Shown: piece by piece, positions 1 through 64,000 of the stretch
Position numbering within the stretch: the first letter of the stretch is position 1
How the letters are laid out: every line of letters begins with the position of its first letter
Assembly (NCBI GenBank): GCA_965246885.1
Contig: OZ251992.1
Coordinates: 2,304,001-2,368,000 of the forward strand
DNA: 64,000 bases
Direction: 5' to 3'
Source of the DNA: Abditibacterium sp.
GTDB lineage: Bacteria; Armatimonadota; Abditibacteriia; Abditibacteriales; Abditibacteriaceae
Position numbers and translations under genes: made by a program
Notes under the pieces: generated by a model
The model's input: the letters and a program-made list of their open reading frames with translations, nothing else
What the model was told of the DNA's origin: nothing
The model's database searches: none

Positions 1-2
1 GG

Positions 3-599
3 CGGCCCGACTGCGTGTTGATGGACGTGCAACTGGCGGGCGCGTGGAACGGTATCGAAGCCGCCGTCGCCCTGCGCCGCGAGTTCCCCCGCTTGCCGGT
101 CGTGTTTTATTCCATTCAAGACGACGACGCGCCCTACCGCGCTTTCCGCAAGTCCGGCATCCTGTCGCACTACGCCTACGTGCGCAAGTCCAACTACTTG
201 CTGCCCGAACTTATCGTGCCGCTTCTGCGCGATGCCGTCGCGGGCCGCTCGTTCATTGACCCCGACATCGAGGCCCGCGTCCACGAAGTCGCGCGCCGCG
301 ACGACGACTCGCCGATGTCGTGGCTCGAACCCAACGAGCGCGAAGTTGCCCGCCTCCTTGCGCGCGGCCATACCAACGAACAAATCGCCGCTCAGATGGG
401 CTTCAAAGATAAGCGCACCATCGCCCGCGTCAACGGCCAAATCTACGCTTCTTGGGGGTTGAACGATTCCCATACCGACGAAAAAGTCGCCCGCCTGCGC
501 GCTGCCCTCATCTTCCGCGCCGGAAGATTGCTCGAATGGGACGCCGATGGCATCCCCCGCGCCCAAAACGACGACGGAAAGTGGGTCGAGTGGGAGTGA
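3..599 (+). CDS. NarL/FixJ-family response regulator (5' truncated by window edge)
   Basis: Frame is open from base 3 (RPDCVLMDVQL, receiver Asp motif); C-terminal LuxR-like HTH (LEPNEREVARLLARGHTNEQIAAQMG); lies upstream of a histidine kinase. Confidence 0.85.
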   Translation, partial: RPDCVLMDVQLAGAWNGIEAAVALRREFPRLPVVFYSIQDDDAPYRAFRKSGILSHYAYVRKSNYLLPELIVPLLRDAVAGRSFIDPDIEARVHEVARRDDDSPMSWLEPNEREVARLLARGHTNEQIAAQMGFKDKRTIARVNGQIYASWGLNDSHTDEKVARLRAALIFRAGRLLEWDADGIPRAQNDDGKWVEWE

Positions 600-608
600 C
601 GGTTCTTG

Positions 609-716
609 CTTTAGCCACAGATGGACACGGAGAACACAGATGACCTTGGATAGGAATCCAAGATTTACTCATCCGGTGGTTTTATCCGTGTTTTCCGTGT
701 CCATCTGTGGCTAAAG
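609..716. repeat. REP-like inverted repeat with 33-bp arms
   Basis: CTTTAGCCACAGATGGACACGGAGAACACAGAT (609-641) pairs with 684-716 with 2 mismatches; small internal hairpin CTTGGAT-AGGA-ATCCAAG in the loop. Confidence 0.9.
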
Positions 717-722
717 ATATAT

Positions 723-2819
723 ATGCTTCCTCATTTGTGGGCCGACACGCTGCGGCCTTGGGCACAGTATGCTGTCTCCATCTTCAATTTCCTGCTGCTT
801 TTGTGGCTGGGGTTGACGGTCTTCCTCAACGCGCGCGAGCGGTCGTGGGGCACCTACTTGGCGGGCACCGGCCTCTTAGTGGGCGCCGTATTTTTCGCGT
901 GCCACACGGTCGCGCTCGATTATTCCCTCGATACTCTCTTGGAAAAGTCCCCCGGATGGTGGGCGATTTTGTCGTGGCCCGTCGTGGCGCTCCCCTTGGG
1001 GTGGCTGCTGCTCATGGTTTGGCACTGCGGCGCCTTGCGGCCCGGTGCGGCCTTGAAACGCAAGATGACGCTGGCGCTGTGCGCTTGCATCTTCGGCGCC
1101 GGGGCGCTCGTGGGCCTTTCCTTATTAGGAGCGCCGCACGGGCGCTGGACGCCCTTTGGCCTCGATGAGCGCGGACACGAGCGCGCATTTTGGGCGATTC
1201 GCGCCTTGTTGCTGCTGTATCCCTTCTTTCTTGTCGTCTGCACCGGCGCGAGTTTGATCGCCGTCGCCGCGCCGGTCGAGACGACTTCATGGCGCCGACA
1301 GGAAGCTGTCCGTCGCGCGCGGCCCCTCTTGCTGGCTTCGTCGCTGTGCCAATTTCTGGTGTCGCTTGGCGTCGGGTGGGCGTTGGTTTCGATGGGGACG
1401 GGCGACATCGTATCCGGCGGCTACGCGCTGCTCAACTTGACGGGTCAAGTTGCGGGCTGGATAGATAACGCCGACCTCTCTCTGATCCTCGCCATAGGCG
1501 TTTCGGTCTTGCTTTTCGGCAAAGCCGTCGTCTCGTTCGAGATTTTCACTGAGAAAATCCTCCCCCGGCGCGGCGTTTTATCGCAGTGGCGCGCGGTTGT
1601 TTCCTTTGCCGCCATCTACGCCCTCATGATTGGCGGCGCGTGGGGCTTGGAGTGGAAGCCCATTTTCCCCCTCCTTTTGTCCAGCGCGTGCGTGAGCGTG
1701 TTCTTGGCCCTGTTCGCGTGGCGCGCTCTTGCGGAGCGTGACCGCGAACTCTCGCGGTTGCGCGCTTTCGTATCGAGCGGGCACTGGCTTGAAGGCTTGG
1801 TCGCGGGCCGCGAAGCCGAGTTGGAGCGCGCCGTCTCGTCGCCGCTCGAAACGCTGTGCGTCGCCCTGATTGGCGCTTCGCGCGCCGCGCTTATCCCCTC
1901 GCCCGCTCTCGCGCCCCTGTTTGGCAGGGCGCGCACCTTCCCGCCACTTCTGCCCTTCGACGCGGCTTGGAACACCCTTGAAACGCGCGGCGAAAACGTG
2001 CGCGCCCTCAACGGCGAAGGCGGCTGGATTTTGGCCGCCAAGCTCGGTGACAAGCGCGAAGTGGGCGTGCTACTGCTGGGCGAGCGACGCGACGGCGCAC
2101 TTTATACAGTTGAGGAAATCGAACTCGCACGGGCAACGGGTGCCTACCTATTGGACATCGGGGCCGCAGGCGCGCTTGCGGGGAGATTGCGCACGCTCCA
2201 AAACCAGAAGTTAGCGGAGATTGCCGCCCTCGACCGAAGCGCGAAGCGGCGCTTGCACGACGACATTCTGCCCCTGTTGCACGGCGCGCTTTTAAGTTGG
2301 AACACGCCCGATTCCGACGCGCGCGACCTCATTTCCCAAGCGCACCGCGATATTTCCGCCTTGCTCCGCGAGCTTCCCACCGGCCAAAGCGCGCCTCCCG
2401 ACGCCCTCCTTGCACTTCGCCGCGAACTGGACACGGAACTGGCGGGCTCTTTCGACACCGCTTCATTTCACGCCGACGACGACGCGCACCAAGCGGCGAT
2501 TTCCCTTGCTCCGTCGCTGTCGCAGACAGTCTTTTTCGCCGCGCGCGAAGCGCTTCGCAACAGTGCCCGCCACGCGCGGGGGAACGATTCGAGTCGCCCA
2601 TTGCACGTCGAAGTCCGCGCCCATACCCAGTTCAATCGCTTGGAAATCGAAGTCGCCGATGACGGCATCGGCTCGGCTTCCGCGCCAATCAAAGCCGACA
2701 CAAGCGGCGCCGGATTAGGATTGCACGCCGCCCTGTTAGCCATTGCGGGCGGAGAACTCGCCGTCGAACGCAGCGCAAGCGGCACCCTCGTCACCATCTC
2801 CGTGCCAACGACCATATGA
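723..2819 (+). CDS. Multi-pass membrane sensor histidine kinase (HisKA_3-like + HATPase)
   Basis: Many hydrophobic helices at the N-terminus; H-box RRLHDDILP; N-box EALRNSARHA; G1 DDGIG; G2 GAGLGL. Confidence 0.85.
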   Translation: MLPHLWADTLRPWAQYAVSIFNFLLLLWLGLTVFLNARERSWGTYLAGTGLLVGAVFFACHTVALDYSLDTLLEKSPGWWAILSWPVVALPLGWLLLMVWHCGALRPGAALKRKMTLALCACIFGAGALVGLSLLGAPHGRWTPFGLDERGHERAFWAIRALLLLYPFFLVVCTGASLIAVAAPVETTSWRRQEAVRRARPLLLASSLCQFLVSLGVGWALVSMGTGDIVSGGYALLNLTGQVAGWIDNADLSLILAIGVSVLLFGKAVVSFEIFTEKILPRRGVLSQWRAVVSFAAIYALMIGGAWGLEWKPIFPLLLSSACVSVFLALFAWRALAERDRELSRLRAFVSSGHWLEGLVAGREAELERAVSSPLETLCVALIGASRAALIPSPALAPLFGRARTFPPLLPFDAAWNTLETRGENVRALNGEGGWILAAKLGDKREVGVLLLGERRDGALYTVEEIELARATGAYLLDIGAAGALAGRLRTLQNQKLAEIAALDRSAKRRLHDDILPLLHGALLSWNTPDSDARDLISQAHRDISALLRELPTGQSAPPDALLALRRELDTELAGSFDTASFHADDDAHQAAISLAPSLSQTVFFAAREALRNSARHARGNDSSRPLHVEVRAHTQFNRLEIEVADDGIGSASAPIKADTSGAGLGLHAALLAIAGGELAVERSASGTLVTISVPTTI

Positions 2820-2846
2820 GACGGCGCACCTCTCACACTACTCCCC

Positions 2847-3233
2847 ATGATTGAACCCGACCTCCAGTTCTCCATTCTGTGCGACCAAGTGCGCCGCGAA
2901 GACAACGGCAAGTGGATTCTGCTCGGCTTGTTCGAGCAAATCGCCGTCGCGCACTTTCCGACTCAGCACGGCGCTTTGTGCATCCTTAATAAGTGGATTC
3001 GCGGCGAAGGCAATTGGACGCAGCAAACCCGCTTTGTGGACGAAAACGACCTCGTGCTTCTTTCCAGCGAGGACATCGCTTTCACCCTTCCCGAACTGGA
3101 TTCCAACTTCATGGCCATCCAAGCCTTCGCCGGGTTGCCGTTGGAGCGTGCCGGGAAGATTTGGGTCGAGGTCTTCCTCAACGCCGAACTCAAACAGCGC
3201 TACCCGCTCAGCGTCAGCCAATTGGGGCCGTAG
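2847..3233 (+). CDS. Small conserved hypothetical beta-rich protein (DUF6941-like)
   Basis: 128-aa ORF with typical codon usage; ILCDQVRREDNGKWILLGLF motif. Confidence 0.7.
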   Translation: MIEPDLQFSILCDQVRREDNGKWILLGLFEQIAVAHFPTQHGALCILNKWIRGEGNWTQQTRFVDENDLVLLSSEDIAFTLPELDSNFMAIQAFAGLPLERAGKIWVEVFLNAELKQRYPLSVSQLGP

Positions 3234-3250
3234 AACGACGCACGCCGCCG

Positions 3251-3397
3251 CATGATTACCTCCCCGCACGCCATGAATTCCTCCCCGCACGCCATGAATT
3301 CCTCCCCGCGTGGCGTAAATTCCTCCCCGCGTGGCGCGAGGGACGTCCGCCACTTAATAGCGGACGTCCGTCATCCCATGATTTCCGTCCGCGAACT
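3251..3397. repeat. 21-bp-period tandem array A (about 7 units)
   Basis: CATGAATTCCTCCCCGCACGC-type units from 3251, drifting into GGACGTCC-containing units; overlaps the M32 stop codon. Confidence 0.9.
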
Positions 3398-4895
3398 TCT
3401 CGCGCAGATACGTCAAGTAAGGCGCCAGTTCGAGCGGTCGCCCCGTTGCCGATACCACCAAGTCGCGCGGCAAAACGCCCGCGCCAAAGCGATGAACATG
3501 CGCCGTTAGCCACTCGCGGAGCGGCGCATACTCGCCGCGCCGAAACTGTCCGTCGAGGTCGGGTAACTGCGCGCGCGCGGCCTCGAACAGTTGCGCCGCG
3601 AGGATATTGCCGAGCGTATATCCCTGAAACGCGCCGCCAATTGTCCCCGAAAACCAGTGAACATCCTGCAAGCACCCGCGCGCATCGTCGGGCGGCGTCA
3701 ACCCCAAGTCCGACTGGTAGCGCGCGTTCCACGCTTCGGGCAAGTCGCGCACGGCTAACTTGCCTTCGAGCAGTTCCAACTCTAAGTCGAAGCGGATAAG
3801 GACGTGTAAGTTGTAGGTTAGCTCGTCGGATTCCGTCCGAATCAGGGACTTTTGCACGCGGTTAACCGCCGCGACGAACTCACGTTGCGACGTATCGCGC
3901 AGTCCGGGGAACTGGGCCTGCGCGCGCGGAAACCAGAAGTCCCAAAACGCATCGGAGCGCCCGACGAGGTTTTCCCACAAGCGCGACTGCGATTCGTGAA
4001 CGCCCGACGACGTGCCGTTATCGAGCGGCGTGCGCCCAAAGCGCGGCGCGATGTTTTGTTCATACAAAGCGTGTCCGGCTTCATGGAGCGCCGAGAAAAA
4101 CAGTTCTCCGAACTCGTCCTCGTCGCCGCGCACGGTGATTCGCACGTCGTCCGGCGCGAACTTGGTCATGAACGGGTGCGCGGAAAAGTCCATCCGCCCG
4201 CGCGAAAAGTCGTAGCCAACGGCGCGGATGGCCTCGCACGCAAAGTCGCGTTGCGCGTCGAGCGCGAAATGCCCCCGCAACGGCGCGACCGAGGCGTTCT
4301 CGCGCGCCGTCACTTCGCGCACGAGCGGCACGAGCGCTTCCCGAAGCGGCGCGAAAACGGCGCGAATCGAAGCGACGGACTCGCCCGGATCGCTCCCGTC
4401 AATCAGCGAATCGGCGATGTGCTCATGCGGAAAGAACCCGGCGTATTCGCGCGAATAATCGAGCGTGCGCTCCAATAATGGCGCGACGCGCGCGAAGTCG
4501 GAGTTCCCTTTCGCGTCTTCCCACGCGCTGTAAATCTGGGCGCAGTGCGCCGCAAAGCGCGCCTCGAACTCGGACGGCACGCGCGTGGCGCGCTCGTAAT
4601 CGCGCTTGGTCGTCGCCAACAAACGCACGGGGAAATCATCCCCGACTGCGTTCTGCTCGCCCGCGAATTCGGCGCACCCGTCCAATAATTCCCCCACGCG
4701 CGGCGCGACGAACTTCTCATGCGCGAGTTTGGAAAGCGTGCCCAACATCTGCCCGCGCCCCGCCGAAGCGCCACCCGGCAACAGCGTCGCTTGATCCCAG
4801 TGCGCAAGCGCGCCCGCCCCGCGCAAGTCAGCGACTTCGCCCAACCGCTCCAGTAATTCGCCCCAAGCAGGCGGCCCTTTGGCTTCGGTTTGCAT
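3354..4895 (-). CDS. Carboxypeptidase M32 (Taq-type)
   Basis: HEAGH zinc motif, HESQS, HPF, IRTESDE and GCLQDVHW motifs; start placed at ATG 4895 (MQTEAK). Confidence 0.95.
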   Translation of the reverse strand: MQTEAKGPPAWGELLERLGEVADLRGAGALAHWDQATLLPGGASAGRGQMLGTLSKLAHEKFVAPRVGELLDGCAEFAGEQNAVGDDFPVRLLATTKRDYERATRVPSEFEARFAAHCAQIYSAWEDAKGNSDFARVAPLLERTLDYSREYAGFFPHEHIADSLIDGSDPGESVASIRAVFAPLREALVPLVREVTARENASVAPLRGHFALDAQRDFACEAIRAVGYDFSRGRMDFSAHPFMTKFAPDDVRITVRGDEDEFGELFFSALHEAGHALYEQNIAPRFGRTPLDNGTSSGVHESQSRLWENLVGRSDAFWDFWFPRAQAQFPGLRDTSQREFVAAVNRVQKSLIRTESDELTYNLHVLIRFDLELELLEGKLAVRDLPEAWNARYQSDLGLTPPDDARGCLQDVHWFSGTIGGAFQGYTLGNILAAQLFEAARAQLPDLDGQFRRGEYAPLREWLTAHVHRFGAGVLPRDLVVSATGRPLELAPYLTYLREKFADGNHGMTDVRY

Positions 4896-4911
4896 GAAGA
4901 AGACAGTGTAA

Positions 4912-5142
4912 GACGCCGCCAACTTCCTGATTTCCGCCGCCAACTTCGTCCGTTACGCCGTCAACTTCCTCGTTTATGACAAAACATTGGTCGCGTATGA
5001 CAAAATGTTCCTCGGTTACGCCGTCAACTTCCTCATTTATGACAAAACGTTCCTCGTTTATGACAAATACTTCCTCCGTTACGCCGCCAACTTCCTAATT
5101 TACGCCGTCAACTTCCTGATTTACGACAACTTCGTTCCAGTT
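4912..5142. repeat. 21-bp-period tandem array B (11 units)
   Basis: Two interleaved unit types, TACGCCGTCAACTTCCTCATT and TATGACAAAACGTTCCTCGTT, in exact 21-bp phase. Confidence 0.95.
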
Positions 5143-5179
5143 TATTTTGATTTTTTCTTGGCGCCTGTCCAAACGTTCT

Positions 5180-5391
5180 GTCATTGCGAGTGGATAGAGG
5201 AAAAGTTGCGAACGCACCAAAACGCCGCGCGTTGTCATTCCGAGGGGAGCCTTGGCGATCATTGGCGACCAGAGGAATCTATTGGCAGTCGCCCATTTGT
5301 TACCGAACGAAAGGCGGAACAAGATTCCTCTGGTCGCCAAGGCTCCCCTTGGAATGACAGCTTGCAGCTTTCCACACCCTCTCAGGATGAC
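5180..5391. mobile_element. Nested REP/MITE-like palindromic element
   Basis: Inner arms TGTCATTCCGAGGGGAGC...GAGGAATCT (5233-5280) and AGATTCCTC...GGAATGACA (5322-5359); outer GTCATTGCGAG / CTCAGGATGAC; related copy at 14103-14306. Confidence 0.75.
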
Positions 5392-5503
5392 GAAAGGGGC
5401 AGCTTTTTTGGCGCGTTTGCGACTTCCTGCCCCCCTCAACTCCTCGTTGCGGACGCAGTTGCAATTTCCCCTCAAATTCCAGCCCAAACCGGAAAAACTG
5501 CCA

Positions 5504-5532
5504 TTGACAAAGCGCGCCCAATCGGAGACGCT
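5504..5532 (+). promoter_or_regulatory. Possible sigma70 promoter of the Rhs gene
   Basis: Perfect TTGACA at 5504-5509, 17-bp spacer, weak -10 GACGCT followed by ATAAC; about 30 bp before ATG 5561. Confidence 0.35.
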
Positions 5533-5560
5533 ATAACGGCGTTTCGTCGGGCGCCTTTTT

Positions 5561-8500
5561 ATGCGTTTTTCTTCCTTCTTTTGTCGCGTTTTGATGGTGG
5601 CGTTGCTCTTCGGCGCGCACGCGGCACACGCCCAAACCCCGTTCGCCGCGTCGGTGAAGACGCCCCCGACGACTCTGCCACCGCTTGATTTTTCTGGGGC
5701 TACATTCCAAAAACCCGTTACGGTTAAAGTTCCTGTTTCGCTGTCGCCATCGCAAGTGCTGAACATCACCGACTTCAACGTGACGCCCGCGAGTGCAACC
5801 ACTGCTCTGCAAAATTCGATGCAGGTGTATAACGCGGCGGGACAGGTCATCCAAAGCGGAGCCGGGCCGATTAAAGGCGGCGCCGATGCCAATAGCACAC
5901 CCTCTTATGCCACCTTCACTTCTACCACGCCTGCATCGTTGTCAATAAGCACGCGGACGGTAGCGCAAAGGGGTTCCGATAGCATGGTCTCATCGGATCC
6001 AACAAAGGTGGGGCTGATCACAGCCAACGCCTTTTCTCGTTCTGGGACGGTGACTACTCAAGGTACTGGCAATCTAAATCAGTGGGTCGACAACTACTAT
6101 TACTTCGGCGTAATTCGTCTACAAGCAGGAGAGATCTTTACCGTTAAATCGGGAAAAGTATGGGATCCGGGAAACCCTCCATTTATCAACTCATACCGTT
6201 TGTTCCACGTGGAGTTGATTAACACGAAGACGGGCGCCTATGGAGGAGGAACTGGCAACCCCGGCCAACACAACCCTTTAGACGAACGCAGCACTGTAGT
6301 TCCAGCGGATGGCGATTATCAGTTGAGGTTCACAATGACTTCCGGTGGCCCGATAACGTACGCCTATTCCTTCGACTTTGAAACTTCTTTCGCCACTCAA
6401 GCTCCCAATCGCGGAGCGGGTAAGAAAGAGCCAAATAACAAATCAACGGGGATGAATCCTGTATCGGGAGCGACCGAGGGCACATGTTCTGGTTGCGGGC
6501 CGAAAAGTGCTGACCCAGTAGATTTAGCATCTGGACAAGAGAATTACGACCAAAGCCCCGATTTGCCGGTTTACAACCCCAACGGGCCGGATGTGGCGTT
6601 TTCTCGGCATTATTCGACGGAGCGGGCGAAGGCGTTGGGGGCGTCGCCGGGGCTGCCGACCGGGTGGTATCACTCGTATGATGTGCGGTTGGAGTCGAGC
6701 GGCAACGGCGGGAGTTGGGCACCGATGGAGATGGTGTATCCCAATGGGGCGCACGAAACGCTCACGCCGTTGGCGGCTCCCGCCAATGCTGTGTCCGTTT
6801 CGTTCACGGTGCCCAAGGGTTCCAAATATGTGGTGACGGCCTCTCCCGGCCCAACGGCTTACAGTTACGGAACGGCGAGCGTGGTGTGGAGCGACGGCAC
6901 GACGTGGAACTTCCAGCCGCCCGCGCCCGGCTCGAACAAGGCGTTGCTGTCTTCCATCGTGGCGGCAACTTCGACGGCGGCGACGCCGCAGTTTTTGACG
7001 TTCAACTGGGTGGGCGACGACCGCGACGACTACCGATTGGTGGGCGTCAACAACGGGAGCGATTTGAAGCGGTTGCTGTCGCTCCAATATACCGGCAACC
7101 CGGCGGACGGATTTTTGCTGAACGAAATACGCGACTGTTACGGGCGTAGCATCTTTTATTCCAACGGGACACTTGCAGGCACGACAGGCACCGGTGCGAG
7201 CGCCATCACGACGCTCACGGGCGTTTCGATGTTCGCGCCGACGGGCGGCACGGCGAACCAGCACTTCGCTTTTGGCTACACCAACTTCAATGGCGCGCCG
7301 CTTTTGTCGGGCATTACGGTGCCGCATCCCAACGACCCCACTCTCAACACAACGGCGACGGCGACCATCAACTACGACTCGACAACCGGGCGCGTCCTCA
7401 GCGAAGTGGACGGCAACGGCAACACGACGAGCTTTACCTATGGCGCGACCTCGACTACTGTCAAGAAGTTTGGGACGAGCGGCGTTCAGGAAACGCAGTA
7501 CACCGCGCTCTTCGACGCGCAGGGCCGCTCGGTCGGCACAACGGACGCGGCGGGGAACAGCACGGCCATCGCGTATGGCGACACCAACAACCCCGACAAG
7601 CCCACTATTATCCGCGACGCGGCGGGGCGCGTAACAAGCATTACCTACGAGCCGAACGGTTACGGCTTGGTCAAGACCGTTAAAACACCGCGCGGCGTGA
7701 CGACGAACTACCTGTACGATTACAGCGTGTGGGGCTTTGGTTTGTTGGCGCAGACGTACCAAAGCACCGTGATTAACGGAGCGACGGTCAACCGCGCGCC
7801 GACGCAGTTCAGCTACAAACCGGGCTTCGAGCGCGCGGGGTTGGTGTCGCAGATTAGCAGCCCGCACCCCAATTTGGGCATTAGCAACTGGACGGGCGCT
7901 TCGATGGTGTTCACGACGATGCAATACAACGACTATGGCGACGTCACGATGGTAGTGGCGCCCGGTCATGGCTCGTATGCCAACTTGACTACGACGATTA
8001 GCTACACCTCCGACGGGACTTACACCCAAAGCGCCAAACGCGGGCAAGTGGTGAGCGCCACTGATCCTTCAAACCGCACGACGGCGGCGCGTTACGATGC
8101 GCGCGGCAACCGGATTTGGTCGCGCGACGGCTTTGGCGTGGTGACGCAGACAACCTTCGACCTCGCTGACAACGCGATGGGCGTGCAGTTCATGAACACC
8201 GGGCAAAGCGGGACGTATGCGTCGCAGGTGATGCTTCGCTATAACTATTTGGGTGGGATGGTGAAGACGACGGATGTGTTCGATGAGAGCGGCTCCAGCA
8301 CGCCCATCCGCAGCGTGAGCACGACCTTTGACGGTGAAGGGCGGGCGGTTTCGGTGAGTGGCTCGACGGAGCCGTTTTCGGTGAGTTTGAACTCTTTCGA
8401 TGCGCCCAAGAGTTCGACCGATGGCAACGGCAACACCACGACGTATTCGTATGATGCGCGCGGCTTGCCCACGATGGTGGTGAAACCTAACGGCAACACG

Positions 8501-10615
8501 GGGACGGGGTATGACGTGACGCGCTTCACGAGCTACGCTCCCGATGGTCAATTGTTGTCGCAGACCGATGGGCGCGGCATCACCACTAACTTCACGTATG
8601 GCGACCCGGACGGGGCGGTGTCGAGCATCAGCCTGCCGGATGAGACGGTCTCTTTCGGGCGGGATGCGTGGGGACGGTTGTCCTATCGCTTCGATTCGAG
8701 CGGCAACCAGAGCTACGCGTATACCGAAACCGATGCGCCCTCCATCGTCAACGACGCTTACAAGCGCGCCGATGGCAGCTATATCCCCGGCCCCGGCTTG
8801 TTGTTGTATCACCAGTATTACGACGACGGCACTCCGGCCACCTTGTTCGGCAACCCCGGCACGGCAACGGCGCCCATCAACTTGTTGCGTAGTTATGACC
8901 CCAGTGGCAATCTGACCGGCATCTATGACTATGCGCAAAGCCTGAGCAGCAGTTGGAGCTACGACGCCAACAACCGCTTGCAAAGCGCGAGCGCGGCCAA
9001 CGGCTGGGCGCGCTCCTACGCTTACAACGCCCTCAACCAACTGGTGGGGCTGACCGGAAGCAAGAGCGGGCAACCGAGCCTGAACTTCGGGCATCCCAGC
9101 GACCCCAACTTGCAGTTGAAATACGACGGCGCGGGGAACATGACGCGCGAGACGGCCAACTTCGGCACGGCGGCGGCGAGCGGCCCCGGCTACGCAACGG
9201 GCACGACGAGCTACGGCTACGATAGCCAAGACCGTTTGACGGGCGAAAGCAGCAACCGCTTCGGCGGGCAGAGCCGCACCTACTCCCTCGACGCCGCCTT
9301 CAACCGCACGAACCTCAACGCGAGCAACGGCACGAACGCGGGCCAAACCCTGAGCAGCTTTACGCGCACGCAGGGCGCCAACGGGCAGAACCAAACCCTT
9401 GGCACCTCGACCACGAACGTGCAAAGCGGCGCGCAGACCAACACCTCGTATAGCTACGACGGCGAAGGCAACCGCGCCACCTATGCCGATGGCTCGCAGG
9501 TGCTGACCTACACCTATGACTCCCAACAACGCCTGACGGCTGTGACCAAATACACGGGTGGCGCGGGGCAAGTCATCCTCAAGTGCGGCTACCGCTGCGA
9601 CGGCCTGCGGGCGTGGAAGGAGACCGGCGCGGGCGTGCGGACTTACTTCCTGTATGACGGCGACCAACTCATCGGCGAGTTCGACCAAAACGGCGTCGTC
9701 AAAGCCGTCCAAACGTGGGGCGCGGAAGGATTGGCCTCTCGCCAAACCACCCCCGGCATCGCGTCGGGCAACCGCTTCTACTCGTGGGATCCGCGCGGCA
9801 ACATCGCCGCCACTACCGACCTTGCCGGCAACGTCGTCAACACCCCATCTTCCGACGGCTTCTCTTCGACGGGCGGCACCGCGAGTGAACCCACCGCCAC
9901 CTTCGGCGGGCAAGTCGGCGGCTACCGCGACGCCGAAACTGGACTCATCCTCTTCGGGCAGCGATACTATGACCCGGCGCTGGGACAGTGGCTGACGCGC
10001 GACCCCATTGGGGAAGACGGCGGGATTAACCTGTATTCGTATGTTGGAGGCAATCCGGTTAATGATATTGATCCTTGGGGACTGTACGGTGCTAAGGATG
10101 CTGCTGGAGATCTGGCAAAGGCAGTCGTACAAATTGCGGGCCAGTGGGGTGTAGAGCGTGGTTGGCAGATTCCTCTTGGCGTTGCTGGTGCCACACCTGT
10201 CGGTGTGTTTGCTGGAGTGCTGTTAGATGCAAAACCAGCAGGTGGCGCTCAGGACACAATGACTGGGCATAATGCGGCACTTCAACAAGTCATCTTAAGA
10301 AACACTCGGACGTTAAGAGGATGGGCTAAAAGTAAAGGGTGGATGTGTAAAGGCGGTGGCGGGCCGGAGCAATGGGGCGTTTATCGGCCAGATGGTTCAT
10401 TCTCTTGGAGACTGAAAATCAAGCAAGATCCATCGTCAAGCTCAGGCCTTTCAAACAGGGGAAGGGCGGGACAGGCTGGTAGTTACTCTCCAAGATTTGA
10501 TGCGAGACTGAATGAAGGAACTCCCACGACCCCTAACGTTTTCGTAAACCCCTTTACAGGCGCTACTGGCGGCTCAATACTCTCGCACCAACCTTTAGAC
10601 AGGGTATACCCTTAA
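5561..10615 (+). CDS. Rhs/YD-repeat polymorphic toxin with N-terminal signal peptide
   Basis: Signal peptide ending AHA-Q; DPVDLASG/DUF6531-like region; YD repeats; core terminus RYYDPALGQWLTRDPIG...YVGGNPVNDIDPWGL; divergent C-terminal tip 10085-10615. Confidence 0.95.
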   Translation: MRFSSFFCRVLMVALLFGAHAAHAQTPFAASVKTPPTTLPPLDFSGATFQKPVTVKVPVSLSPSQVLNITDFNVTPASATTALQNSMQVYNAAGQVIQSGAGPIKGGADANSTPSYATFTSTTPASLSISTRTVAQRGSDSMVSSDPTKVGLITANAFSRSGTVTTQGTGNLNQWVDNYYYFGVIRLQAGEIFTVKSGKVWDPGNPPFINSYRLFHVELINTKTGAYGGGTGNPGQHNPLDERSTVVPADGDYQLRFTMTSGGPITYAYSFDFETSFATQAPNRGAGKKEPNNKSTGMNPVSGATEGTCSGCGPKSADPVDLASGQENYDQSPDLPVYNPNGPDVAFSRHYSTERAKALGASPGLPTGWYHSYDVRLESSGNGGSWAPMEMVYPNGAHETLTPLAAPANAVSVSFTVPKGSKYVVTASPGPTAYSYGTASVVWSDGTTWNFQPPAPGSNKALLSSIVAATSTAATPQFLTFNWVGDDRDDYRLVGVNNGSDLKRLLSLQYTGNPADGFLLNEIRDCYGRSIFYSNGTLAGTTGTGASAITTLTGVSMFAPTGGTANQHFAFGYTNFNGAPLLSGITVPHPNDPTLNTTATATINYDSTTGRVLSEVDGNGNTTSFTYGATSTTVKKFGTSGVQETQYTALFDAQGRSVGTTDAAGNSTAIAYGDTNNPDKPTIIRDAAGRVTSITYEPNGYGLVKTVKTPRGVTTNYLYDYSVWGFGLLAQTYQSTVINGATVNRAPTQFSYKPGFERAGLVSQISSPHPNLGISNWTGASMVFTTMQYNDYGDVTMVVAPGHGSYANLTTTISYTSDGTYTQSAKRGQVVSATDPSNRTTAARYDARGNRIWSRDGFGVVTQTTFDLADNAMGVQFMNTGQSGTYASQVMLRYNYLGGMVKTTDVFDESGSSTPIRSVSTTFDGEGRAVSVSGSTEPFSVSLNSFDAPKSSTDGNGNTTTYSYDARGLPTMVVKPNGNTGTGYDVTRFTSYAPDGQLLSQTDGRGITTNFTYGDPDGAVSSISLPDETVSFGRDAWGRLSYRFDSSGNQSYAYTETDAPSIVNDAYKRADGSYIPGPGLLLYHQYYDDGTPATLFGNPGTATAPINLLRSYDPSGNLTGIYDYAQSLSSSWSYDANNRLQSASAANGWARSYAYNALNQLVGLTGSKSGQPSLNFGHPSDPNLQLKYDGAGNMTRETANFGTAAASGPGYATGTTSYGYDSQDRLTGESSNRFGGQSRTYSLDAAFNRTNLNASNGTNAGQTLSSFTRTQGANGQNQTLGTSTTNVQSGAQTNTSYSYDGEGNRATYADGSQVLTYTYDSQQRLTAVTKYTGGAGQVILKCGYRCDGLRAWKETGAGVRTYFLYDGDQLIGEFDQNGVVKAVQTWGAEGLASRQTTPGIASGNRFYSWDPRGNIAATTDLAGNVVNTPSSDGFSSTGGTASEPTATFGGQVGGYRDAETGLILFGQRYYDPALGQWLTRDPIGEDGGINLYSYVGGNPVNDIDPWGLYGAKDAAGDLAKAVVQIAGQWGVERGWQIPLGVAGATPVGVFAGVLLDAKPAGGAQDTMTGHNAALQQVILRNTRTLRGWAKSKGWMCKGGGGPEQWGVYRPDGSFSWRLKIKQDPSSSSGLSNRGRAGQAGSYSPRFDARLNEGTPTTPNVFVNPFTGATGGSILSHQPLDRVYP
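9226..10084 (+). repeat. Rhs core segment duplicated at 10950-11808
   Basis: Gap-free alignment at constant offset 1724; nearly identical over 9226-9623. Confidence 0.95.
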
Positions 10616-10639
10616 AAGCGGGAAGACGGAATCTACACC

Positions 10640-10939
10640 ATGAAAGACGCAGCCGTTTCACATCTGGTAAAAATCCTTGAAGACAAATCTATTTCAATAG
10701 CAGACAGGGACGACGCAGCGATAGATTTGGGAGCCTTCGACGACGATGCCGCGTTAGCTGCACTTGTCGCGGTGGGTCAAGATGCGGATGAAGATGAAAT
10801 GATTCTCTCTTCATGCGGCACTGCAATCTCTGACATTTGGCAGCGTCGAGGCGAATATAGCCTTGAAGTTCTCGATTCCCTCAATCCTGCCGCTCGGATT
10901 GAAGCTTTAGTGATGACTGGCACTCTTCGGCAATGTTGA
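10640..10939 (+). CDS. Putative immunity protein (acidic, HEAT-like) for the main Rhs toxin
   Basis: 99-aa AT-richer ORF directly after the toxin tip; DRDDAAIDLG helical motif. Confidence 0.75.
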   Translation: MKDAAVSHLVKILEDKSISIADRDDAAIDLGAFDDDAALAALVAVGQDADEDEMILSSCGTAISDIWQRRGEYSLEVLDSLNPAARIEALVMTGTLRQC

Positions 10940-12231
10940 CCTACGACGCCCAAGACCGCTTGACGGGCGAAAGCAGCAACCGCTTCGGCGGGCAGAGCCG
11001 CACCTACTCCCTCGACGCCGCCTTCAACCGCACGAACCTCAACGCGAGCAACGGCACGAACGCGGGCCAAACCCTGAGCAGCTTTACGCGCACGCAGGGC
11101 GCCAACGGGCAGAACCAAACCCTTGGCACCTCGACCACGAACGTGCAAAGCGGCGCGCAGACCAACACCTCGTATAGCTACGACGGCGAAGGCAACCGCG
11201 CCACCTATGCCGATGGCTCGCAGGTGCTGACCTACACCTATGACTCCCAACAACGCCTGACGGCTGTGACCAAATACACGGGCGGCGCGGGGCAAGTCAT
11301 CCTCAAGTGCGGCTACCGCTGCGACGGCCTGCGGGCGTGGAAGGAGAACGCGCAAGGCGTGCGCACCTACTTCCTGTATGACGGCAGCAACCTCATCGGC
11401 GAGTTCGACCAAAACGGCGTCGTCAAAGCCGTCCAAACGTGGGGCGCGGAAGGATTGGCCTCTCGCCAAACCACCCCCGGCATCGCGTCGGGCAACCGCT
11501 TCTACTCGTGGGATCCGCGTGGCAACATCGCCGCCACCACCGACCTGTCCGGAAACGTCCTCAACACCCCCGCCAGCGATGGCTTCTCCTCGACCGGCGG
11601 CACCGCCCTCGAACCCACCGCCACCTTCGGCGGACAGGTCGGCGGGTATCGGGACGCCGAAACGGGCTTGGTGCTGTTCGGCCAGCGATACTACGACCCC
11701 GGTCTGGGACAGTGGATCACCCGCGACCCCATCGGGGAAGAAGGCGGAGTCAATTTGTATTCGTATGTCGGCGGAAATCCGGTTGGGCGTGTTGATCCCA
11801 GTGGGTTGGACTGGCAATTAGAAGGAGCAGGAGCCGCAGGAGGAACGGTAGTCATTGGAAGCGCGGGAGGTAGCGCTACTGTTGGCGCTTCGATACTCGG
11901 CAGTCCCGTTGCATTGGGTGCGGGAGCGGCAATCGGAGGATTCGCAGTTGGAACGCTCATCAATCGCCGATTCCACATCTCCGACAGGATCGCCGACAGG
12001 CTTGTCCCTGATCAGATAGGGCTTGGGCCGATTTTCTGCCCATCTAAGGGAGGAAAGCAAAAGGGGGATACTGACGTCACACGGCGTGTGAGACAGGAAT
12101 TGCAAGGGGGTAAAAAAACTGTTCAAGATATAATAGCGGAGTTGCGTAAAGAAGGAACCTTTACCAAGCAGGAGATAGATTTTGCGGAGAAGATTCTTGG
12201 CCGTCGCAACAAGAAGAAGAGGGGTAAATAG
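10933..12231 (+). CDS. Orphan Rhs core plus alternative toxin tip (tentatively Ntox34-like)
   Basis: Duplicated core ending NPVGRVDPSGL; new tip with Gly/Ala hydrophobic stretch and basic KGGKQ...GRRNKKKR end; no signal peptide. Confidence 0.85.
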   Translation: MLTYDAQDRLTGESSNRFGGQSRTYSLDAAFNRTNLNASNGTNAGQTLSSFTRTQGANGQNQTLGTSTTNVQSGAQTNTSYSYDGEGNRATYADGSQVLTYTYDSQQRLTAVTKYTGGAGQVILKCGYRCDGLRAWKENAQGVRTYFLYDGSNLIGEFDQNGVVKAVQTWGAEGLASRQTTPGIASGNRFYSWDPRGNIAATTDLSGNVLNTPASDGFSSTGGTALEPTATFGGQVGGYRDAETGLVLFGQRYYDPGLGQWITRDPIGEEGGVNLYSYVGGNPVGRVDPSGLDWQLEGAGAAGGTVVIGSAGGSATVGASILGSPVALGAGAAIGGFAVGTLINRRFHISDRIADRLVPDQIGLGPIFCPSKGGKQKGDTDVTRRVRQELQGGKKTVQDIIAELRKEGTFTKQEIDFAEKILGRRNKKKRGK

Positions 12232-12237
12232 CGAAAA

Positions 12238-12609
12238 ATGTGGTATTCAGCTCACGCAGTAATGCTCATTCGACTGACAGATTGTGCTCAGCATGAATTT
12301 CCTGTATGGGAAAATATATTTCTCATAGAAGCCTCTGATTCAGACGAGGCCACAGTAAAAGCTCAAGAACGTGCGTTAGAAGATGAAGTCGAGGGTGGTG
12401 GTCTAAGTTGGGAAGGACACAAAGCCAAGTGTATATTCTTAGGACTGCGAAAGTTAATGCAGTGCTTTAGCGATGAGCGACAGCCAGGGGATGGCACTGA
12501 GCTTACACATAATCAACTCCTCTTTTCTACTCAGAGTTCTTTGGATGAATTTGTTCTTGGACGTGAGTGTCAAGTCACGTTTCAGGATGAGAATCCTGAT
12601 GATGACTAA
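12238..12609 (+). CDS. Putative immunity protein, DUF4288-like
   Basis: MWYSAH...WENIFLIEASDSDEA motif; AT-richer; starts 6 bp after the orphan toxin. Confidence 0.75.
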   Translation: MWYSAHAVMLIRLTDCAQHEFPVWENIFLIEASDSDEATVKAQERALEDEVEGGGLSWEGHKAKCIFLGLRKLMQCFSDERQPGDGTELTHNQLLFSTQSSLDEFVLGRECQVTFQDENPDDD

Positions 12610-12631
12610 AAGCGTGGTTTGTGGCCTCAGC

Positions 12632-13036
12632 ATGACTCAGAACGGTGTCACCACCAACGTCGCTTACAGCTATGACGGCGAGGGCAACCGCGCGACCCAA
12701 ACCGTCGGCAACACCGCCAACAACGACAACTCCGTCACCAGTTACGCCTACGACAGCCAGCAACGCCTCACGCTTGTCAGCCAGAGCGTCAACGGCGCGG
12801 CGGCGGCGACGGTGATGAAGTGTGGCTACCGGAGCGACGGGCTACGCGCGTGGAAGGAGAACGCTCAGGGCGTGCGCACCTACTTCTTGTATGACGGCTC
12901 CAACCTCATCGGCGAGTTCGACCAAAACGGCAACGCGAAAGCGATTCAGACGTGGGGTGCCGAGGGGTTGGCCTCGCGCCAAACCACCCCCGGCACCGCG
13001 TCGGGCAACCGCTTCTACTCGTGGGATCCGCGCGGG
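12632..13036 (+). pseudogene. Truncated Rhs core fragment without toxin tip
   Basis: YSYDGEGNRAT...RFYSWDPRG is homologous to the other two cores; homology stops abruptly at about 13036. Confidence 0.85.
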
Positions 13037-13081
13037 CATCGCCCGAAGGCTCCACCGTCACGCCGTTTGTTCTGTGACTAT

Positions 13082-13107
13082 AGATCCTTCGCTGGCTCAG
13101 GATGACG
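13082..13107. repeat. Half REP-like element
   Basis: AGATCCTTCGCTGGCTCAGGATGACG; CTCAGGATGACGAA also occurs at 5381-5394. Confidence 0.65.
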
Positions 13108-13179
13108 AAGCGGCGTTTTCTTGGCGAAATTGATGCTCCACAGAAGTCTCTCGTCTTTGGAGAAGACGGGGAGCATCAC

Positions 13180-14106
13180 ATGTCAAACTTTGATGACGCT
13201 TTAGGCGTGAACGGCCACTTGAATGGCCACGCGAACGGCAATGGAACGGCAATGCTCGAACGGCCCCTGAATGGTGGCGGCGAGGCGGGCGTTCTTTCGA
13301 TGGGCAATGGGGCGCTGCTTCCTATAAGCGCGATGAATGGGGCGTATGCGCGGGCTGTTGACCCGGTTCCGCCTGTGCCGCCGATACCTCCCGCTCCGGC
13401 TAAGCCCGCGCGCAACCCGTTCAACAAGCAGTTGCAGCGCGAGTTGGCGGTCACGACGCAAGTGTGTTTGGCGGCGCTCAAGCCCGAATACGCGGGGGCT
13501 TTAGCGGGTTGGGGCATCACGGACAACAAGGTGCACGACCTGTTGAACGCCGTTAATGCGGCTCATGGCGTGAGTGCGGAAGCGCAAACTTCGACCAACG
13601 CGCGCGTTCATGCCACACGCGAAGAGCGGAAGGCGCGGGCCATCTTGCTCGGTTCGTTTCGCACCATCCAAAGCGCGGCGCGCATGGTGTTCGGCGTCTC
13701 GAAACCCGCCCACTTGCGCGATTATGGCGTCGGCGTTCTCCTGCCCACGCGCGCGTCGGTCGTGCAGGTGTATGAAGGCATCCTCAAGCAGTTGCAAACC
13801 GACACGTTGCCCGGCATCATCCCGGAGTTCATCACGCAAATGACGGTGCGCTACAACGACTGGAAGGCTGTTATCGCCAATCAAGGTCACTCGCAATCCG
13901 GCGCCACGACCCAGCGCGCCCACCGCAACGCGACCATAGACGACCTCGTGAAGCGCCGCCGCGAAATCCAAAGTGCCGCCAACGGCGTGTGGCCGCCCTC
14001 GCCCTCCAATCACGGCACGCGCCGCGAGTTCGCGCTCTCGCCCACCCGCCACTTCGCCACGCCCACGCCGAAAACGAAAAAGCGCGCCCCGAAGCCGATG
14101 ATTTAG
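13180..14106 (+). CDS. Hypothetical protein (NG-rich N-terminus, Pro linker, helical domain)
   Basis: GGGGAG RBS before ATG 13180; genome-typical codon usage. Confidence 0.75.
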   Translation: MSNFDDALGVNGHLNGHANGNGTAMLERPLNGGGEAGVLSMGNGALLPISAMNGAYARAVDPVPPVPPIPPAPAKPARNPFNKQLQRELAVTTQVCLAALKPEYAGALAGWGITDNKVHDLLNAVNAAHGVSAEAQTSTNARVHATREERKARAILLGSFRTIQSAARMVFGVSKPAHLRDYGVGVLLPTRASVVQVYEGILKQLQTDTLPGIIPEFITQMTVRYNDWKAVIANQGHSQSGATTQRAHRNATIDDLVKRRREIQSAANGVWPPSPSNHGTRREFALSPTRHFATPTPKTKKRAPKPMI

Positions 14107-14306
14107 CCGCGAAAAGCACAAAGGGGTTTTATGGAAAGTGGCGCGTTGTCATTCCGAGGGGAGCTACGCGACCAGAGGAATCTAACTGCGCCTTGTTGTC
14201 AGGAGTAAACGGGTGGCTGCGAGTAGATTCCTCTGGTCGCGTAGCTCCCCTCGGAATGACAACGCGCCACTTTCCATAAAACCCCTTTGTGCTTTTTCGC
14301 GGCTAA
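14103..14306. mobile_element. Long nested palindrome (82/83-bp arms), REP/MITE-like
   Basis: 14103-14184 is the reverse complement of 14224-14306 except for a 1-nt indel; 39-bp spacer. Confidence 0.9.
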
Positions 14307-14407
14307 GCCAAGAGGCGACGAATGAAGGTTTCAGTTTCATGGCGTCGGGTTTGCGCGCACACTGAAGCGGTGCGCTTTTCCCCTACAGTGCGCGACTCCT
14401 TTATTTT

Positions 14408-17400
14408 ATGCTTCAGCAAAGTTCGATTCTGGCGTTTTTCGGCGACGCGCAGGGTGCGCGCGCCGCGTTTGAGAGCGTATCGCGCGCCGGTTTTCGGCAA
14501 GTCGTTCTGGTTTCCAAGGTGCTGGAAACTTCCGGCGATTCCAAAAACACAGTTGCTTCTTTCAAAGTCTCGCGGCCCCCGTCGGTCGCTCCGGTGCTTG
14601 CCGGAGTGGGCGCGGCGGTTGGTTTGGGCGCCGCGCAACTTGCGCCGGTGCCTCGCGCGCTTAAACCGGCGCTGACGGGGGCACTCGCGGTGATTGGCGG
14701 GGGCGTGGGATTCGTCGCGGGGAGTGCGTGGAGCGGCGGATTGCCTGAATCACTCGTCGAGGAGAACCGCGCGTTCCTTGCGGCGGGCGAGTCGCTGGTC
14801 ATTGTGCGCGCCAACCCCGCCGATTTGCGCGCGGCGAGGGAGCTGCTGCGCGGCGAGGGAGAAGGCGGGCCAGTGATATTCCTCGAAAGGGGCGATGCGC
14901 ACCGCTTCAACACGAGCCGCGCGCCCTTGCGCCGCGACGTGTTGGGCACAGATGCGCTGCGGGAGTTGGCGCAAACGCTGGGCGACAAGCACAAGACCGC
15001 CGCACCGCCCTCGTCGCTATCGGCGAACGCCTTTTTATTGACGCGGCTCAAGCAGAACGGGCGCATCATCGCCCGCGTCGCGCAGGGGTTGGGCGAAGCG
15101 ACGCGCTTGGGCCAGCCCGTGTCGCTTTCGACGGAGTGGCTGCTGGATAACAACTACATCGTCCGCGCGCAGATAAAGGATGTCGAGCGCAACCTGACGC
15201 CCAAGTTCTACGGGGAGTTGCCGGTCATTGGGGAGGGGCAATACAAGGGCGTGCCGCGCTTGTATGTGTTGGCGTCGGAACTCATCGCCGCGTCGGATTC
15301 GCGCCTCGACCGCGAGCATCTGCTCGATTTCGTCCATGCCTACCAATCGAGAACTCCGCTTTCAACGGGCGAACTGTGGGCGTTGCCGCTCATGCTGCGC
15401 TTGGCGCTGGTCGAGAACCTGCGCCGCCTGACGGCCCAAGCCGACGTGCGCCAGCGCGAGCGCGAGCGCGCCGACTTTTGGTCGAACCGCCTGCTTTCCG
15501 CCGCTTACCGCGAACCCGACCAACTGCTGCCGCTCCTCGCGCAACTGACGAAAGAGCAGACCGCGTTGGCGCCGCACTTCGCCGACCGTTTGGTGTCGCA
15601 CTTGTTCGATGAAGAAGCCGCGCTGGGGCCGGTGCGCGCGTGGTTGGAGCGCAAGTTGGACGCGCCGTTGTCGGAGATTACTTCGCGCGAACAGCGCCGC
15701 CAAGCCGCCGATTCGATCTCGGTGGGCAACGTCATCACGACGCTGCGCTTCCTCAATAACCTCGACTGGCGCGAGTGCTTCGAGCAACTCTCCTTGGTGG
15801 ACGCGATTTTGGGCCAAGACCCGGCGGGCGTGTATCGCTCGATGGACTTCGCCACCCGCGACCGCTATCGCGGCCAAGTCGAGAAGATCGCCCGCCGCGC
15901 CAAAACCGACGAACTACGCGTAGCGACGCTCGCCATCGAACGCGCAGCGTCGGCCAGCATGGAGCGGATGCGCCGCGCCGCGAGTTCGCACGGCGAGCGC
16001 GAACACGACGCCCTGATTTACCAACCGCCGGGGCACGTCGGGTTCTATCTGATAGACGAAGGCCGCGAAGCGTTCACCCGCGAACTGGGCTACTCCAAGA
16101 CCCCCGCCTCGCGCGCGCGGCGCTGGGTTCGGAATTATCCGGGCGTGTGGTATTTTGGCGGCATCGCCGTCGGGACTGTCGCGGCCATGACCATCTTGGC
16201 GCGCGCGGCGCGCGTGTTGGGGGCGGGCTTGCCGTTACCGCTCCGGCTTTTGTCCATCTTGCCGTCGTCGGAAGTGGCGGTGCAACTAGTCAACTACGCC
16301 GCGACGCGCGTTTTGCCGCCGCGTCCGCTCCCGAAGATGGAGTTCCGGCAGGGCGTGCCCGCGAAATGGAAAACGGCGGTCGTGATTCCGATGCTGCTCG
16401 GCTCCGTGCAAGACGCCGCCGATGCGTGCCGCCAAATCGAACTGCACTATCTGAGCGACCCCGACGCGCAGTTTCAGTTCGCGTTACTTGCCGATTATGT
16501 GGACGCGCAAACGCCGCAAACGCCCGACGATGAGCCGAGACTTCGCCGCGCCGTCGAGGGCATCGAGTACCTCAACGCGCACTACGGGCCGCAGTTTCAC
16601 TTGTTCATCCGCGACCGCAAATGGAGCGAAACCGAGGAACGCTGGATGGGCTGGGAGCGCAAACGGGGCAAGTTGGAAGAGTTCAACCGCGCGCTTTTGG
16701 GCAAAGGCGGGCGCTGCTCGGACGAACTGCACGAAGTGACGGGCGACCCCGCTGGGTTGCGCGATACCCGCTTTGTCGTGACGCTCGATGCCGACACGCA
16801 GATGCCTTTTGGCGCCGCGCGCCGCTTGGTCGAAACGCTCGCGCATCCGCTCAATCGCCCCGTTGTGAACCTCAAAGAAAGCGGCGTCGAGCGCGGCTAC
16901 GGCATCATTCAGCCGCGCGTGGACACCATGCTCCCCAGCGCGATGGCGACGCGCTTTTCCCGCTTGTTCTCCGACGCGAGCGGCAGCGACCCGTACACGC
17001 ACGTCGTTTCGGATGTTTACCAAGACGCTTTTGGCGAGGGCAGTTATCACGGCAAGGGCATCTACGACTTGGAAGTTTTTGAGCGCGTGTTGGGCGCGCG
17101 CTTCCCCGACGCGACGCTACTTTCGCACGACCTCATCGAAGGCGCGCACGTCCGCGCGGGCGTGGCGAGCGACATCGTTTTGCTCGACCGCTTCCCGCCG
17201 AACTACTTGGCGAGCGCCAAGCGCGACCATCGTTGGATACGCGGCGACTGGCAGATCGCGGATTGGGTTGGCAGTCAAATCCCGGCGCGCGATGGGCGCG
17301 GAGCCAACCCGCTTTCCCTTCTCAATCGCTGGAAAATCGCCGACAACCTGCGCCGCTCGCTCCTCGCGCCCGCGTCGGTTGCACTCTTGTTTGGCGGTTG

Positions 17401-20400
17401 GGTCGCGGGCGGAAGCGCGGCGTGGGCGGCGACGGCGGGTGTGGTCGGGTTACTGTTGTGGCCAACGGCGACGAACATTTTCACGCGCCTGACGACGCGG
17501 CCCGAATCGCTCATTCGCGCGCGCCACGAAATCCGGCGCGGCTTGGTGCGCGCGGGCGTCGAAGCGTCGTTCTTGCTGCATCGCTCCGGGCTGTGCTTGG
17601 ACGCGATGTCGCGCGCGCTGTTTCGCGCCAAGGTGTCGCGCAAGTTGCTGCTCGAATGGCAAACCGCCGCTTCGACGTATGGCGGCGCGCGGACGCAGCA
17701 AAGCGCGTTCATCCTCAAAATGGCGGGCGGCTCGGCTTTGGCGGGCGTAGTAGCGACGTTTCTGGCGCTTCAAGGCGGAAGCGCCCTCTTGCCCGCGTCG
17801 CCGTTTCTGCTCGCGTGGGCGATTTCACCGATGGTCGCGCTGTGGCTCGCCGGTGGGAAAAAGACGCTCCAACTGCGCGAAGCGTCGCCCGCCGACGAGA
17901 AGTATCTGCGCCCCATCGCGCGCGAAACGTGGCGCTACTTCGATGACTTCGTCGGGCCGCAAACCAACTGGCTGCCGCCCGACAACTACCAAGAAGCCCT
18001 CAACGTCGAAATCGCGCAACGCACCTCGCCCACCAACATCGGTCTGTGGATGCTGGCGTGCGTCGCGGCGCACGACTTCGGCTGGCTGACGCTGGACGAA
18101 GTGGCCAATCGCAACCTCGAAACGCTCAAAACGCTGGACGAATTGGAGAAATACGAGGGGCACCTGCTCAACTGGTATCACTCCGGCACGACCGAGGCGC
18201 TTCGCCCGCGCTACGTTTCGACGGTGGATTCCGGCAACTTGCTCGGCAGCCTGTGGACGCTCGCGCGCTCGATGAAAGAACTCTACCGCGCGCCTTTGTT
18301 CGACGCCAAAGCCCTCGCGGGGTTGGCGGATGTCGCCGATTTGTTGGAGCGCGCCCTCGGCGAAGAGCGGAAATCATTCGATTCGGAGTTGGCGGAGGTG
18401 CGCCGGGTGTTGGCGCACGCCCCGCAAACGCCCAGCGAGGTCGTTGCATCGTTGCGCGCCCTCGAAAAACCAGTCAGCGCCCTCTCTCGCGCGCTCGCGC
18501 TACGCCCGACGAAGCGGCAATCGAGCTTGCGGGCGCGTTCCAACCTCGAAGCGGCGACCTCAGACCCGCGCTTTTCGATTGCTCCACCCGCCTATTGGGG
18601 CGCGCAGTTGGACACGCAACTGGAACTGTGGGCGCAAACCGCCGCGCGCTACGGGCGCTGGTTAGAGTTGCTCGCGCGCCCCGCCGACGAGTTCCTGCTG
18701 TCGCTGGGCGGAGATGCGGCGCAAGTGCGGCGCGACATTTTGGCGCTGTCGCCGTCGTTGGTGCAACTGGCGGGCGGACAGGTCGCGGGATTGGAAGCGT
18801 TCCTTTCGCGCGGCGAAGCGGAGGGCATCCCCGCCGAAGTTGCAAAGTGGACACGCGATGTGCGCGAAGAGTGGAACCGCGCGCGTTGGCTGGCGGGCGA
18901 GATGCTGGCCGACTGCGAAGCCGTCGTTGACCGCGCGCGCGGATTGGCCGATGGCATGGGCATGGGCTTCCTCTATGACCCGGCGCGCAAGCTGTTCTCG
19001 ATTGGCTTCAACGTGGACGACCGCCGTTTGGACGGCTCGCACTACGACCTACTCGCGTCGGAGTGCCGCCTCGCCTCGTTCTGCAGCGTCGCGCGCGGCG
19101 ACGTGCCGCCCGACCATTGGATTGCGTTAGGACGCCGCTTCGGGCAGACACCGGCGGGCGCGGCGCTAATGAGTTGGAGCGGCACGATGTTCGAGTATCT
19201 GATGCCGATGCTGTTCCAGCGCGCCTTCGACAACTCGCTCCTCCAGAACGCCGTGCAAGTCGCGGTCGGCGCGCAAATCAGCTACGGGCAAGCGCGCGGC
19301 GTGCCTTGGGGCATCTCGGAAGCGGCGTTCTCGGCCTTAGATGCCAACAACATCTACCAATACAAAGCGTTCGGCTGCCCCGGATTGGGCCTCAAGCGCG
19401 GCTTGGAAGATGACTTAGTCGTGGCTCCGTATGCGACGCTGATGGCCCTCATGGTCGCGCCCGACGCGGCGCTTGCCAACCTGCGCAAGTTGGAAGCGAT
19501 GGGCTTACGCGGCGATTACGGCTTCTACGAGTCGGTGGACTTCACGCGCGAGCGGCTGGAAGAGGACTCGCTTGTCTCGGCGACCGAAGGTGAGACGGCG
19601 CGGGCGGGCGGACGCGGCGCGGGGCTGGGCAAGCGCGGCGCGATTGTGCGTTGCTTCATGGTTCACCATCAGGGTATGGCGCTGCTGGCGATGCAAAACG
19701 TCTTGTGCGGCTGGCCGGTGCAGCGCCGCTTCCATTCCGATGCTTTTGTCGAGGCCGCCGAGCCGCTTCTGTTCGAGAAAATCCCCGACGCCGCGCCCGT
19801 CATCGAGTCGGCTGTCACGCTTGAAGCGCGCCCGACGCGCGTGGACTTCGGCGGGCCGACGACCGAGCGCACCATTGCTCCCGACACGCCCGCGCCGCGC
19901 GCGCACTTGTTGGGCAACGAGGGGATGAACACGATGATTACGGCGGCGGGCGGCGGCACCACGCGCTGGCGCGACACCGAACTTGTGCGCTGGCGCAGTG
20001 ACACCACGCGCGACAACTGGGGGTCGTTCGTGTATCTGCGAGACTTGGAAACGGGCGTGAGTTGGTCGGCGACGCACCAACCGATGCAGCGCGTCGCGCA
20101 AAGGAGCGCGGTGCGCTTTCGCGCCGAAAAAGCCGAGTTCGAGCGGCGCGGCGTCAACATCGAAACGCGCTTGGAGGTGTGCGTCTCGCCCGAAGACGAC
20201 GCGGAAGTGCGGCGCCTCACGCTCGTCAATCATTCGAGCCGCGCCCGCGAAGTGGAAATCACCACCTTCGCCGAACTGTCGCTCGCGCCACACGCCGCCG
20301 ACCGCGCGCACCCGGCGTTCAACAAGCTGTTCATCCAAACCGCCCTCGTTCCCGAACGCGAGGCGCTTTTGGCGTGGCGCCGTCCGCGAAAAACGGGCGA

Positions 20401-23400
20401 CAAAGTTGTATGGGCCGCGCACCAGATGGCCTCGAACGTCGCCGCGACCAAGGTCGAATTCGAGACTGACCGCGCCCGCTTTTTGGGGCGCGGCAGGGGC
20501 AACGACAACCCGGTCGCGCTTGAAGGCGAACTGAGCGGCACGGCGGGCGCGGTTCTCGACCCCTGCTTTTCGCTGCGGCGCCGCGTTGTGTTGCAACCGG
20601 GACAGCGCGTGTTGGTCGCGTTCGTGCTGGGCGCCGCCGAGGACGAAGACGGCGTGCGCCGCTTGGTGGACAAATACGCGGACTTTGGCGCCTGCGAGCG
20701 CGCCTTCGACCTCGCTTGGACGCACTCGCAATTGGAACTGCGCCACTTGCAAATCACCTCCGACGACGCGGCGGCGTTTCAGCAATTAGCCGGGTATCTG
20801 CTCTTCCCGCACGCTGCCCTGCGCGCGCCCGCCAAGCGCGTGCGCGAGAATCACAAGGGGCAAAACGGCTTGTGGGCGTATGGCATTTCGGGCGATCTGC
20901 CCATCGTCGTGGTCGCCGTTGACAATGCGCGCGACCTGCCCGCCGTGCGACAAGCGATTATGGCGCACACCTTTTGGCGCGTGCGCGGCCTCCAGTGCGA
21001 CCTCGTCATTCTCAACGAGCAAGCGGGCGGCTACGCGCAGGACTTGACGCAAACGCTGCAAAAGCTGGTTGCGTCCTCCACGCCCTACACCGGAAGCGAA
21101 AAGCCGGGAGGCGTGTTCTTGCGCACCGTTGATACCGTGTCGCCGGAAGATTTGACGCTGCTTTATGCCGTCGCGCGCGTGGTGCTGGTGGCGGCGCGCG
21201 GCACGCTCGCGCAGCAGTTGGGCGCCATCAACGACGACGCCGAAACGTTGCCGCGCTTTGTCGCCTCAGCCAAAGAAGCGCCGGAAACCGCGCTTGCGCT
21301 CCCGTTTTTGGAACTCCCGTACTTCAACTCGCTGGGCGGCTTCACCCCCGACGGGCGGGAGTATGCCATCTACCTTGGCCCGAAAGCGCAAACGCCCGCG
21401 CCTTGGATCAACGTCTTTGCGCATCCGCACTTCGGCGCGGTCGTGTCGGAATCGGGTCAAGGCTTTTCGTGGTTTGGCAACTCCCAGTCGAACCGTCTCA
21501 CGCCTTGGAGCAACGACCCGGTATCGGATACGCCCGTCGAAGCGATTTATCTGCGCGACGAAGAAACCGGCGCGTATTGGACGGCGACGCCACTTCCCAT
21601 CCGTGAGACTGAAGCCTACCGCGCGCGGCACGGCCAAGGCTACTCGACGTTTGAACACTCGTCGCACGGCATCGAACAGGAACTCACGCAGTTCGTTCCG
21701 CTCGGCTTGAACGCCGCGTTTCCGATGGGCGAGCCACCCGTGAAAGTCTCGCGCCTCAAACTTCGCAACCGCTCGAATCGCAAGCGGCGTTTAACGCTCA
21801 CCTTCTACGCGGAGCTTGTATTGGGCACGACGCGCGAGGAGAATCAGATGCACGTCGTGTCGAGTTGGGACACCGAAGCCAAGGCGCTGCTCGCGCGCAA
21901 CGCTTACAATCTTGACTTCGCCGCTCGCGTGGTGTTCGCGGCGGCGTCGGTGGAGCCGCTCGCTCATTCCGGCGACCGCGCGGCGTTCTTGGGGCGCAAC
22001 GGCAACCCCGCCGCGCCCGCCGCCATGCGCCGCAAAACCTTGTCCGAAAAGACCGGCGCGGGCCTCGACCCGTGCGCGGCGTTGCAAGTCAGCGTTACGC
22101 TCGCGCCCGGAGAAGAACAAACGCTCTCCTTCTTGCTCGGCGAAGCGGAGAGCGTCGAGGAAGCGCGGGCGGTCGTGGCGATGCTCCGCGATTCTTCCTC
22201 GGTCGAGCGCGCTTTGATGGACACGAAGAACTTCTGGGACGACACGCTCGGCATTATCGAAGTTGAGACGCCCGACCAAGCCGTCAACTTCCTGCTCAAT
22301 CGCTGGCTGCCTTACCAAACGCTCGCCTGCCGCATCTGGGCGCGCTCGGCGCTTTATCAGTCCGGCGGCGCGTGGGGTTTCCGCGACCAGTTGCAAGATT
22401 CGCTCGCAATGGCGACGCTGCGCCCGTCCGTGACGCGCGAGCAGATTTTGCGCTCAGCGCGTCAGCAATTTGAGGAAGGCGACGTGCAACACTGGTGGCA
22501 CCCGCCCGGAAACGCGGGCGTGCGCACGCTCATCACCGACGACCTGCTGTTCCTGCCCTACGCCGTCGCGCACTACGTTCACACGACGGGCGACGCGAGC
22601 ATTTTGGATGAGCAAGTCCCGTTTCTGCAAGCCGATGTCTTAGGGCCAGAAGAACACGAGAAGTATTTCCAGCCGCAAATCTCGCCCGAATCGGCGACGA
22701 TTTTCGAGCATTGCCGCCGCGCCATCGAGAAAGGTTCGACGCACGGCGCGCACGGTTTGACGCTCATTGGCGGCGGCGACTGGAACGACGGACTCAACCG
22801 CGTCGGCATTGAAGGCAAGGGTGAATCTGTCTGGCTGACGTGGTTTATCGCCCGCGTCCTGCGCGATTTCGCGCCGGTTTGCGAACTGAAGGAGCAAGCC
22901 GAACTCGCGCAAACCTACCGCAAGCGCGCCGATGCTTATGTGCAATCCATCGAAAGCGGCGCGTGGGACGGCGAGTATTATCGGCGCGGCTACTTCGACG
23001 ACGGCACGCCGCTTGGCTCGCACGAATCGGAAGAAGCCAAAATTGACTCGCTCCCGCAAAGCTGGGCCTTGATTACTGGCGGCGGCGATCCCGCGCGCGC
23101 AAAGCAAGCAATGGCGTCGCTCGAAACGCACCTCATTAAGAAGGATGACAAGTTGGTGCTGCTCTTCACGCCCGCCTTCGACAAGACGACGCACGACCCC
23201 GGCTACATCAAAGGCTACTTGCCGGGGGTGCGCGAGAACGGCGGGCAATACACGCACGCCGCGTGCTGGGTCGCCTACGCCTACGCCAAGTCGGGTCAGG
23301 GCACCAAAGCCGTCGAAACGCTGCGCCTCTTGAACCCCGTCGAACACGCGCGCACGCCCGACGCGCTCAACCGCTACAAAGTCGAACCCTACGTCGTCGC

Positions 23401-23746
23401 GGCGGACGTGTATAACCTCGAAGGCCACGTCGGGCGCGGCGGCTGGACGTGGTATACGGGCAGTTGCGGCTGGATGTATCGCGCGTGGATCGAGGGCGTT
23501 TTAGGCTTCGACCGACGCGGCGACAAACTGCAAATCAACCCGTCGCTCCCGCCCGACTGGAAGACCTGCCGCCTCACCTACCGACACGGCCAAACCCCCT
23601 TCATCATCGAAATAGACAACCCGCAAGGCGTCGAATCCGGCGTCACGTCCATCGAAATGGACGGCGCGGATTTGGAAGGTTTGGAGATTCCGCTCGCGGA
23701 TGACGGCGCAACGCACCGGATTGTGGTGCGGATGGGGAAGGAGTAG
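14408..23746 (+). CDS. ndvB: Cyclic beta-1,2-glucan synthase (Cgs/NdvB/ChvB family; GT84 + cyclisation domain + GH94-like phosphorylase)
   Basis: EWLLDN, WMGWERKRGKL, TLDADT, LLSHDLIEG, RWIRGDWQ, RTSPTNIG, SWSGTMFEYLMP, YQSGGAWGFRDQLQD, GDWNDG and RENGGQYTH motifs. Confidence 0.93.
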   Translation: MLQQSSILAFFGDAQGARAAFESVSRAGFRQVVLVSKVLETSGDSKNTVASFKVSRPPSVAPVLAGVGAAVGLGAAQLAPVPRALKPALTGALAVIGGGVGFVAGSAWSGGLPESLVEENRAFLAAGESLVIVRANPADLRAARELLRGEGEGGPVIFLERGDAHRFNTSRAPLRRDVLGTDALRELAQTLGDKHKTAAPPSSLSANAFLLTRLKQNGRIIARVAQGLGEATRLGQPVSLSTEWLLDNNYIVRAQIKDVERNLTPKFYGELPVIGEGQYKGVPRLYVLASELIAASDSRLDREHLLDFVHAYQSRTPLSTGELWALPLMLRLALVENLRRLTAQADVRQRERERADFWSNRLLSAAYREPDQLLPLLAQLTKEQTALAPHFADRLVSHLFDEEAALGPVRAWLERKLDAPLSEITSREQRRQAADSISVGNVITTLRFLNNLDWRECFEQLSLVDAILGQDPAGVYRSMDFATRDRYRGQVEKIARRAKTDELRVATLAIERAASASMERMRRAASSHGEREHDALIYQPPGHVGFYLIDEGREAFTRELGYSKTPASRARRWVRNYPGVWYFGGIAVGTVAAMTILARAARVLGAGLPLPLRLLSILPSSEVAVQLVNYAATRVLPPRPLPKMEFRQGVPAKWKTAVVIPMLLGSVQDAADACRQIELHYLSDPDAQFQFALLADYVDAQTPQTPDDEPRLRRAVEGIEYLNAHYGPQFHLFIRDRKWSETEERWMGWERKRGKLEEFNRALLGKGGRCSDELHEVTGDPAGLRDTRFVVTLDADTQMPFGAARRLVETLAHPLNRPVVNLKESGVERGYGIIQPRVDTMLPSAMATRFSRLFSDASGSDPYTHVVSDVYQDAFGEGSYHGKGIYDLEVFERVLGARFPDATLLSHDLIEGAHVRAGVASDIVLLDRFPPNYLASAKRDHRWIRGDWQIADWVGSQIPARDGRGANPLSLLNRWKIADNLRRSLLAPASVALLFGGWVAGGSAAWAATAGVVGLLLWPTATNIFTRLTTRPESLIRARHEIRRGLVRAGVEASFLLHRSGLCLDAMSRALFRAKVSRKLLLEWQTAASTYGGARTQQSAFILKMAGGSALAGVVATFLALQGGSALLPASPFLLAWAISPMVALWLAGGKKTLQLREASPADEKYLRPIARETWRYFDDFVGPQTNWLPPDNYQEALNVEIAQRTSPTNIGLWMLACVAAHDFGWLTLDEVANRNLETLKTLDELEKYEGHLLNWYHSGTTEALRPRYVSTVDSGNLLGSLWTLARSMKELYRAPLFDAKALAGLADVADLLERALGEERKSFDSELAEVRRVLAHAPQTPSEVVASLRALEKPVSALSRALALRPTKRQSSLRARSNLEAATSDPRFSIAPPAYWGAQLDTQLELWAQTAARYGRWLELLARPADEFLLSLGGDAAQVRRDILALSPSLVQLAGGQVAGLEAFLSRGEAEGIPAEVAKWTRDVREEWNRARWLAGEMLADCEAVVDRARGLADGMGMGFLYDPARKLFSIGFNVDDRRLDGSHYDLLASECRLASFCSVARGDVPPDHWIALGRRFGQTPAGAALMSWSGTMFEYLMPMLFQRAFDNSLLQNAVQVAVGAQISYGQARGVPWGISEAAFSALDANNIYQYKAFGCPGLGLKRGLEDDLVVAPYATLMALMVAPDAALANLRKLEAMGLRGDYGFYESVDFTRERLEEDSLVSATEGETARAGGRGAGLGKRGAIVRCFMVHHQGMALLAMQNVLCGWPVQRRFHSDAFVEAAEPLLFEKIPDAAPVIESAVTLEARPTRVDFGGPTTERTIAPDTPAPRAHLLGNEGMNTMITAAGGGTTRWRDTELVRWRSDTTRDNWGSFVYLRDLETGVSWSATHQPMQRVAQRSAVRFRAEKAEFERRGVNIETRLEVCVSPEDDAEVRRLTLVNHSSRAREVEITTFAELSLAPHAADRAHPAFNKLFIQTALVPEREALLAWRRPRKTGDKVVWAAHQMASNVAATKVEFETDRARFLGRGRGNDNPVALEGELSGTAGAVLDPCFSLRRRVVLQPGQRVLVAFVLGAAEDEDGVRRLVDKYADFGACERAFDLAWTHSQLELRHLQITSDDAAAFQQLAGYLLFPHAALRAPAKRVRENHKGQNGLWAYGISGDLPIVVVAVDNARDLPAVRQAIMAHTFWRVRGLQCDLVILNEQAGGYAQDLTQTLQKLVASSTPYTGSEKPGGVFLRTVDTVSPEDLTLLYAVARVVLVAARGTLAQQLGAINDDAETLPRFVASAKEAPETALALPFLELPYFNSLGGFTPDGREYAIYLGPKAQTPAPWINVFAHPHFGAVVSESGQGFSWFGNSQSNRLTPWSNDPVSDTPVEAIYLRDEETGAYWTATPLPIRETEAYRARHGQGYSTFEHSSHGIEQELTQFVPLGLNAAFPMGEPPVKVSRLKLRNRSNRKRRLTLTFYAELVLGTTREENQMHVVSSWDTEAKALLARNAYNLDFAARVVFAAASVEPLAHSGDRAAFLGRNGNPAAPAAMRRKTLSEKTGAGLDPCAALQVSVTLAPGEEQTLSFLLGEAESVEEARAVVAMLRDSSSVERALMDTKNFWDDTLGIIEVETPDQAVNFLLNRWLPYQTLACRIWARSALYQSGGAWGFRDQLQDSLAMATLRPSVTREQILRSARQQFEEGDVQHWWHPPGNAGVRTLITDDLLFLPYAVAHYVHTTGDASILDEQVPFLQADVLGPEEHEKYFQPQISPESATIFEHCRRAIEKGSTHGAHGLTLIGGGDWNDGLNRVGIEGKGESVWLTWFIARVLRDFAPVCELKEQAELAQTYRKRADAYVQSIESGAWDGEYYRRGYFDDGTPLGSHESEEAKIDSLPQSWALITGGGDPARAKQAMASLETHLIKKDDKLVLLFTPAFDKTTHDPGYIKGYLPGVRENGGQYTHAACWVAYAYAKSGQGTKAVETLRLLNPVEHARTPDALNRYKVEPYVVAADVYNLEGHVGRGGWTWYTGSCGWMYRAWIEGVLGFDRRGDKLQINPSLPPDWKTCRLTYRHGQTPFIIEIDNPQGVESGVTSIEMDGADLEGLEIPLADDGATHRIVVRMGKE

Positions 23747-23764
23747 GCTCAAGTAAATGAAAGC

Positions 23765-23798
23765 GCGCTCCGTCTCGATGAAAATGGAGCGCTCTTTT
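23765..23798 (+). terminator. Possible intrinsic terminator after the glucan synthase
   Basis: Stem GCGCTCCGT / ATGGAGCGC (one G-U pair) followed by TCTTTT. Confidence 0.5.
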
Positions 23799-23874
23799 CG
23801 CCAACACTGAGCGGTGACCTTGCCAGAAAAGTGGCGGCTGGAACTGTCACTCCGCTCTCACATCACACTTTGGC

Positions 23875-24714
23875 TCACGGCTTGTCTGGCCGAGGGTCTG
23901 GCTTCCACTCTCCTTTGCGAATCTTCTCCGCGTAGATATGATTGACGCGAATCAGACCAGCCATGTCTTTTCGATCCTCCGCCGCATCGGGCGTGTTAGG
24001 CCGTAGTTGCAGATATCTTTGTATCGCGGCGGTGTCCTTGTAAATAGCACTCAAGTCATCGCCAGAAGTCCATTGTCCTGAGTAGGCTTGGGACAAGACA
24101 CGATATGCGCGATAATCATTGGGATGCTCTTTGGCGAATCGCAGCGCATAAACCAAACCGCGTTTGCGCGAGGCGCGCGTTGAATGATCCCCTGCCAAAA
24201 TACGTGCGTAGAAAACTTTGACCGGATAATCGTCTGGTTTACGCTGTAGCAGCCGCTCGGCCAGTCCCAAGAAGCGAACTGACTTCTCCTCACGCACCTC
24301 GATAAGGAAGCGCAAGTGCATCGTTTCGTAGTTGGGCGGTAGACCCACTTTGTGCAAGCGTTTGAGCAGTGGATACGACAAAAACCGCTGCTCCAGAATA
24401 GTCGCCGTCTCCTTCTGCGCCTCGTTGCTGGCGTAGGCCCAACGGTAGAGCGCCACGCGGTCAAGCGGCTTTCTCTCATACGCTTGTTGCAGTTGCCGGG
24501 ACAACGCGGCCAAGGCGTTGGAGTTTTTGGCTGCTGCGACTTTAGCCTCCATCTCTTTGCGCGCTTTGGTGAAGGGCGCTTCGCTGGTATTCCACTTCTT
24601 CTTAGCCCAGTCGTGGTAGGAGGCTTTTAACTCGTCGGGGATGCCGGGAGCGATTTCTTGCCCGTGTGCTGTGCCGAGAGCGACAAGCAGGAAGAATAAA
24701 GATGTATGCTTCAT
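23875..24714 (-). CDS. Secreted helical (TPR-like) hypothetical protein
   Basis: Signal peptide MKHTSLFFLLVALGTAHG; TPR-like segments (AIQRYLQLRPNTPDA); 4-bp overlap with the upstream gene. Confidence 0.75.
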   Translation of the reverse strand: MKHTSLFFLLVALGTAHGQEIAPGIPDELKASYHDWAKKKWNTSEAPFTKARKEMEAKVAAAKNSNALAALSRQLQQAYERKPLDRVALYRWAYASNEAQKETATILEQRFLSYPLLKRLHKVGLPPNYETMHLRFLIEVREEKSVRFLGLAERLLQRKPDDYPVKVFYARILAGDHSTRASRKRGLVYALRFAKEHPNDYRAYRVLSQAYSGQWTSGDDLSAIYKDTAAIQRYLQLRPNTPDAAEDRKDMAGLIRVNHIYAEKIRKGEWKPDPRPDKP

Positions 24715-26783
24715 TGTTTGTCCTTTCCGGGGGTTCGCAAATCTTCGTAAAGCCCGATAGCTGCCTCTTCGGTCGGTTGAGCTACTGCCTTTTTATCGAG
24801 AGCAACAAAACCCGAAGGGTTGAATTGGTCGCCTTTATATAAGGTGATCTCGTATTCATCGTAGAGGTAAAGGTGCTTGAGACGGCACTCCTCAAATAGC
24901 GAATCAGGCGGCACTAAAACCCCTACTGCTGGGTATTTTTGTTGAACCTTCTTGGCGATGTCGAACATACCGGAGATGTTCTGTGTAGCCGAGTTGACGC
25001 CTTGGTTTGGGTGCCAGTTATCATCCGCAAGTTTGGCCGCCGCCGCTAAAGTTTTGAACCACGGGGTCTTGACAAACTTGGCAGCAGTGTCCAGTGACTT
25101 AGCGCCAAATTGAGCAGCTGCGTCTACGTCTCCCAACAAAACCGACCGCTTATCGCACGTTGCAGGGGTGCCATCGGCTTTGATGTTCTGGCTGGCTCCC
25201 ACACTCATTGTGTCTGGATTGAAGTCGTAGAGGACATACGAGATTTTCTTGTCTCCGTAAGGCTCGTAGTTCTCGTAGTCCTCATGCCAGTTGACCGTGT
25301 AGGTGTTAACCAATGGAGGCACGGTAGGTAGAGGCGGCATCCTTGTGCCAGCGAGCTTCTCTCCGACTTCGACTTTGAAAGTGGATTTCTTGATCCTCAG
25401 TCCGTCATCTTTGCCCAGATATATCCCACTGACGTCCACCGTTTGAGGAAGCTGTCTGATGTTATCCCACCAACTGTTGCTCTCGTCATTCGCATTGACG
25501 CTGACATTGAGATCTACCTTGCTCTGATCTTTTTGAAGCTCGTCCGACGTTGCAAATTGTGGAGTTCCACCTTGCAAGCTCCATTTGTATTGGGGAGACA
25601 AAAAGCCTTCAGCATTGGCTGTATATCTCCCTCTGCCATAGCTGTCTGTCTTTGTGTAATCGAGTGGAGATAAAAGATCCCCAAGCGATGGTTGTGCGTC
25701 TCGATACAGTTGGAGATATGTGCTATGCACATCTATCGAGCCATCAGAATTCCGTTGGCATTGAATGGCGTAAGTGCCAGTCTTTTCATCAGCCCACAGC
25801 ACGGGGCGTCCGGCTCCTTTGTCCATTAACCGGTTGCCCGCCGCGTCCGTTTGGAAGCTACCATCAGGGTTCTTCAAGTAGCAGTAGTCCGGCAGAGGGT
25901 TCTGTGGGAAAGCTGGCCCCACCGCCGAGAACTTATAGTAGCTGGGCTCGATGTCGGAGGTAATCCACAGTTGGTGCGGGTCGATGTCGTAGTGAGGGAT
26001 GACGCACACCGAAGCGTATGTCTTGTCTCCCTGCAGACCCCCATCATAATCAGGGTCAGGATACCTGCCCATCGTGACGCGGCAAGTGGCGCTCACGGGC
26101 GGCATGGGATACGTCACATACAACGAACCGTCGGTGGCGGTGACGCCCTTGGATGTGGGCGTGGCCCCTTGGGTGGAAAGGGTCAAGTAGCTGATGGGGG
26201 TCGCGGCATAGCTGAAGAACTGCGTATACGGGGAGGGGCTGGTCAGCTTCTGCGCGTGAGTCGAGTCCGAGTAGCTCTTGCCGCCCGGGGCCGCCACGCG
26301 AGTGGTCAAGGTGACGCTTCCGGGCGTGCCAGTCAGTGCGGATCCGTTGTAGCCCTTTGGATCGCCCAAGTCCAGCCGGGCGCCCGTGCCTATGGCCTCT
26401 TGCCAGAACCAAACGCCCACAAACGGCGGAATCTTCTCGCCTTTGGCCGAGGGCGTCCAGCGCAGCACGAGGGTGTAGCTCCCGGCGGTGCTGGCCGTTT
26501 GCGTTTGGCCCATATCGAGCGGCCCGCTCCCCGAGCCGTGCGCGTCGGAACTGTCACTATCGCCTTCGGTCGAGTTCTGCCAGACATAGACATGACCCTG
26601 TGTCTCGCCTTGGCCCGCGCTACGAGCGCTTTGCCCGTTGTGATCCAGCGAGATGGCCCAGCCGCCCGCGTGGGCCAAGGGCGCGTTCATCAACAAACTA
26701 CCTGACGCGACAGACGCCGCAAGCGCCCAACGGCCCAACAACAAGGGCGAGCGCGGCGCGCTCTTGTGGTTGCGATTTTTCAT
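24711..26783 (-). CDS. Secreted hypothetical protein (about 690 aa)
   Basis: Long ORF; signal peptide ending PLAHA; start placed at ATG 26783. Confidence 0.8.
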   Translation of the reverse strand: MKNRNHKSAPRSPLLLGRWALAASVASGSLLMNAPLAHAGGWAISLDHNGQSARSAGQGETQGHVYVWQNSTEGDSDSSDAHGSGSGPLDMGQTQTASTAGSYTLVLRWTPSAKGEKIPPFVGVWFWQEAIGTGARLDLGDPKGYNGSALTGTPGSVTLTTRVAAPGGKSYSDSTHAQKLTSPSPYTQFFSYAATPISYLTLSTQGATPTSKGVTATDGSLYVTYPMPPVSATCRVTMGRYPDPDYDGGLQGDKTYASVCVIPHYDIDPHQLWITSDIEPSYYKFSAVGPAFPQNPLPDYCYLKNPDGSFQTDAAGNRLMDKGAGRPVLWADEKTGTYAIQCQRNSDGSIDVHSTYLQLYRDAQPSLGDLLSPLDYTKTDSYGRGRYTANAEGFLSPQYKWSLQGGTPQFATSDELQKDQSKVDLNVSVNANDESNSWWDNIRQLPQTVDVSGIYLGKDDGLRIKKSTFKVEVGEKLAGTRMPPLPTVPPLVNTYTVNWHEDYENYEPYGDKKISYVLYDFNPDTMSVGASQNIKADGTPATCDKRSVLLGDVDAAAQFGAKSLDTAAKFVKTPWFKTLAAAAKLADDNWHPNQGVNSATQNISGMFDIAKKVQQKYPAVGVLVPPDSLFEECRLKHLYLYDEYEITLYKGDQFNPSGFVALDKKAVAQPTEEAAIGLYEDLRTPGKDKQ

Positions 26784-26870
26784 GGGATGCGCGCCGCGTT
26801 TTTCGGCGTCCCTTTGATCTACCAAATCAATGTTAATGAGGTTTTAAGTTGGCCCCTTATTTTTCTCGTC

Positions 26871-27206
26871 AAATACCTCTTTTTCCTGCGCAAATATGGA
26901 AAGCGCCGCGCGAAATCCGTATTTCCGCGCTCTAAATCTATGTTTACCCGCGTCGAATCTGTATTTACCCCGAAGAAATACAGACTTGGCGCGGCAAAAT
27001 ACGGATTTCTTTCGGCCAAATCCCGATTCCGCTCAAGCAAATACATAAGGCGTGAGGGGATGGTTAGAGCGAAGCCTCACCCGACTGAGGGAGCGATTCA
27101 TCCAGTTCGGGCGAACGCTTCGCCCGCCCGTGTGGACGATCAATGGTGCCGTGCCGACGACTGATACAACCGTGTCGACGGCTCGCCCGGTCGGGTGAAT
27201 CGTTCG
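26871..27206. repeat. 21-bp-period degenerate array C (two consecutive sub-arrays)
   Basis: (A/G)AAT recurs every 21 bp from 26871 to 27039 (9 units); a second, looser CG(T/G)G-centred motif continues in the same phase. Confidence 0.8.
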
Positions 27207-27231
27207 CCCATGTCGGCGGGCGGGTTGGTGG

Positions 27232-27657
27232 TCAATTCCCGCTTTGGAGGCGTGCAATCGCGGCTAACTGCATGGAGTTCGGGTTCATCTCCATCAGCTC
27301 GATGCGGTTGCCTTCGGGGTCGTGCGTCCACGCTTGCTTGTTGCCGTCGGCGCCGGTTTGGACTTCGACATCTATCGGGGCGCCGCGTCCTTGGAGCAGG
27401 AAAACGGTGTGGTCTATGTTGGTGACTTCCAAACAGAGGTGCGAAAAGTGGCCATCGCGCGGGGTGGGCGGCTCGCCGACCTTGGGAAACAGTTCGAGAA
27501 ACGCCGTGTCGGAGATGCGGAGATAGACAATCCACACTTCGCCCTCATCGTTGCGCAGGCGGAACATTTCGGGAAATTCGAGGACGCGGGTGTAGAAGTC
27601 GAGGGTTGCTTCAAACTGGTAGGCGTCGAAGGCGACGTGGCCGATGGTTTTGATCAC
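27232..27657 (-). CDS. VOC/glyoxalase-family protein
   Basis: IGHVAF...FYTRVL, FLELF, HLCLEV and DPEGNRIELME motifs; GTG start inferred. Confidence 0.9.
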   Translation of the reverse strand: MIKTIGHVAFDAYQFEATLDFYTRVLEFPEMFRLRNDEGEVWIVYLRISDTAFLELFPKVGEPPTPRDGHFSHLCLEVTNIDHTVFLLQGRGAPIDVEVQTGADGNKQAWTHDPEGNRIELMEMNPNSMQLAAIARLQSGN

Positions 27658-27706
27658 GTTGTCAGTGTGCCCCGAAATGCGCCCCGCTTCCCAAACATCC
27701 CCGAAA

Positions 27707-28381
27707 ATGACCCCGCCAGCCCGCGCCTTTTGGGCCGCCGCGCGCGCCGTGTTTTGGAAGGATGTGCTGTCGGAGTGGCGCAGTCGCGCCGCGCTGGGAG
27801 CAGTCGCGCTGTTTTCCCTTTCGGCGCCGGTCGCGCTTGGGTTTTCGCTCGCGCAGCAACACTTGCCGCCCGAAGCGCAGGGGGCCTTGCTCTGGTCGGT
27901 GTTGTTTTTCGCGGCGTGCATCGGACTTCCGCGCGCCTTCGTCAAGGAGGAAGAAGCCGGGACGAGCGCGTTGTTGCGCTTGCACTTTGGGAGCGACGCG
28001 GTATTTTGGGGCAAGGCGGCGGGGCAGATGGCGCTGCTTTTGGTGACGCAGTTCGCGGCGGTGCCGGTGTTCGTGTTGCTGCTGGGCGCGCGGGTTCACA
28101 ACGCGCCGTTATTGCTCTTGACCCTGATGAGCGGCGACCTTGGCCTCGCGCTCTCGTCCACTCTTATCGGTGCGATGGCCGCGCAAGCGCGCGGGCGCGG
28201 CGCGCTGTTCCCGGCTTTGGCCGCGCCGATATTGTTACCGCTACTCGCCACACTGTCGGTTGCAACGGGCGCCGCGTTCGGCGCGCGCGTCGAAACTGGG
28301 GGCGCCTTGATGGTTGTTGGGGCGTTCGATTTGGCGCTCATCGGCGCGGGGGTGTTGGGGTTCGAGTTGGTTTGGAAGTAA
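27707..28381 (+). CDS. ccmB: Heme exporter protein B
   Basis: KDVLSEWRSR, FVKEEEAGT and PILLPLL motifs; about six TM helices; precedes ccmC; exact start uncertain. Confidence 0.85.
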   Translation: MTPPARAFWAAARAVFWKDVLSEWRSRAALGAVALFSLSAPVALGFSLAQQHLPPEAQGALLWSVLFFAACIGLPRAFVKEEEAGTSALLRLHFGSDAVFWGKAAGQMALLLVTQFAAVPVFVLLLGARVHNAPLLLLTLMSGDLGLALSSTLIGAMAAQARGRGALFPALAAPILLPLLATLSVATGAAFGARVETGGALMVVGAFDLALIGAGVLGFELVWK

Positions 28382-28387
28382 CGACTA

Positions 28388-29038
28388 ATGCTGAAATACA
28401 TCGCTTCCGCGTGGGTGTTGGTGGGGCTGCTGATTGCCTTGCTGATGCCGCGCGCGCAGAACTTACAAACGACGCCGATTGCGTTCTTTCACGTGCCGCT
28501 CGCCATTTCGATGCTGCTGCTCTTTCTGCTGGCGGCCATTTGGAGCGTGAAGTGGGCGTTTTTCGGGCGCCACGATGCCGATGATGCTCGCTCCCTCGCG
28601 TTCGCGGAGGTGGGCTTTGTCGCGGGGCTGATAGCGATGGCGACGGGAATGCTGTTCGCTAAAACGAACTGGGGAGCCTATTGGAGTTGGGATCCGCAGC
28701 AGGTCGGCGTGTTGGGCACGTTGCTCACTTACGCGGCGCTGTTCGCGTTGCGCGGCGCGACCGATGACGAAAACGCCAAGCGCCGCTTGTGGACGGTGTA
28801 TGCCGTGTTGGGCGTGATGGTCGCCTGCTTCGGCTCGTATGTCTACCGCCAAATTCTGCCCGCCAACACCAGCTTGCACCCCAACCAAACACTCACCCAC
28901 TCCGACCCGCTTTTCAAGTTCGCGCTGTGGTTCAACGTCGTCGGCTACGCCCTCCTCCTTATATGCGCGGCGAACGTGCGGGCGCGCTTAGAGATTGTCG
29001 CCAACCGTTTGGACGAGCGCGCATGGCGGGCGCGTTAA
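28388..29038 (+). CDS. ccmC: Heme exporter protein C
   Basis: FFHVP, WGAYWSWDP (WWD motif) and SLHP His ligand. Confidence 0.9.
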   Translation: MLKYIASAWVLVGLLIALLMPRAQNLQTTPIAFFHVPLAISMLLLFLLAAIWSVKWAFFGRHDADDARSLAFAEVGFVAGLIAMATGMLFAKTNWGAYWSWDPQQVGVLGTLLTYAALFALRGATDDENAKRRLWTVYAVLGVMVACFGSYVYRQILPANTSLHPNQTLTHSDPLFKFALWFNVVGYALLLICAANVRARLEIVANRLDERAWRAR

Positions 29039-29054
29039 GGGCACACTTCCTCCC

Positions 29055-29234
29055 ATGACTTCCGATTCGCTGTTTGTGTTGGCCGTCTCGATTCTAACCC
29101 TCGGCGGCGTGTTCGCGTATTTGTTGCGCGTGGAAGCGCTCGCCAAACGCTTGGAAGTGCGAGCGCGAGACGAAGAGTTGCTCGACGCGCCCTCCGCTTC
29201 GCTTGCGTCGGTGGAAGACGCGCCGCGCCGATGA
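29055..29234 (+). CDS. CcmD-like small membrane protein
   Basis: 59 aa, single TM helix followed by a charged tail; position after ccmC. Confidence 0.6.
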   Translation: MTSDSLFVLAVSILTLGGVFAYLLRVEALAKRLEVRARDEELLDAPSASLASVEDAPRR

Positions 29235-29842
29235 CTGTATTCCCCGTCGCGCTCACCCTCGAAGGTCGCCGCGTGTTGGTCGTTGGCGGCGGGAACGTCG
29301 CCGCGCGTAAAGTGGCCGCCCTCTTGGACGCGGGCGCCGATGTCACTGTCGTTGCGCCCGACCTCGCTCCCGGCTTCCCCGATGGCGTTCGGCATATCGC
29401 GCGCCTCTTTCAAGAGGCGGATTGTACCGGATTTCCAATCGTTTATGCCGCTACTGACAAGAGCGAGGTAAATATTCGCGTGCGGGACGACGCGCACTGT
29501 GTCGGCGCCTTAGTCAACGACGCCAGCGACCCCGACGCGAGCGACTTCCACACCCAAGCCGTCGTGCGACGCGGCGCGATTACCGTCGGCATCTCAACGG
29601 GCGGTCTGTCGCCGGTCGTGTCGGCGCACCTGAAAGGAGTTATCGAGGCCGCCATCGGGCCGGAGTGGGAGGAGTTACTCGCCCTCATCGCGGAGGTGGG
29701 CGAGCCGGAGGTGGCCGAGCGCGGCGCGTTCTGGCGGGCGGTGTTGGAAAGTGGGGCGCTCGAACTTCTGCGCGACGGGAAGCGAAAGGAAGCGCGGGAG
29801 AGACTACCATTAGCAAAGCCCGCGCTCCCGCCCGCGCGCTGA
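29231..29842 (+). CDS. Precorrin-2 dehydrogenase / sirohydrochlorin ferrochelatase (SirC/Met8/CysG-N)
   Basis: VLVVGGGNVAARK, AATD, VNDASDP and ISTGGLSP motifs. Confidence 0.92.
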   Translation: MTVFPVALTLEGRRVLVVGGGNVAARKVAALLDAGADVTVVAPDLAPGFPDGVRHIARLFQEADCTGFPIVYAATDKSEVNIRVRDDAHCVGALVNDASDPDASDFHTQAVVRRGAITVGISTGGLSPVVSAHLKGVIEAAIGPEWEELLALIAEVGEPEVAERGAFWRAVLESGALELLRDGKRKEARERLPLAKPALPPAR

Positions 29843-29874
29843 TGGTCTGGAAAGCGCACACTTTCTCCGTTTCC

Positions 29875-31155
29875 ATGTCGCGTTTGCATCTGCTGGGGTT
29901 GAACCACAAAACCGCGCCCGTCGAAGTGCGCGAGCGGTTCGCCCTGCCCGCCGCGCGGCTCGAACACGCGCTCGGCTACGTGCGCGGCGTCGCGGGCGTG
30001 GAGGAAGCGGCGATTCTGGCGACGTGCAACCGCGTCGAGATATATCTTCGCGGCGACGAGGGGGCCGGAGAACGCACGCGGCGGGCGCTCAACGAGCCGC
30101 ACTCCTTCGGCGCCGGGGGCTTCGACCAGCACTTGTATCTCAAAGCCGACGAGGACGCGGCGCGGCACTTGTTTGAAGTGGCGAGCGGGCTGGACTCCCT
30201 CGTTCTGGGCGAAAGCGAGATTCTGGGGCAAGTCAAGACCGCCATCGCGCACGCCCGCGACAACGGGAGCGCGCGGCGCCACTTGGATGAACTCTTCCGC
30301 CGCGCCATTTCGTGCGGCAAGCGCGCCCGGAGTGAGACCGGCATCGGGCGCGGCGCGCAAAGCGTGGGCGCGGCGGCAGTGGAACTCGCCCGCCAAATCT
30401 TTGGCTCCCTCCAAGGGCAAACCGTCCTTATATTGGGCGCGGGTAAAATGTCCGAGCGCGTGGCGCAGTGCCTCGTTTCGAGCGGCGCCAAGCGCGTCTT
30501 AGTCGCCAACCGCACCTTTGAGCGCGCCGCACTTCTCGCGCAGGAGTGGAGCGACGACGGACTCAACACCGAAGCCATCAAGTGGGACGACTTCGCGCAC
30601 TACCTCGCGCAGGCCGACATCGTGATCGCCTCGACCCGCGCGCCGGGCTACGTTGTGACGCCCGCTCACGTCGCGCCCGCCATGAAGGGGCGCCGCAAGC
30701 CGCTCCTGCTTATAGACATCGCCGTGCCGCGCGACATCGACCCGGCCTGTTCACGCTTCGAGGACGCCTTTTGCTTCGACATAGACGACTTGCAGGGCGT
30801 CGTCGCGCAGGGTGCCCAAGCGCGGCAATCGGAAGTCGCGGGCGTCCATGCCATCATCGCCCAAGAATTAGCGGCGTGGGCCGAGTGGGAGCGCGCGAGC
30901 GGCGCTCAAAGCGCGCTTTCACGGCTCGCAGGGCACGCCAACGAGGTGCGCGACCGCGAGGTTGCCGCCGCCCTCGCCAAGTTGGAGCACCTCAGCCCCA
31001 AAGACCGCGCCGTTGTCGAAGGCCTCGCCCGCGCCGTCGCCGGGAAGCTGATGCACGCGCCGCTTGCGCACCTGCGAAGCGGCGGGCAGGACGACGCCGA
31101 AGCCCTGTTGCGCGCCTTTGGCTTGGGAGGTGAGGAAGCCAATGACTCGCTTTGA
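29875..31155 (+). CDS. hemA: Glutamyl-tRNA reductase
   Basis: GLNHKTAPVEVRE, TCNRVE, GLDSLVLGESEILGQ, GAGKM and DIAVPRD motifs. Confidence 0.97.
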   Translation: MSRLHLLGLNHKTAPVEVRERFALPAARLEHALGYVRGVAGVEEAAILATCNRVEIYLRGDEGAGERTRRALNEPHSFGAGGFDQHLYLKADEDAARHLFEVASGLDSLVLGESEILGQVKTAIAHARDNGSARRHLDELFRRAISCGKRARSETGIGRGAQSVGAAAVELARQIFGSLQGQTVLILGAGKMSERVAQCLVSSGAKRVLVANRTFERAALLAQEWSDDGLNTEAIKWDDFAHYLAQADIVIASTRAPGYVVTPAHVAPAMKGRRKPLLLIDIAVPRDIDPACSRFEDAFCFDIDDLQGVVAQGAQARQSEVAGVHAIIAQELAAWAEWERASGAQSALSRLAGHANEVRDREVAAALAKLEHLSPKDRAVVEGLARAVAGKLMHAPLAHLRSGGQDDAEALLRAFGLGGEEANDSL

Positions 31156-31951
31156 ATCTCCCCTGCTCGCCCTTGCCGCGACGTGCTACTTCGGCGCGAT
31201 GCTGCTCTTATGGGCGCACCTGTTCTTGCCGCGTCGCGACGACGACGCGCGCCGGAGCGCCAACTTTGGACGGGCGCTGTTATGGGCGGGGTCGCTCGCG
31301 CATCTCGGCTCTCTCGCTGGTCAGGGGCCGACCTTATTCGCGGTCAAGGCGGGCGTGGTCGGGCTGTTCGGATGGATTCTCATCGCCTCGTTTCTGCTCG
31401 TGGCGCGGCGCGTGGAAGCGGGGGTGGGGGCAGTCGTGGCGCCTTTGGCGCTGTTGGCCGCGCTGTATTCCCTCGCGGCGCCGCAACTGCACGCGTGGAC
31501 GCCGAGTAACCGCTTGGGCGCGCTGTGGCTGGTCGTCCATGTCTTCGTCCTTGTGTGCGCGTATGTGTCGCTCGCCTTCGCGGGCGCGGCCTCGCTCGTG
31601 TATTTGATTCAAGAGGCGCTCTTAAAGCGGCGCCAACTGTCGGGGCTATGGCAACGTTTGCCGTCGCTGCAAGTCGCGGACGAGTGGATTTATCGCGCGT
31701 CCGCGTTTGGACTGGCACTGCTCACGCTGGGATTGTTTACGGGCATCGCGTTCAACGGCGACGGATCGTATCAAGCGCTGCGCGATCCGAAGACAATCTT
31801 TTCTGGCCTGACGTGGGCGATTTTCGCGCTGTATCTGGGGGCGCGCTGGAAGTTGGGTTGGCACGGTCGCCGCTCGAATTTGTTCGTCATCTACGGCTTC
31901 TTGGTGATGGCGTTCTCGTTCTTTAGTGTGCCGCACCTCGTTTCTCCATGA
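31142..31951 (+). CDS. Cytochrome c assembly family membrane protein (CcsA/HemX-like)
   Basis: WLVVHV, RLPSL, DPK...TW and GWHGRR motifs; lies between hemA and hemC, the usual HemX position. Confidence 0.85.
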   Translation: MTRFESPLLALAATCYFGAMLLLWAHLFLPRRDDDARRSANFGRALLWAGSLAHLGSLAGQGPTLFAVKAGVVGLFGWILIASFLLVARRVEAGVGAVVAPLALLAALYSLAAPQLHAWTPSNRLGALWLVVHVFVLVCAYVSLAFAGAASLVYLIQEALLKRRQLSGLWQRLPSLQVADEWIYRASAFGLALLTLGLFTGIAFNGDGSYQALRDPKTIFSGLTWAIFALYLGARWKLGWHGRRSNLFVIYGFLVMAFSFFSVPHLVSP

Positions 31952-32895
31952 ACTCCATCTCACTCGTCATGGGCACGCGCGGCAGCGCCTTGGCGTTGGC
32001 TCAGGCGCGGCAGTTTGCCGCCGCGCTCGAATTCTTCCACCCCGGCCTCCATGTCGAAGAGCGCATCATCCGCACAACTGGCGACGCCAATCAAACCGCC
32101 TCCCTTCCCCAAATCGGCGGCAAGGGCGTCTTTACCCTCGAAATCGAGGCCGCGCTCTTGGCGGGTGACATCCACTTCGCCGTTCATTCCCTCAAAGACC
32201 TGCCGCCCGCCATGCCCGAAGGCTTGTGCCTCGCCTGCGTCCCCCTGCGCGAGAACCCCGCCGACTGCCTCATTCTCAGCCCCACCTTAGCCGAGGACGA
32301 CGGCTTTCGGGGGGAACTGTCCGTTCTTCCGCACGGCGCCCACGTCGGCACGTCCAGCCTGCGCCGCCGCGCCATGCTGTTGCAATTGCGCCCCGACCTC
32401 CAAATTTCCGACGTGCGCGGCAACATAGACACGCGCTTGCGTAAACTGGCCGAAGGCCAGTTCGCCGCCATCGTCTTGGCGCGCGCCGGAATCACGCGCC
32501 TCGAAGTCGAAGTCGCCCGCGCGCACAACCTGCCCGAATCGTGGTTCGTGCCCGCCCCCGGTCAAGGCGCCTTGGCCATCCAAGCGCGAGCGGACGACAT
32601 CCCCACCCGCGCCATTTTGCTCGCGCTTCAAGACGAAGCCACTCGAAGCGCCGTCGAAGCCGAGCGCGCCGTCGTCCGTGTCTTGGAAGCCGGTTGCTCC
32701 ACGCCCTTGGGCGCTGTTGCCCGCGCTTTCGGCGACACGCTGTCCCTCCATGCCGCCGTCCTGTCGCCCGATGGCAGTCGCCGCGTCGCCGTGTCCGTTC
32801 AAGGCGCGGGCGCCCCGGACATCATCGGCGAGCGCGCCGCGCGGTCACTGCTCGAAAAGGGCGCCGCAGAATTGTTGGATTCAGCCTCCCATTGA
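31948..32895 (+). CDS. hemC: Hydroxymethylbilane synthase
   Basis: GTRGSALALAQ, GGKGVFT, VHSLKD, GTSSLRR, RGNIDTRL and GCSTP motifs. Confidence 0.97.
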   Translation: MNSISLVMGTRGSALALAQARQFAAALEFFHPGLHVEERIIRTTGDANQTASLPQIGGKGVFTLEIEAALLAGDIHFAVHSLKDLPPAMPEGLCLACVPLRENPADCLILSPTLAEDDGFRGELSVLPHGAHVGTSSLRRRAMLLQLRPDLQISDVRGNIDTRLRKLAEGQFAAIVLARAGITRLEVEVARAHNLPESWFVPAPGQGALAIQARADDIPTRAILLALQDEATRSAVEAERAVVRVLEAGCSTPLGAVARAFGDTLSLHAAVLSPDGSRRVAVSVQGAGAPDIIGERAARSLLEKGAAELLDSASH

Positions 32896-32909
32896 CCAAA
32901 GCTCCTGCT

Positions 32910-33299
32910 TTACAGTAGCGACTCTATTTTCTCTTGCACCGTATCCGGATAAAACGACTTGGGCCAACCGCTCCAATCCCAAGGCAGTACGAGGGCGCCG
33001 CTTGTCAAAGCGAATTGCTGGATGTTGGCACCCTCGCTCTGCGACAGGTGAATTTCTTTGATGCTTTTGGCGACCGCTTCCTTGCCGATAGCGTCTTTGG
33101 TAATGCCGCGAAAGATTTCGTTGAGCGGCTTGAGGCAGTTCTCCTCCAAGTTCTCCATCGCGTTGATATCGTGGGCGAAGCTGTCCCAGTCCACGTTGTA
33201 GGTAAGGGCGCTGCCGGTGATTTGCCGCAATTCGTCCTGATATTTGGGGAGCGTTTGGCTTTGCAACCGCTCGGTGGTTCTCATTTCTATTAGTCCCAT
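32910..33299 (-). CDS. Hypothetical protein
   Basis: GAGGAG RBS 7 nt before the ATG; 129 aa with VDWDSF motif. Confidence 0.8.
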   Translation of the reverse strand: MGLIEMRTTERLQSQTLPKYQDELRQITGSALTYNVDWDSFAHDINAMENLEENCLKPLNEIFRGITKDAIGKEAVAKSIKEIHLSQSEGANIQQFALTSGALVLPWDWSGWPKSFYPDTVQEKIESLL

Positions 33300-33392
33300 G
33301 GGTGTTCTCCTCGAATCGCAGTAATTTTATCGAAGTCTCTCCCGTTTGTCATGCTTTTTTTCATGGATTTGAGGATGAATTTCCAACGCCAC

Positions 33393-33549
33393 TGTCTGCC
33401 TTCCAATGACCGCCGTCTGTCACCGATTCCCGCGCGGCTGGCGGCAATTCCCGCGCGTGTGGCGGCGATTCTCACACGTGTGGCGGCGATTCCCGCGCGT
33501 CTGTCATTCGCCGACAGACGGCAGTGAAAAGGTCGCCGACGTCTGTCTT
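33393..33549. repeat. 21-bp-period array D (about 8 units)
   Basis: CGTCTGTCACCGATTCCCGCG / CGTGTGGCGGCGATTCCCGCG-type units; unit starts at 33414, 33435, 33456, 33477, 33498, 33519, 33540. Confidence 0.9.
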
Positions 33550-33699
33550 TGGGAGCGCGGCGGGGGCTTGTGTTATCCTTTCCTTTATTACAGAACGTGC
33601 GCGCGCACGGAGAGATTGAGGGGAAACCCTTGAAGGGGCGCACTTCTTCTTGCGGCTCGCCATCGCAGACGACATTCCAGCCAACGAGCCGCACTCGTT

Positions 33700-36546
33700 A
33701 TGGAACACGAATACCCCGGCAGTTCTAACCTGCTTTTTGTCGAAGAAATCTACGCCGACTACGAACGCGACCCCGAATCGGTGCCCGCCCCTTGGCGGCG
33801 CTACTTCGACGCCCTCGAACCGCAACTGGGACGCGGCGAAAACGGCTCCACTCAAATCGGCCCGTCCTTCACGCCGTCCTCGATTTTCAACCCCGCCGGA
33901 AGCAGTTCCCCCGCCGCCAAAGAAGGCAAAGGCAGCAACGGCATCGCGTACGGCGCGCGGCGCGCCACGATTGCCTCCGAAGCCAAAGAGCGCCAAGAGG
34001 CCGTCACCCAATTGGTGCGCAACTACCGCGTGCGCGGGCACTTGCTCGCTGACCTCGACCCTTTGGGCTTTACGCCCTCGCCCTCGATTCCCGAATTGGA
34101 GCCAGAGTTCTATGGCTTCACCGAAGCGGACATGGAGCGCGTCTTCGCGTGCGATAAGTCGTTGGAGCCGACCGGCATGCTGCCGTTGCGCGAAATCCTC
34201 GCGCGCTTGAAGAACACTTACTCGCGCACCATCGGCGTTCAGTTCACGCATATAGACGACATCGAAGCGCGGCGCTGGCTCCAGCAACGGATGGAGTCCA
34301 GTCAGAACCGCATTGAACTTGGCCGCAAAGAGCAAGTGCGCATCCTGACGCGCTTAACCGACGCTGCTATGTTCGAGGAGTTCATCCGCCGGAAGTTCAC
34401 CGGCGCCAAGTCGTTCTCCTTGGAAGGCGCCGAGAGTTTGTTGCCCCTTCTGGACCTGTCCATCGAAGAAGCGGGCGAGCAAGGCGTCCAAGAGGTCGTG
34501 ATTGGCATGGCCCACCGGGGGCGCTTGAACGTGCTCGCCAACATTATTGGCAAGTCGCCGCGCGAAATCTTCCGCGAGTTCGAGGACAAAGACGCCGACC
34601 TCCACATGGGCGGCGGCGACGTGAAGTATCACCTCGGCTACGTCAACGACTGGCAAACCTCGTCGGGAAGGCGCGTCAAGCTGTCGCTGTGCTTCAACCC
34701 CTCGCACTTGGAGTTCGTCAACACCGTCGCAATGGGCCGCTTGCGCGCCAAGCAAGACCGCATCGAGGACACCCTGCGCGAGCGCGGCCTCGTCATCCTT
34801 ATTCACGGCGACGCCGCTTTCGCGGGCGAGGGCGTCATTCAAGAAACGCTCAACTTGTCGCAACTCCCCGGCTACACCGTCGGCGGCGCGTTGCACGTCA
34901 TTATCAACAATCAGATTGGCTTCACCACCGGCCCGTCCGAAGCGCGCTCCTCGCACTACTGCACCGACGTAGCGAAGATGCTGCAAATCCCCATCTTCCA
35001 CGTCAACGGCGAAGACCCCGAAGCCGTCGCGGCGGTCGTGAAGATGGCGATGGAGTTCCGCCGCCAGTTCGGGCGCGACGCCGTGATCGATATGTACGGC
35101 TACCGCAAGTTAGGCCACAACGAGTCCGACGAACCGGCCTTTACCCAGCCGCTCATCTACGCCGCCATCGCCAAGCGCAAATCGGTGCGCGAAGCGTATC
35201 TCGACCGCCTCCTGAAACTGGGCGGCGTCACGCGCGAGGAAGCCGAAGCCATCGCCGACCGCCGCCGCGAGGAGTTGGAAAAGGAACTCAACGAAGCGCA
35301 CCGCGACCAGCCCGCACCCGCCAAAGTGCGCCAAACGCACGGCGGCTATGTCGGGGGACACGACTGGGATGTGCCCGAAGTTGCAACCGCCGTTCCCAAA
35401 GAGCAGTTGCAATCCCTGCTCGAAAGCATGGCGCGCGTGCCCGAAGACTTCCACCCGCATCCCAAAATCGCGCGCATCCTTAAAGGCCGCGCGCAAATGG
35501 CGCGGGGAGAGTTGCCCCTCGACTGGGCGGCAGGCGAAGCCCTCGCCTACGCCAGCTTGTCTTTGGACGGCGTGCCCGTGCGCTTGACGGGGCAGGACTC
35601 CGAGCGTGGGACGTTCTCGCATCGGCACGCGGTGTTGCACGACGTTGAGAACGATACGGAATACACGCCGCTCCTCAATCTGGCGCCGCGCCAAGGCCGC
35701 TTGGAAATCCGCAACTCGCCGCTTTCCGAAATCGGCGTCTTGGGCTTTGAGTATGGCTACTCGCTCGATGCCCTCGCGGGCCTTACCATCTGGGAAGCGC
35801 AGTTCGGCGACTTTTGGAACACGGCGCAGGTCATCGTTGACCAGTTCATCGTGTCCGCCGAGGACAAGTGGCAACACTTGTCCGGCCTCGTCATGCTTTT
35901 GCCGCACGGCTACGAGGGGAGCGGGCCGGAACACTCGTCGGCGCGCTTGGAGCGGTTCTTGATGTTAGGGGCCGAAGACAACATCCAGATCGTCTACCCC
36001 ACCACGCCCGCCCAATGCTTCCACATGATGCGCCGCCAAGTCTTGCGCAAGTTGCGCAAGCCGCTCATCGTGATGAGTCCCAAGTCCCTGTTGCGCCACT
36101 TGGAATGCGTGTCCAGCTTGGAAGACCTTTCGGGCGGCACATGGCAACGCATCATTCCCGACTCACACCTTGACGAGGGCCGCGCGGTGGGCAAGGTGTT
36201 GCTGTGCACCGGCAAAATCTACTACGAACTCGACAAAGAGCGCGAAGCGCGCGGCGCGGATGACGTGGCCATCCTTCGCGTCGAGCAGTTATACCCCCTG
36301 CGCGACGAACAACTCATGGCCGCCCTCGCCCCCTACGGCGCGGGCACCAAGGTCGTCTGGGTGCAGGAGGAACCCGAAAACATGGGCGCGTGGCGGCACA
36401 TCAATTACAATCACGGCGCCGCCCTGCGCTCGGAGTTCGACTTCTCCTTCGTGTCCCGCCCCGCTTCGGCCAGCCCCGCGACCGGCTCCAGTTCCAGCCA
36501 CCGCAAGGAACAAGAAAAGCTCATTGGCCAAGCCTTCGACCGCTAA
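33700..36546 (+). CDS. sucA: 2-oxoglutarate dehydrogenase E1
   Basis: FSLEGAE, GMAHRGRLN, GDVKYH, HGDAAFAGEG, WEAQFGDF and LPHGYEG motifs. Confidence 0.97.
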   Translation: MEHEYPGSSNLLFVEEIYADYERDPESVPAPWRRYFDALEPQLGRGENGSTQIGPSFTPSSIFNPAGSSSPAAKEGKGSNGIAYGARRATIASEAKERQEAVTQLVRNYRVRGHLLADLDPLGFTPSPSIPELEPEFYGFTEADMERVFACDKSLEPTGMLPLREILARLKNTYSRTIGVQFTHIDDIEARRWLQQRMESSQNRIELGRKEQVRILTRLTDAAMFEEFIRRKFTGAKSFSLEGAESLLPLLDLSIEEAGEQGVQEVVIGMAHRGRLNVLANIIGKSPREIFREFEDKDADLHMGGGDVKYHLGYVNDWQTSSGRRVKLSLCFNPSHLEFVNTVAMGRLRAKQDRIEDTLRERGLVILIHGDAAFAGEGVIQETLNLSQLPGYTVGGALHVIINNQIGFTTGPSEARSSHYCTDVAKMLQIPIFHVNGEDPEAVAAVVKMAMEFRRQFGRDAVIDMYGYRKLGHNESDEPAFTQPLIYAAIAKRKSVREAYLDRLLKLGGVTREEAEAIADRRREELEKELNEAHRDQPAPAKVRQTHGGYVGGHDWDVPEVATAVPKEQLQSLLESMARVPEDFHPHPKIARILKGRAQMARGELPLDWAAGEALAYASLSLDGVPVRLTGQDSERGTFSHRHAVLHDVENDTEYTPLLNLAPRQGRLEIRNSPLSEIGVLGFEYGYSLDALAGLTIWEAQFGDFWNTAQVIVDQFIVSAEDKWQHLSGLVMLLPHGYEGSGPEHSSARLERFLMLGAEDNIQIVYPTTPAQCFHMMRRQVLRKLRKPLIVMSPKSLLRHLECVSSLEDLSGGTWQRIIPDSHLDEGRAVGKVLLCTGKIYYELDKEREARGADDVAILRVEQLYPLRDEQLMAALAPYGAGTKVVWVQEEPENMGAWRHINYNHGAALRSEFDFSFVSRPASASPATGSSSSHRKEQEKLIGQAFDR

Positions 36547-36572
36547 ATCCCGCCCAGTTCCAACACTTGCGC

Positions 36573-36604
36573 CCGCGCCCGACACCCCGTCGGGCGCGGT
36601 TTTT
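36573..36604 (+). terminator. Intrinsic terminator after sucA
   Basis: 11-bp perfect stem CCGCGCCCGAC / GTCGGGCGCGG, 5-nt loop, TTTTT tail. Confidence 0.8.
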
Positions 36605-36696
36605 CGTGCGGCTCAGGCATTTGAGTTAAACCGTAGGGCAGCAAATCGAACCGCGTCGCGCCCTCGCGCGTCCAAGCGGCTGTTCTCTCACTCGTT

Positions 36697-38982
36697 ATGA
36701 CCTCTCGTTTCCTCGTTCCCGTCCTCGCGGGCGCCCTTTTAGTGTCCGCGCCCCTTGGTGCTTCAGCGCAAGTGCCCATTCCTGACCCCGCAGTCGGCGC
36801 GGCGCAACCCGTCTCCGTTTTGGTGGATGGCAACCGCCTTGATTTTGGCAACTCGCCGCCCCAATCGGTCAACGGGCGCTTGCTTGTGCCGCTCCGGGCC
36901 ATCTTCGAGGCGCTCGGTGCGACCGTTGACTTTGCCAACGGGCAAGTGCGCGCCAATCGCGGCGACACGCAGTTACAACTGCAACTCGGCTCCAACCGCG
37001 CCGTTGTCAACGGGCAGACCCGCACCCTCGACGTGCCCGCGCAGGCCATCTTCGGGCGCACCTTTGTGCCGCTTCGCTTCGTTGGCGAGGCGCTCGGCGC
37101 GGGCGTTGCATTCGACAGCGCGACCCAGACTGTCACCATCACCTCCCCCGACGCCATCCAAAGCGGCGGCCCAACGGCTCCCATCTACACCGCTCCCGGC
37201 GCGGCGCAGACCATCACCGGGACCTTGCTTCGCTTGGACGCGGGCACGCCTGCCTCGCTGTCGCTGCTGGTCGGCGGGCAAATCCGCCAACTCCCAATCA
37301 ACGACGACGCCCTCGTCCTGCGGCAAATCTCCATCGCCTCTACCGCCAAGGCTGCACCCGTCCGCCAAGCGCCGCGCGCTGCCACGCTCGCCTCGCTTGT
37401 GCCCAACGAAACGCTGCGCGTCGTGCTCGATGGCGCGGGCCGCGCGAGTCAACTGACGGCGCAAGCCACCGTCGTCGTCGCGCGCGTCCAATATGGCGCG
37501 GGCGACCAGATCATCCTCGACGACACCAAAGACACCACGCTCACACTCGGCCCGAACCTGAGCTACACCGACGCGCAGGGCCGCGCCGCTACGACCGTCA
37601 ACCTCAACGCGGGCCAAAGCGTCGCGCTCTTTTTGTCGCCCCAAGGCCGCACCATCTACCGCGTTTCCAGCGACCCGCGCGACTATACCCTCGACGCCAC
37701 CAACACCGGCACCCCTACGACCGACCCGCTTCCCGGTGGCCTGCCCGCCGCCAACGCGCCTGCGGTTAGCCTTGTGCAAACCAACGCGCCCGGCCCCCTC
37801 AAAGCGGGCGCCAAGCTCACGGTCTCCGCGCGCGCAACCGCCAACTCGCAACTCACGATGAGCCTTGGCCCGCGCATCCAAAACGTGCCACTCACCGAGA
37901 ACCCCGCCGGTTCGGGCCGCTACTCCGCGACCTATACCATCCGCCCCGGCGACGACGTGCTCGCCGCGCGCGTCACGGTTCGCCTCATCAACCAAGACGG
38001 CTACGAAGCCAGCGCGCAAAGCCAAAAGCCCGTCACCGTTGACACCGTCGCGCCGCGCCTCATCGGAACCATTCCCGCCAACGGCGCCACCATTAGCCTG
38101 AGCCAGCCCAACATCGCCATTTCGGTTGACGACTTGGGCGGATCCGGCCTCGCTTCGGCGCAGATTTCCCTCGTTCAAAACGGCGTCACGACCGCCATCC
38201 CCGCAACCGTCGCGCCGCCTTCCCTCGTCAGCGCCGTGCCGCCCGTCGCTTTGTCGGGCCGCGTTCAAGTGCGCGCGCTAATTGCTGACCGCGCCGGAAA
38301 TGTGTTGCCCGTCAACTTTTCCTTTACCGTCGCGCGCGGCGCGGGCGTTGGGGCGGGCGCCATCCAGTCGTTCACGCAGGGCGCCACCCGCGCGACTGCT
38401 CCTGGCGAGGACATTCCCATCGTGCTCGTGGCGGCGGCAGGAGGCCGCGCTTCGTTCGACGTGCTCGGAGCGGGCAACGCCATCCTCGCGCGCGACCTGC
38501 CGCTCTCCGAAGACGCTGACACGCCCGGCACCTATCGCGGCACCTACCATGTCCCCGACGACGCGACGGGCCAAGTCCGCTTTGTCGGGCGCTTCGACGG
38601 GGGCGACGGCACCCTCAGTCAAAGCCCCGCTACTGCCGCCGTTACTCTCACCCCTGCCGCCGCGCCGACCAAGCTGTCCATCACCTCGCCCACCGACGGC
38701 GGGACGGTGCAAAGCCCGCTCACCATTTCGGGCACCGCCGCGCCCGGAGCGACCGTGAGCGTGTCGGTCAAAGCGACCGGCACCCAGTACTTCGTGCTCC
38801 AATATAACAACGACCTCGGCACCTTCCAAGCCCGCGCCGACGCGCAAGGCAACTGGCAAACCGCGCCCATCCCGTTCTCCAAACCCAAGAACGTGCAAGG
38901 GCTGTCGCTCGCCATTTCCGCCACGCAAACCGACGCCGCCAACCGCACGAGCGACCCGGTGGACATCACCGTCACGCCCTAA
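36697..38982 (+). CDS. Secreted protein with copper-amine-oxidase-like N-terminal (stalk) domain and Ig-like domains
   Basis: Signal peptide; GRLLVPLRAIFEALGATV and GRTFVPLRFVGEALGA motifs; VDTVAP-type Ig linkers. Confidence 0.85.
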   Translation: MTSRFLVPVLAGALLVSAPLGASAQVPIPDPAVGAAQPVSVLVDGNRLDFGNSPPQSVNGRLLVPLRAIFEALGATVDFANGQVRANRGDTQLQLQLGSNRAVVNGQTRTLDVPAQAIFGRTFVPLRFVGEALGAGVAFDSATQTVTITSPDAIQSGGPTAPIYTAPGAAQTITGTLLRLDAGTPASLSLLVGGQIRQLPINDDALVLRQISIASTAKAAPVRQAPRAATLASLVPNETLRVVLDGAGRASQLTAQATVVVARVQYGAGDQIILDDTKDTTLTLGPNLSYTDAQGRAATTVNLNAGQSVALFLSPQGRTIYRVSSDPRDYTLDATNTGTPTTDPLPGGLPAANAPAVSLVQTNAPGPLKAGAKLTVSARATANSQLTMSLGPRIQNVPLTENPAGSGRYSATYTIRPGDDVLAARVTVRLINQDGYEASAQSQKPVTVDTVAPRLIGTIPANGATISLSQPNIAISVDDLGGSGLASAQISLVQNGVTTAIPATVAPPSLVSAVPPVALSGRVQVRALIADRAGNVLPVNFSFTVARGAGVGAGAIQSFTQGATRATAPGEDIPIVLVAAAGGRASFDVLGAGNAILARDLPLSEDADTPGTYRGTYHVPDDATGQVRFVGRFDGGDGTLSQSPATAAVTLTPAAAPTKLSITSPTDGGTVQSPLTISGTAAPGATVSVSVKATGTQYFVLQYNNDLGTFQARADAQGNWQTAPIPFSKPKNVQGLSLAISATQTDAANRTSDPVDITVTP

Positions 38983-39015
38983 GGAAGAAGCCCCGCCCTA
39001 AACTGCGAGGCACTC

Positions 39016-40506
39016 ATGCCCGACAATTTACCTGTGCGCGTGCGGATGGCGCCCTCGCCGACGGGGTTCTTCCACGTCGGTAGCGCCCGCACCGCGCTGT
39101 TCTCCTTCCTGTTCGCCCGCCACCATGCGGGCACCTTCGTCCTGCGCGTCGAGGACACCGACCAATCGCGCGGGAGTGACGAATACGAGTCCGTCATTTA
39201 CGACGCCCTCGATTGGCTGGGCCTTTTTCCCGACGAAGGCCCCAAGCAGGGCGGCGCGTTCGGCCCCTACCGCCAGTCGGAACGATTCGCCACCTACGCG
39301 GCGCTCGCGCAAGAGCTACAGGAAAGCGGGCGCGCTTACTACGCTTTCGAGACCCTCGAAGAACTCAAGGCGATGCGCGATGACCAAGCCGCGCGCAAAC
39401 TGCCGCCGCGCTATAACGGCGCGCACCGCGACCTGACTGCCGCGCAAATCGCGGCGTTTCGTGCCGAGGGCCGCCAACCCGTGTTGCGCTTGCGCGTGCC
39501 CGCAGAAGGCACCACGCACTTCGACGACATCGTCTACGGCTCCATCACGTGGAAAAACGCCGAGATAGACGACTTCGTCCTCGTCAAGTCCGACGGCGGC
39601 CCCACTTACAACTTCGCCTGCGCTGTAGACGACCACCTCATGGCCATCTCCCACGTCATCCGGGGCGAGGACGGCTTGTCCAATACCCCGCGCCAACTAC
39701 TGATTTACCAAGCCTTCGGCTGGGATGTGCCCCGCTTCGCGCATTTGCCGTTCATTCTGAACAAGGAGCGCAAGAAGTACTCGAAGCGTGATGGAGCCGC
39801 CAACCTGCTTAAGGCGGGCGAGCGCGGCATCTTGCCCGATGCCATGTTCAACTTCCTCGCGCTTTTGGGCTGGAACCCCGGCAAGGGCGAAACGCAGGAG
39901 ATTTTCTCGCGCGCCGAGTTAACCGAGCGCTTCTCCTTGGAAGGCGTCAACAAAGCGGGCGCCATCTTCGACGAAGAGCGCCTCGCGTGGATGAACGCGC
40001 AATATCTGAAGGCGTTGCCCATTGCCGAGTTCATCGAGCGCGTGCGTCCGGCCCTCGCGGGCACCGACCTGTCCGACGAAGCCTACGTGCGCGGCGCCGT
40101 CGAAATGGCCCGCGAGCGCATACACGGCCTCCCCGACATCGCCAAGGGCGAAGACGCCGCCAAATACTACGGCGTCGAGAACTTCGGCGTCGGCGCGGGC
40201 TACTTCTTTTCCGACGACTTCCCCCTCGACGAAGCGGGCGCCGCCAAGCACCTTACCCCCGATAACCGCGCTCTGCTCGGCGAGTTGGCCGCGCGCTTGG
40301 GAGCTTTGGAAACCTTCGACGCGCCTTCGGTCGAAGCCGCCATCCGCGCCCAAAGCGAGGCGGCGGGCGTCAAGGTCGCTGCCCTTGTCCACCCCACCCG
40401 CCTCGCGGTATCGGGCAAAACTGTCGGGCCGAGCTTGTGGGAACTCCTCGCCTTTTTGGGCCGCGAGCGCGTCTTGCGGAGGTTAACAAAGGCGGCCTCG
40501 GCCTGA
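39016..40506 (+). CDS. gltX: Glutamate--tRNA ligase
   Basis: RMAPSPTGFFHVG, RVEDTD, YRQSER, HVIRGED and KKYSKR motifs. Confidence 0.97.
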   Translation: MPDNLPVRVRMAPSPTGFFHVGSARTALFSFLFARHHAGTFVLRVEDTDQSRGSDEYESVIYDALDWLGLFPDEGPKQGGAFGPYRQSERFATYAALAQELQESGRAYYAFETLEELKAMRDDQAARKLPPRYNGAHRDLTAAQIAAFRAEGRQPVLRLRVPAEGTTHFDDIVYGSITWKNAEIDDFVLVKSDGGPTYNFACAVDDHLMAISHVIRGEDGLSNTPRQLLIYQAFGWDVPRFAHLPFILNKERKKYSKRDGAANLLKAGERGILPDAMFNFLALLGWNPGKGETQEIFSRAELTERFSLEGVNKAGAIFDEERLAWMNAQYLKALPIAEFIERVRPALAGTDLSDEAYVRGAVEMARERIHGLPDIAKGEDAAKYYGVENFGVGAGYFFSDDFPLDEAGAAKHLTPDNRALLGELAARLGALETFDAPSVEAAIRAQSEAAGVKVAALVHPTRLAVSGKTVGPSLWELLAFLGRERVLRRLTKAASA

Positions 40507-40509
40507 GTT

Positions 40510-41214
40510 ATGCAATCCTCAACCTTCCCCCGCCCACGTGCGTTCACCCTTGTGGAAATGTTGGTCGTCGTCGCCATCCTCGGCATCCTCGCCGCCATCC
40601 TCTTCCCCGCGTTCGCGCGGGCACGGGAGAACGCGCGCCGCGCCTCGTGTATGAGCAACCTCAAGCAACTCGACTTAGGGCTTCTCCAATATACCCAAGA
40701 CTATAACGAGCGGCTCCCCAACGTGACCGACGGCGCGGCGGGCGCGGGCATGGGCGGCGGCTGGACGTTCTACTCCGCGTTTGGGCCGCCGAGTAGCGCG
40801 TTCGACCCGTCCAAAGGCTCGCTCTTTCCCTACGTCAAAAGCGCGCAAATCTACGTCTGCCCATCCGATTCCCTCGGCCAGTCGCAAGGGCAATCTTACG
40901 CCACCAACAGTTGTCTCAACCCCGGCCCACAGGACGCCACGAGCCACTTGCGAGAAGGGAAAAGTTTGGCCGCGTTTGCTGAGACTTCCAAATGGATGGC
41001 GCTGGGCGAAGAGGGCACGCCCGACAACAGCGCCACTTCAACTAACGACGGCTTCCTGTACATCAAGACAGACAGCATTTCTGATCGGCACATGGAAGGC
41101 TCGAACATCGCTTTCCTCGACGGGCACGTGAAGTGGATACGCGACACCCAGATGGAGGGCGGACACACCCAAACCGGCGGCGTCGCGCCCGCGACTGCGG
41201 GCGCTTGTTCCTAA
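40510..41214 (+). CDS. Prepilin-type N-terminal cleavage / DUF1559 / H-X9-DG protein
   Basis: [59 protein letters not shown]. Confidence 0.93.
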
Positions 41215-41216
41215 GT

Positions 41217-41966
41217 CTACTTTGCCGTGAACCCCGCCGCCTTGAACGCTCGCCGCGCCGTTTTGCTCGACAGAAACGCCAGAAACTGCGTCGCCAAGGT
41301 GCGATTCGCGCCGCCGCGCACAAGCGCCGCCGGGTAGCGGATGGGCTTGTGGAAGCTGGGTGGCGCGGTCGCTACTATCCTGACGCCCGGCCCGGCGAGG
41401 GCGTCCGTCTTATATACGACGCCTGCGTCCACGTTGTTTGCCACGACTTGTGCCAGCACTTCGCGCACGTCCTGCCCGCGCACCGCCTTGGCATTGACCG
41501 CCTCTTCGATGCCCAAGCGCGCCAGCACCTCGCGCGCGCGGTCGCCCGCCGGAACGCCGGGGGCGCCCAAGCCCACGCGCGCCACTTCGGGGCGCGCGAG
41601 GTCGCGGAAACTTTTGAGGCGCAGCTTCGACTCGCTCGGCGCCACCAACACCAAACGGTTGCCCGCGAGGATATGGCGCGTGTCGGGTTCGATCAAATTT
41701 TTGGCGGCGAGCGCGTCCATGTTCTTATCATCGGCAGAAATGAACACGTCCACCGGCGCGCCCGCTTCGATTTGCGCGCGAAGTGTGCCCGACCCCGCGA
41801 AGTTGAACTTCGGCGCCCCGCCCGCGTGCGTGCGCCCGAAGTCGTTGCCCAGCGCGGTCAGGACATCCTTTAAACTGGCGGCGGCGGACACAGTCAAGGG
41901 CGCTTGGGCGAAGGCCGAGGGAGCGCCAAGCAACAGGGCGGCGCAAAGAGTAAGAATTGGTCGCAT
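41217..41966 (-). CDS. modA: Molybdate ABC transporter substrate-binding protein
   Basis: VSAAASL, GSGTLRAQIEAGAPVDVFISA, VPAG and GVVYKTDA motifs. Confidence 0.95.
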   Translation of the reverse strand: MRPILTLCAALLLGAPSAFAQAPLTVSAAASLKDVLTALGNDFGRTHAGGAPKFNFAGSGTLRAQIEAGAPVDVFISADDKNMDALAAKNLIEPDTRHILAGNRLVLVAPSESKLRLKSFRDLARPEVARVGLGAPGVPAGDRAREVLARLGIEEAVNAKAVRGQDVREVLAQVVANNVDAGVVYKTDALAGPGVRIVATAPPSFHKPIRYPAALVRGGANRTLATQFLAFLSSKTARRAFKAAGFTAK

Positions 41967-41971
41967 AATGA

Positions 41972-42640
41972 TCAACGGCGCGGCGAGCGCGACAGCGCAT
42001 GCGCGGCCACCACGAAGGCGCCATTAAGTAAAGCCAATAGCGCGCAATAGCGCGCCGCCGCCGGGTAGTCGCCCCCTTGCGCGGCCATGAAGATGGCCGT
42101 CGAGACCGTCGTGGTTTGCCCTTGGATGTTGCCCGCCACCAGAATCGTCGCGCCGAACTCGCCCAGCGCCCGCGCGAATGACAGGGCCGCCCCCGCCCAT
42201 AATCCCGCCGATGCAAGCGGCAAAGACACCGTCCAAAAGGAGCGCCAAGGCGTTGCTCCCAACGAGCGTGCGGTAAACTCCAGTTCGCGGTCAACGCCCG
42301 CGAACGCCGCGCGCGCCGACACGAACATCAAGGGAAACGCCACGAGTGCACTCGCCAAAGTCGCCGCCAAGGGCGAAAACAGCAGTTGCAACCCCAAATG
42401 GCGCCACAGCCACGCCCCCACCCACCCGCGCCGCCCCAACAGCAGGAGCAGCACAAACCCCGACACGACCGGCGGCAAAACGAGCGGCAAAAGCAACAGC
42501 GCTTCCACGACACTTTGCCCCCAAAAGCGCCGGGTTGAAAAGAACCGGCCCGCCAACGTCCCAGTCACGCCTACAAGCAACAGCGCCCCGGATGCGACCC
42601 GCAGCGACAGCCATACGGGTTGAAAATCGAACGAGGACAC
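41972..42640 (-). CDS. modB: Molybdate ABC transporter permease
   Basis: LPLVLPPVVSG and FARALGEFGATILVAGNI motifs; GTG start inferred. Confidence 0.93.
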   Translation of the reverse strand: MSSFDFQPVWLSLRVASGALLLVGVTGTLAGRFFSTRRFWGQSVVEALLLLPLVLPPVVSGFVLLLLLGRRGWVGAWLWRHLGLQLLFSPLAATLASALVAFPLMFVSARAAFAGVDRELEFTARSLGATPWRSFWTVSLPLASAGLWAGAALSFARALGEFGATILVAGNIQGQTTTVSTAIFMAAQGGDYPAAARYCALLALLNGAFVVAAHALSRSPRR

Positions 42641-42683
42641 GAACAAAGCGCCACAAAGGTTAGCGGGAACGGCGCCAACGGCT

Positions 42684-43595
42684 TCAAGACGCGACCGCGC
42701 CGACTTCCTCGCGGAGCGCGTTCCACAGTGGAAGGCGCGACATTTGGCCCGTCGCGGCGAACTGCGCGTCGCCCACCTCGATGACCGTCCACGCGCCGCT
42801 TTCCATTTGTCCCACGTCCACCGCCACAAAGGGAGCGCCCACGCGCCGCGCCGCTTCACGCGCAAGGGCAAAGACTTCGCGCTCCTCATCGGGCGTGAGG
42901 TCGCGCAATGGGTCGTCGCCCTCCCAGTAGTAGCCGCAGCCCAGCACCCGCGCGCCCATCAGAAAAAGGCGGAACTCGCGCCCCAACGGGAAGCCTTGGT
43001 CGGAAGTGCGCGAGTGACGCAGAGGCACAATTTGGCGGACAATGACGCGGCCCCGCGCGCGGTAAGGCAGCGAGAACATTTCGGCGACCAACGCTTCGAG
43101 TTCTTCCTTTGTATCGGCGACGCACGCCTTCCAACCCGCCGCTTTGCGCGAGCGCGCCGTGCCACGCACGAACAAGGGAAAGCCAAGCGAGCGCGTCGCT
43201 TCGTGCCACTCCTTTGGCGTCGAGCCTTCGTGCAAAACTACGCTCGCAGGCGTTAAATCGCCCAACAAAGGAAGCGCGCGGTCGAACTCCAAGGCGCGCA
43301 GATGTTCCTCGACGGTGTTGAGCAAATGGACGTTGCGCTCCCGCGCGGCGTGAAGAATCGCCTCATAACGCTCTGGCGATGGAATGAAGCCGAGCCACAC
43401 GGCGGGCGTTGGCTCAACTTGTGCTTCTATCTGCCAGAGCGCGTTGTCGGCGGTCTCGCACGCGGAAAAGTCTTTGGGAATGAAGAAGACGCGGCAGCCG
43501 ACAAGCTGGGCAGCGCGCGTCATGTCGATCATATCCTGCGCCGAGGGGCTGGCCCCCGGTTCATCGCGCCCTTCGGATAGAACAAAGAGTTCCAT
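42684..43595 (-). CDS. ATP-grasp domain protein (DUF4343/R2K-like)
   Basis: PLFVRG..RSRK, REFRLF and FVAVDVG...WTVIEVGDAQ motifs; the upstream part of the listed ORF is antisense to ispH. Confidence 0.8.
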   Translation of the reverse strand: MELFVLSEGRDEPGASPSAQDMIDMTRAAQLVGCRVFFIPKDFSACETADNALWQIEAQVEPTPAVWLGFIPSPERYEAILHAARERNVHLLNTVEEHLRALEFDRALPLLGDLTPASVVLHEGSTPKEWHEATRSLGFPLFVRGTARSRKAAGWKACVADTKEELEALVAEMFSLPYRARGRVIVRQIVPLRHSRTSDQGFPLGREFRLFLMGARVLGCGYYWEGDDPLRDLTPDEEREVFALAREAARRVGAPFVAVDVGQMESGAWTVIEVGDAQFAATGQMSRLPLWNALREEVGAVAS

Positions 43596-43700
43596 GCCCG
43601 CAAGTATGGCCCGCGCGGGGCTTTTTCGGGAAAAACGCAACACCCGTCCGCCTTTGGGCGTCTGTGTGGGGAACGCGGCGGTGCGCCCGCCCTTTGTCCT

Positions 43701-44666
43701 ATGTCCCTCGAAAAAATACTTTTGGTTCAGCCGCGCGGCTTTTGCGCGGGCGTGGTACGCGCCGTCGCCATCGTTGAGGAAGCCCTCGAAGTCACCCGCC
43801 CCATTTACGTGCGCAAGGAGATCGTTCACAACCAGACCGTTGTCAACGACTTGCGGGCGCAGGGAGCCATCTTTGTGGATGACCTTGAAGAGATTCCCGA
43901 CGGGCAGCCGGGTAAGCCCATCGTCTGCATCTTCTCGGCGCATGGCGTCTCTCCGATGGTCAAAGAGCGCGCCAAGGAGAAGAACCTCTTCGTCATTGAC
44001 GCGACGTGCCCGCTTGTGACCAAGGTTCACCTCGAAGCGATTCGCTTTGCCAAAGAGGGCTACAAAATTATCCTCATTGGCCACGACGGACACGAAGAGG
44101 TCGAGGGCACGATGGGCCAAGCGCCCTACGCCATCACACTTGTCGAGTCCATCGCGGATATAGACAAGCTCACTTTCGCGCCCGACGACAAGCTCATCTA
44201 CCTCACGCAGACCACTCTCTCCGTTGACGACACGCAGGCCATCGCCGATGCCTTGAAAGTTCGCTTTCCGCAACTGACGCCGCCGCCCAAAGACGACATC
44301 TGCTACGCCACGACGAACCGCCAGCACGCCGTCAAGCAGTTGGCGCCCAAGTGCGACCTGATTTTGGTCATAGGCGCCAAAAACTCCAGCAACTCGGTGC
44401 GCTTACGCGAAGTCGCCCGCAACTGCGGCACGCCCGCTTACTTGATAGACGACGAAACTCAACTGCGCGACGAGTGGTTCGAGGGCGTCCAAACGGTTGG
44501 CATTACGGCGGGCGCGAGCGCGCCGGAAATCATCGTTTACCGCGTCGTCGAAAACTTGTGCGAGCGCGGCGAGAACGTCGAAGTCGCGCCGCTCACCATC
44601 GCCGAAGAAAGCGTCGTCTTCAATCTGCCCAAGACCATCCAGCAGTTGCCGGTGCTAATGGGCTAA
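43701..44666 (+). CDS. ispH: 4-hydroxy-3-methylbut-2-enyl diphosphate reductase
   Basis: PRGFCAGV, IVHN, SAHG, DATCPLV, QTT, DICYAT and SSNS motifs. Confidence 0.97.
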   Translation: MSLEKILLVQPRGFCAGVVRAVAIVEEALEVTRPIYVRKEIVHNQTVVNDLRAQGAIFVDDLEEIPDGQPGKPIVCIFSAHGVSPMVKERAKEKNLFVIDATCPLVTKVHLEAIRFAKEGYKIILIGHDGHEEVEGTMGQAPYAITLVESIADIDKLTFAPDDKLIYLTQTTLSVDDTQAIADALKVRFPQLTPPPKDDICYATTNRQHAVKQLAPKCDLILVIGAKNSSNSVRLREVARNCGTPAYLIDDETQLRDEWFEGVQTVGITAGASAPEIIVYRVVENLCERGENVEVAPLTIAEESVVFNLPKTIQQLPVLMG

Positions 44667-44714
44667 GAACGGAAGTCCCACCCGCATAGGCGGACGACGG
44701 GCGCGCGTAATTCC

Positions 44715-44840
44715 CTCGTCGGCGCGACCCGGCGACTCGTCGGCGCGACCCGGCGACTCGTCGGCGCGACCCGGCGACTCGTCGGCGCGACCCGGCGACT
44801 CGTCGGCGCGACCCGGCGGACAATCCGCGCGACCCGGTGC
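44715..44840. repeat. 21-bp tandem array E (4 perfect + 2 degenerate units)
   Basis: CTCGTCGGCGCGACCCGGCGA repeated from 44715. Confidence 0.97.
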
Positions 44841-45033
44841 ATGGGCCGCTGCCGCAAATGAACGAGCGCGGCGCAGAAAGTTACCGGGGCGAAACACACG
44901 CGCAACTTCCGGGGATGATAATGTTTTGTGTTGAGCGCACGCTGGCTCAAGCGCTGGTGTTGAACGGTGGTTTTCATGGTCGTTTCTTCGGTTTGATTCT
45001 CCTGTTCCCGCGCCCAAAGCGCGAGAAGCGCGG

Positions 45034-45070
45034 CAGCCGCTCCCATTTCGTGGGGGCGGCTGTTGTGTTT
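45034..45070 (+). terminator. GC-rich stem-loop, possible terminator
   Basis: CAGCCGCTCCCA-TTTCG-TGGGGGCGGCTG (one G-U pair) followed by TTGTGTTT. Confidence 0.45.
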
Positions 45071-45118
45071 GCTGTGTTTGCGGCAAAGGCTGCAAAATGG
45101 AAAGGGCCGTTTGATTCG

Positions 45119-47443
45119 ATGCCGATTTTCACTTTGCTCCTTTGGCTCCTGCTCACGTGGGCGGCGGGCTGGTTCGCTTATCCCGTTGCGCTGCGGTTGT
45201 GTGGGCACGCCCTGCCCGATGGTGGTCTTGCGCTGGGAAGGGTGGCGTTCCTGACGCTGTGGACGCTCGCCGCTTTTTGGGCGGGGCAAGTCGGGGTGCC
45301 CATTGCGGTCGGTGCATGGGGATGGATACCGCTCGGCGTAGCGGGCTCGGTTGCCGGATGGCGGAACTGGGCGCACGTGCGGCGCGAGTTACAAGTGCGC
45401 TGGCGCGCCGTGTTAGGTGTGGAGATGGTGTTTCTCGCGGTCTTTTTGACCTTTTTCGCCCTGCGCGGTTATTGGAGCGACACGAATGGGAACAACGGCG
45501 AGAAAGCGATGGATTCGGCGCTCATCGGCACCCTCGCGCGCGCCCAAAGGCTTCCGCCGGAGAACCCCTACGCGGCGGGCGCGCGTTTGAGTTCTTACTA
45601 CATCTTCGGCCACTTGGAAACGGCGCTTCTCACGCGCGCGACCGGCACGACGGTGCGGTGGAGTTACAACCTCGAATGTGCCACCCTCCCGGCGCTTTGC
45701 GCCTCGCTGCTGTTCTCGCTGGGCGCGGGCCTGACACGGCGCTTGGATGGCGGAGCGTTCGTGGCGGGAACCGTGTTGGGCTTGGGGACGCTTCAACCCA
45801 TTGCGCAGTGGCTGCGACCGGTTGATGGGCTACTGGCGCGTCGGGCGCTTGACCCGAACATCGGACTGGTCAAAGACCTCGACTTTTTTGCGGTGTCACG
45901 GCCTCTGCCCAATGCAATTAGCGAGTTCCCTTGGTTCACCTTCAACCAAGCCGACTTGCACGCGCACTACTTCGACTTCCCCCTCGAAATCGCGCTGATG
46001 GCGCTCGCATGGGCGATTTTCCGCGCTCAGGGGGAGAAGCATCGGCGGGTGCTGATGGCGTTGGCGGGTGTTCTGTTGGGAGCGCAGATTCTGACGAACA
46101 CGTGGGATTTCCCGGCGTATGCGCTGGCTGTTGGGCTGTCGCTCCTGTTGGCGCCGCGCGCAAAGGGTGTCGCTTTGGGGCGTGGGCGGGTGGCGCCACT
46201 GATAGCGGCTCTACTGGGCGCCGTCGCCCTCGCGTTGCCGTATTTGTTGGGCATCAACACCGCCGCGCGCACGCCAACGCCCCTGCCCCAACCGGCGTCT
46301 CCCCTGCGCGAGTGGCTCTTGCTGTGGGCGCCCATAATCATTGGTTGGACGGGCTTTTGCGCGTGGCGCACCTTTCGCTTCGACGCCCGTTGGAGGTGGG
46401 CGCTGGCGATGGTCGCGGCCCTCGTGTGGGCCGGGGCGTTTTTCCAAGCGCAGTGGGGTTATCCGCCCGGTCTGGATGCGCAACCGGTGCCGACATCCGA
46501 AGCGCTGGCGAGTTGGTTTGCGCCCTTGAACCCCGCCCGATTGGTATTGCCGTTTATCGCGTGGAGCGCTTTTATCGCCGCCTTGGGCGCGCGCTATAAC
46601 CGGGGGGTTGCGCGCTTTTTGCCGTGTCTGGCGCTCGCGGGGCTGTTTGCCCTTGCGTGGAGCGAGACGACGTGGGCGGGCTTTTTGGGCGACCCGAACA
46701 ACCCGGCGTTTGGCGACTTCAAGCGGCAAGACACCGTTTTTAAGTTCGGCCTGCAAACGTGGATTTTGTGGGGCACGGCGGCGAGCGCGGGCGCTTATCT
46801 GACGCTGCGACGCTGGCCGCTCCCCTTGCGCTTGGCGATGGTGCCGCTTCTGCTGGTGATGGCGCTGTCGTCGTTTGTGGATATGCTGGGGCGGGCGCAC
46901 TCCTTCGACCCGGCGCAACGGCAGGGATGGGACGCTTGGGCGCACCTCGCCCCTCCAGAGCAAGAGGCAGCGACGTGGCTCCAAAGCCACACGGCGCCGG
47001 ACGAGAACCTCCTCGAAGCCGAGCAGAAGGAGGGGGGCGACTACTCGGTATATACCCGCTACGCCCATGCGACGGGCATCGCAACGGTGATTGGCCCCCA
47101 AGCGCACACGTTTCAGTGGAGTCCCAACCCGACCCGCGTCGCGCCCCGCCCGGAGGAAACTGCGCAGCAGTTTCTCGACCGCAAAGCAGGCGCGCAATGG
47201 GACGAGGTGGCGAAGCGTAAAGCCGACGCACGCGACGCCTTTACCACTCCACAAGCCGATACCCGCCGCGCCCTGTTGGCGAAATACGGCGTGCGCTACG
47301 TGGTTTGGGGCGAACTGGAGCGGGCGCAGTATGGAGAAGCAGCGCACACGTTGCTCGCTCGTGACCTGCTGCCCCCCGCGCGTTTTGGCTTCGATGCGCG
47401 CGATGACCCGGCGCACCGGGTGGAGATATTTCGCCGTCCGTAA
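45119..47443 (+). CDS. DUF2298 (Chlor_Arch_YYY-like) membrane protein, putative GT-C glycosyltransferase
   Basis: GEKAMD, LPPENPYAAG..SYYIFG, ISEFPWFTF..ADLHAH, TNTWDF and TVFKF motifs. Confidence 0.85.
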   Translation: MPIFTLLLWLLLTWAAGWFAYPVALRLCGHALPDGGLALGRVAFLTLWTLAAFWAGQVGVPIAVGAWGWIPLGVAGSVAGWRNWAHVRRELQVRWRAVLGVEMVFLAVFLTFFALRGYWSDTNGNNGEKAMDSALIGTLARAQRLPPENPYAAGARLSSYYIFGHLETALLTRATGTTVRWSYNLECATLPALCASLLFSLGAGLTRRLDGGAFVAGTVLGLGTLQPIAQWLRPVDGLLARRALDPNIGLVKDLDFFAVSRPLPNAISEFPWFTFNQADLHAHYFDFPLEIALMALAWAIFRAQGEKHRRVLMALAGVLLGAQILTNTWDFPAYALAVGLSLLLAPRAKGVALGRGRVAPLIAALLGAVALALPYLLGINTAARTPTPLPQPASPLREWLLLWAPIIIGWTGFCAWRTFRFDARWRWALAMVAALVWAGAFFQAQWGYPPGLDAQPVPTSEALASWFAPLNPARLVLPFIAWSAFIAALGARYNRGVARFLPCLALAGLFALAWSETTWAGFLGDPNNPAFGDFKRQDTVFKFGLQTWILWGTAASAGAYLTLRRWPLPLRLAMVPLLLVMALSSFVDMLGRAHSFDPAQRQGWDAWAHLAPPEQEAATWLQSHTAPDENLLEAEQKEGGDYSVYTRYAHATGIATVIGPQAHTFQWSPNPTRVAPRPEETAQQFLDRKAGAQWDEVAKRKADARDAFTTPQADTRRALLAKYGVRYVVWGELERAQYGEAAHTLLARDLLPPARFGFDARDDPAHRVEIFRRP

Positions 47444-47488
47444 ATGGAAACGCCCATCAAAAACCGCGTTATCCTTTTTCCGCCGCCC

Positions 47489-49483
47489 ATGAGTTCCTCC
47501 AAGTCCCGCCAGAAATCACGCGCCAAAAGCAAAGCCGCTCCGCCGCCCGTCAAGCCCGCCGCCAAAGTCGCGGCTTCGGTTGTTGCGACCCCGGTTGGTG
47601 TCGAGGCGCCCGCGCCCCCGATAAAAGCGTCCGCGAGCGCGCCCTCGGACAAGTTCTGGTACGGCGCGACGGGCGTGATGGTGCTCGCCATCATCTTGCG
47701 GCAAGTGCAGTTGGGCGCCTCTCCGTTCCACCCGGACGAGACGATCCACGCCTTCTTTTCCTACGGCTTCGACACCTACCACTACGATCCGGTGTATCAC
47801 GGGCCGCTCTTGTATCACCTCACGTCGATGCTTTTCGCGTTGTTTGGGCAGTACGACTATGTCGCGCGGTTGGCGCCCTCACTGCTGGGGATAGGTTTGG
47901 TGGCAATGATACTCGGCCCCGCGCGGCGTTGGATGGGGCCGCGCGCATCTCTGGCGGGCGCGGCGTTAGTGGCCGTGTCGCCTTCGATTGTGACGTACTC
48001 GCGCCATCTGCTGCACGACGCCCTCGTGCTCGACCTCACGCTGGGTGCGGTTCTGTGCTTTCTGACGGCGCTCCATCACCCGGCCAAAGAGCGGCGCGGG
48101 CAGTTGGCGTTGTTAGGGTTGGCGGCGTGTCTGAGCCTGTTTCTGGCGACCAAAGCGAACTTCTTTTTTATTCTGGTGGTTCTGTTGGCGTTCTGGGGGA
48201 CGTGGCAAGTGGCGGGGCGGGCGAAGTTGTCCCTCCCGTACGCGAAGGCGTGGCCCGTTGCCTTGTTTGCGCTTGTGACGTTCGCGGCGATAGCGTTCCC
48301 GCGCGATAATACGTCGCCCGAACCGGTTCAAGCGGCGCAGCACCGAGTGTTCCAACTGGTCGCTGCCGCGAGTTGCGCCGCTTTTCTGCTCTGGGTGATG
48401 GGCCGCCCCCAAGCCGAACCCGAACGGGAAGCGCGCGAGGCGTGGCGGCGCGGCAACGACTGGACGGCGTGGGTGTTGGCGCTGGCTTTGGCGCTGTGGA
48501 TATACGTTTTCCTGTTTGGGCAGGGCGCGCAGGTGTTGGCGCAGTGGGTGGCGACGCGGCAGTTCCCTTCGACGACGTGGGCATCGGGCCGCGACTCGGC
48601 GCAGCACGCCATCAGCAAAATGCTGGAGTACTGGGGCGGGCAGCAAGCGAAACCGCGCTTGCCGAGCCGCCATGATTATTACATTGTGCTGGGCATCCTG
48701 TATGAGCTACCGATTTACGTCGCGGCGATGGGCGGCATTTGGCACGCGGCGCGGCGGCGCACCGTCTGGTCGGATTTCCTGCTTTGGTGGGCGTTCGCGT
48801 CGTGGGCGGTGTACGCGGTCGCCAACGAAAAAGTGCCTTGGTTGCTGGTGCATCTGGCGTTGCCGCTCGCGCTTTTAGGGGCGGGTTGGCTCGCGTCGCT
48901 GAACTGGCGGCGCCCGGCGTTTCTGCTCGCGGCGAGTGTGGCATTGCTGTTTTCGCTGAGGGGGGACGAAGCCATGATTTGGGAGCGGGCGGGCGACCAC
49001 GCCGAACCGCTCTTGTATGCGCAAACGCCCGATGCCTTTCGGGATGTGTTGGAAGCAGCCCTTCTCAAGACGAAGGGGGATGGGCGGGACATATGGATGG
49101 ACGGCGAGCGGCAGTGGCCAAGCGTGTGGTATCTGCGCGACCCCAAGTTCAACCCCATCAGGGGCACGTCGGGCACGCCCATCGCGGGAGTATTCGCGCC
49201 GGAGAAGTATCGCGCCTTCATCGCGCAGGATAAGGACTTGCCCCTTCTCAAGAACAAGGCGCAGTGGGACTTGCAAACGGTGGACTTCCTGATTTGGCCG
49301 CGCGCGAGTTGGACGGCGCTCGAACCGCAGCGCTTTTGGCATTGGTTCTGGACGCGCGAAACGATTCCCCATAGCGAAGAAGGGAGCGGGCCGGGTAGTT
49401 CGGCGACCTCCATCTTGGCGGGGCAAGGCGAATGGAGCCATGCGACAGCGATTGTCGGCGCGCGCAAAGTAGTCAAACCATAA
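47489..49483 (+). CDS. TIGR03663/Agl23-like GT-C membrane glycosyltransferase
   Basis: FHPDETIHA, YHYDPVYHGP, SPSIVTYSR, EKVPWLLVH and YAQT motifs. Confidence 0.85.
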   Translation: MSSSKSRQKSRAKSKAAPPPVKPAAKVAASVVATPVGVEAPAPPIKASASAPSDKFWYGATGVMVLAIILRQVQLGASPFHPDETIHAFFSYGFDTYHYDPVYHGPLLYHLTSMLFALFGQYDYVARLAPSLLGIGLVAMILGPARRWMGPRASLAGAALVAVSPSIVTYSRHLLHDALVLDLTLGAVLCFLTALHHPAKERRGQLALLGLAACLSLFLATKANFFFILVVLLAFWGTWQVAGRAKLSLPYAKAWPVALFALVTFAAIAFPRDNTSPEPVQAAQHRVFQLVAAASCAAFLLWVMGRPQAEPEREAREAWRRGNDWTAWVLALALALWIYVFLFGQGAQVLAQWVATRQFPSTTWASGRDSAQHAISKMLEYWGGQQAKPRLPSRHDYYIVLGILYELPIYVAAMGGIWHAARRRTVWSDFLLWWAFASWAVYAVANEKVPWLLVHLALPLALLGAGWLASLNWRRPAFLLAASVALLFSLRGDEAMIWERAGDHAEPLLYAQTPDAFRDVLEAALLKTKGDGRDIWMDGERQWPSVWYLRDPKFNPIRGTSGTPIAGVFAPEKYRAFIAQDKDLPLLKNKAQWDLQTVDFLIWPRASWTALEPQRFWHWFWTRETIPHSEEGSGPGSSATSILAGQGEWSHATAIVGARKVVKP

Positions 49484-49531
49484 AGCGCGTTTCGGCGCAC
49501 AGTTGGCACATTGGCGGGCCGTTCGACCCGT

Positions 49532-50638
49532 ATGAAGGCTCATGATCCGTTCCCCTCGCTGCCCAGCGCGCAAGGCGAGGACGACTATAGTCGCTGGCTC
49601 CGCGAGCGGCAGTTGCCGATGGCGTTGCGGATTCTGGGTTTCGTCGCGTTTTGCATCGTCGGCTTCGCGGCGTGGGATGCGTGGCTTTCGCTCGCTTCCA
49701 TTGGGGAAACGTGGCCGCTCCGTGCCCTCTCGCTCGCGTTCATCGGTGTATGCGCGTTGATGTTGGGCTTCACCGGAGTGGCGCGCTACTGGCGCACGGT
49801 GGCGCTGATTGCGAGTTGCACGCTGTTCTGCCTACTCCTGCTCATCCTGATGCGCTTGCCCGATGGCGCCTTGTTGGGATCGGGGGGATTGCTCTTATCG
49901 GCGTTTCTGCTGCGCGTTCACTCGGCGCGCATTGCGATGGTGGCAACTCTTTTCAATGCCCTCGCGCTCGCTGTCGTGTACTCGCTGTGGCAAGTGGATG
50001 CCCGCGTGCTGATCAACACCGAGATTTTTCTGTTCATCGCGTCGGCGGGGAACATCCTGCTCAACTTTTCGGACGAACGCGGCGACCGGCAGAAGTTCGA
50101 CCTCGAACGACAACTCAAGAAACTGGCGACAACCGACGGACTTACCGGCGCCGCGAACCGCCGCCACTTGTCGGACACCCTCACCCACGAGTGCGAGCGC
50201 GCCGACCGTTATGGGCACGACCTCACTCTGATCTTGCTCGACATCGACCGCTTCAAAGCTGTCAACGACACGCGCGGGCACGGCGACGGCGACCAAGCGT
50301 TGCGGGCCATTGCCGCCATCGGCATCGAAAGTGGGCGGGCATCCGACACCTTTGCCCGCTTGGGCGGCGAAGAGTTCGTCATGCTCTTGCCGCACACCGA
50401 TTTAAATGCGGGCATCGCTTTCGCCGAACGGTTGCGCGCCCGCATCGCTGCCGAGAAAATCGCGGGCGCGGGGGGCCAGTTTTCCGTGACAGCGAGCTTT
50501 GGAGTGGCCGGTTTGAAACGCGGCGAAAGCGGTGATGCCCTCGTCGCCCGCGCCGATGCCGCCCTTTATATGGCGAAACAAGCGGGCCGCAACCGCGTGG
50601 TGAGTGAGCGCGAACTGCAACTGGCTCAAGCGGCCTAA
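49532..50638 (+). CDS. Membrane-bound diguanylate cyclase
   Basis: N-terminal TM helices; TDGLTG..NRR, DIDRFKAVND and RLGGEEF motifs. Confidence 0.93.
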   Translation: MKAHDPFPSLPSAQGEDDYSRWLRERQLPMALRILGFVAFCIVGFAAWDAWLSLASIGETWPLRALSLAFIGVCALMLGFTGVARYWRTVALIASCTLFCLLLLILMRLPDGALLGSGGLLLSAFLLRVHSARIAMVATLFNALALAVVYSLWQVDARVLINTEIFLFIASAGNILLNFSDERGDRQKFDLERQLKKLATTDGLTGAANRRHLSDTLTHECERADRYGHDLTLILLDIDRFKAVNDTRGHGDGDQALRAIAAIGIESGRASDTFARLGGEEFVMLLPHTDLNAGIAFAERLRARIAAEKIAGAGGQFSVTASFGVAGLKRGESGDALVARADAALYMAKQAGRNRVVSERELQLAQAA

Positions 50639-50667
50639 GCCGACTCCTTCGCCCACGCGAAGGCGGC

Positions 50668-51708
<1,041 letters not shown>

Positions 51709-52455
51709 TTAGAAGCGGGAGCCATAGCGTTCGTTGCGCCAAGGGTCGGCGTGGTTATTGTAGCCGCGCACTTCCCAAAAGCCGGGTTCATCGCGCTCTT
51801 GGAAACGGAGGCCGACGAGGAATTTGGAGCCTTTCCACGCATACAGCTTGGGCACGATCATCCGCACGGGGCCGCCGCGCTCGCGGGGGATGGCTTGCCA
51901 GCCGTTGTCTTTGCCGTTGATTTGCAAGACCATCTCGTCGGCGATGAGAACGTCGGAGTCCATGAGTTCTTCGAGAGGCGTGTTGGTGGTGTAGCCCTCG
52001 CCGCCGTGTTGGACGACGAAGTGGGCTTTCATTGTCGGGCGCACGAGCGCGGCGAGGTCGGAAAAGTGGACGCCGCCCCAAGGCACCTCGTATTTGCTCC
52101 ACGTCGTGACACAGTGGAAATCGGTGACTTGGCGACTGCGCGGTAGGGCGCGGAACCCCTCCCACGACAGTTCGACGGGGTTTTCGACCTCGCCCCAGAT
52201 GCGCAACGTCCACTCTTCGGGCGCGATGTCAGGGCGCACGCCCAAGTCGAGGATGGGAAAGCCTTGGGTGAGGTGCTGACCATCGGGCAACCGTTTGGCG
52301 GCGCGCTCTTCCGGCGTAGTTTCGAGCGTGGTCGGCTGGAACTGCCCGCGTTCGTCGCGGCGAAAGCGTTCGAGCAAGCGGCGCTTGGCTTCGATCATCT
52401 TGGCCGCGTCCGCGTCGTTAATTTGTGGCAGGTCGGTCGAGAAGTCGGGCTGCAT
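51709..52455 (-). CDS. Sulfite-oxidase-like molybdopterin oxidoreductase (YuiH-like)
   Basis: RLPDGQ, DFHCVTTWS, GGPVRMIVPKLYAWKGSK and GFWEVRGY motifs. Confidence 0.9.
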   Translation of the reverse strand: MQPDFSTDLPQINDADAAKMIEAKRRLLERFRRDERGQFQPTTLETTPEERAAKRLPDGQHLTQGFPILDLGVRPDIAPEEWTLRIWGEVENPVELSWEGFRALPRSRQVTDFHCVTTWSKYEVPWGGVHFSDLAALVRPTMKAHFVVQHGGEGYTTNTPLEELMDSDVLIADEMVLQINGKDNGWQAIPRERGGPVRMIVPKLYAWKGSKFLVGLRFQERDEPGFWEVRGYNNHADPWRNERYGSRF

Positions 52456-52485
52456 GATGCCCGCGCAGGCGCGAGAACGGTGCCA

Positions 52486-53583
52486 TTACTCCTTCCACTC
52501 CCGCTCGATGCGGCGCGCAATATCGCTTTGGCTTCGTTTGAAGGCGGCGTGTTTGTCGAGGTCGCGCTTGCGTTGAAGCGCGCTGCCGAAGAGTTCCTTC
52601 ACCGGCTTTTTGGGTTTGGGCGGGGCTTTGACGGGCGGAGTGGATTTGGCGCGGCGCGGGGCTTTGATTTTGGTTTCGACCTTCTTGCGCAGAGTCTTGA
52701 CTTCGCCGGGGAGGAGTATGCGGAAGGCGCCCGCTTGCAAGCCTTCCAATTCCACGCCCGCGAATTTGGTGCGCCGGAGCGACGAAACGGGGTGGCCTAC
52801 TGTGTCGAGCATCCGCCGGACTTGGCGGTTTTTGCCCTCGCGGATGCGAAGCAATACGAGGGCGTTTTTCTCGCTTTGGCCGACGACGCGGGCAAAGCAG
52901 GGCGCGGTCACGCCGTCTTCGAGGCGGACGCCTTTGCGCAAACGGTCTAACTCGCCGGGTTGCACTTCGCCGCGCACGCGGGCCTCGTACTCCTTTTCGG
53001 CGCCGTGCGAGGGGTGCGTGAGCAGGTGCGTCAGTTCGCCATCATCGGTGAGGAGCAACACGCCCGACGTGTCGAAGTCGAGGCGCCCGACGGGGTGGAA
53101 AGCGCGGAACTTGTGCGGCAATAGGTCGAAGACGGTGGGCCGGTCTTCGCGCTTGTCGCGGGTCGTCATGACGTTCTTGGGCTTGTGGAGCAGGATGACC
53201 GTCGTGGTTTTGTCGGCCACCAGAAGAGGGCGGCCTGACACGAATATCTTGTCGCGCTTGGGGTCGGCTTTGATGCCGGGTTCAGTGAGGAAGTGGCCGT
53301 TGACCGACACTTCGCCGCGCGTGATAAGGTCTTCGGCGGCGCGGCGCGAGGCAATTCCAGCGCGAGCGATGAGCTTGGAAACGCGCTCCCGCGCCGCTTC
53401 GTCGCGCTCGGCTTCGTGGGTGGGGACGAAATCGCCCTCGACTTCCCAGTCGTCTTCTTCGACGCCCGGCTCGTCGTCAGCGTCGAAATCAACGTCAACA
53501 AAGGCGGCATCGAGCGCCTCCTCAGCGTCGGGGTTGGATGTCGCGGGGGTCGAGGGGTTCAAAGGCGGGTTTAGATCGGGCAT
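52486..53583 (-). CDS. rluB: 23S rRNA pseudouridine synthase (RluB/RsuA family)
   Basis: S4 domain (GIASRRAAE), VGRLDFDTSGVLLLTDDG and EGKNRQVRRM motifs; acidic N-terminal extension. Confidence 0.9.
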   Translation of the reverse strand: MPDLNPPLNPSTPATSNPDAEEALDAAFVDVDFDADDEPGVEEDDWEVEGDFVPTHEAERDEAARERVSKLIARAGIASRRAAEDLITRGEVSVNGHFLTEPGIKADPKRDKIFVSGRPLLVADKTTTVILLHKPKNVMTTRDKREDRPTVFDLLPHKFRAFHPVGRLDFDTSGVLLLTDDGELTHLLTHPSHGAEKEYEARVRGEVQPGELDRLRKGVRLEDGVTAPCFARVVGQSEKNALVLLRIREGKNRQVRRMLDTVGHPVSSLRRTKFAGVELEGLQAGAFRILLPGEVKTLRKKVETKIKAPRRAKSTPPVKAPPKPKKPVKELFGSALQRKRDLDKHAAFKRSQSDIARRIEREWKE

Positions 53584-54823
53584 GGCGTTTGGGGCGGCGG
53601 CGAGGAGCACTTCGCGCGCGTCGGATGAGCAAAAGTATCGCAAGCCCCGCGCACAGCGTCGCCGCGAGCGTGAGCAAGCGGCGCGGCGCAACGGGCCACT
53701 TCCCGCCCCCAACCGCGCGGGCGAGAAGCGATTGGGGCACATCGGCGCGCGCCACGAGCGGGATTTGCGCGAGCGTCGCGCCGCCTGAAACATAGGCCAC
53801 GCTACCCACGACTTGCCCACGCTTGAAGGGCGCCGCCATCCGTAGGAGGCTCACTTTGGCCGTGACATGTCCGAGTTCATCGGCACGGAGCGGCAGTTCC
53901 ACGCCGCTTTGCGTCGCGGCCTCCAAGGGATGTGCGCCGCCGACATCGCCGCGCCACAGCACCTCACCCGGCTTGGCGACCGCGCGCGGCGCAAACGAAG
54001 CGAAGGCTTTTTGGAGCAGGAACTCCGTATCGAGGTAGGTAAAATTGCCGTGCGACTTCATCACCACGCTCAGCAAACGCCAAGGACGCCCAGTGCGCGG
54101 GTCGCGCTCCGTCGCGGTGGCAATGAGGCAGTGCCCCGCTTCTTTGGTCGAGCCGGTCTTGAGGCCGTCGCACGCAGGCCAGCGAAAGAGGAGCTTGTTA
54201 CGATTGCGGAGCAAGCGCGGCCCCACTTTGGCGTTGCCGCCGATGACCGTCGTTTGGAGCCGCACGATGCCGTTGAGCAGGGGTACCCGCGTAAAAGCGC
54301 GCGCGATGGTCGCCAAGTCGCGCGCTGAGGTGTAGTGCTGGGGGTCGTGCAAGCCGTGCGGGTTGACGAAGTGCGTGTTCTTCAGGCCCAGCGCCTTCAC
54401 TTTCGCGTTCATCAGGTCGGCGAACTTCGGGATGCTCCCGGCAATGCCATCCGCCATTGCCACGCACGCATCGTTGGCCGAGCGCACCATCGCCGCCCGC
54501 AGCAACTCTTCGAGCGTGCGCCGCTCTCCCTCTTGTAAATACACCGAGCTTTCGCCCGTCGTCGCCGCTTCCTTTGTGACCGTAATTACCTGAGCCGGGG
54601 AGGCATGCTCGAACGCCACGAGCGCCGTCATCGTCTTCGTCGTCGAGGCGGGATACAAGCGCTCATCGGGGTTCTTAGAATAGAGAATCCGCCCCGAATC
54701 GAGGTCTTCCACGACGTACGCTTCGGCCAGAGGCGCGTAATTGGGCGGCAAAACATCCTGCGCGTGGGCAGAAGTAAGGGGCGCGAGGAAGAGAAGCCAT
54801 AAAGCAAGGAAAAGGGGACGCAT
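53522..54823 (-). CDS. D-alanyl-D-alanine carboxypeptidase (S11)
   Basis: Signal peptide; PASTTK (SxxK), SAN (SxN) and KTG motifs; C-terminal TM anchor. Confidence 0.93.
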   Translation of the reverse strand: MRPLFLALWLLFLAPLTSAHAQDVLPPNYAPLAEAYVVEDLDSGRILYSKNPDERLYPASTTKTMTALVAFEHASPAQVITVTKEAATTGESSVYLQEGERRTLEELLRAAMVRSANDACVAMADGIAGSIPKFADLMNAKVKALGLKNTHFVNPHGLHDPQHYTSARDLATIARAFTRVPLLNGIVRLQTTVIGGNAKVGPRLLRNRNKLLFRWPACDGLKTGSTKEAGHCLIATATERDPRTGRPWRLLSVVMKSHGNFTYLDTEFLLQKAFASFAPRAVAKPGEVLWRGDVGGAHPLEAATQSGVELPLRADELGHVTAKVSLLRMAAPFKRGQVVGSVAYVSGGATLAQIPLVARADVPQSLLARAVGGGKWPVAPRRLLTLAATLCAGLAILLLIRRARSAPRRRPKRHARSKPAFEPLDPRDIQPRR

Positions 54824-54862
54824 TGAAGGGGTGTGAAGCTGTCTGTGACGCAATGCTTCCGC

Positions 54863-55477
54863 TTACAGCGCGGGGACTTCCAACTCGAACTCTGCCGTGC
54901 GCGTCGACTTCGAGGGGTTGCGGCTTTCTATCACCAAGCGGTGTTTGCCAATCGGCAGGCGCACGCGCGAAAAGAGCGGGGCGTAGTTTTCAACGATGGC
55001 GTCAACGGTTTCGTCCTCGCCTTCGGGCGCGTTGGCGAGGGAGCGAATCTCGAAGAGCCAGTAGGCGGTCGCGCCGTGCGCTTCCTCGAAGGAAATGGTG
55101 GTGAAGACCTGCTTTTGCGGCTTGAAGTGCGTGGCGACGACAGTGGAGGTGTCAACCGGCGCCACGTAATCTTTGATGTCAATGGCCGGGTCGGGGAATC
55201 CCAAGCGCGCTGTGAGGGCGGCATCGGGCGCGGCGGCGTCATAGGCGGCGCGGATGGCGAGTTGCGCGGCGAGGAGTTCCGCTTGCGGGTTCCTTCCCGC
55301 GTGCGCGGCCTCGGCCAAACTTTCCCGCGCCTGTGCCAAAGATTTCTGGTAAATTGGCATGGCCTCGAAAGCGGTTTCGCGTTCGAGGGCGCCCGCCAAT
55401 CGCTCCAATCTCCACAACGCGGCGGGGGCCGTCGCGGGGCAAATCGAGGGTTCATCGGAATACTTCGGGTGAATCAT
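54863..55477 (-). CDS. Hypothetical protein (helical N-half, beta-rich C-half)
   Basis: 204-aa ORF filling the gap with genome-typical codon usage. Confidence 0.7.
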   Translation of the reverse strand: MIHPKYSDEPSICPATAPAALWRLERLAGALERETAFEAMPIYQKSLAQARESLAEAAHAGRNPQAELLAAQLAIRAAYDAAAPDAALTARLGFPDPAIDIKDYVAPVDTSTVVATHFKPQKQVFTTISFEEAHGATAYWLFEIRSLANAPEGEDETVDAIVENYAPLFSRVRLPIGKHRLVIESRNPSKSTRTAEFELEVPAL

Positions 55478-55541
55478 AGGGCGCCAGTATGCCCACCAGT
55501 TGGGACAGGCGCGCAGTGGATAAAGGCAGGGACTCGCACTT

Positions 55542-57011
55542 ATGGCTCAAAACATGGGAATGTCGCAGGGGATGGAGCAGTCGCTCAACCCCAAAATGAT
55601 AGCGTTTTACGAATTGCTCCAACAGCCCAACGTCGAACTGGAACAAGCGATAGAAACCGAACTGCAAGACAACCCGGCGCTCGAAGTGTCCGCCGAGCGC
55701 GTCTGCCCCGCGTGCGGCTCGACCATGCTGTCCGCGCAGTGCCGCGAGTGCGGCTACAAGCTCACCAAGGAAGACGAGGACGCTTTCGAGTCTGGGGAAC
55801 TGGGCAAAGAGAAAATCCTCGACCTCGCCGTTGAAGCGGCCCCGATGGAAAAGGCAACTTACAACGGCGACGAGGACGGCTTCGACGTGATGGCCCGGCT
55901 CACCGCGACAGAAACCCTCGCCGAGCACCTGCGCTGGCTGTGGAGGATGAGTTGCAACAACCCCGGCACCCTCGAAATCGGCGAGCAGTTGATCGGCTGC
56001 ATCAACGACGACGGGTATTTGGACACCGACCTCGAAACCCTGTCCGAGGGGTTGGGCATCCCGCTCGAAACCCTGGAAGAAGTCTTAGCCGACATCCAGA
56101 ATCTCGAACCCGCAGGGGTGGGCGCGCGCACCTTGCGGGAGTGCTTGCGCTTGCAATTGGTGCACCGCGAAAAGGGCAAGGACGCCGACATCGCGCAACT
56201 GGCGCTCCGGCTTATTGACGACCACTGGCAGCCCTTGGCCCGTCACTCCTACGAAGACATCGCGCGCAAGCTCAAGACCAGCATTGACCGCGTGCAAGAG
56301 GGAGCCGACTTCGTGCGCAACGAACTGACGCCCTATCCGGGCAGGCAATTCCGCCCCAGTTGGCACACCAACTCCCCGCAAGCCGCCGGACGGGTGCGCC
56401 CCGATGTCGAGATCAAGCGCCAAGAGGACGGCAAAGGCTACCTCGTCGAGGTCGTCGAGTCCCGCTCGCTCGGACTGCGCGTCAACGCGGTTTATCGCCA
56501 ATTGTGGGACGCCATGCGCAAAGACCCAGTTGGCTACTCCAGCAAAGACCGCGAACACGTGCAGATCTATTTGACCCGCGCCCGCGAGTTCATTGACAAC
56601 CTCAACCAACGACGCAAGACGCTCAAACTCATCATCGAAGCCGTCGCCCTCGAACAGGGCGCCTATTTAGAGGCCGGGTTACACTCGCTCAAGCCGCTAA
56701 CGCGGTTAAGCGTGGCCCACAAATTGGGGCTGCACGAATCCACCGTTGGCCGCGCGGTATCGGGCAAATACGCCATGCTCCCCAACGGCGAGGTTATCGG
56801 CTGCGAACTATTCTTCGACGCCAGTTTGTCCGTCAAAGAAGTCATCAAAGATCTGCTCGCCGATGAGAACCCGCGCAAGCCGTTCTCGGATGAACAAATC
56901 TCGGCGGAATTGTCGAAGAAGGGCATAGAGATCGCGCGCCGCACCGTCACCAAATACCGCGAAGCCCTCAAAATCCCCCCCGCCGCGCAGCGCCGCCGCT
57001 ACGACAAATAA
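55542..57011 (+). CDS. rpoN: RNA polymerase sigma-54 factor
   Basis: DNPALE, EPAGVGARTLRECL, LHESTVGRA, SDEQI and RpoN box ARRTVTKYRE. Confidence 0.97.
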   Translation: MAQNMGMSQGMEQSLNPKMIAFYELLQQPNVELEQAIETELQDNPALEVSAERVCPACGSTMLSAQCRECGYKLTKEDEDAFESGELGKEKILDLAVEAAPMEKATYNGDEDGFDVMARLTATETLAEHLRWLWRMSCNNPGTLEIGEQLIGCINDDGYLDTDLETLSEGLGIPLETLEEVLADIQNLEPAGVGARTLRECLRLQLVHREKGKDADIAQLALRLIDDHWQPLARHSYEDIARKLKTSIDRVQEGADFVRNELTPYPGRQFRPSWHTNSPQAAGRVRPDVEIKRQEDGKGYLVEVVESRSLGLRVNAVYRQLWDAMRKDPVGYSSKDREHVQIYLTRAREFIDNLNQRRKTLKLIIEAVALEQGAYLEAGLHSLKPLTRLSVAHKLGLHESTVGRAVSGKYAMLPNGEVIGCELFFDASLSVKEVIKDLLADENPRKPFSDEQISAELSKKGIEIARRTVTKYREALKIPPAAQRRRYDK

Positions 57012-57087
57012 GGTGGGAGTGCCAAAGAAGCCCGCGTTGGCCCCGGTCTCGCTCTCCCCTTCTCACTTCTCTGGAACGGGGCGAACT

Positions 57088-57801
57088 ATGGCGGACGACA
57101 CTCACCTTCTCGATGTGGACGTGCAGACACTCATGCGCGGCTTGGTTCACGAACTGCGCAATCCTCTGTCAGCCATCCTCACGGCGTCGTCGCTTCTGCC
57201 AGGTGCGGCGGGATTGGACGAAGAAACCGCCATGCTGTTGGATGTGGTCAGCAAAGAAGCGCGGCGCATGAACCGAATTTTGACGGAGTTTTCCATCTTC
57301 GCCAAGCCGCCTAAAGCGCACCCGGAAGCGCTGGACTTAGCGGGCTTGGCCCGCGAGTTTGTTTCTAAATCCCAAGGCGAGGGCGAAGCGATGGTTCTGC
57401 ACGATGAGTTGCCCCCGACGTTACTCGCGTTCGCCGACCCTCAGGGGGTAGCACTTGCTTTGAAGCACATCCTCGAAAACGCGAGTGAAGCGGTGCCCGA
57501 AGGGGGTCATGTGCGCTTGGCGGGCGGGCACGCCCAAGCTGGGGTGTGGCTTTCAATTACCGACTCCGGGCCGGGGCTGAGCGAACAAGCCCTTGAGCAA
57601 GCCTTTCAGCCGTTTTTCTCCAACAAGCCATCCGCGACGGGGTTGGGGCTTTCTATTGCCCGTGCCATGCTCCGCGCGTCGAACGGCGACTGCCGTATCG
57701 CCAACGCGGGGGACACAACGAGCAACGAAGGGCCACGTGGGGCGGTCGTCATTCTCGAACTTCCTTCCGCGCTTCACCAAGAGACGTCTGCTGCCGCTTA
57801 A
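57088..57801 (+). CDS. Histidine kinase without sensor domain (HisKA + HATPase)
   Basis: HELRNPL, ENASEA, DSGPG, FQPFFS and TGLGLSI motifs. Confidence 0.88.
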   Translation: MADDTHLLDVDVQTLMRGLVHELRNPLSAILTASSLLPGAAGLDEETAMLLDVVSKEARRMNRILTEFSIFAKPPKAHPEALDLAGLAREFVSKSQGEGEAMVLHDELPPTLLAFADPQGVALALKHILENASEAVPEGGHVRLAGGHAQAGVWLSITDSGPGLSEQALEQAFQPFFSNKPSATGLGLSIARAMLRASNGDCRIANAGDTTSNEGPRGAVVILELPSALHQETSAAA

Positions 57802-57889
57802 GGGACGTCTGGCACCGCCCCACAGACGTCTGTCACCGCCCCACAGACGTCTGTCACTGCTCGACGCACGTCTGTCGTTGTTCCACAGA
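57783..57889. repeat. 21-bp-period array F (5 units)
   Basis: GACGTC at 57783, 57804, 57825 and 57846; CACGTC at 57867. Confidence 0.93.
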
Positions 57890-57956
57890 TGGACGGGGGG
57901 CAACGACACAAGGCGGTGACTGCCCCGCCGCCGTCTCTACTTCAAAGAAGGACAGC

Positions 57957-58409
57957 TCAGTCGGCGGCATCGGCAGCGACCAGAGCGTTCTCGACGTTCT
58001 CCTCCCGTGCGCGCTCGCGCAAAAAAGCGCCCAAGATGCCGTTCAAGAAGCGCGCCGATTCCACCGTCGAGTACTCTTTGGCCATCTCGACGGCCTCGTT
58101 GACCGAGACGGACGGCGGGATTTCCGGGCGGAACAAAATCTCATACAACGCCAAGCGCAACAGGTTCCGATCGGCATTAGCCATGCGCTCCAACGTCCAG
58201 CCCAATGCAAAGCGTTCGATGATGGGGTCTATCTCGTCGCGCTTCTCCCACGCGCCGCGCGCCAGTTGAACGGCGAAAAGCCACACTTCGGACGAGGCGT
58301 CTGACGCTTCGCGCGCGACCTCGAACACTTCGGCGGGCGAAGCGCCCCCGACATCCATCTGAAAAATCAATCGGAACGCCAATTCGCGCCCACTTCTGCG
58401 TTTGCCCAT
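57957..58409 (-). CDS. nusB: Transcription antitermination factor NusB
   Basis: RRSGRELA, DRNLLRLALYE, VNEAVEMAKEY and FLNGIL motifs. Confidence 0.96.
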   Translation of the reverse strand: MGKRRSGRELAFRLIFQMDVGGASPAEVFEVAREASDASSEVWLFAVQLARGAWEKRDEIDPIIERFALGWTLERMANADRNLLRLALYEILFRPEIPPSVSVNEAVEMAKEYSTVESARFLNGILGAFLRERAREENVENALVAADAAD

Positions 58410-58415
58410 GATTGG

Positions 58416-58494
58416 AACGCGGAAGTCGGAAGTCGGAACGTGGAAAAGGAAATTTGAAGTTCTTTTCCACCTGCCGACTTCCGACTTCCGCGTT
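58416..58494. repeat. Heptamer-built inverted repeat (GGAAGTC family)
   Basis: 58416-58448 pairs with 58462-58494 except in one 3-nt patch. Confidence 0.9.
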
Positions 58495-59837
58495 TAACTC
58501 ATCCTCCGTTTCAAAAAGTCCGTCGAGAGTTCGCCGCGCCGGAAGTAGTCGTTGCGCAGGATTTGCAGGTGAAACTCGCGCGTCGTTTGGATGCCTTCGA
58601 GACGGGTTTCAAGCAAGGCCCGCTCCATTTTGGCGATGGCTTCGTCGCGCGTGGGAGCGTGGACGATGATCTTGGCGAGCAAGGAATCGTAAAAGGGCGG
58701 CATGTGGTAGCCGCCGAAGAGGTGCGAGTCCACCCGCACGCCGCGCCCGCCGGGAGGGTCGAAGTGCGTGATTGTTCCGGCGCTCGGCTGGAAATTCTTC
58801 GCCGGGTCTTCCGCAGTCAGGCGGCACTCGATGGCGTGGCCGGAGAAGCGGATGTCGTCTTGGGTGAAACGGAGCGGCTCGCCTGCCGCGACGCGCAGTT
58901 GCTCTTGGATTAAGTCCACCCCCGCTATCTCTTCGGTGACGGGATGCTCGACTTGGATGCGCGTGTTCATCTCCATGAAGAAGAACTCGCCCGTTTTGCT
59001 GACGAGGAACTCGATTGTCCCCGCGTTCTGGTAGCCGACGGCGCGCGCGCCCTTGACGGCGGCCTCGCCCAACGCGCGGCGCGTGGCTTCGGGCAGAAAC
59101 GCGCAGGGCGCTTCTTCGACCATCTTCTGATGCCGCGCGGTCTGCACGGAGCAGTCGCGCTCGCCCAAATGGACTACGTTGCCGTGTGCGTCGGCCAGTA
59201 TCTGCACTTCGATGTGGCGCGGCTCGATGAGATACTTCTCGATATACACCTCGTCGTTGCCAAAAGCGGCGGCGGCTTCGTTTTGGGCGAGTTGGAGTTG
59301 CTTGGGCAGTTCGTCCTCGCTCAGCACGACGCGCATGCCCTTGCCGCCGCCGCCCGCGCTGGCTTTGATGATGACGGGATACCCGATGTGCCGCGCCGCC
59401 GCCAACGCTTCGCGCTCGCCGTCAACGGGGCCGGGAGTTCCGGGCATAATCGGCACGCCCGCGAGTCGCATCGCTTCGCGCGCGGACGCCTTGTTGCCCA
59501 TCTTGTCTATGGCGGCGGGGGTGGGGCCAATAAACTTGATGTTGGCTTGCTCGCAGACTTCGGCGAACGAAGAGTTCTCGCTCAAGAAGCCATAGCCGGG
59601 ATGAATAGCGTCGGCGCCTGTGATGATGGCGGCGGACACGACGTTGGCGATGTTGAGATACGACTCTTTGGCGGCGGGCGGCCCGACGCAGACGGCTTCG
59701 TCGGCCAGTTGCACGGCGCGCGAATGCAAGTCGGCGCTGGAATGAACCGCGACCGAGGCAATGCCCATCTCGCGGCACGCCCGGATGACGCGCACCGCGA
59801 TCTCGCCGCGATTGGCGATTAATACCTTGGAAAACAT
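58494..59837 (-). CDS. accC: Acetyl-CoA carboxylase biotin carboxylase subunit
   Basis: KVLIANRGEIA, HPGYGFLSEN, GGGGKGM, EMNTRIQVEH and YDSLLAK motifs. Confidence 0.97.
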   Translation of the reverse strand: MFSKVLIANRGEIAVRVIRACREMGIASVAVHSSADLHSRAVQLADEAVCVGPPAAKESYLNIANVVSAAIITGADAIHPGYGFLSENSSFAEVCEQANIKFIGPTPAAIDKMGNKASAREAMRLAGVPIMPGTPGPVDGEREALAAARHIGYPVIIKASAGGGGKGMRVVLSEDELPKQLQLAQNEAAAAFGNDEVYIEKYLIEPRHIEVQILADAHGNVVHLGERDCSVQTARHQKMVEEAPCAFLPEATRRALGEAAVKGARAVGYQNAGTIEFLVSKTGEFFFMEMNTRIQVEHPVTEEIAGVDLIQEQLRVAAGEPLRFTQDDIRFSGHAIECRLTAEDPAKNFQPSAGTITHFDPPGGRGVRVDSHLFGGYHMPPFYDSLLAKIIVHAPTRDEAIAKMERALLETRLEGIQTTREFHLQILRNDYFRRGELSTDFLKRRMS

Positions 59838-59845
59838 GGGGTGCA

Positions 59846-59916
59846 AGAGGTTAGAGGCCGGAGGTTGGAGGTTAGAAGCTGCATGGGCGCGCTCTAACCT
59901 CTTGGCTCTAACCTCT
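59846..59916. repeat. Heptamer-built imperfect inverted repeat (GAGGTTA family)
   Basis: GAGGTTA-GAGGCCG-GAGGTTG-GAGGTTA opposite TCTAACCTC-TTGGC-TCTAACCTC. Confidence 0.8.
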
Positions 59917-59920
59917 CGAT

Positions 59921-60253
59921 TCAGCGGCTCACCGTTCCTGTGGCGGCGTTGTATTGCAGGGGCTTGCCCGTCGCGTCGTCCACCCACATTTCGGCGGGAT
60001 AGTCTTTGAGCGAGTGGCGCAATTCTTCGAGGGTCGCGGGCGGCTTGCCGTTCTCGTCGCGCGGGACAGCTTGGTTAATTTGCGCGATGTTGGAATCGGT
60101 GGCGACGCCGCGCCCTTTGTCCATCGAGCGGCCCAAGATGGACTGCTTGTCGGACGAGGCCTGTTGCGCTTGCGTGTTGGCGTCGGGCGGGGCGCCGTTG
60201 CAGCCGACAAGGGCGAACGCCACGACGGGCAAAAGAACGAGTGCGGATTTCAT
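59921..60253 (-). CDS. Small putative lipoprotein
   Basis: MKSALVLLPVVAFALVG-C lipobox; 4-bp overlap with the upstream gene. Confidence 0.75.
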   Translation of the reverse strand: MKSALVLLPVVAFALVGCNGAPPDANTQAQQASSDKQSILGRSMDKGRGVATDSNIAQINQAVPRDENGKPPATLEELRHSLKDYPAEMWVDDATGKPLQYNAATGTVSR

Positions 60254-60729
60254 GATGCGGGTTCCAGAACCAGTAGAGTTTGACCCCATTCCACTCCTTG
60301 CCCTTCCAACGAAGGAAGTTCCACCACCGTGCCATCGAACGGCGCCACCACTTCGTTGGGCACGCGCAGCGATTCCACGACTGCCACCACCTGCCCATTC
60401 TTCACCGCATCGCCCACCTGAAGCGGTTTCTTCGGCGCGCGATACACCCCGACACATGGCGCGAGCACCCCACGCGCTGTGATGAGTTCCGGCTCCACAC
60501 TCGCTTCGACCTCTTCCAACGGCAAGGCTACCGCTTCGACCGATTCGGGTGCCCCCACAACCGGCGCGAGGGTGAACGTCTCGCGCTTGAGGTTCAATCG
60601 CAACCGCCCGACCCCCTCGGTGTCCGATTCGAGCGCGATTTTGCCCAGCCCATTGGCCTTAAGCAGCGCCGCCATCTCGCGCACTGCATCAAGGGGCACA
60701 GGTTCATCCGGGAAAAACATAGAAGGCAT
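60250..60729 (-). CDS. Biotin carboxyl carrier protein-like protein lacking the biotinyl Lys
   Basis: APCVGVY, VGDAVKNGQVVAVVESLRVPNEVVAPFDGTV, GQGVEWGQTL; near accC. Confidence 0.85.
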   Translation of the reverse strand: MPSMFFPDEPVPLDAVREMAALLKANGLGKIALESDTEGVGRLRLNLKRETFTLAPVVGAPESVEAVALPLEEVEASVEPELITARGVLAPCVGVYRAPKKPLQVGDAVKNGQVVAVVESLRVPNEVVAPFDGTVVELPSLEGQGVEWGQTLLVLEPAS

Positions 60730-60756
60730 TATAAAACACGCCCCGCCCGCGCCGCC

Positions 60757-61104
60757 TCATTTGGGCTTGCGATTCACCCAGCGAAAGAGGAACACGGCGG
60801 CGACCAAGCACAGCACACTGCCCAACAAGCAGCCCCACACCCACCACGCATCCAGCGAAAACAAGCTGGACACCCCTCCCTCGGCAGACCCAAGGAGCAC
60901 CATACACGCCCCGAACCCGCCGAACACCATCGCGGCGAGTGCCAACACCACCATCCCGATTTGGGCCAGCACGATCTGCCACATCGGGCGCGTTTGCAAC
61001 GATGCCCCGCAGTTCGGGCACAGCGCCGGTTTGGGTTCGGGCAACGCCGCGCCGCAGTTGAGGCAACGCGGTAGGGGCGCAGTCGGTTCGGCAATGGGCG
61101 GCAT
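60757..61104 (-). CDS. Zinc-ribbon plus two-TM small membrane protein (paralog 1)
   Basis: CLNCG...CPNCG followed by two hydrophobic helices. Confidence 0.75.
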   Translation of the reverse strand: MPPIAEPTAPLPRCLNCGAALPEPKPALCPNCGASLQTRPMWQIVLAQIGMVVLALAAMVFGGFGACMVLLGSAEGGVSSLFSLDAWWVWGCLLGSVLCLVAAVFLFRWVNRKPK

Positions 61105-61137
61105 GGCTAAAGTAAGCCACAAGCCCGCGAAGACGGC

Positions 61138-61476
61138 TCACTTGGGCTTCCGGTTGATCCAGTAAGACCAGCAGAAGAGGAGGACGGCAGCGAAGGCACA
61201 CGAGGCGCTACCCCAAAGCCATTGCGAGACTTCTTCCCAACTGGCTGGCGCGCTCTCGATTGTGCCGACCGACAGTAGCGCGCCAAGACCGCCCAGTATG
61301 ACCGCGAGGTAGGCGAAACAGCCGATTAAACCGCCCACAAGATGCACCTGCCGAGGCAACTTCACCCGCAATGCGGCGCCGCATTGCGGGCACAAGTCCG
61401 GTTTGGGTTCCGCGAGCGCCGCGCCGCACTTCGGGCACACGGGCGGCGTGGCGCGCGGTTCGGCGATGGGCGGCAT
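61138..61476 (-). CDS. Zinc-ribbon plus two-TM small membrane protein (paralog 2)
   Basis: CPKCG...CPQCG; shares the MPPIAEP start and W(V/I)NRKPK end with its neighbour. Confidence 0.75.
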   Translation of the reverse strand: MPPIAEPRATPPVCPKCGAALAEPKPDLCPQCGAALRVKLPRQVHLVGGLIGCFAYLAVILGGLGALLSVGTIESAPASWEEVSQWLWGSASCAFAAVLLFCWSYWINRKPK

Positions 61477-61497
61477 AACGGGCGGCGCTTTGGCGGG

Positions 61498-63540
61498 TTA
61501 GAACGGCAGGCGTGACACACTTTTACTGAGCAGGGCGAGGGCGACGGCGGCCATGCCGATGAGGCCCATGCCGCAATAGTATCCCGCGACCAGCACCGGC
61601 GTGAACGCTTTCCAGTTCTCTTGGCCGTAGCGTTTCTGGAAGTAGTAGCGGCCCAGCATCGCGCCGATGAATTGCGGGATGGCATAGGCCGGGAGCACCT
61701 GCGTGCCCGACACGAGACCGTAAAAGAACAGAACGGGCAAACCGCCGACGATGGTCGCAGCATACGCCAGCACGCCCGCACCCGCGCCGTAGCCGATGTA
61801 GTGCGGGTTGATGGCGCGGAGCAGGAAGTTGTCGGCGCCCTTTTTGTTCGCCGTCATCCACAGCGCCTGACTTTGCGCCGAGACAGGCCAGAACTTCGCC
61901 GCGAACGGGTACTGCGCGGCGGGAATTGGCGACAGTTTCCAGATGAAACTCCAGAAGAGGAGCGAGCAACCGAGCATGATGGGCAGCATCAGCGCCTCGA
62001 CCTTGAGAATCGAGGAAAACTTAGTGCGCGTCAATTCGACGGTCTTGAAGTGCTGGGCCATGTAGCCGTGATCCGCGAGCGGAATCGGCGCGAACCAGAT
62101 GTTAAAGCTGGTCGTGCCCGACAGCATGAACGACGCCTCCCGGACGTAGGGGATGGAAACCGACTGCCCTGCCAAGCCCGCCATACGCGCGTTGATATAC
62201 GAGAAAATCGGCGTCCACACGAACCCAAAGAAAATCAGCAGCCAAAGTGGGAACGCGGGTACCAACACCTGACAGGTAACGATCGCCAAGATGGTGCCGA
62301 GCGCGTAGATGCCCAGCGACAGCGCGATGGGAAAGTCGCCGCGCCCCTTGGGAACCGACAGTTGCGGCGCCGCCACGCCTTCCTGCTTTTGCCCGCGCGC
62401 CTTGGTGAGCGCCCGAATGACCGACACGATGCCGATAATCGCCACGACGACCGACGTGCCAATGCCGAACGACAACCAAAAGTCAATGGAGTTGACCAGT
62501 TGCGATTGCAACATGTCCGTGCCCGACACCCAGTTGTGCAGAATTCCGGCGCGCTGCAAGAACGGGTTGGCGATGATGTGGCAACCCACCGATGACAGGA
62601 AGATACCAACCACAACCGCGAATGGGAGCAAGAAGCCAATTAGTATCTGGCCGGGGTCGGTGCCAATACCGGTGAGCGCGCCCGGCAGAATCTTCTGCGT
62701 GTTCTGCGTGTAGTCAATAAAGGGAATCGAAACGAGGGTGATGGGCTGCGAGAAAATCAGGCCCGTCACCGACGGCAAGAGGATATACAGCGCACCCCAG
62801 CCGACGCCCATCATGGCGCCGATGGAGAAGATGCGCCAGCGCCAGCCTTCTTTCTGGGAGGAGGACTCGGCGAGCGCCGTCGCGCCTTCGGCGGCGATGG
62901 GCGCGAGGGGGAACGGCAAACGCTCGACATCGGACGTGATGCGGAAGAGGACGTAGCCCAAGCCCCAACTCGTCATACGCCCGAACAATTGCCCGAACAT
63001 CAGCAGTCCGATAGCGGGCAGCCAATCCATATGGAAGAAGCTACGCGCGAGCAAGGCGGGCGAGTCGGCGGCGGGCGAAACCCACGTGCCCACGCCCTGC
63101 TGAATACCGAGCGCCTTGGCGATAGGCGTGTGGACAACGTAGGAGTTCCAAATTAAACCCGCGAACGGGCCGCCCGATATGGCGATGCCCGCGACGTTGC
63201 TCGTCAAGGCCGCGCCGATGTAATACAAGAGGTAAATCTCCTGCTTTTTCAGCGTCTGATACGAGCGGCGCGCGATCTCCATGAAGAGGATGATCGTCAC
63301 CCATTCGGCGGCTGGCCCCATGCCCTGTCCGGCGATCAGGCCAAGGTAGATGGAACCCGGCATCATGATGAAGCCGATAAAGAGAGCGCCGACGACGGTC
63401 TTCCAAGAAAAGCCGTCTATGAACTCATCGTCGTCAACTGACGCCACGTCGTCCGAAGGCGACGACGAAACGGCGTTGACAGAAAGCGGGCCGGAGGGCC
63501 GATCTTGCAGTTCGGCTTCGGTGGAAGGAAGAAGTGACAT
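61498..63540 (-). CDS. OPT-like peptide transporter membrane protein
   Basis: Highly hydrophobic 680 aa; FIGFIMMPGSIYLGL, AAEWVTIILF and DVERLPFPLAP motifs. Confidence 0.75.
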   Translation of the reverse strand: MSLLPSTEAELQDRPSGPLSVNAVSSSPSDDVASVDDDEFIDGFSWKTVVGALFIGFIMMPGSIYLGLIAGQGMGPAAEWVTIILFMEIARRSYQTLKKQEIYLLYYIGAALTSNVAGIAISGGPFAGLIWNSYVVHTPIAKALGIQQGVGTWVSPAADSPALLARSFFHMDWLPAIGLLMFGQLFGRMTSWGLGYVLFRITSDVERLPFPLAPIAAEGATALAESSSQKEGWRWRIFSIGAMMGVGWGALYILLPSVTGLIFSQPITLVSIPFIDYTQNTQKILPGALTGIGTDPGQILIGFLLPFAVVVGIFLSSVGCHIIANPFLQRAGILHNWVSGTDMLQSQLVNSIDFWLSFGIGTSVVVAIIGIVSVIRALTKARGQKQEGVAAPQLSVPKGRGDFPIALSLGIYALGTILAIVTCQVLVPAFPLWLLIFFGFVWTPIFSYINARMAGLAGQSVSIPYVREASFMLSGTTSFNIWFAPIPLADHGYMAQHFKTVELTRTKFSSILKVEALMLPIMLGCSLLFWSFIWKLSPIPAAQYPFAAKFWPVSAQSQALWMTANKKGADNFLLRAINPHYIGYGAGAGVLAYAATIVGGLPVLFFYGLVSGTQVLPAYAIPQFIGAMLGRYYFQKRYGQENWKAFTPVLVAGYYCGMGLIGMAAVALALLSKSVSRLPF

Positions 63541-63545
63541 TGTTT

Positions 63546-63630
63546 GAAGTCGGAAGTCGGAAACCGGAACGCGGAAAAATCGCCTTTGCTGGCCCCCTTC
63601 TTCCGCGTTCCGGTTTCCGACTTCCGCGTT
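63546..63630. repeat. Heptamer-built inverted repeat (GGAAGTC family)
   Basis: Perfect 26-bp arms, 63551-63576 and 63601-63626. Confidence 0.92.
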
Positions 63631-63998
63631 TAAGCGAGGATGGCCCCCGGTTCTTCGACAGGGATAGTTTCGCCCAAAACATGGGCGCGGCCCCGCAGAA
63701 TGTATTCGTGCTGCATGGCGGGTTTGACGGTGCGCCACACGAGAAGCTGTTTGCGCAGTTCGGTCATGAACTCGCGGTTGACGCGCTTCCACGCGGCGAT
63801 TTCGCCGGAGCGACGCTCCAAGCGCAGTTGCATCTCATAGAGTCCCGGCTCGGTCGCGGGCAAGAGGATGATGTCGGTGTCTTGCGAGACGCCCATATCG
63901 AAGGGCGCCAGCCATGTCCGCATATGGAGCAAGAAAACCTGCGTGTCAGGCGGCTCGGCAATCGAGTCGAGTTCGATGTAGCCGCCTTTGGGCGGCGT
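63630..63998 (-). CDS. C-terminus of a larger protein (probably a large FtsX-like permease), truncated by window edge
   Basis: Frame open to the window end; WLAPFDMGVSQ...W..VN..F..ELRKQLLVWR; family assignment recalled, not verified. Confidence 0.65.
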   Translation of the reverse strand, partial: TPPKGGYIELDSIAEPPDTQVFLLHMRTWLAPFDMGVSQDTDIILLPATEPGLYEMQLRLERRSGEIAAWKRVNREFMTELRKQLLVWRTVKPAMQHEYILRGRAHVLGETIPVEEPGAILA

Positions 63999-64000
63999 AT

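Follow-up and report, generated by a model that had tools for sequence, protein, structure and literature searches.

Evenly spaced arrays of 21-bp units along an Abditibacterium-genus chromosome and their possible role in chromosome organisation

The genome of the Abditibacterium-genus bacterium studied here (G000) contains approximately 290 short tandem arrays whose period is 21 bp, and those of the main family recur every 12–14 kb or so along the whole chromosome. We tentatively favour the explanation that these arrays are docking platforms on double-stranded DNA for a putative two-fold symmetric protein, organising the chromosome. The text of PMC6907758 describes the identity of bacterial topological domain barriers as still open; a regular, sequence-defined mark every 12–14 kb would make predicted boundaries readable from sequence and the barrier question directly testable. 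If true, the scaffold reading would provide a hard-wired, mappable counterpart of nucleoid domain barriers, together with a new class of DNA-binding protein. Should the spacing reflect immunity instead of function, it would imply a mechanism of spreading without transposase or ends, which would also be new.

Tandem Arrays of the Window

The window, that is, the whole stretch of 64,000 nt that was analysed, had been described in a first-pass annotation as containing six intergenic arrays, most of them different in sequence, that keep a 21-bp register without phase slips. All six were confirmed, with an identity at lag 21 of 0.67 (A), 0.66 (B), 0.48 (C), 0.60 (D), 0.92 (E), and 0.77 (F), compared with 0.15–0.32 at lags 20 and 22, and for each of them 0 of 3000 shuffles reached the lag-21 value, even with the best of 16 lags. 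No strand is assigned to any of these arrays. Array A (3233..3397) joins four units of a minor family with about 10 members genome-wide to main-type units; it overlaps the last codons of an M32 peptidase gene, at a site where relatives carry 4–8 kb more DNA. Array B (4912..5145), composed of 11 units of a separate minor family with four members genome-wide, lies upstream of the M32 gene and only 1.6 kb from array A, which makes it an exception to the spacing rule described below. What had been taken for a single array C is a composite of nine degenerate minor-family units (C1, 26871..27059), with a low-GC unknown gene downstream, and of main-type units closest to those of E (C2, 27102..27227), in which the main-family model matches 27111–27225.

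The other three arrays belong to the main family. Array D (33393..33551), with a 129-aa unknown gene on one side and the sucA promoter region on the other, is missing upstream of sucA in genomes G001, G003, and G011. Array E (44667..44876, with clear units at 44678–44838) directly follows the lytB stop codon and, as compared with G001 and G003, adds exactly 210 bp (10 × 21) to a spacer that is otherwise conserved. Array F (57764..57953), which has a central palindromic core, is located between a histidine-kinase ORF, whose end it overlaps, and nusB, in convergent arrangement. The arrays are thus not all strictly intergenic, as A and F enter gene ends, and their supposed diversity is half right, since a single dyad consensus covers D, E, F, and C2 as well as part of A. 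The absence of phase slips is uncontradicted for these six, although 43 of 225 main arrays carry a slip genome-wide. Units are arranged head-to-tail without spacers, unlike the constant repeats and unique spacers of CRISPR arrays, and scans of the window with Rfam and tRNA models gave no matches. Contigs of sequencing run X1 cover C and D with 0 differences, X1 being possibly the source sample and, as such, not independent. No RNA run was listed among the sequencing runs.

Period and Consensus of the Family

A clear excess of period 21 over other periods was found genome-wide by both autocorrelation and Tandem Repeats Finder (TRF), so the proposed refutation through a lack of such excess failed. 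TRF assigned period 21 or a multiple to 306 of 481 merged loci, compared with 38 loci for period 18, 7 for 20, 6 for 22, and 17 for 24. Lag-21 segments numbered 236, of which 178 were mostly intergenic; at any other lag tested, multiples of 21 aside, there were at most 20 segments, with at most 5 intergenic.

The arrays comprise about eight units (interquartile size 133–188 bp), which are degenerate, GC-rich, and nearly all different: 1547 of 1661 units were distinct, and 7 of these 1547 occurred in more than one array. A single pair among 299 segments shares at least 32 bp, and array boundaries fall on all 21 columns, with no defined ends. Perfect local runs are present, and higher-order repeats of 42 and 63 bp are common. 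Hidden in most arrays is a common consensus made up of a degenerate dyad of 16 bp and 5 further nt (YSVCR-N6-YGBSR-N5), with a dyad symmetry of r = 0.81 at one of the 21 axes and at most 0.39 at the remaining ones. The consensus model was trained on the same arrays that it detects; three false matches in the CRISPR zone and ordinary coding repeats were removed from the minor set. Watson–Crick pairing of the arms was 0.431 within a unit versus 0.436 between random units, and this absence of covariation fits independent half-sites, not hairpins. Folding z-scores were only −1.2 and −2.2, the arrays had no orientation bias with respect to replichore or gene strand, the internal 10/11-bp sub-repeat was weak (r = 0.22), and a three-base rhythm was observed in the conservation across unit columns.

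Phase slips were one base short in 43 cases and one base long in one, consistent with a target that has a little less than 10.5 bp per turn. Bacterial deletion bias may add to this asymmetry. Slip-bearing arrays are longer (median 197 versus 165 bp) and clustered in one subtype (33 of 70 arrays versus 9 of 185), and 16 of 42 slip junctions share 12-mers, so that the slips are not all independent.

Position of Arrays Relative to Genes and Orthologous Sites

Arrays are typically found just behind stop codons (median 3 bp), and around 90% are not gene-internal. The 29 gene-internal segments encode linkers rich in Pro, Ser, Thr, and Ala; arrays are kept in frame in linkers of RecG, UvrA, FtsK, CheA, PrmA, and other proteins, and alignments of RecG, UvrA, and PrmA showed in-frame copies forming low-complexity linkers. 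The lattice originated in a single species lineage and enters RecG, UvrA, and FtsK; whatever keeps it is therefore strong and recent. All three frame classes are represented among arrays inside genes (13/9/7), and every class has stops in other arrays (0.037, 0.013, and 0.024 per codon), so the earlier suggestion that the arrays are relics of heptad-peptide genes is not supported.

The PrmA array is a gain of 105 bp over the orthologous empty site. Of the empty sites compared, only E and PrmA, plus one trivial zero, gave exact multiples of 21; in the G003 sample, 13 of 15 collinear sites differed by other lengths. The idea of a process duplicating DNA in 21-nt steps, also raised in the first pass, draws on the two exact gains and the 42- and 63-bp repeats; however, most collinear sites do not conform, and because such a process would yield neither a shared consensus nor even spacing, it is only partly supported. 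G000 is much smaller than its close relatives. The possibility that arrays are scars of rearrangement was rejected, as no enrichment was detected at synteny breaks (8 of 23 versus 30 of 124 control gaps). No gene family was enriched beside main arrays among 444 flanking genes, and among the entries listed of 187 small genes downstream of arrays no new cassette type was found. Cassette arrays with a 21- or 41/42-bp period are accompanied by the genes described further below.

Spacing along the Chromosome

The 255 main arrays are separated by a mean gap of 13.6 kb, with a coefficient of variation (CV) of 0.45 versus 0.97 ± 0.06 for random intergenic sites (lowest of 5000 null draws, 0.78). Gaps below 4 kb numbered 2, versus 61 expected, and pair density relative to the null was 0.03 below 4 kb, 0.38 at 4–6 kb, and approximately 1 from 10 kb. 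The result holds in each half of the chromosome (CV 0.39 and 0.50), 97% of the chromosome lies within 10 kb of an array (83% in the null), and evenness is also seen in the model-free lag-21 set (CV 0.62 versus 0.97). Control intergenic features were far less even, with CVs of 1.02 for hairpins, 0.94 for long gaps, 0.85 for terminator-like sites, and 0.84 for convergent gaps. The largest gap between arrays contains a CRISPR island.

Main-array subtypes avoid each other equally, and 37 minor-family loci lie far from main arrays (median 6.5 versus 4.0 kb, 0 of 20,000 draws), which indicates that sequence identity is not needed for avoidance; some minor arrays, B among them, are nevertheless within 2 kb of a main array. 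A short-range exclusion of approximately 6–7 kb accounts for the spacing without long-range order, and insertion immunity would give the same result.

Helical–FN3 Genes and Their Cassette Arrays

Three families of genes encoding proteins with a helical part and an FN3 domain were identified, with four copies in G000, and they usually have 21- or 41/42-bp arrays upstream. Such arrays precede 16 of 18 type-1 loci, 8 of 10 mapped type-2 loci, 8 of 9 type-3 loci outside G000, and 7 of 17 helical–FN3 gene starts in other Armatimonadota; at one locus (L286), none was found within the 378 bp covered upstream. Gene-less relatives of the G000 type-2 cassette array occur elsewhere, in every case 5.6–11.2 kb from main arrays. 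The lattice also opens a route to studying the helical–FN3 proteins, a large and uncharacterised cytoplasmic family associated with phased arrays.

The type-1 protein is predicted to form an antiparallel helical homodimer with a score of 0.71 (best of three controls, 0.00), the runs agreeing in at least 84% of contacts with pLDDT of at least 87; of proteins with solved structures, 20 of 30 paired ones and 1 of 23 single-chain ones attained the score mark applied. With a median net charge of 0, the FN3 domain of the type-1 protein is not basic, fold searches of the model matched only generic FN3 domains while barely testing the helical part, and no catalytic domain was found in the helical–FN3 proteins. 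Neither the 50 lag-21 arrays taken from other genomes nor the three cassette arrays of G000 fitted the main consensus, the best of them scoring 0.14 log-odds per base versus a median of 0.40. One basic helical–FN3 gene of G000, at G000:C1:1664364, has no array, and its 379-aa product is a candidate array-binding protein by correlation only.

Distribution outside the Genome

Among the genomes searched, the lattice was seen in one only. The main family was found in 0 of 400 other Armatimonadota genomes and its motif in no viral contigs, and no second lattice genome was detected in 382 kb of nine congeners (six lag-21 segments) or in 1.26 Mb of G003 (four lag-21 segments). Sampled cassette-bearing genomes carry only scattered extra arrays and no lattice. 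In metagenomes, the main motif was present in seven stretches, three of them with short 21-bp arrays that score weakly. No description of the lattice or the cassette was found in the literature, in a search that lay outside subscription journals and supplements.

Possible Function and Alternative Explanations

Among the readings offered in the first pass, that of helically phased binding platforms is the best supported, with the dyad consensus, the independent half-sites, the one-base-short slips, and the 41/42-bp cassette periods in its favour, the protein itself being putative. Such a protein would occupy one site for every two turns of the helix, and a row of about eight bound dimers on one helix face could act as a loading or bridging platform, dividing the chromosome into domains of approximately 12 kb. 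Arrays that arise close to another would bring no benefit, or do harm, and disappear, whereas those within a long gap would persist. The system may descend from the array-plus-helical-FN3 cassette, with arrays escaping the gene and spreading. It is conceivable, although doubtful in this full form, that a widespread mobile cassette was domesticated into a chromosome scaffold with a platform of about eight two-turn units every 12 kb, about 290 in all, where rod-shaped FN3 dimers assemble and fix topological-domain boundaries. Points against the docking-platform reading are the misfit of cassette arrays and arrays from other genomes to the main consensus, the non-basic FN3 domain with its generic fold matches, the occurrence of the lattice in one genome only, the sufficiency of short-range exclusion, the weak 10/11-bp sub-repeat, the clustering of slips in one subtype, the minor arrays within 2 kb of a main array, and the training of the consensus model on its own arrays. 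G000 also keeps ParB, ScpA, and HU, so the arrays replace no lost function; neither an extra ParB nor a loss of ScpA or MutS was detected.

Rather unlikely, in our view, is a selfish dispersed element with target immunity, in which an enzyme or complex copies arrays but is excluded near existing ones, slippage and conversion then diverging the copies without host benefit. The exclusion profile does resemble the cis-immunity of Mu as portrayed in PMC7350765, random placement with 6–8 kb exclusion brackets the observed CV in simulations, the family is confined to one species, its arrays lie just behind stop codons and in tolerant linkers, and cassette arrays have gene-less relatives. However, the arrays lack defined ends and share almost no units or long identities, the five Y1-transposase matches of the genome are not flanked by main arrays, the helical–FN3 proteins have no catalytic domain, and avoidance works across sequence families.

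Neutral minisatellites, growing through slippage in 21-nt steps and made uniform by gene conversion, with close pairs lost as recombination deletes or fuses the DNA between them, are an improbable source of the pattern. Local perfect runs, higher-order repeats, and the exact gains of 210 and 105 bp at two clean sites agree with such growth, as do the small genome and the position of A at a 4–8 kb deletion junction. Against it, arrays are not enriched at synteny breaks and have almost no long identity to recombine on, a simulated 4-kb dead zone alone gives a CV of 0.69, not 0.45, MutS is present, and the single period, dyad symmetry, and narrow size range are left unexplained.

Slightly more improbable still is a self-DNA mark maintained by molecular drive, whereby an uptake, packaging, or defence machine would favour fragments of approximately 10–15 kb with one array. 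Even spacing has been reported for uptake sequences (Karlin et al., cited in PMC1939737), the coverage within 10 kb is near-complete with the CRISPR island in the largest gap, and many 6-bp palindromes are very strongly avoided in the genome, a sign of heavy restriction pressure. However, known uptake sequences are, as characterised in PMC1939737, single short motifs with 35–65% inside ORFs, not phased arrays of about eight units, and no Phage_capsid match was found in G000 (one family searched; genome 92.7% complete). REP/BIME-like single-strand hairpins on mRNA ends, heptad-peptide gene relics, or an assembly artefact, although suggested by the sites right behind stop codons, the palindromic unit, and the three-base rhythm, are largely refuted by the lack of arm covariation, the modest folding scores, the absence of strand preference, the frame usage and stops, the exact match of run contigs to C and D, the in-frame linker placement, and the even spacing, which none of the three yields.

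Comparison with Known Systems

REP/BIME elements, grouped into GTAG and CGTC superfamilies with RAYT REPtrons (as outlined in PMC3733652) and considered candidate domain barriers (per the text of PMC6907758), resemble the arrays in being palindromic, specific to a species, numbered in the hundreds, placed behind stop codons, and partly clustered in tandem, and in their proposed role in topological domains. In contrast, nearly all units here are distinct, with one fixed helical period and mutual avoidance on the kilobase scale; CGTC is central in the dyad, not terminal, the consensus contains no GTAG, and the arm pairing given above does not indicate stem-loops. A link to RAYT was discarded: the flanks of three of the five Y1_Tnp matches hold other long hairpins, with the nearest 21-bp arrays at least 1 kb away beside other genes.

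Centromere and iteron arrays (parC–ParR, sopC, and single-protein partition systems) are read cooperatively by a protein encoded next door. The cassette arrays are similar in that their tandem sites are in helical phase and immediately precede a small gene, whose product is, for type 1, predicted to be a coiled-coil dimer, but approximately 290 gene-less arrays cover the whole chromosome, the putative binding protein is of helical–FN3 type, and main arrays have no enriched neighbouring gene family. Dispersed palindromes are used by parS/ParB and Noc/SlmA-type systems, which the 16-bp dyad and chromosome-wide distribution recall; however, those are single exact sites, as opposed to tandem degenerate arrays, and the five canonical parS sites of G000, which has one ParB, lie at 477–482 kb near parB, separate from the arrays. 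Rickettsia palindromic elements are dyad-symmetric repeats readable in frame inside proteins. PARCELs, 25-residue coding repeats, are likewise described in PMC2996958 as dyad-symmetric DNA readable in frame within proteins, whereas most of the present arrays lie outside genes and those inside use all frame classes.

Mu target immunity is, according to the passages of PMC7350765 on this topic, strongest at about 5 kb and decays over 5–25 kb, and a comparable exclusion of neighbours over several kilobases is observed here, although without transposase, ends, or identical copies. Borg tandem repeats, portrayed in PMC9879509 as perfect, A-rich, of many lengths, and with mutually unrelated units, share with the arrays a genome-wide scatter, intergenic and in-frame positions, disordered protein segments, and absence in kin; the main text of that paper contains neither "spacing" nor "distributed". 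The arrays of G000 differ from them in being degenerate and GC-rich, with one period and a shared dyad consensus.

Confirmation and Chromosome-Wide Extent of the 21-bp Arrays

The first-pass annotation had reported six intergenic arrays keeping a 21-bp register within the window (G000:C1:2304001-2368000), labelled A (3251-3397), B (4912-5142), C (26871-27206), D (33393-33549), E (44715-44840) and F (57783-57889), and all six are real. The excess of this period that it expected across the genome was also found, with 236 segments at lag 21, while no other lag tested gave more than 20. The genome comprises two contigs (3.56 Mb, 62.5% GC, 92.7% complete), for which 3082 genes with approximate boundaries were called with our own dicodon model. 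Of the 481 merged TRF loci in the genome, 306 repeat with a period of 21 or a multiple of it, and the autocorrelation of intergenic DNA peaks at 21, 42 and 63 (0.301, 0.294 and 0.288 vs. ~0.26). The phenomenon is larger than first reported: the two-turn repeat arrays form a self-avoiding lattice that is specific to the species and extends over the whole chromosome, and the lattice pattern is solid.

On contig C1, the 255 merged main arrays, that is, those fitting one shared dyad consensus, are separated by a mean gap of 13.6 kb with a CV of 0.45, whereas random intergenic sites gave 0.97±0.06 and never less than 0.78 in 5000 draws. Only two gaps between main arrays were shorter than 4 kb, against 61 expected. 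The even spacing was robust to four score thresholds and to nulls that applied an identical merging rule or drew positions uniformly, held in both chromosome halves, and appeared in the model-free lag-21 set (CV 0.62). Pair density relative to the null was 0.03 below 4 kb, 0.38 at 4–6 kb, 0.8–0.9 at 6–10 kb and ~1 beyond, and the profile revealed no long-range order among main arrays. Simulated random placement with hard exclusion gave a CV of 0.52 at 6 kb and 0.35 at 8 kb; since these bracket the observed value, a soft exclusion of ~6–7 kb describes the spacing. Hairpins (CV 1.02), long gaps (0.94) and terminator-like sites (0.85) were indistinguishable from their own nulls, and convergent gaps were slightly even (0.84), far less so than main arrays.

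Avoidance extends across sequence types. Main-array subtypes are randomly interspersed and avoid one another equally, and 37 strong intergenic loci of the minor families (the other 21-bp arrays) lie at a median of 6.5 kb from main arrays vs. 4.0 kb expected, so that both sets together form 292 arrays with a mean gap of 11.9 kb and a CV of 0.46. Exceptions to avoidance occur, array B among them. Contig C2 carries five arrays. The largest gap between arrays contains the CRISPR island, and a 24-kb main-array gap includes an RHS-repeat locus (window 5561-14106), in which shorter RHS fragments follow a core gene of 1684 aa; the locus is probably a polymorphic-toxin cassette.

Unit Consensus, Array Anatomy and Phase Slips

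A circular profile built on 304 arrays scored 4.9 per array vs. 2.0 for column-shuffled arrays, with 175 arrays reaching at least 4.5. It is dyad-symmetric at one axis (r=0.81; other axes at most 0.39), and the consensus unit is a 5-6-5 palindrome, YSVCR-N6-YGBSR, plus 5 nt. Left and right half-sites draw on one small common vocabulary, freely mixed along the arrays. A second-order cyclic model recovered 330 segments (43 kb, 1.2% of the genome) vs. four in 1.2 Mb of reversed sequence. Unit sequences are nonetheless diverse: of 1661 units, 1547 are distinct and only seven recur in another array, and a single pair of arrays has at least 32 bp in common. The typical array has ~8 units (interquartile length 133–188 bp), ends at any of the unit columns, and starts a median of 3 bp from a 3' gene end or 88 bp from a 5' gene end; no gap-orientation class or neighbouring gene family stands out as favoured by main arrays. 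In the window, D, E, F, the second part of composite array C (C2, 27102-27227) and part of A are of the main type, whereas minor families account for B, C1 (26871-27059) and the initial part of A. In this part of A (3251-3334, minus strand), every unit carries a Shine-Dalgarno-like GGGGAGG, 5 nt and then ATG, as seen in ~10 arrays of the genome.

Where one locus splits into pieces, the phase shift is one base short in all 42 cases, and a Viterbi pass with equal penalties over 225 arrays found 43 short slips vs. one long. The slips lie mostly at the arm-spacer border and in longer arrays, and their independence is limited, as 33 of the 42 fall in one subtype and 12-mers are common to 16 junctions. 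They may fit a helical target slightly below 10.5 bp per turn. The weakness of the 10/11-bp sub-repeat within the unit likewise cautions against reading too much into the slips.

Arrays in Genes and in Related Genomes

Genes hosting arrays include those for RecG, UvrA, FtsK, CheA, DnaX, PrmA, a urea-carboxylase-type enzyme and a GMC oxidoreductase. PrmA has 35 residues (5 x 21 bp) more than in five relatives, RecG has ~25 additional residues in a variable linker, and in UvrA an array stands in place of a variable loop. Array E is a 210-bp gain after the lytB stop relative to the related genomes G001 and G003. Across 1.26 Mb of G003, 13 of 15 collinear sites differ by non-multiples of 21, synteny breaks are not enriched for arrays (8/23 vs. 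30/124 controls), and four lag-21 segments were found vs. ~84 at the density of the genome under study.

In searches of 31 genomes from the class and 401 from the phylum, two-unit patterns matched this genome only. The main motif had no matches in viral contigs and seven in metagenome contigs, three of them with short, weakly scoring arrays. The GC-rich metagenome contigs L090 (180-255), L093 (779-821) and L095 (683-763) carry short 21-bp arrays whose central palindromic core is common to them and the main family. The genome is half as large as those of G001, G003 and G011 (3.6 vs. 7.2–8.0 Mb) with ~7 points more GC, and its SucA is 87–88% identical to theirs.

The arrays belong neither to parS nor to CRISPR. 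Centromeres, iterons, Noc and RPE are further systems for comparison. REP/BIME elements (PMC3733652), Borg repeats (PMC9879509) and PARCELs (PMC2996958) do not include them either. BIMEs are candidate domain barriers, with barrier identity unsettled (PMC6907758), and the even spacing of yeast origins is under selection (PMC3834809). Searches of full-text articles, mostly outside subscription journals, found no published account of such a lattice.

Possible Role of the Arrays

The favoured reading, held tentatively, is that the arrays are putative phased docking sites on double-stranded DNA. A cooperative reader, combined with a benefit of one array per domain, would produce the array pattern: a single two-turn period, half-sites that are independent of each other within a dyad consensus, a narrow range of array sizes, mutual avoidance even between sequence families, and arrays kept in core genes. 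A selfish element with target immunity would account for the exclusion equally well, because Mu immunity is maximal at ~5 kb and has faded by 25 kb (PMC7350765), but defined ends, copies and an enzyme are all missing, and we consider this origin rather unlikely. Neutral minisatellites are improbable. A self-DNA mark is slightly more doubtful still, although even spacing was noted for uptake sequences (PMC1939737). Readings as hairpins, peptides or artefacts can practically be set aside; folding of arrays D and F is only modestly above shuffles (z -1.2 and -2.2), unit arms showed no covariation, the 29 gene-internal segments fall into frame classes of 13/9/7 with stop codons in every frame class across the remaining arrays, and contigs of sequencing run X1, possibly the source sample, span arrays C and D with 0 differences.

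Helical+FN3 Cassettes Associated with Arrays

A 214-aa gene (type 1), from a large, unnamed family with 508 representatives, has a minor array 78 bp upstream, and the model of its protein (pLDDT 94) predicts a long helical hairpin and an FN3 domain. Of 18 type-1 loci, this one included, 16 have an array no more than 1.1 kb upstream (eight of period 21, eight of period 41 or 42), and in other Armatimonadota 7 of 17 gene starts have one within 300 bp. Of 12 loci of a type-2 family (231 aa here), grouped with these by resemblance alone with no profile match, 10 were mapped, and 8 of these have arrays; four gene-less arrays related to the one here were recognised, three through clustering and one by eye. 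The type-3 family combines a doubled helical part with an FN3-like beta domain, and arrays were present at 8 of 9 loci elsewhere; the two copies here are both basic, one with an array ~640 bp upstream and the other without, and a search of 12 congeners with this query found none.

Type 1 is predicted to form an antiparallel homodimer (score 0.71 vs. 0.00 for the best of three controls; contacts agreeing to 84% or more, pLDDT 87 or higher). Of proteins with solved structures, 20 of 30 pairs and 1 of 23 single chains reached the score mark. Judging by helix length, its FN3 domains would lie an estimated ~70–90 Å apart, close to the 71 Å of 21 bp. Against a link between cassettes and lattice, the main consensus fits no cassette array and the type-1 FN3 domains are not basic. 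The related genome G020 (L105-L149, L155-L165, L280-L288) contains ~24 cassettes of the helical+FN3 type, which span three families and are almost always accompanied by a 21-, 41- or 42-bp array of their own, so that it suits tests of protein-array co-variation.

Other Sequence Features

Many 6-bp palindromes, such as CCATGG, CCGCGG, GGGCCC and CTCGAG, are extremely avoided (13 words at 0.01–0.09 of Markov expectation), a trait that is mostly family-wide in samples of nine relatives; the commonest central hexamer of the arrays is among the less avoided. A long imperfect hairpin at window 5232-5360 represents a distinct REP-like family, and dozens of its relatives occur in the related genomes G009 and G011; several further hairpin families occupy 17–47 loci each. 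Two ORFs of low GC (279 and ~660–700 aa; window 23875-26825) immediately downstream of array C1 had no Pfam/NCBIfam match, and neither did a 129-aa gene on the minus strand (window 32910-33299), 93 bp downstream of array D, whose place is taken by other genes in relatives.
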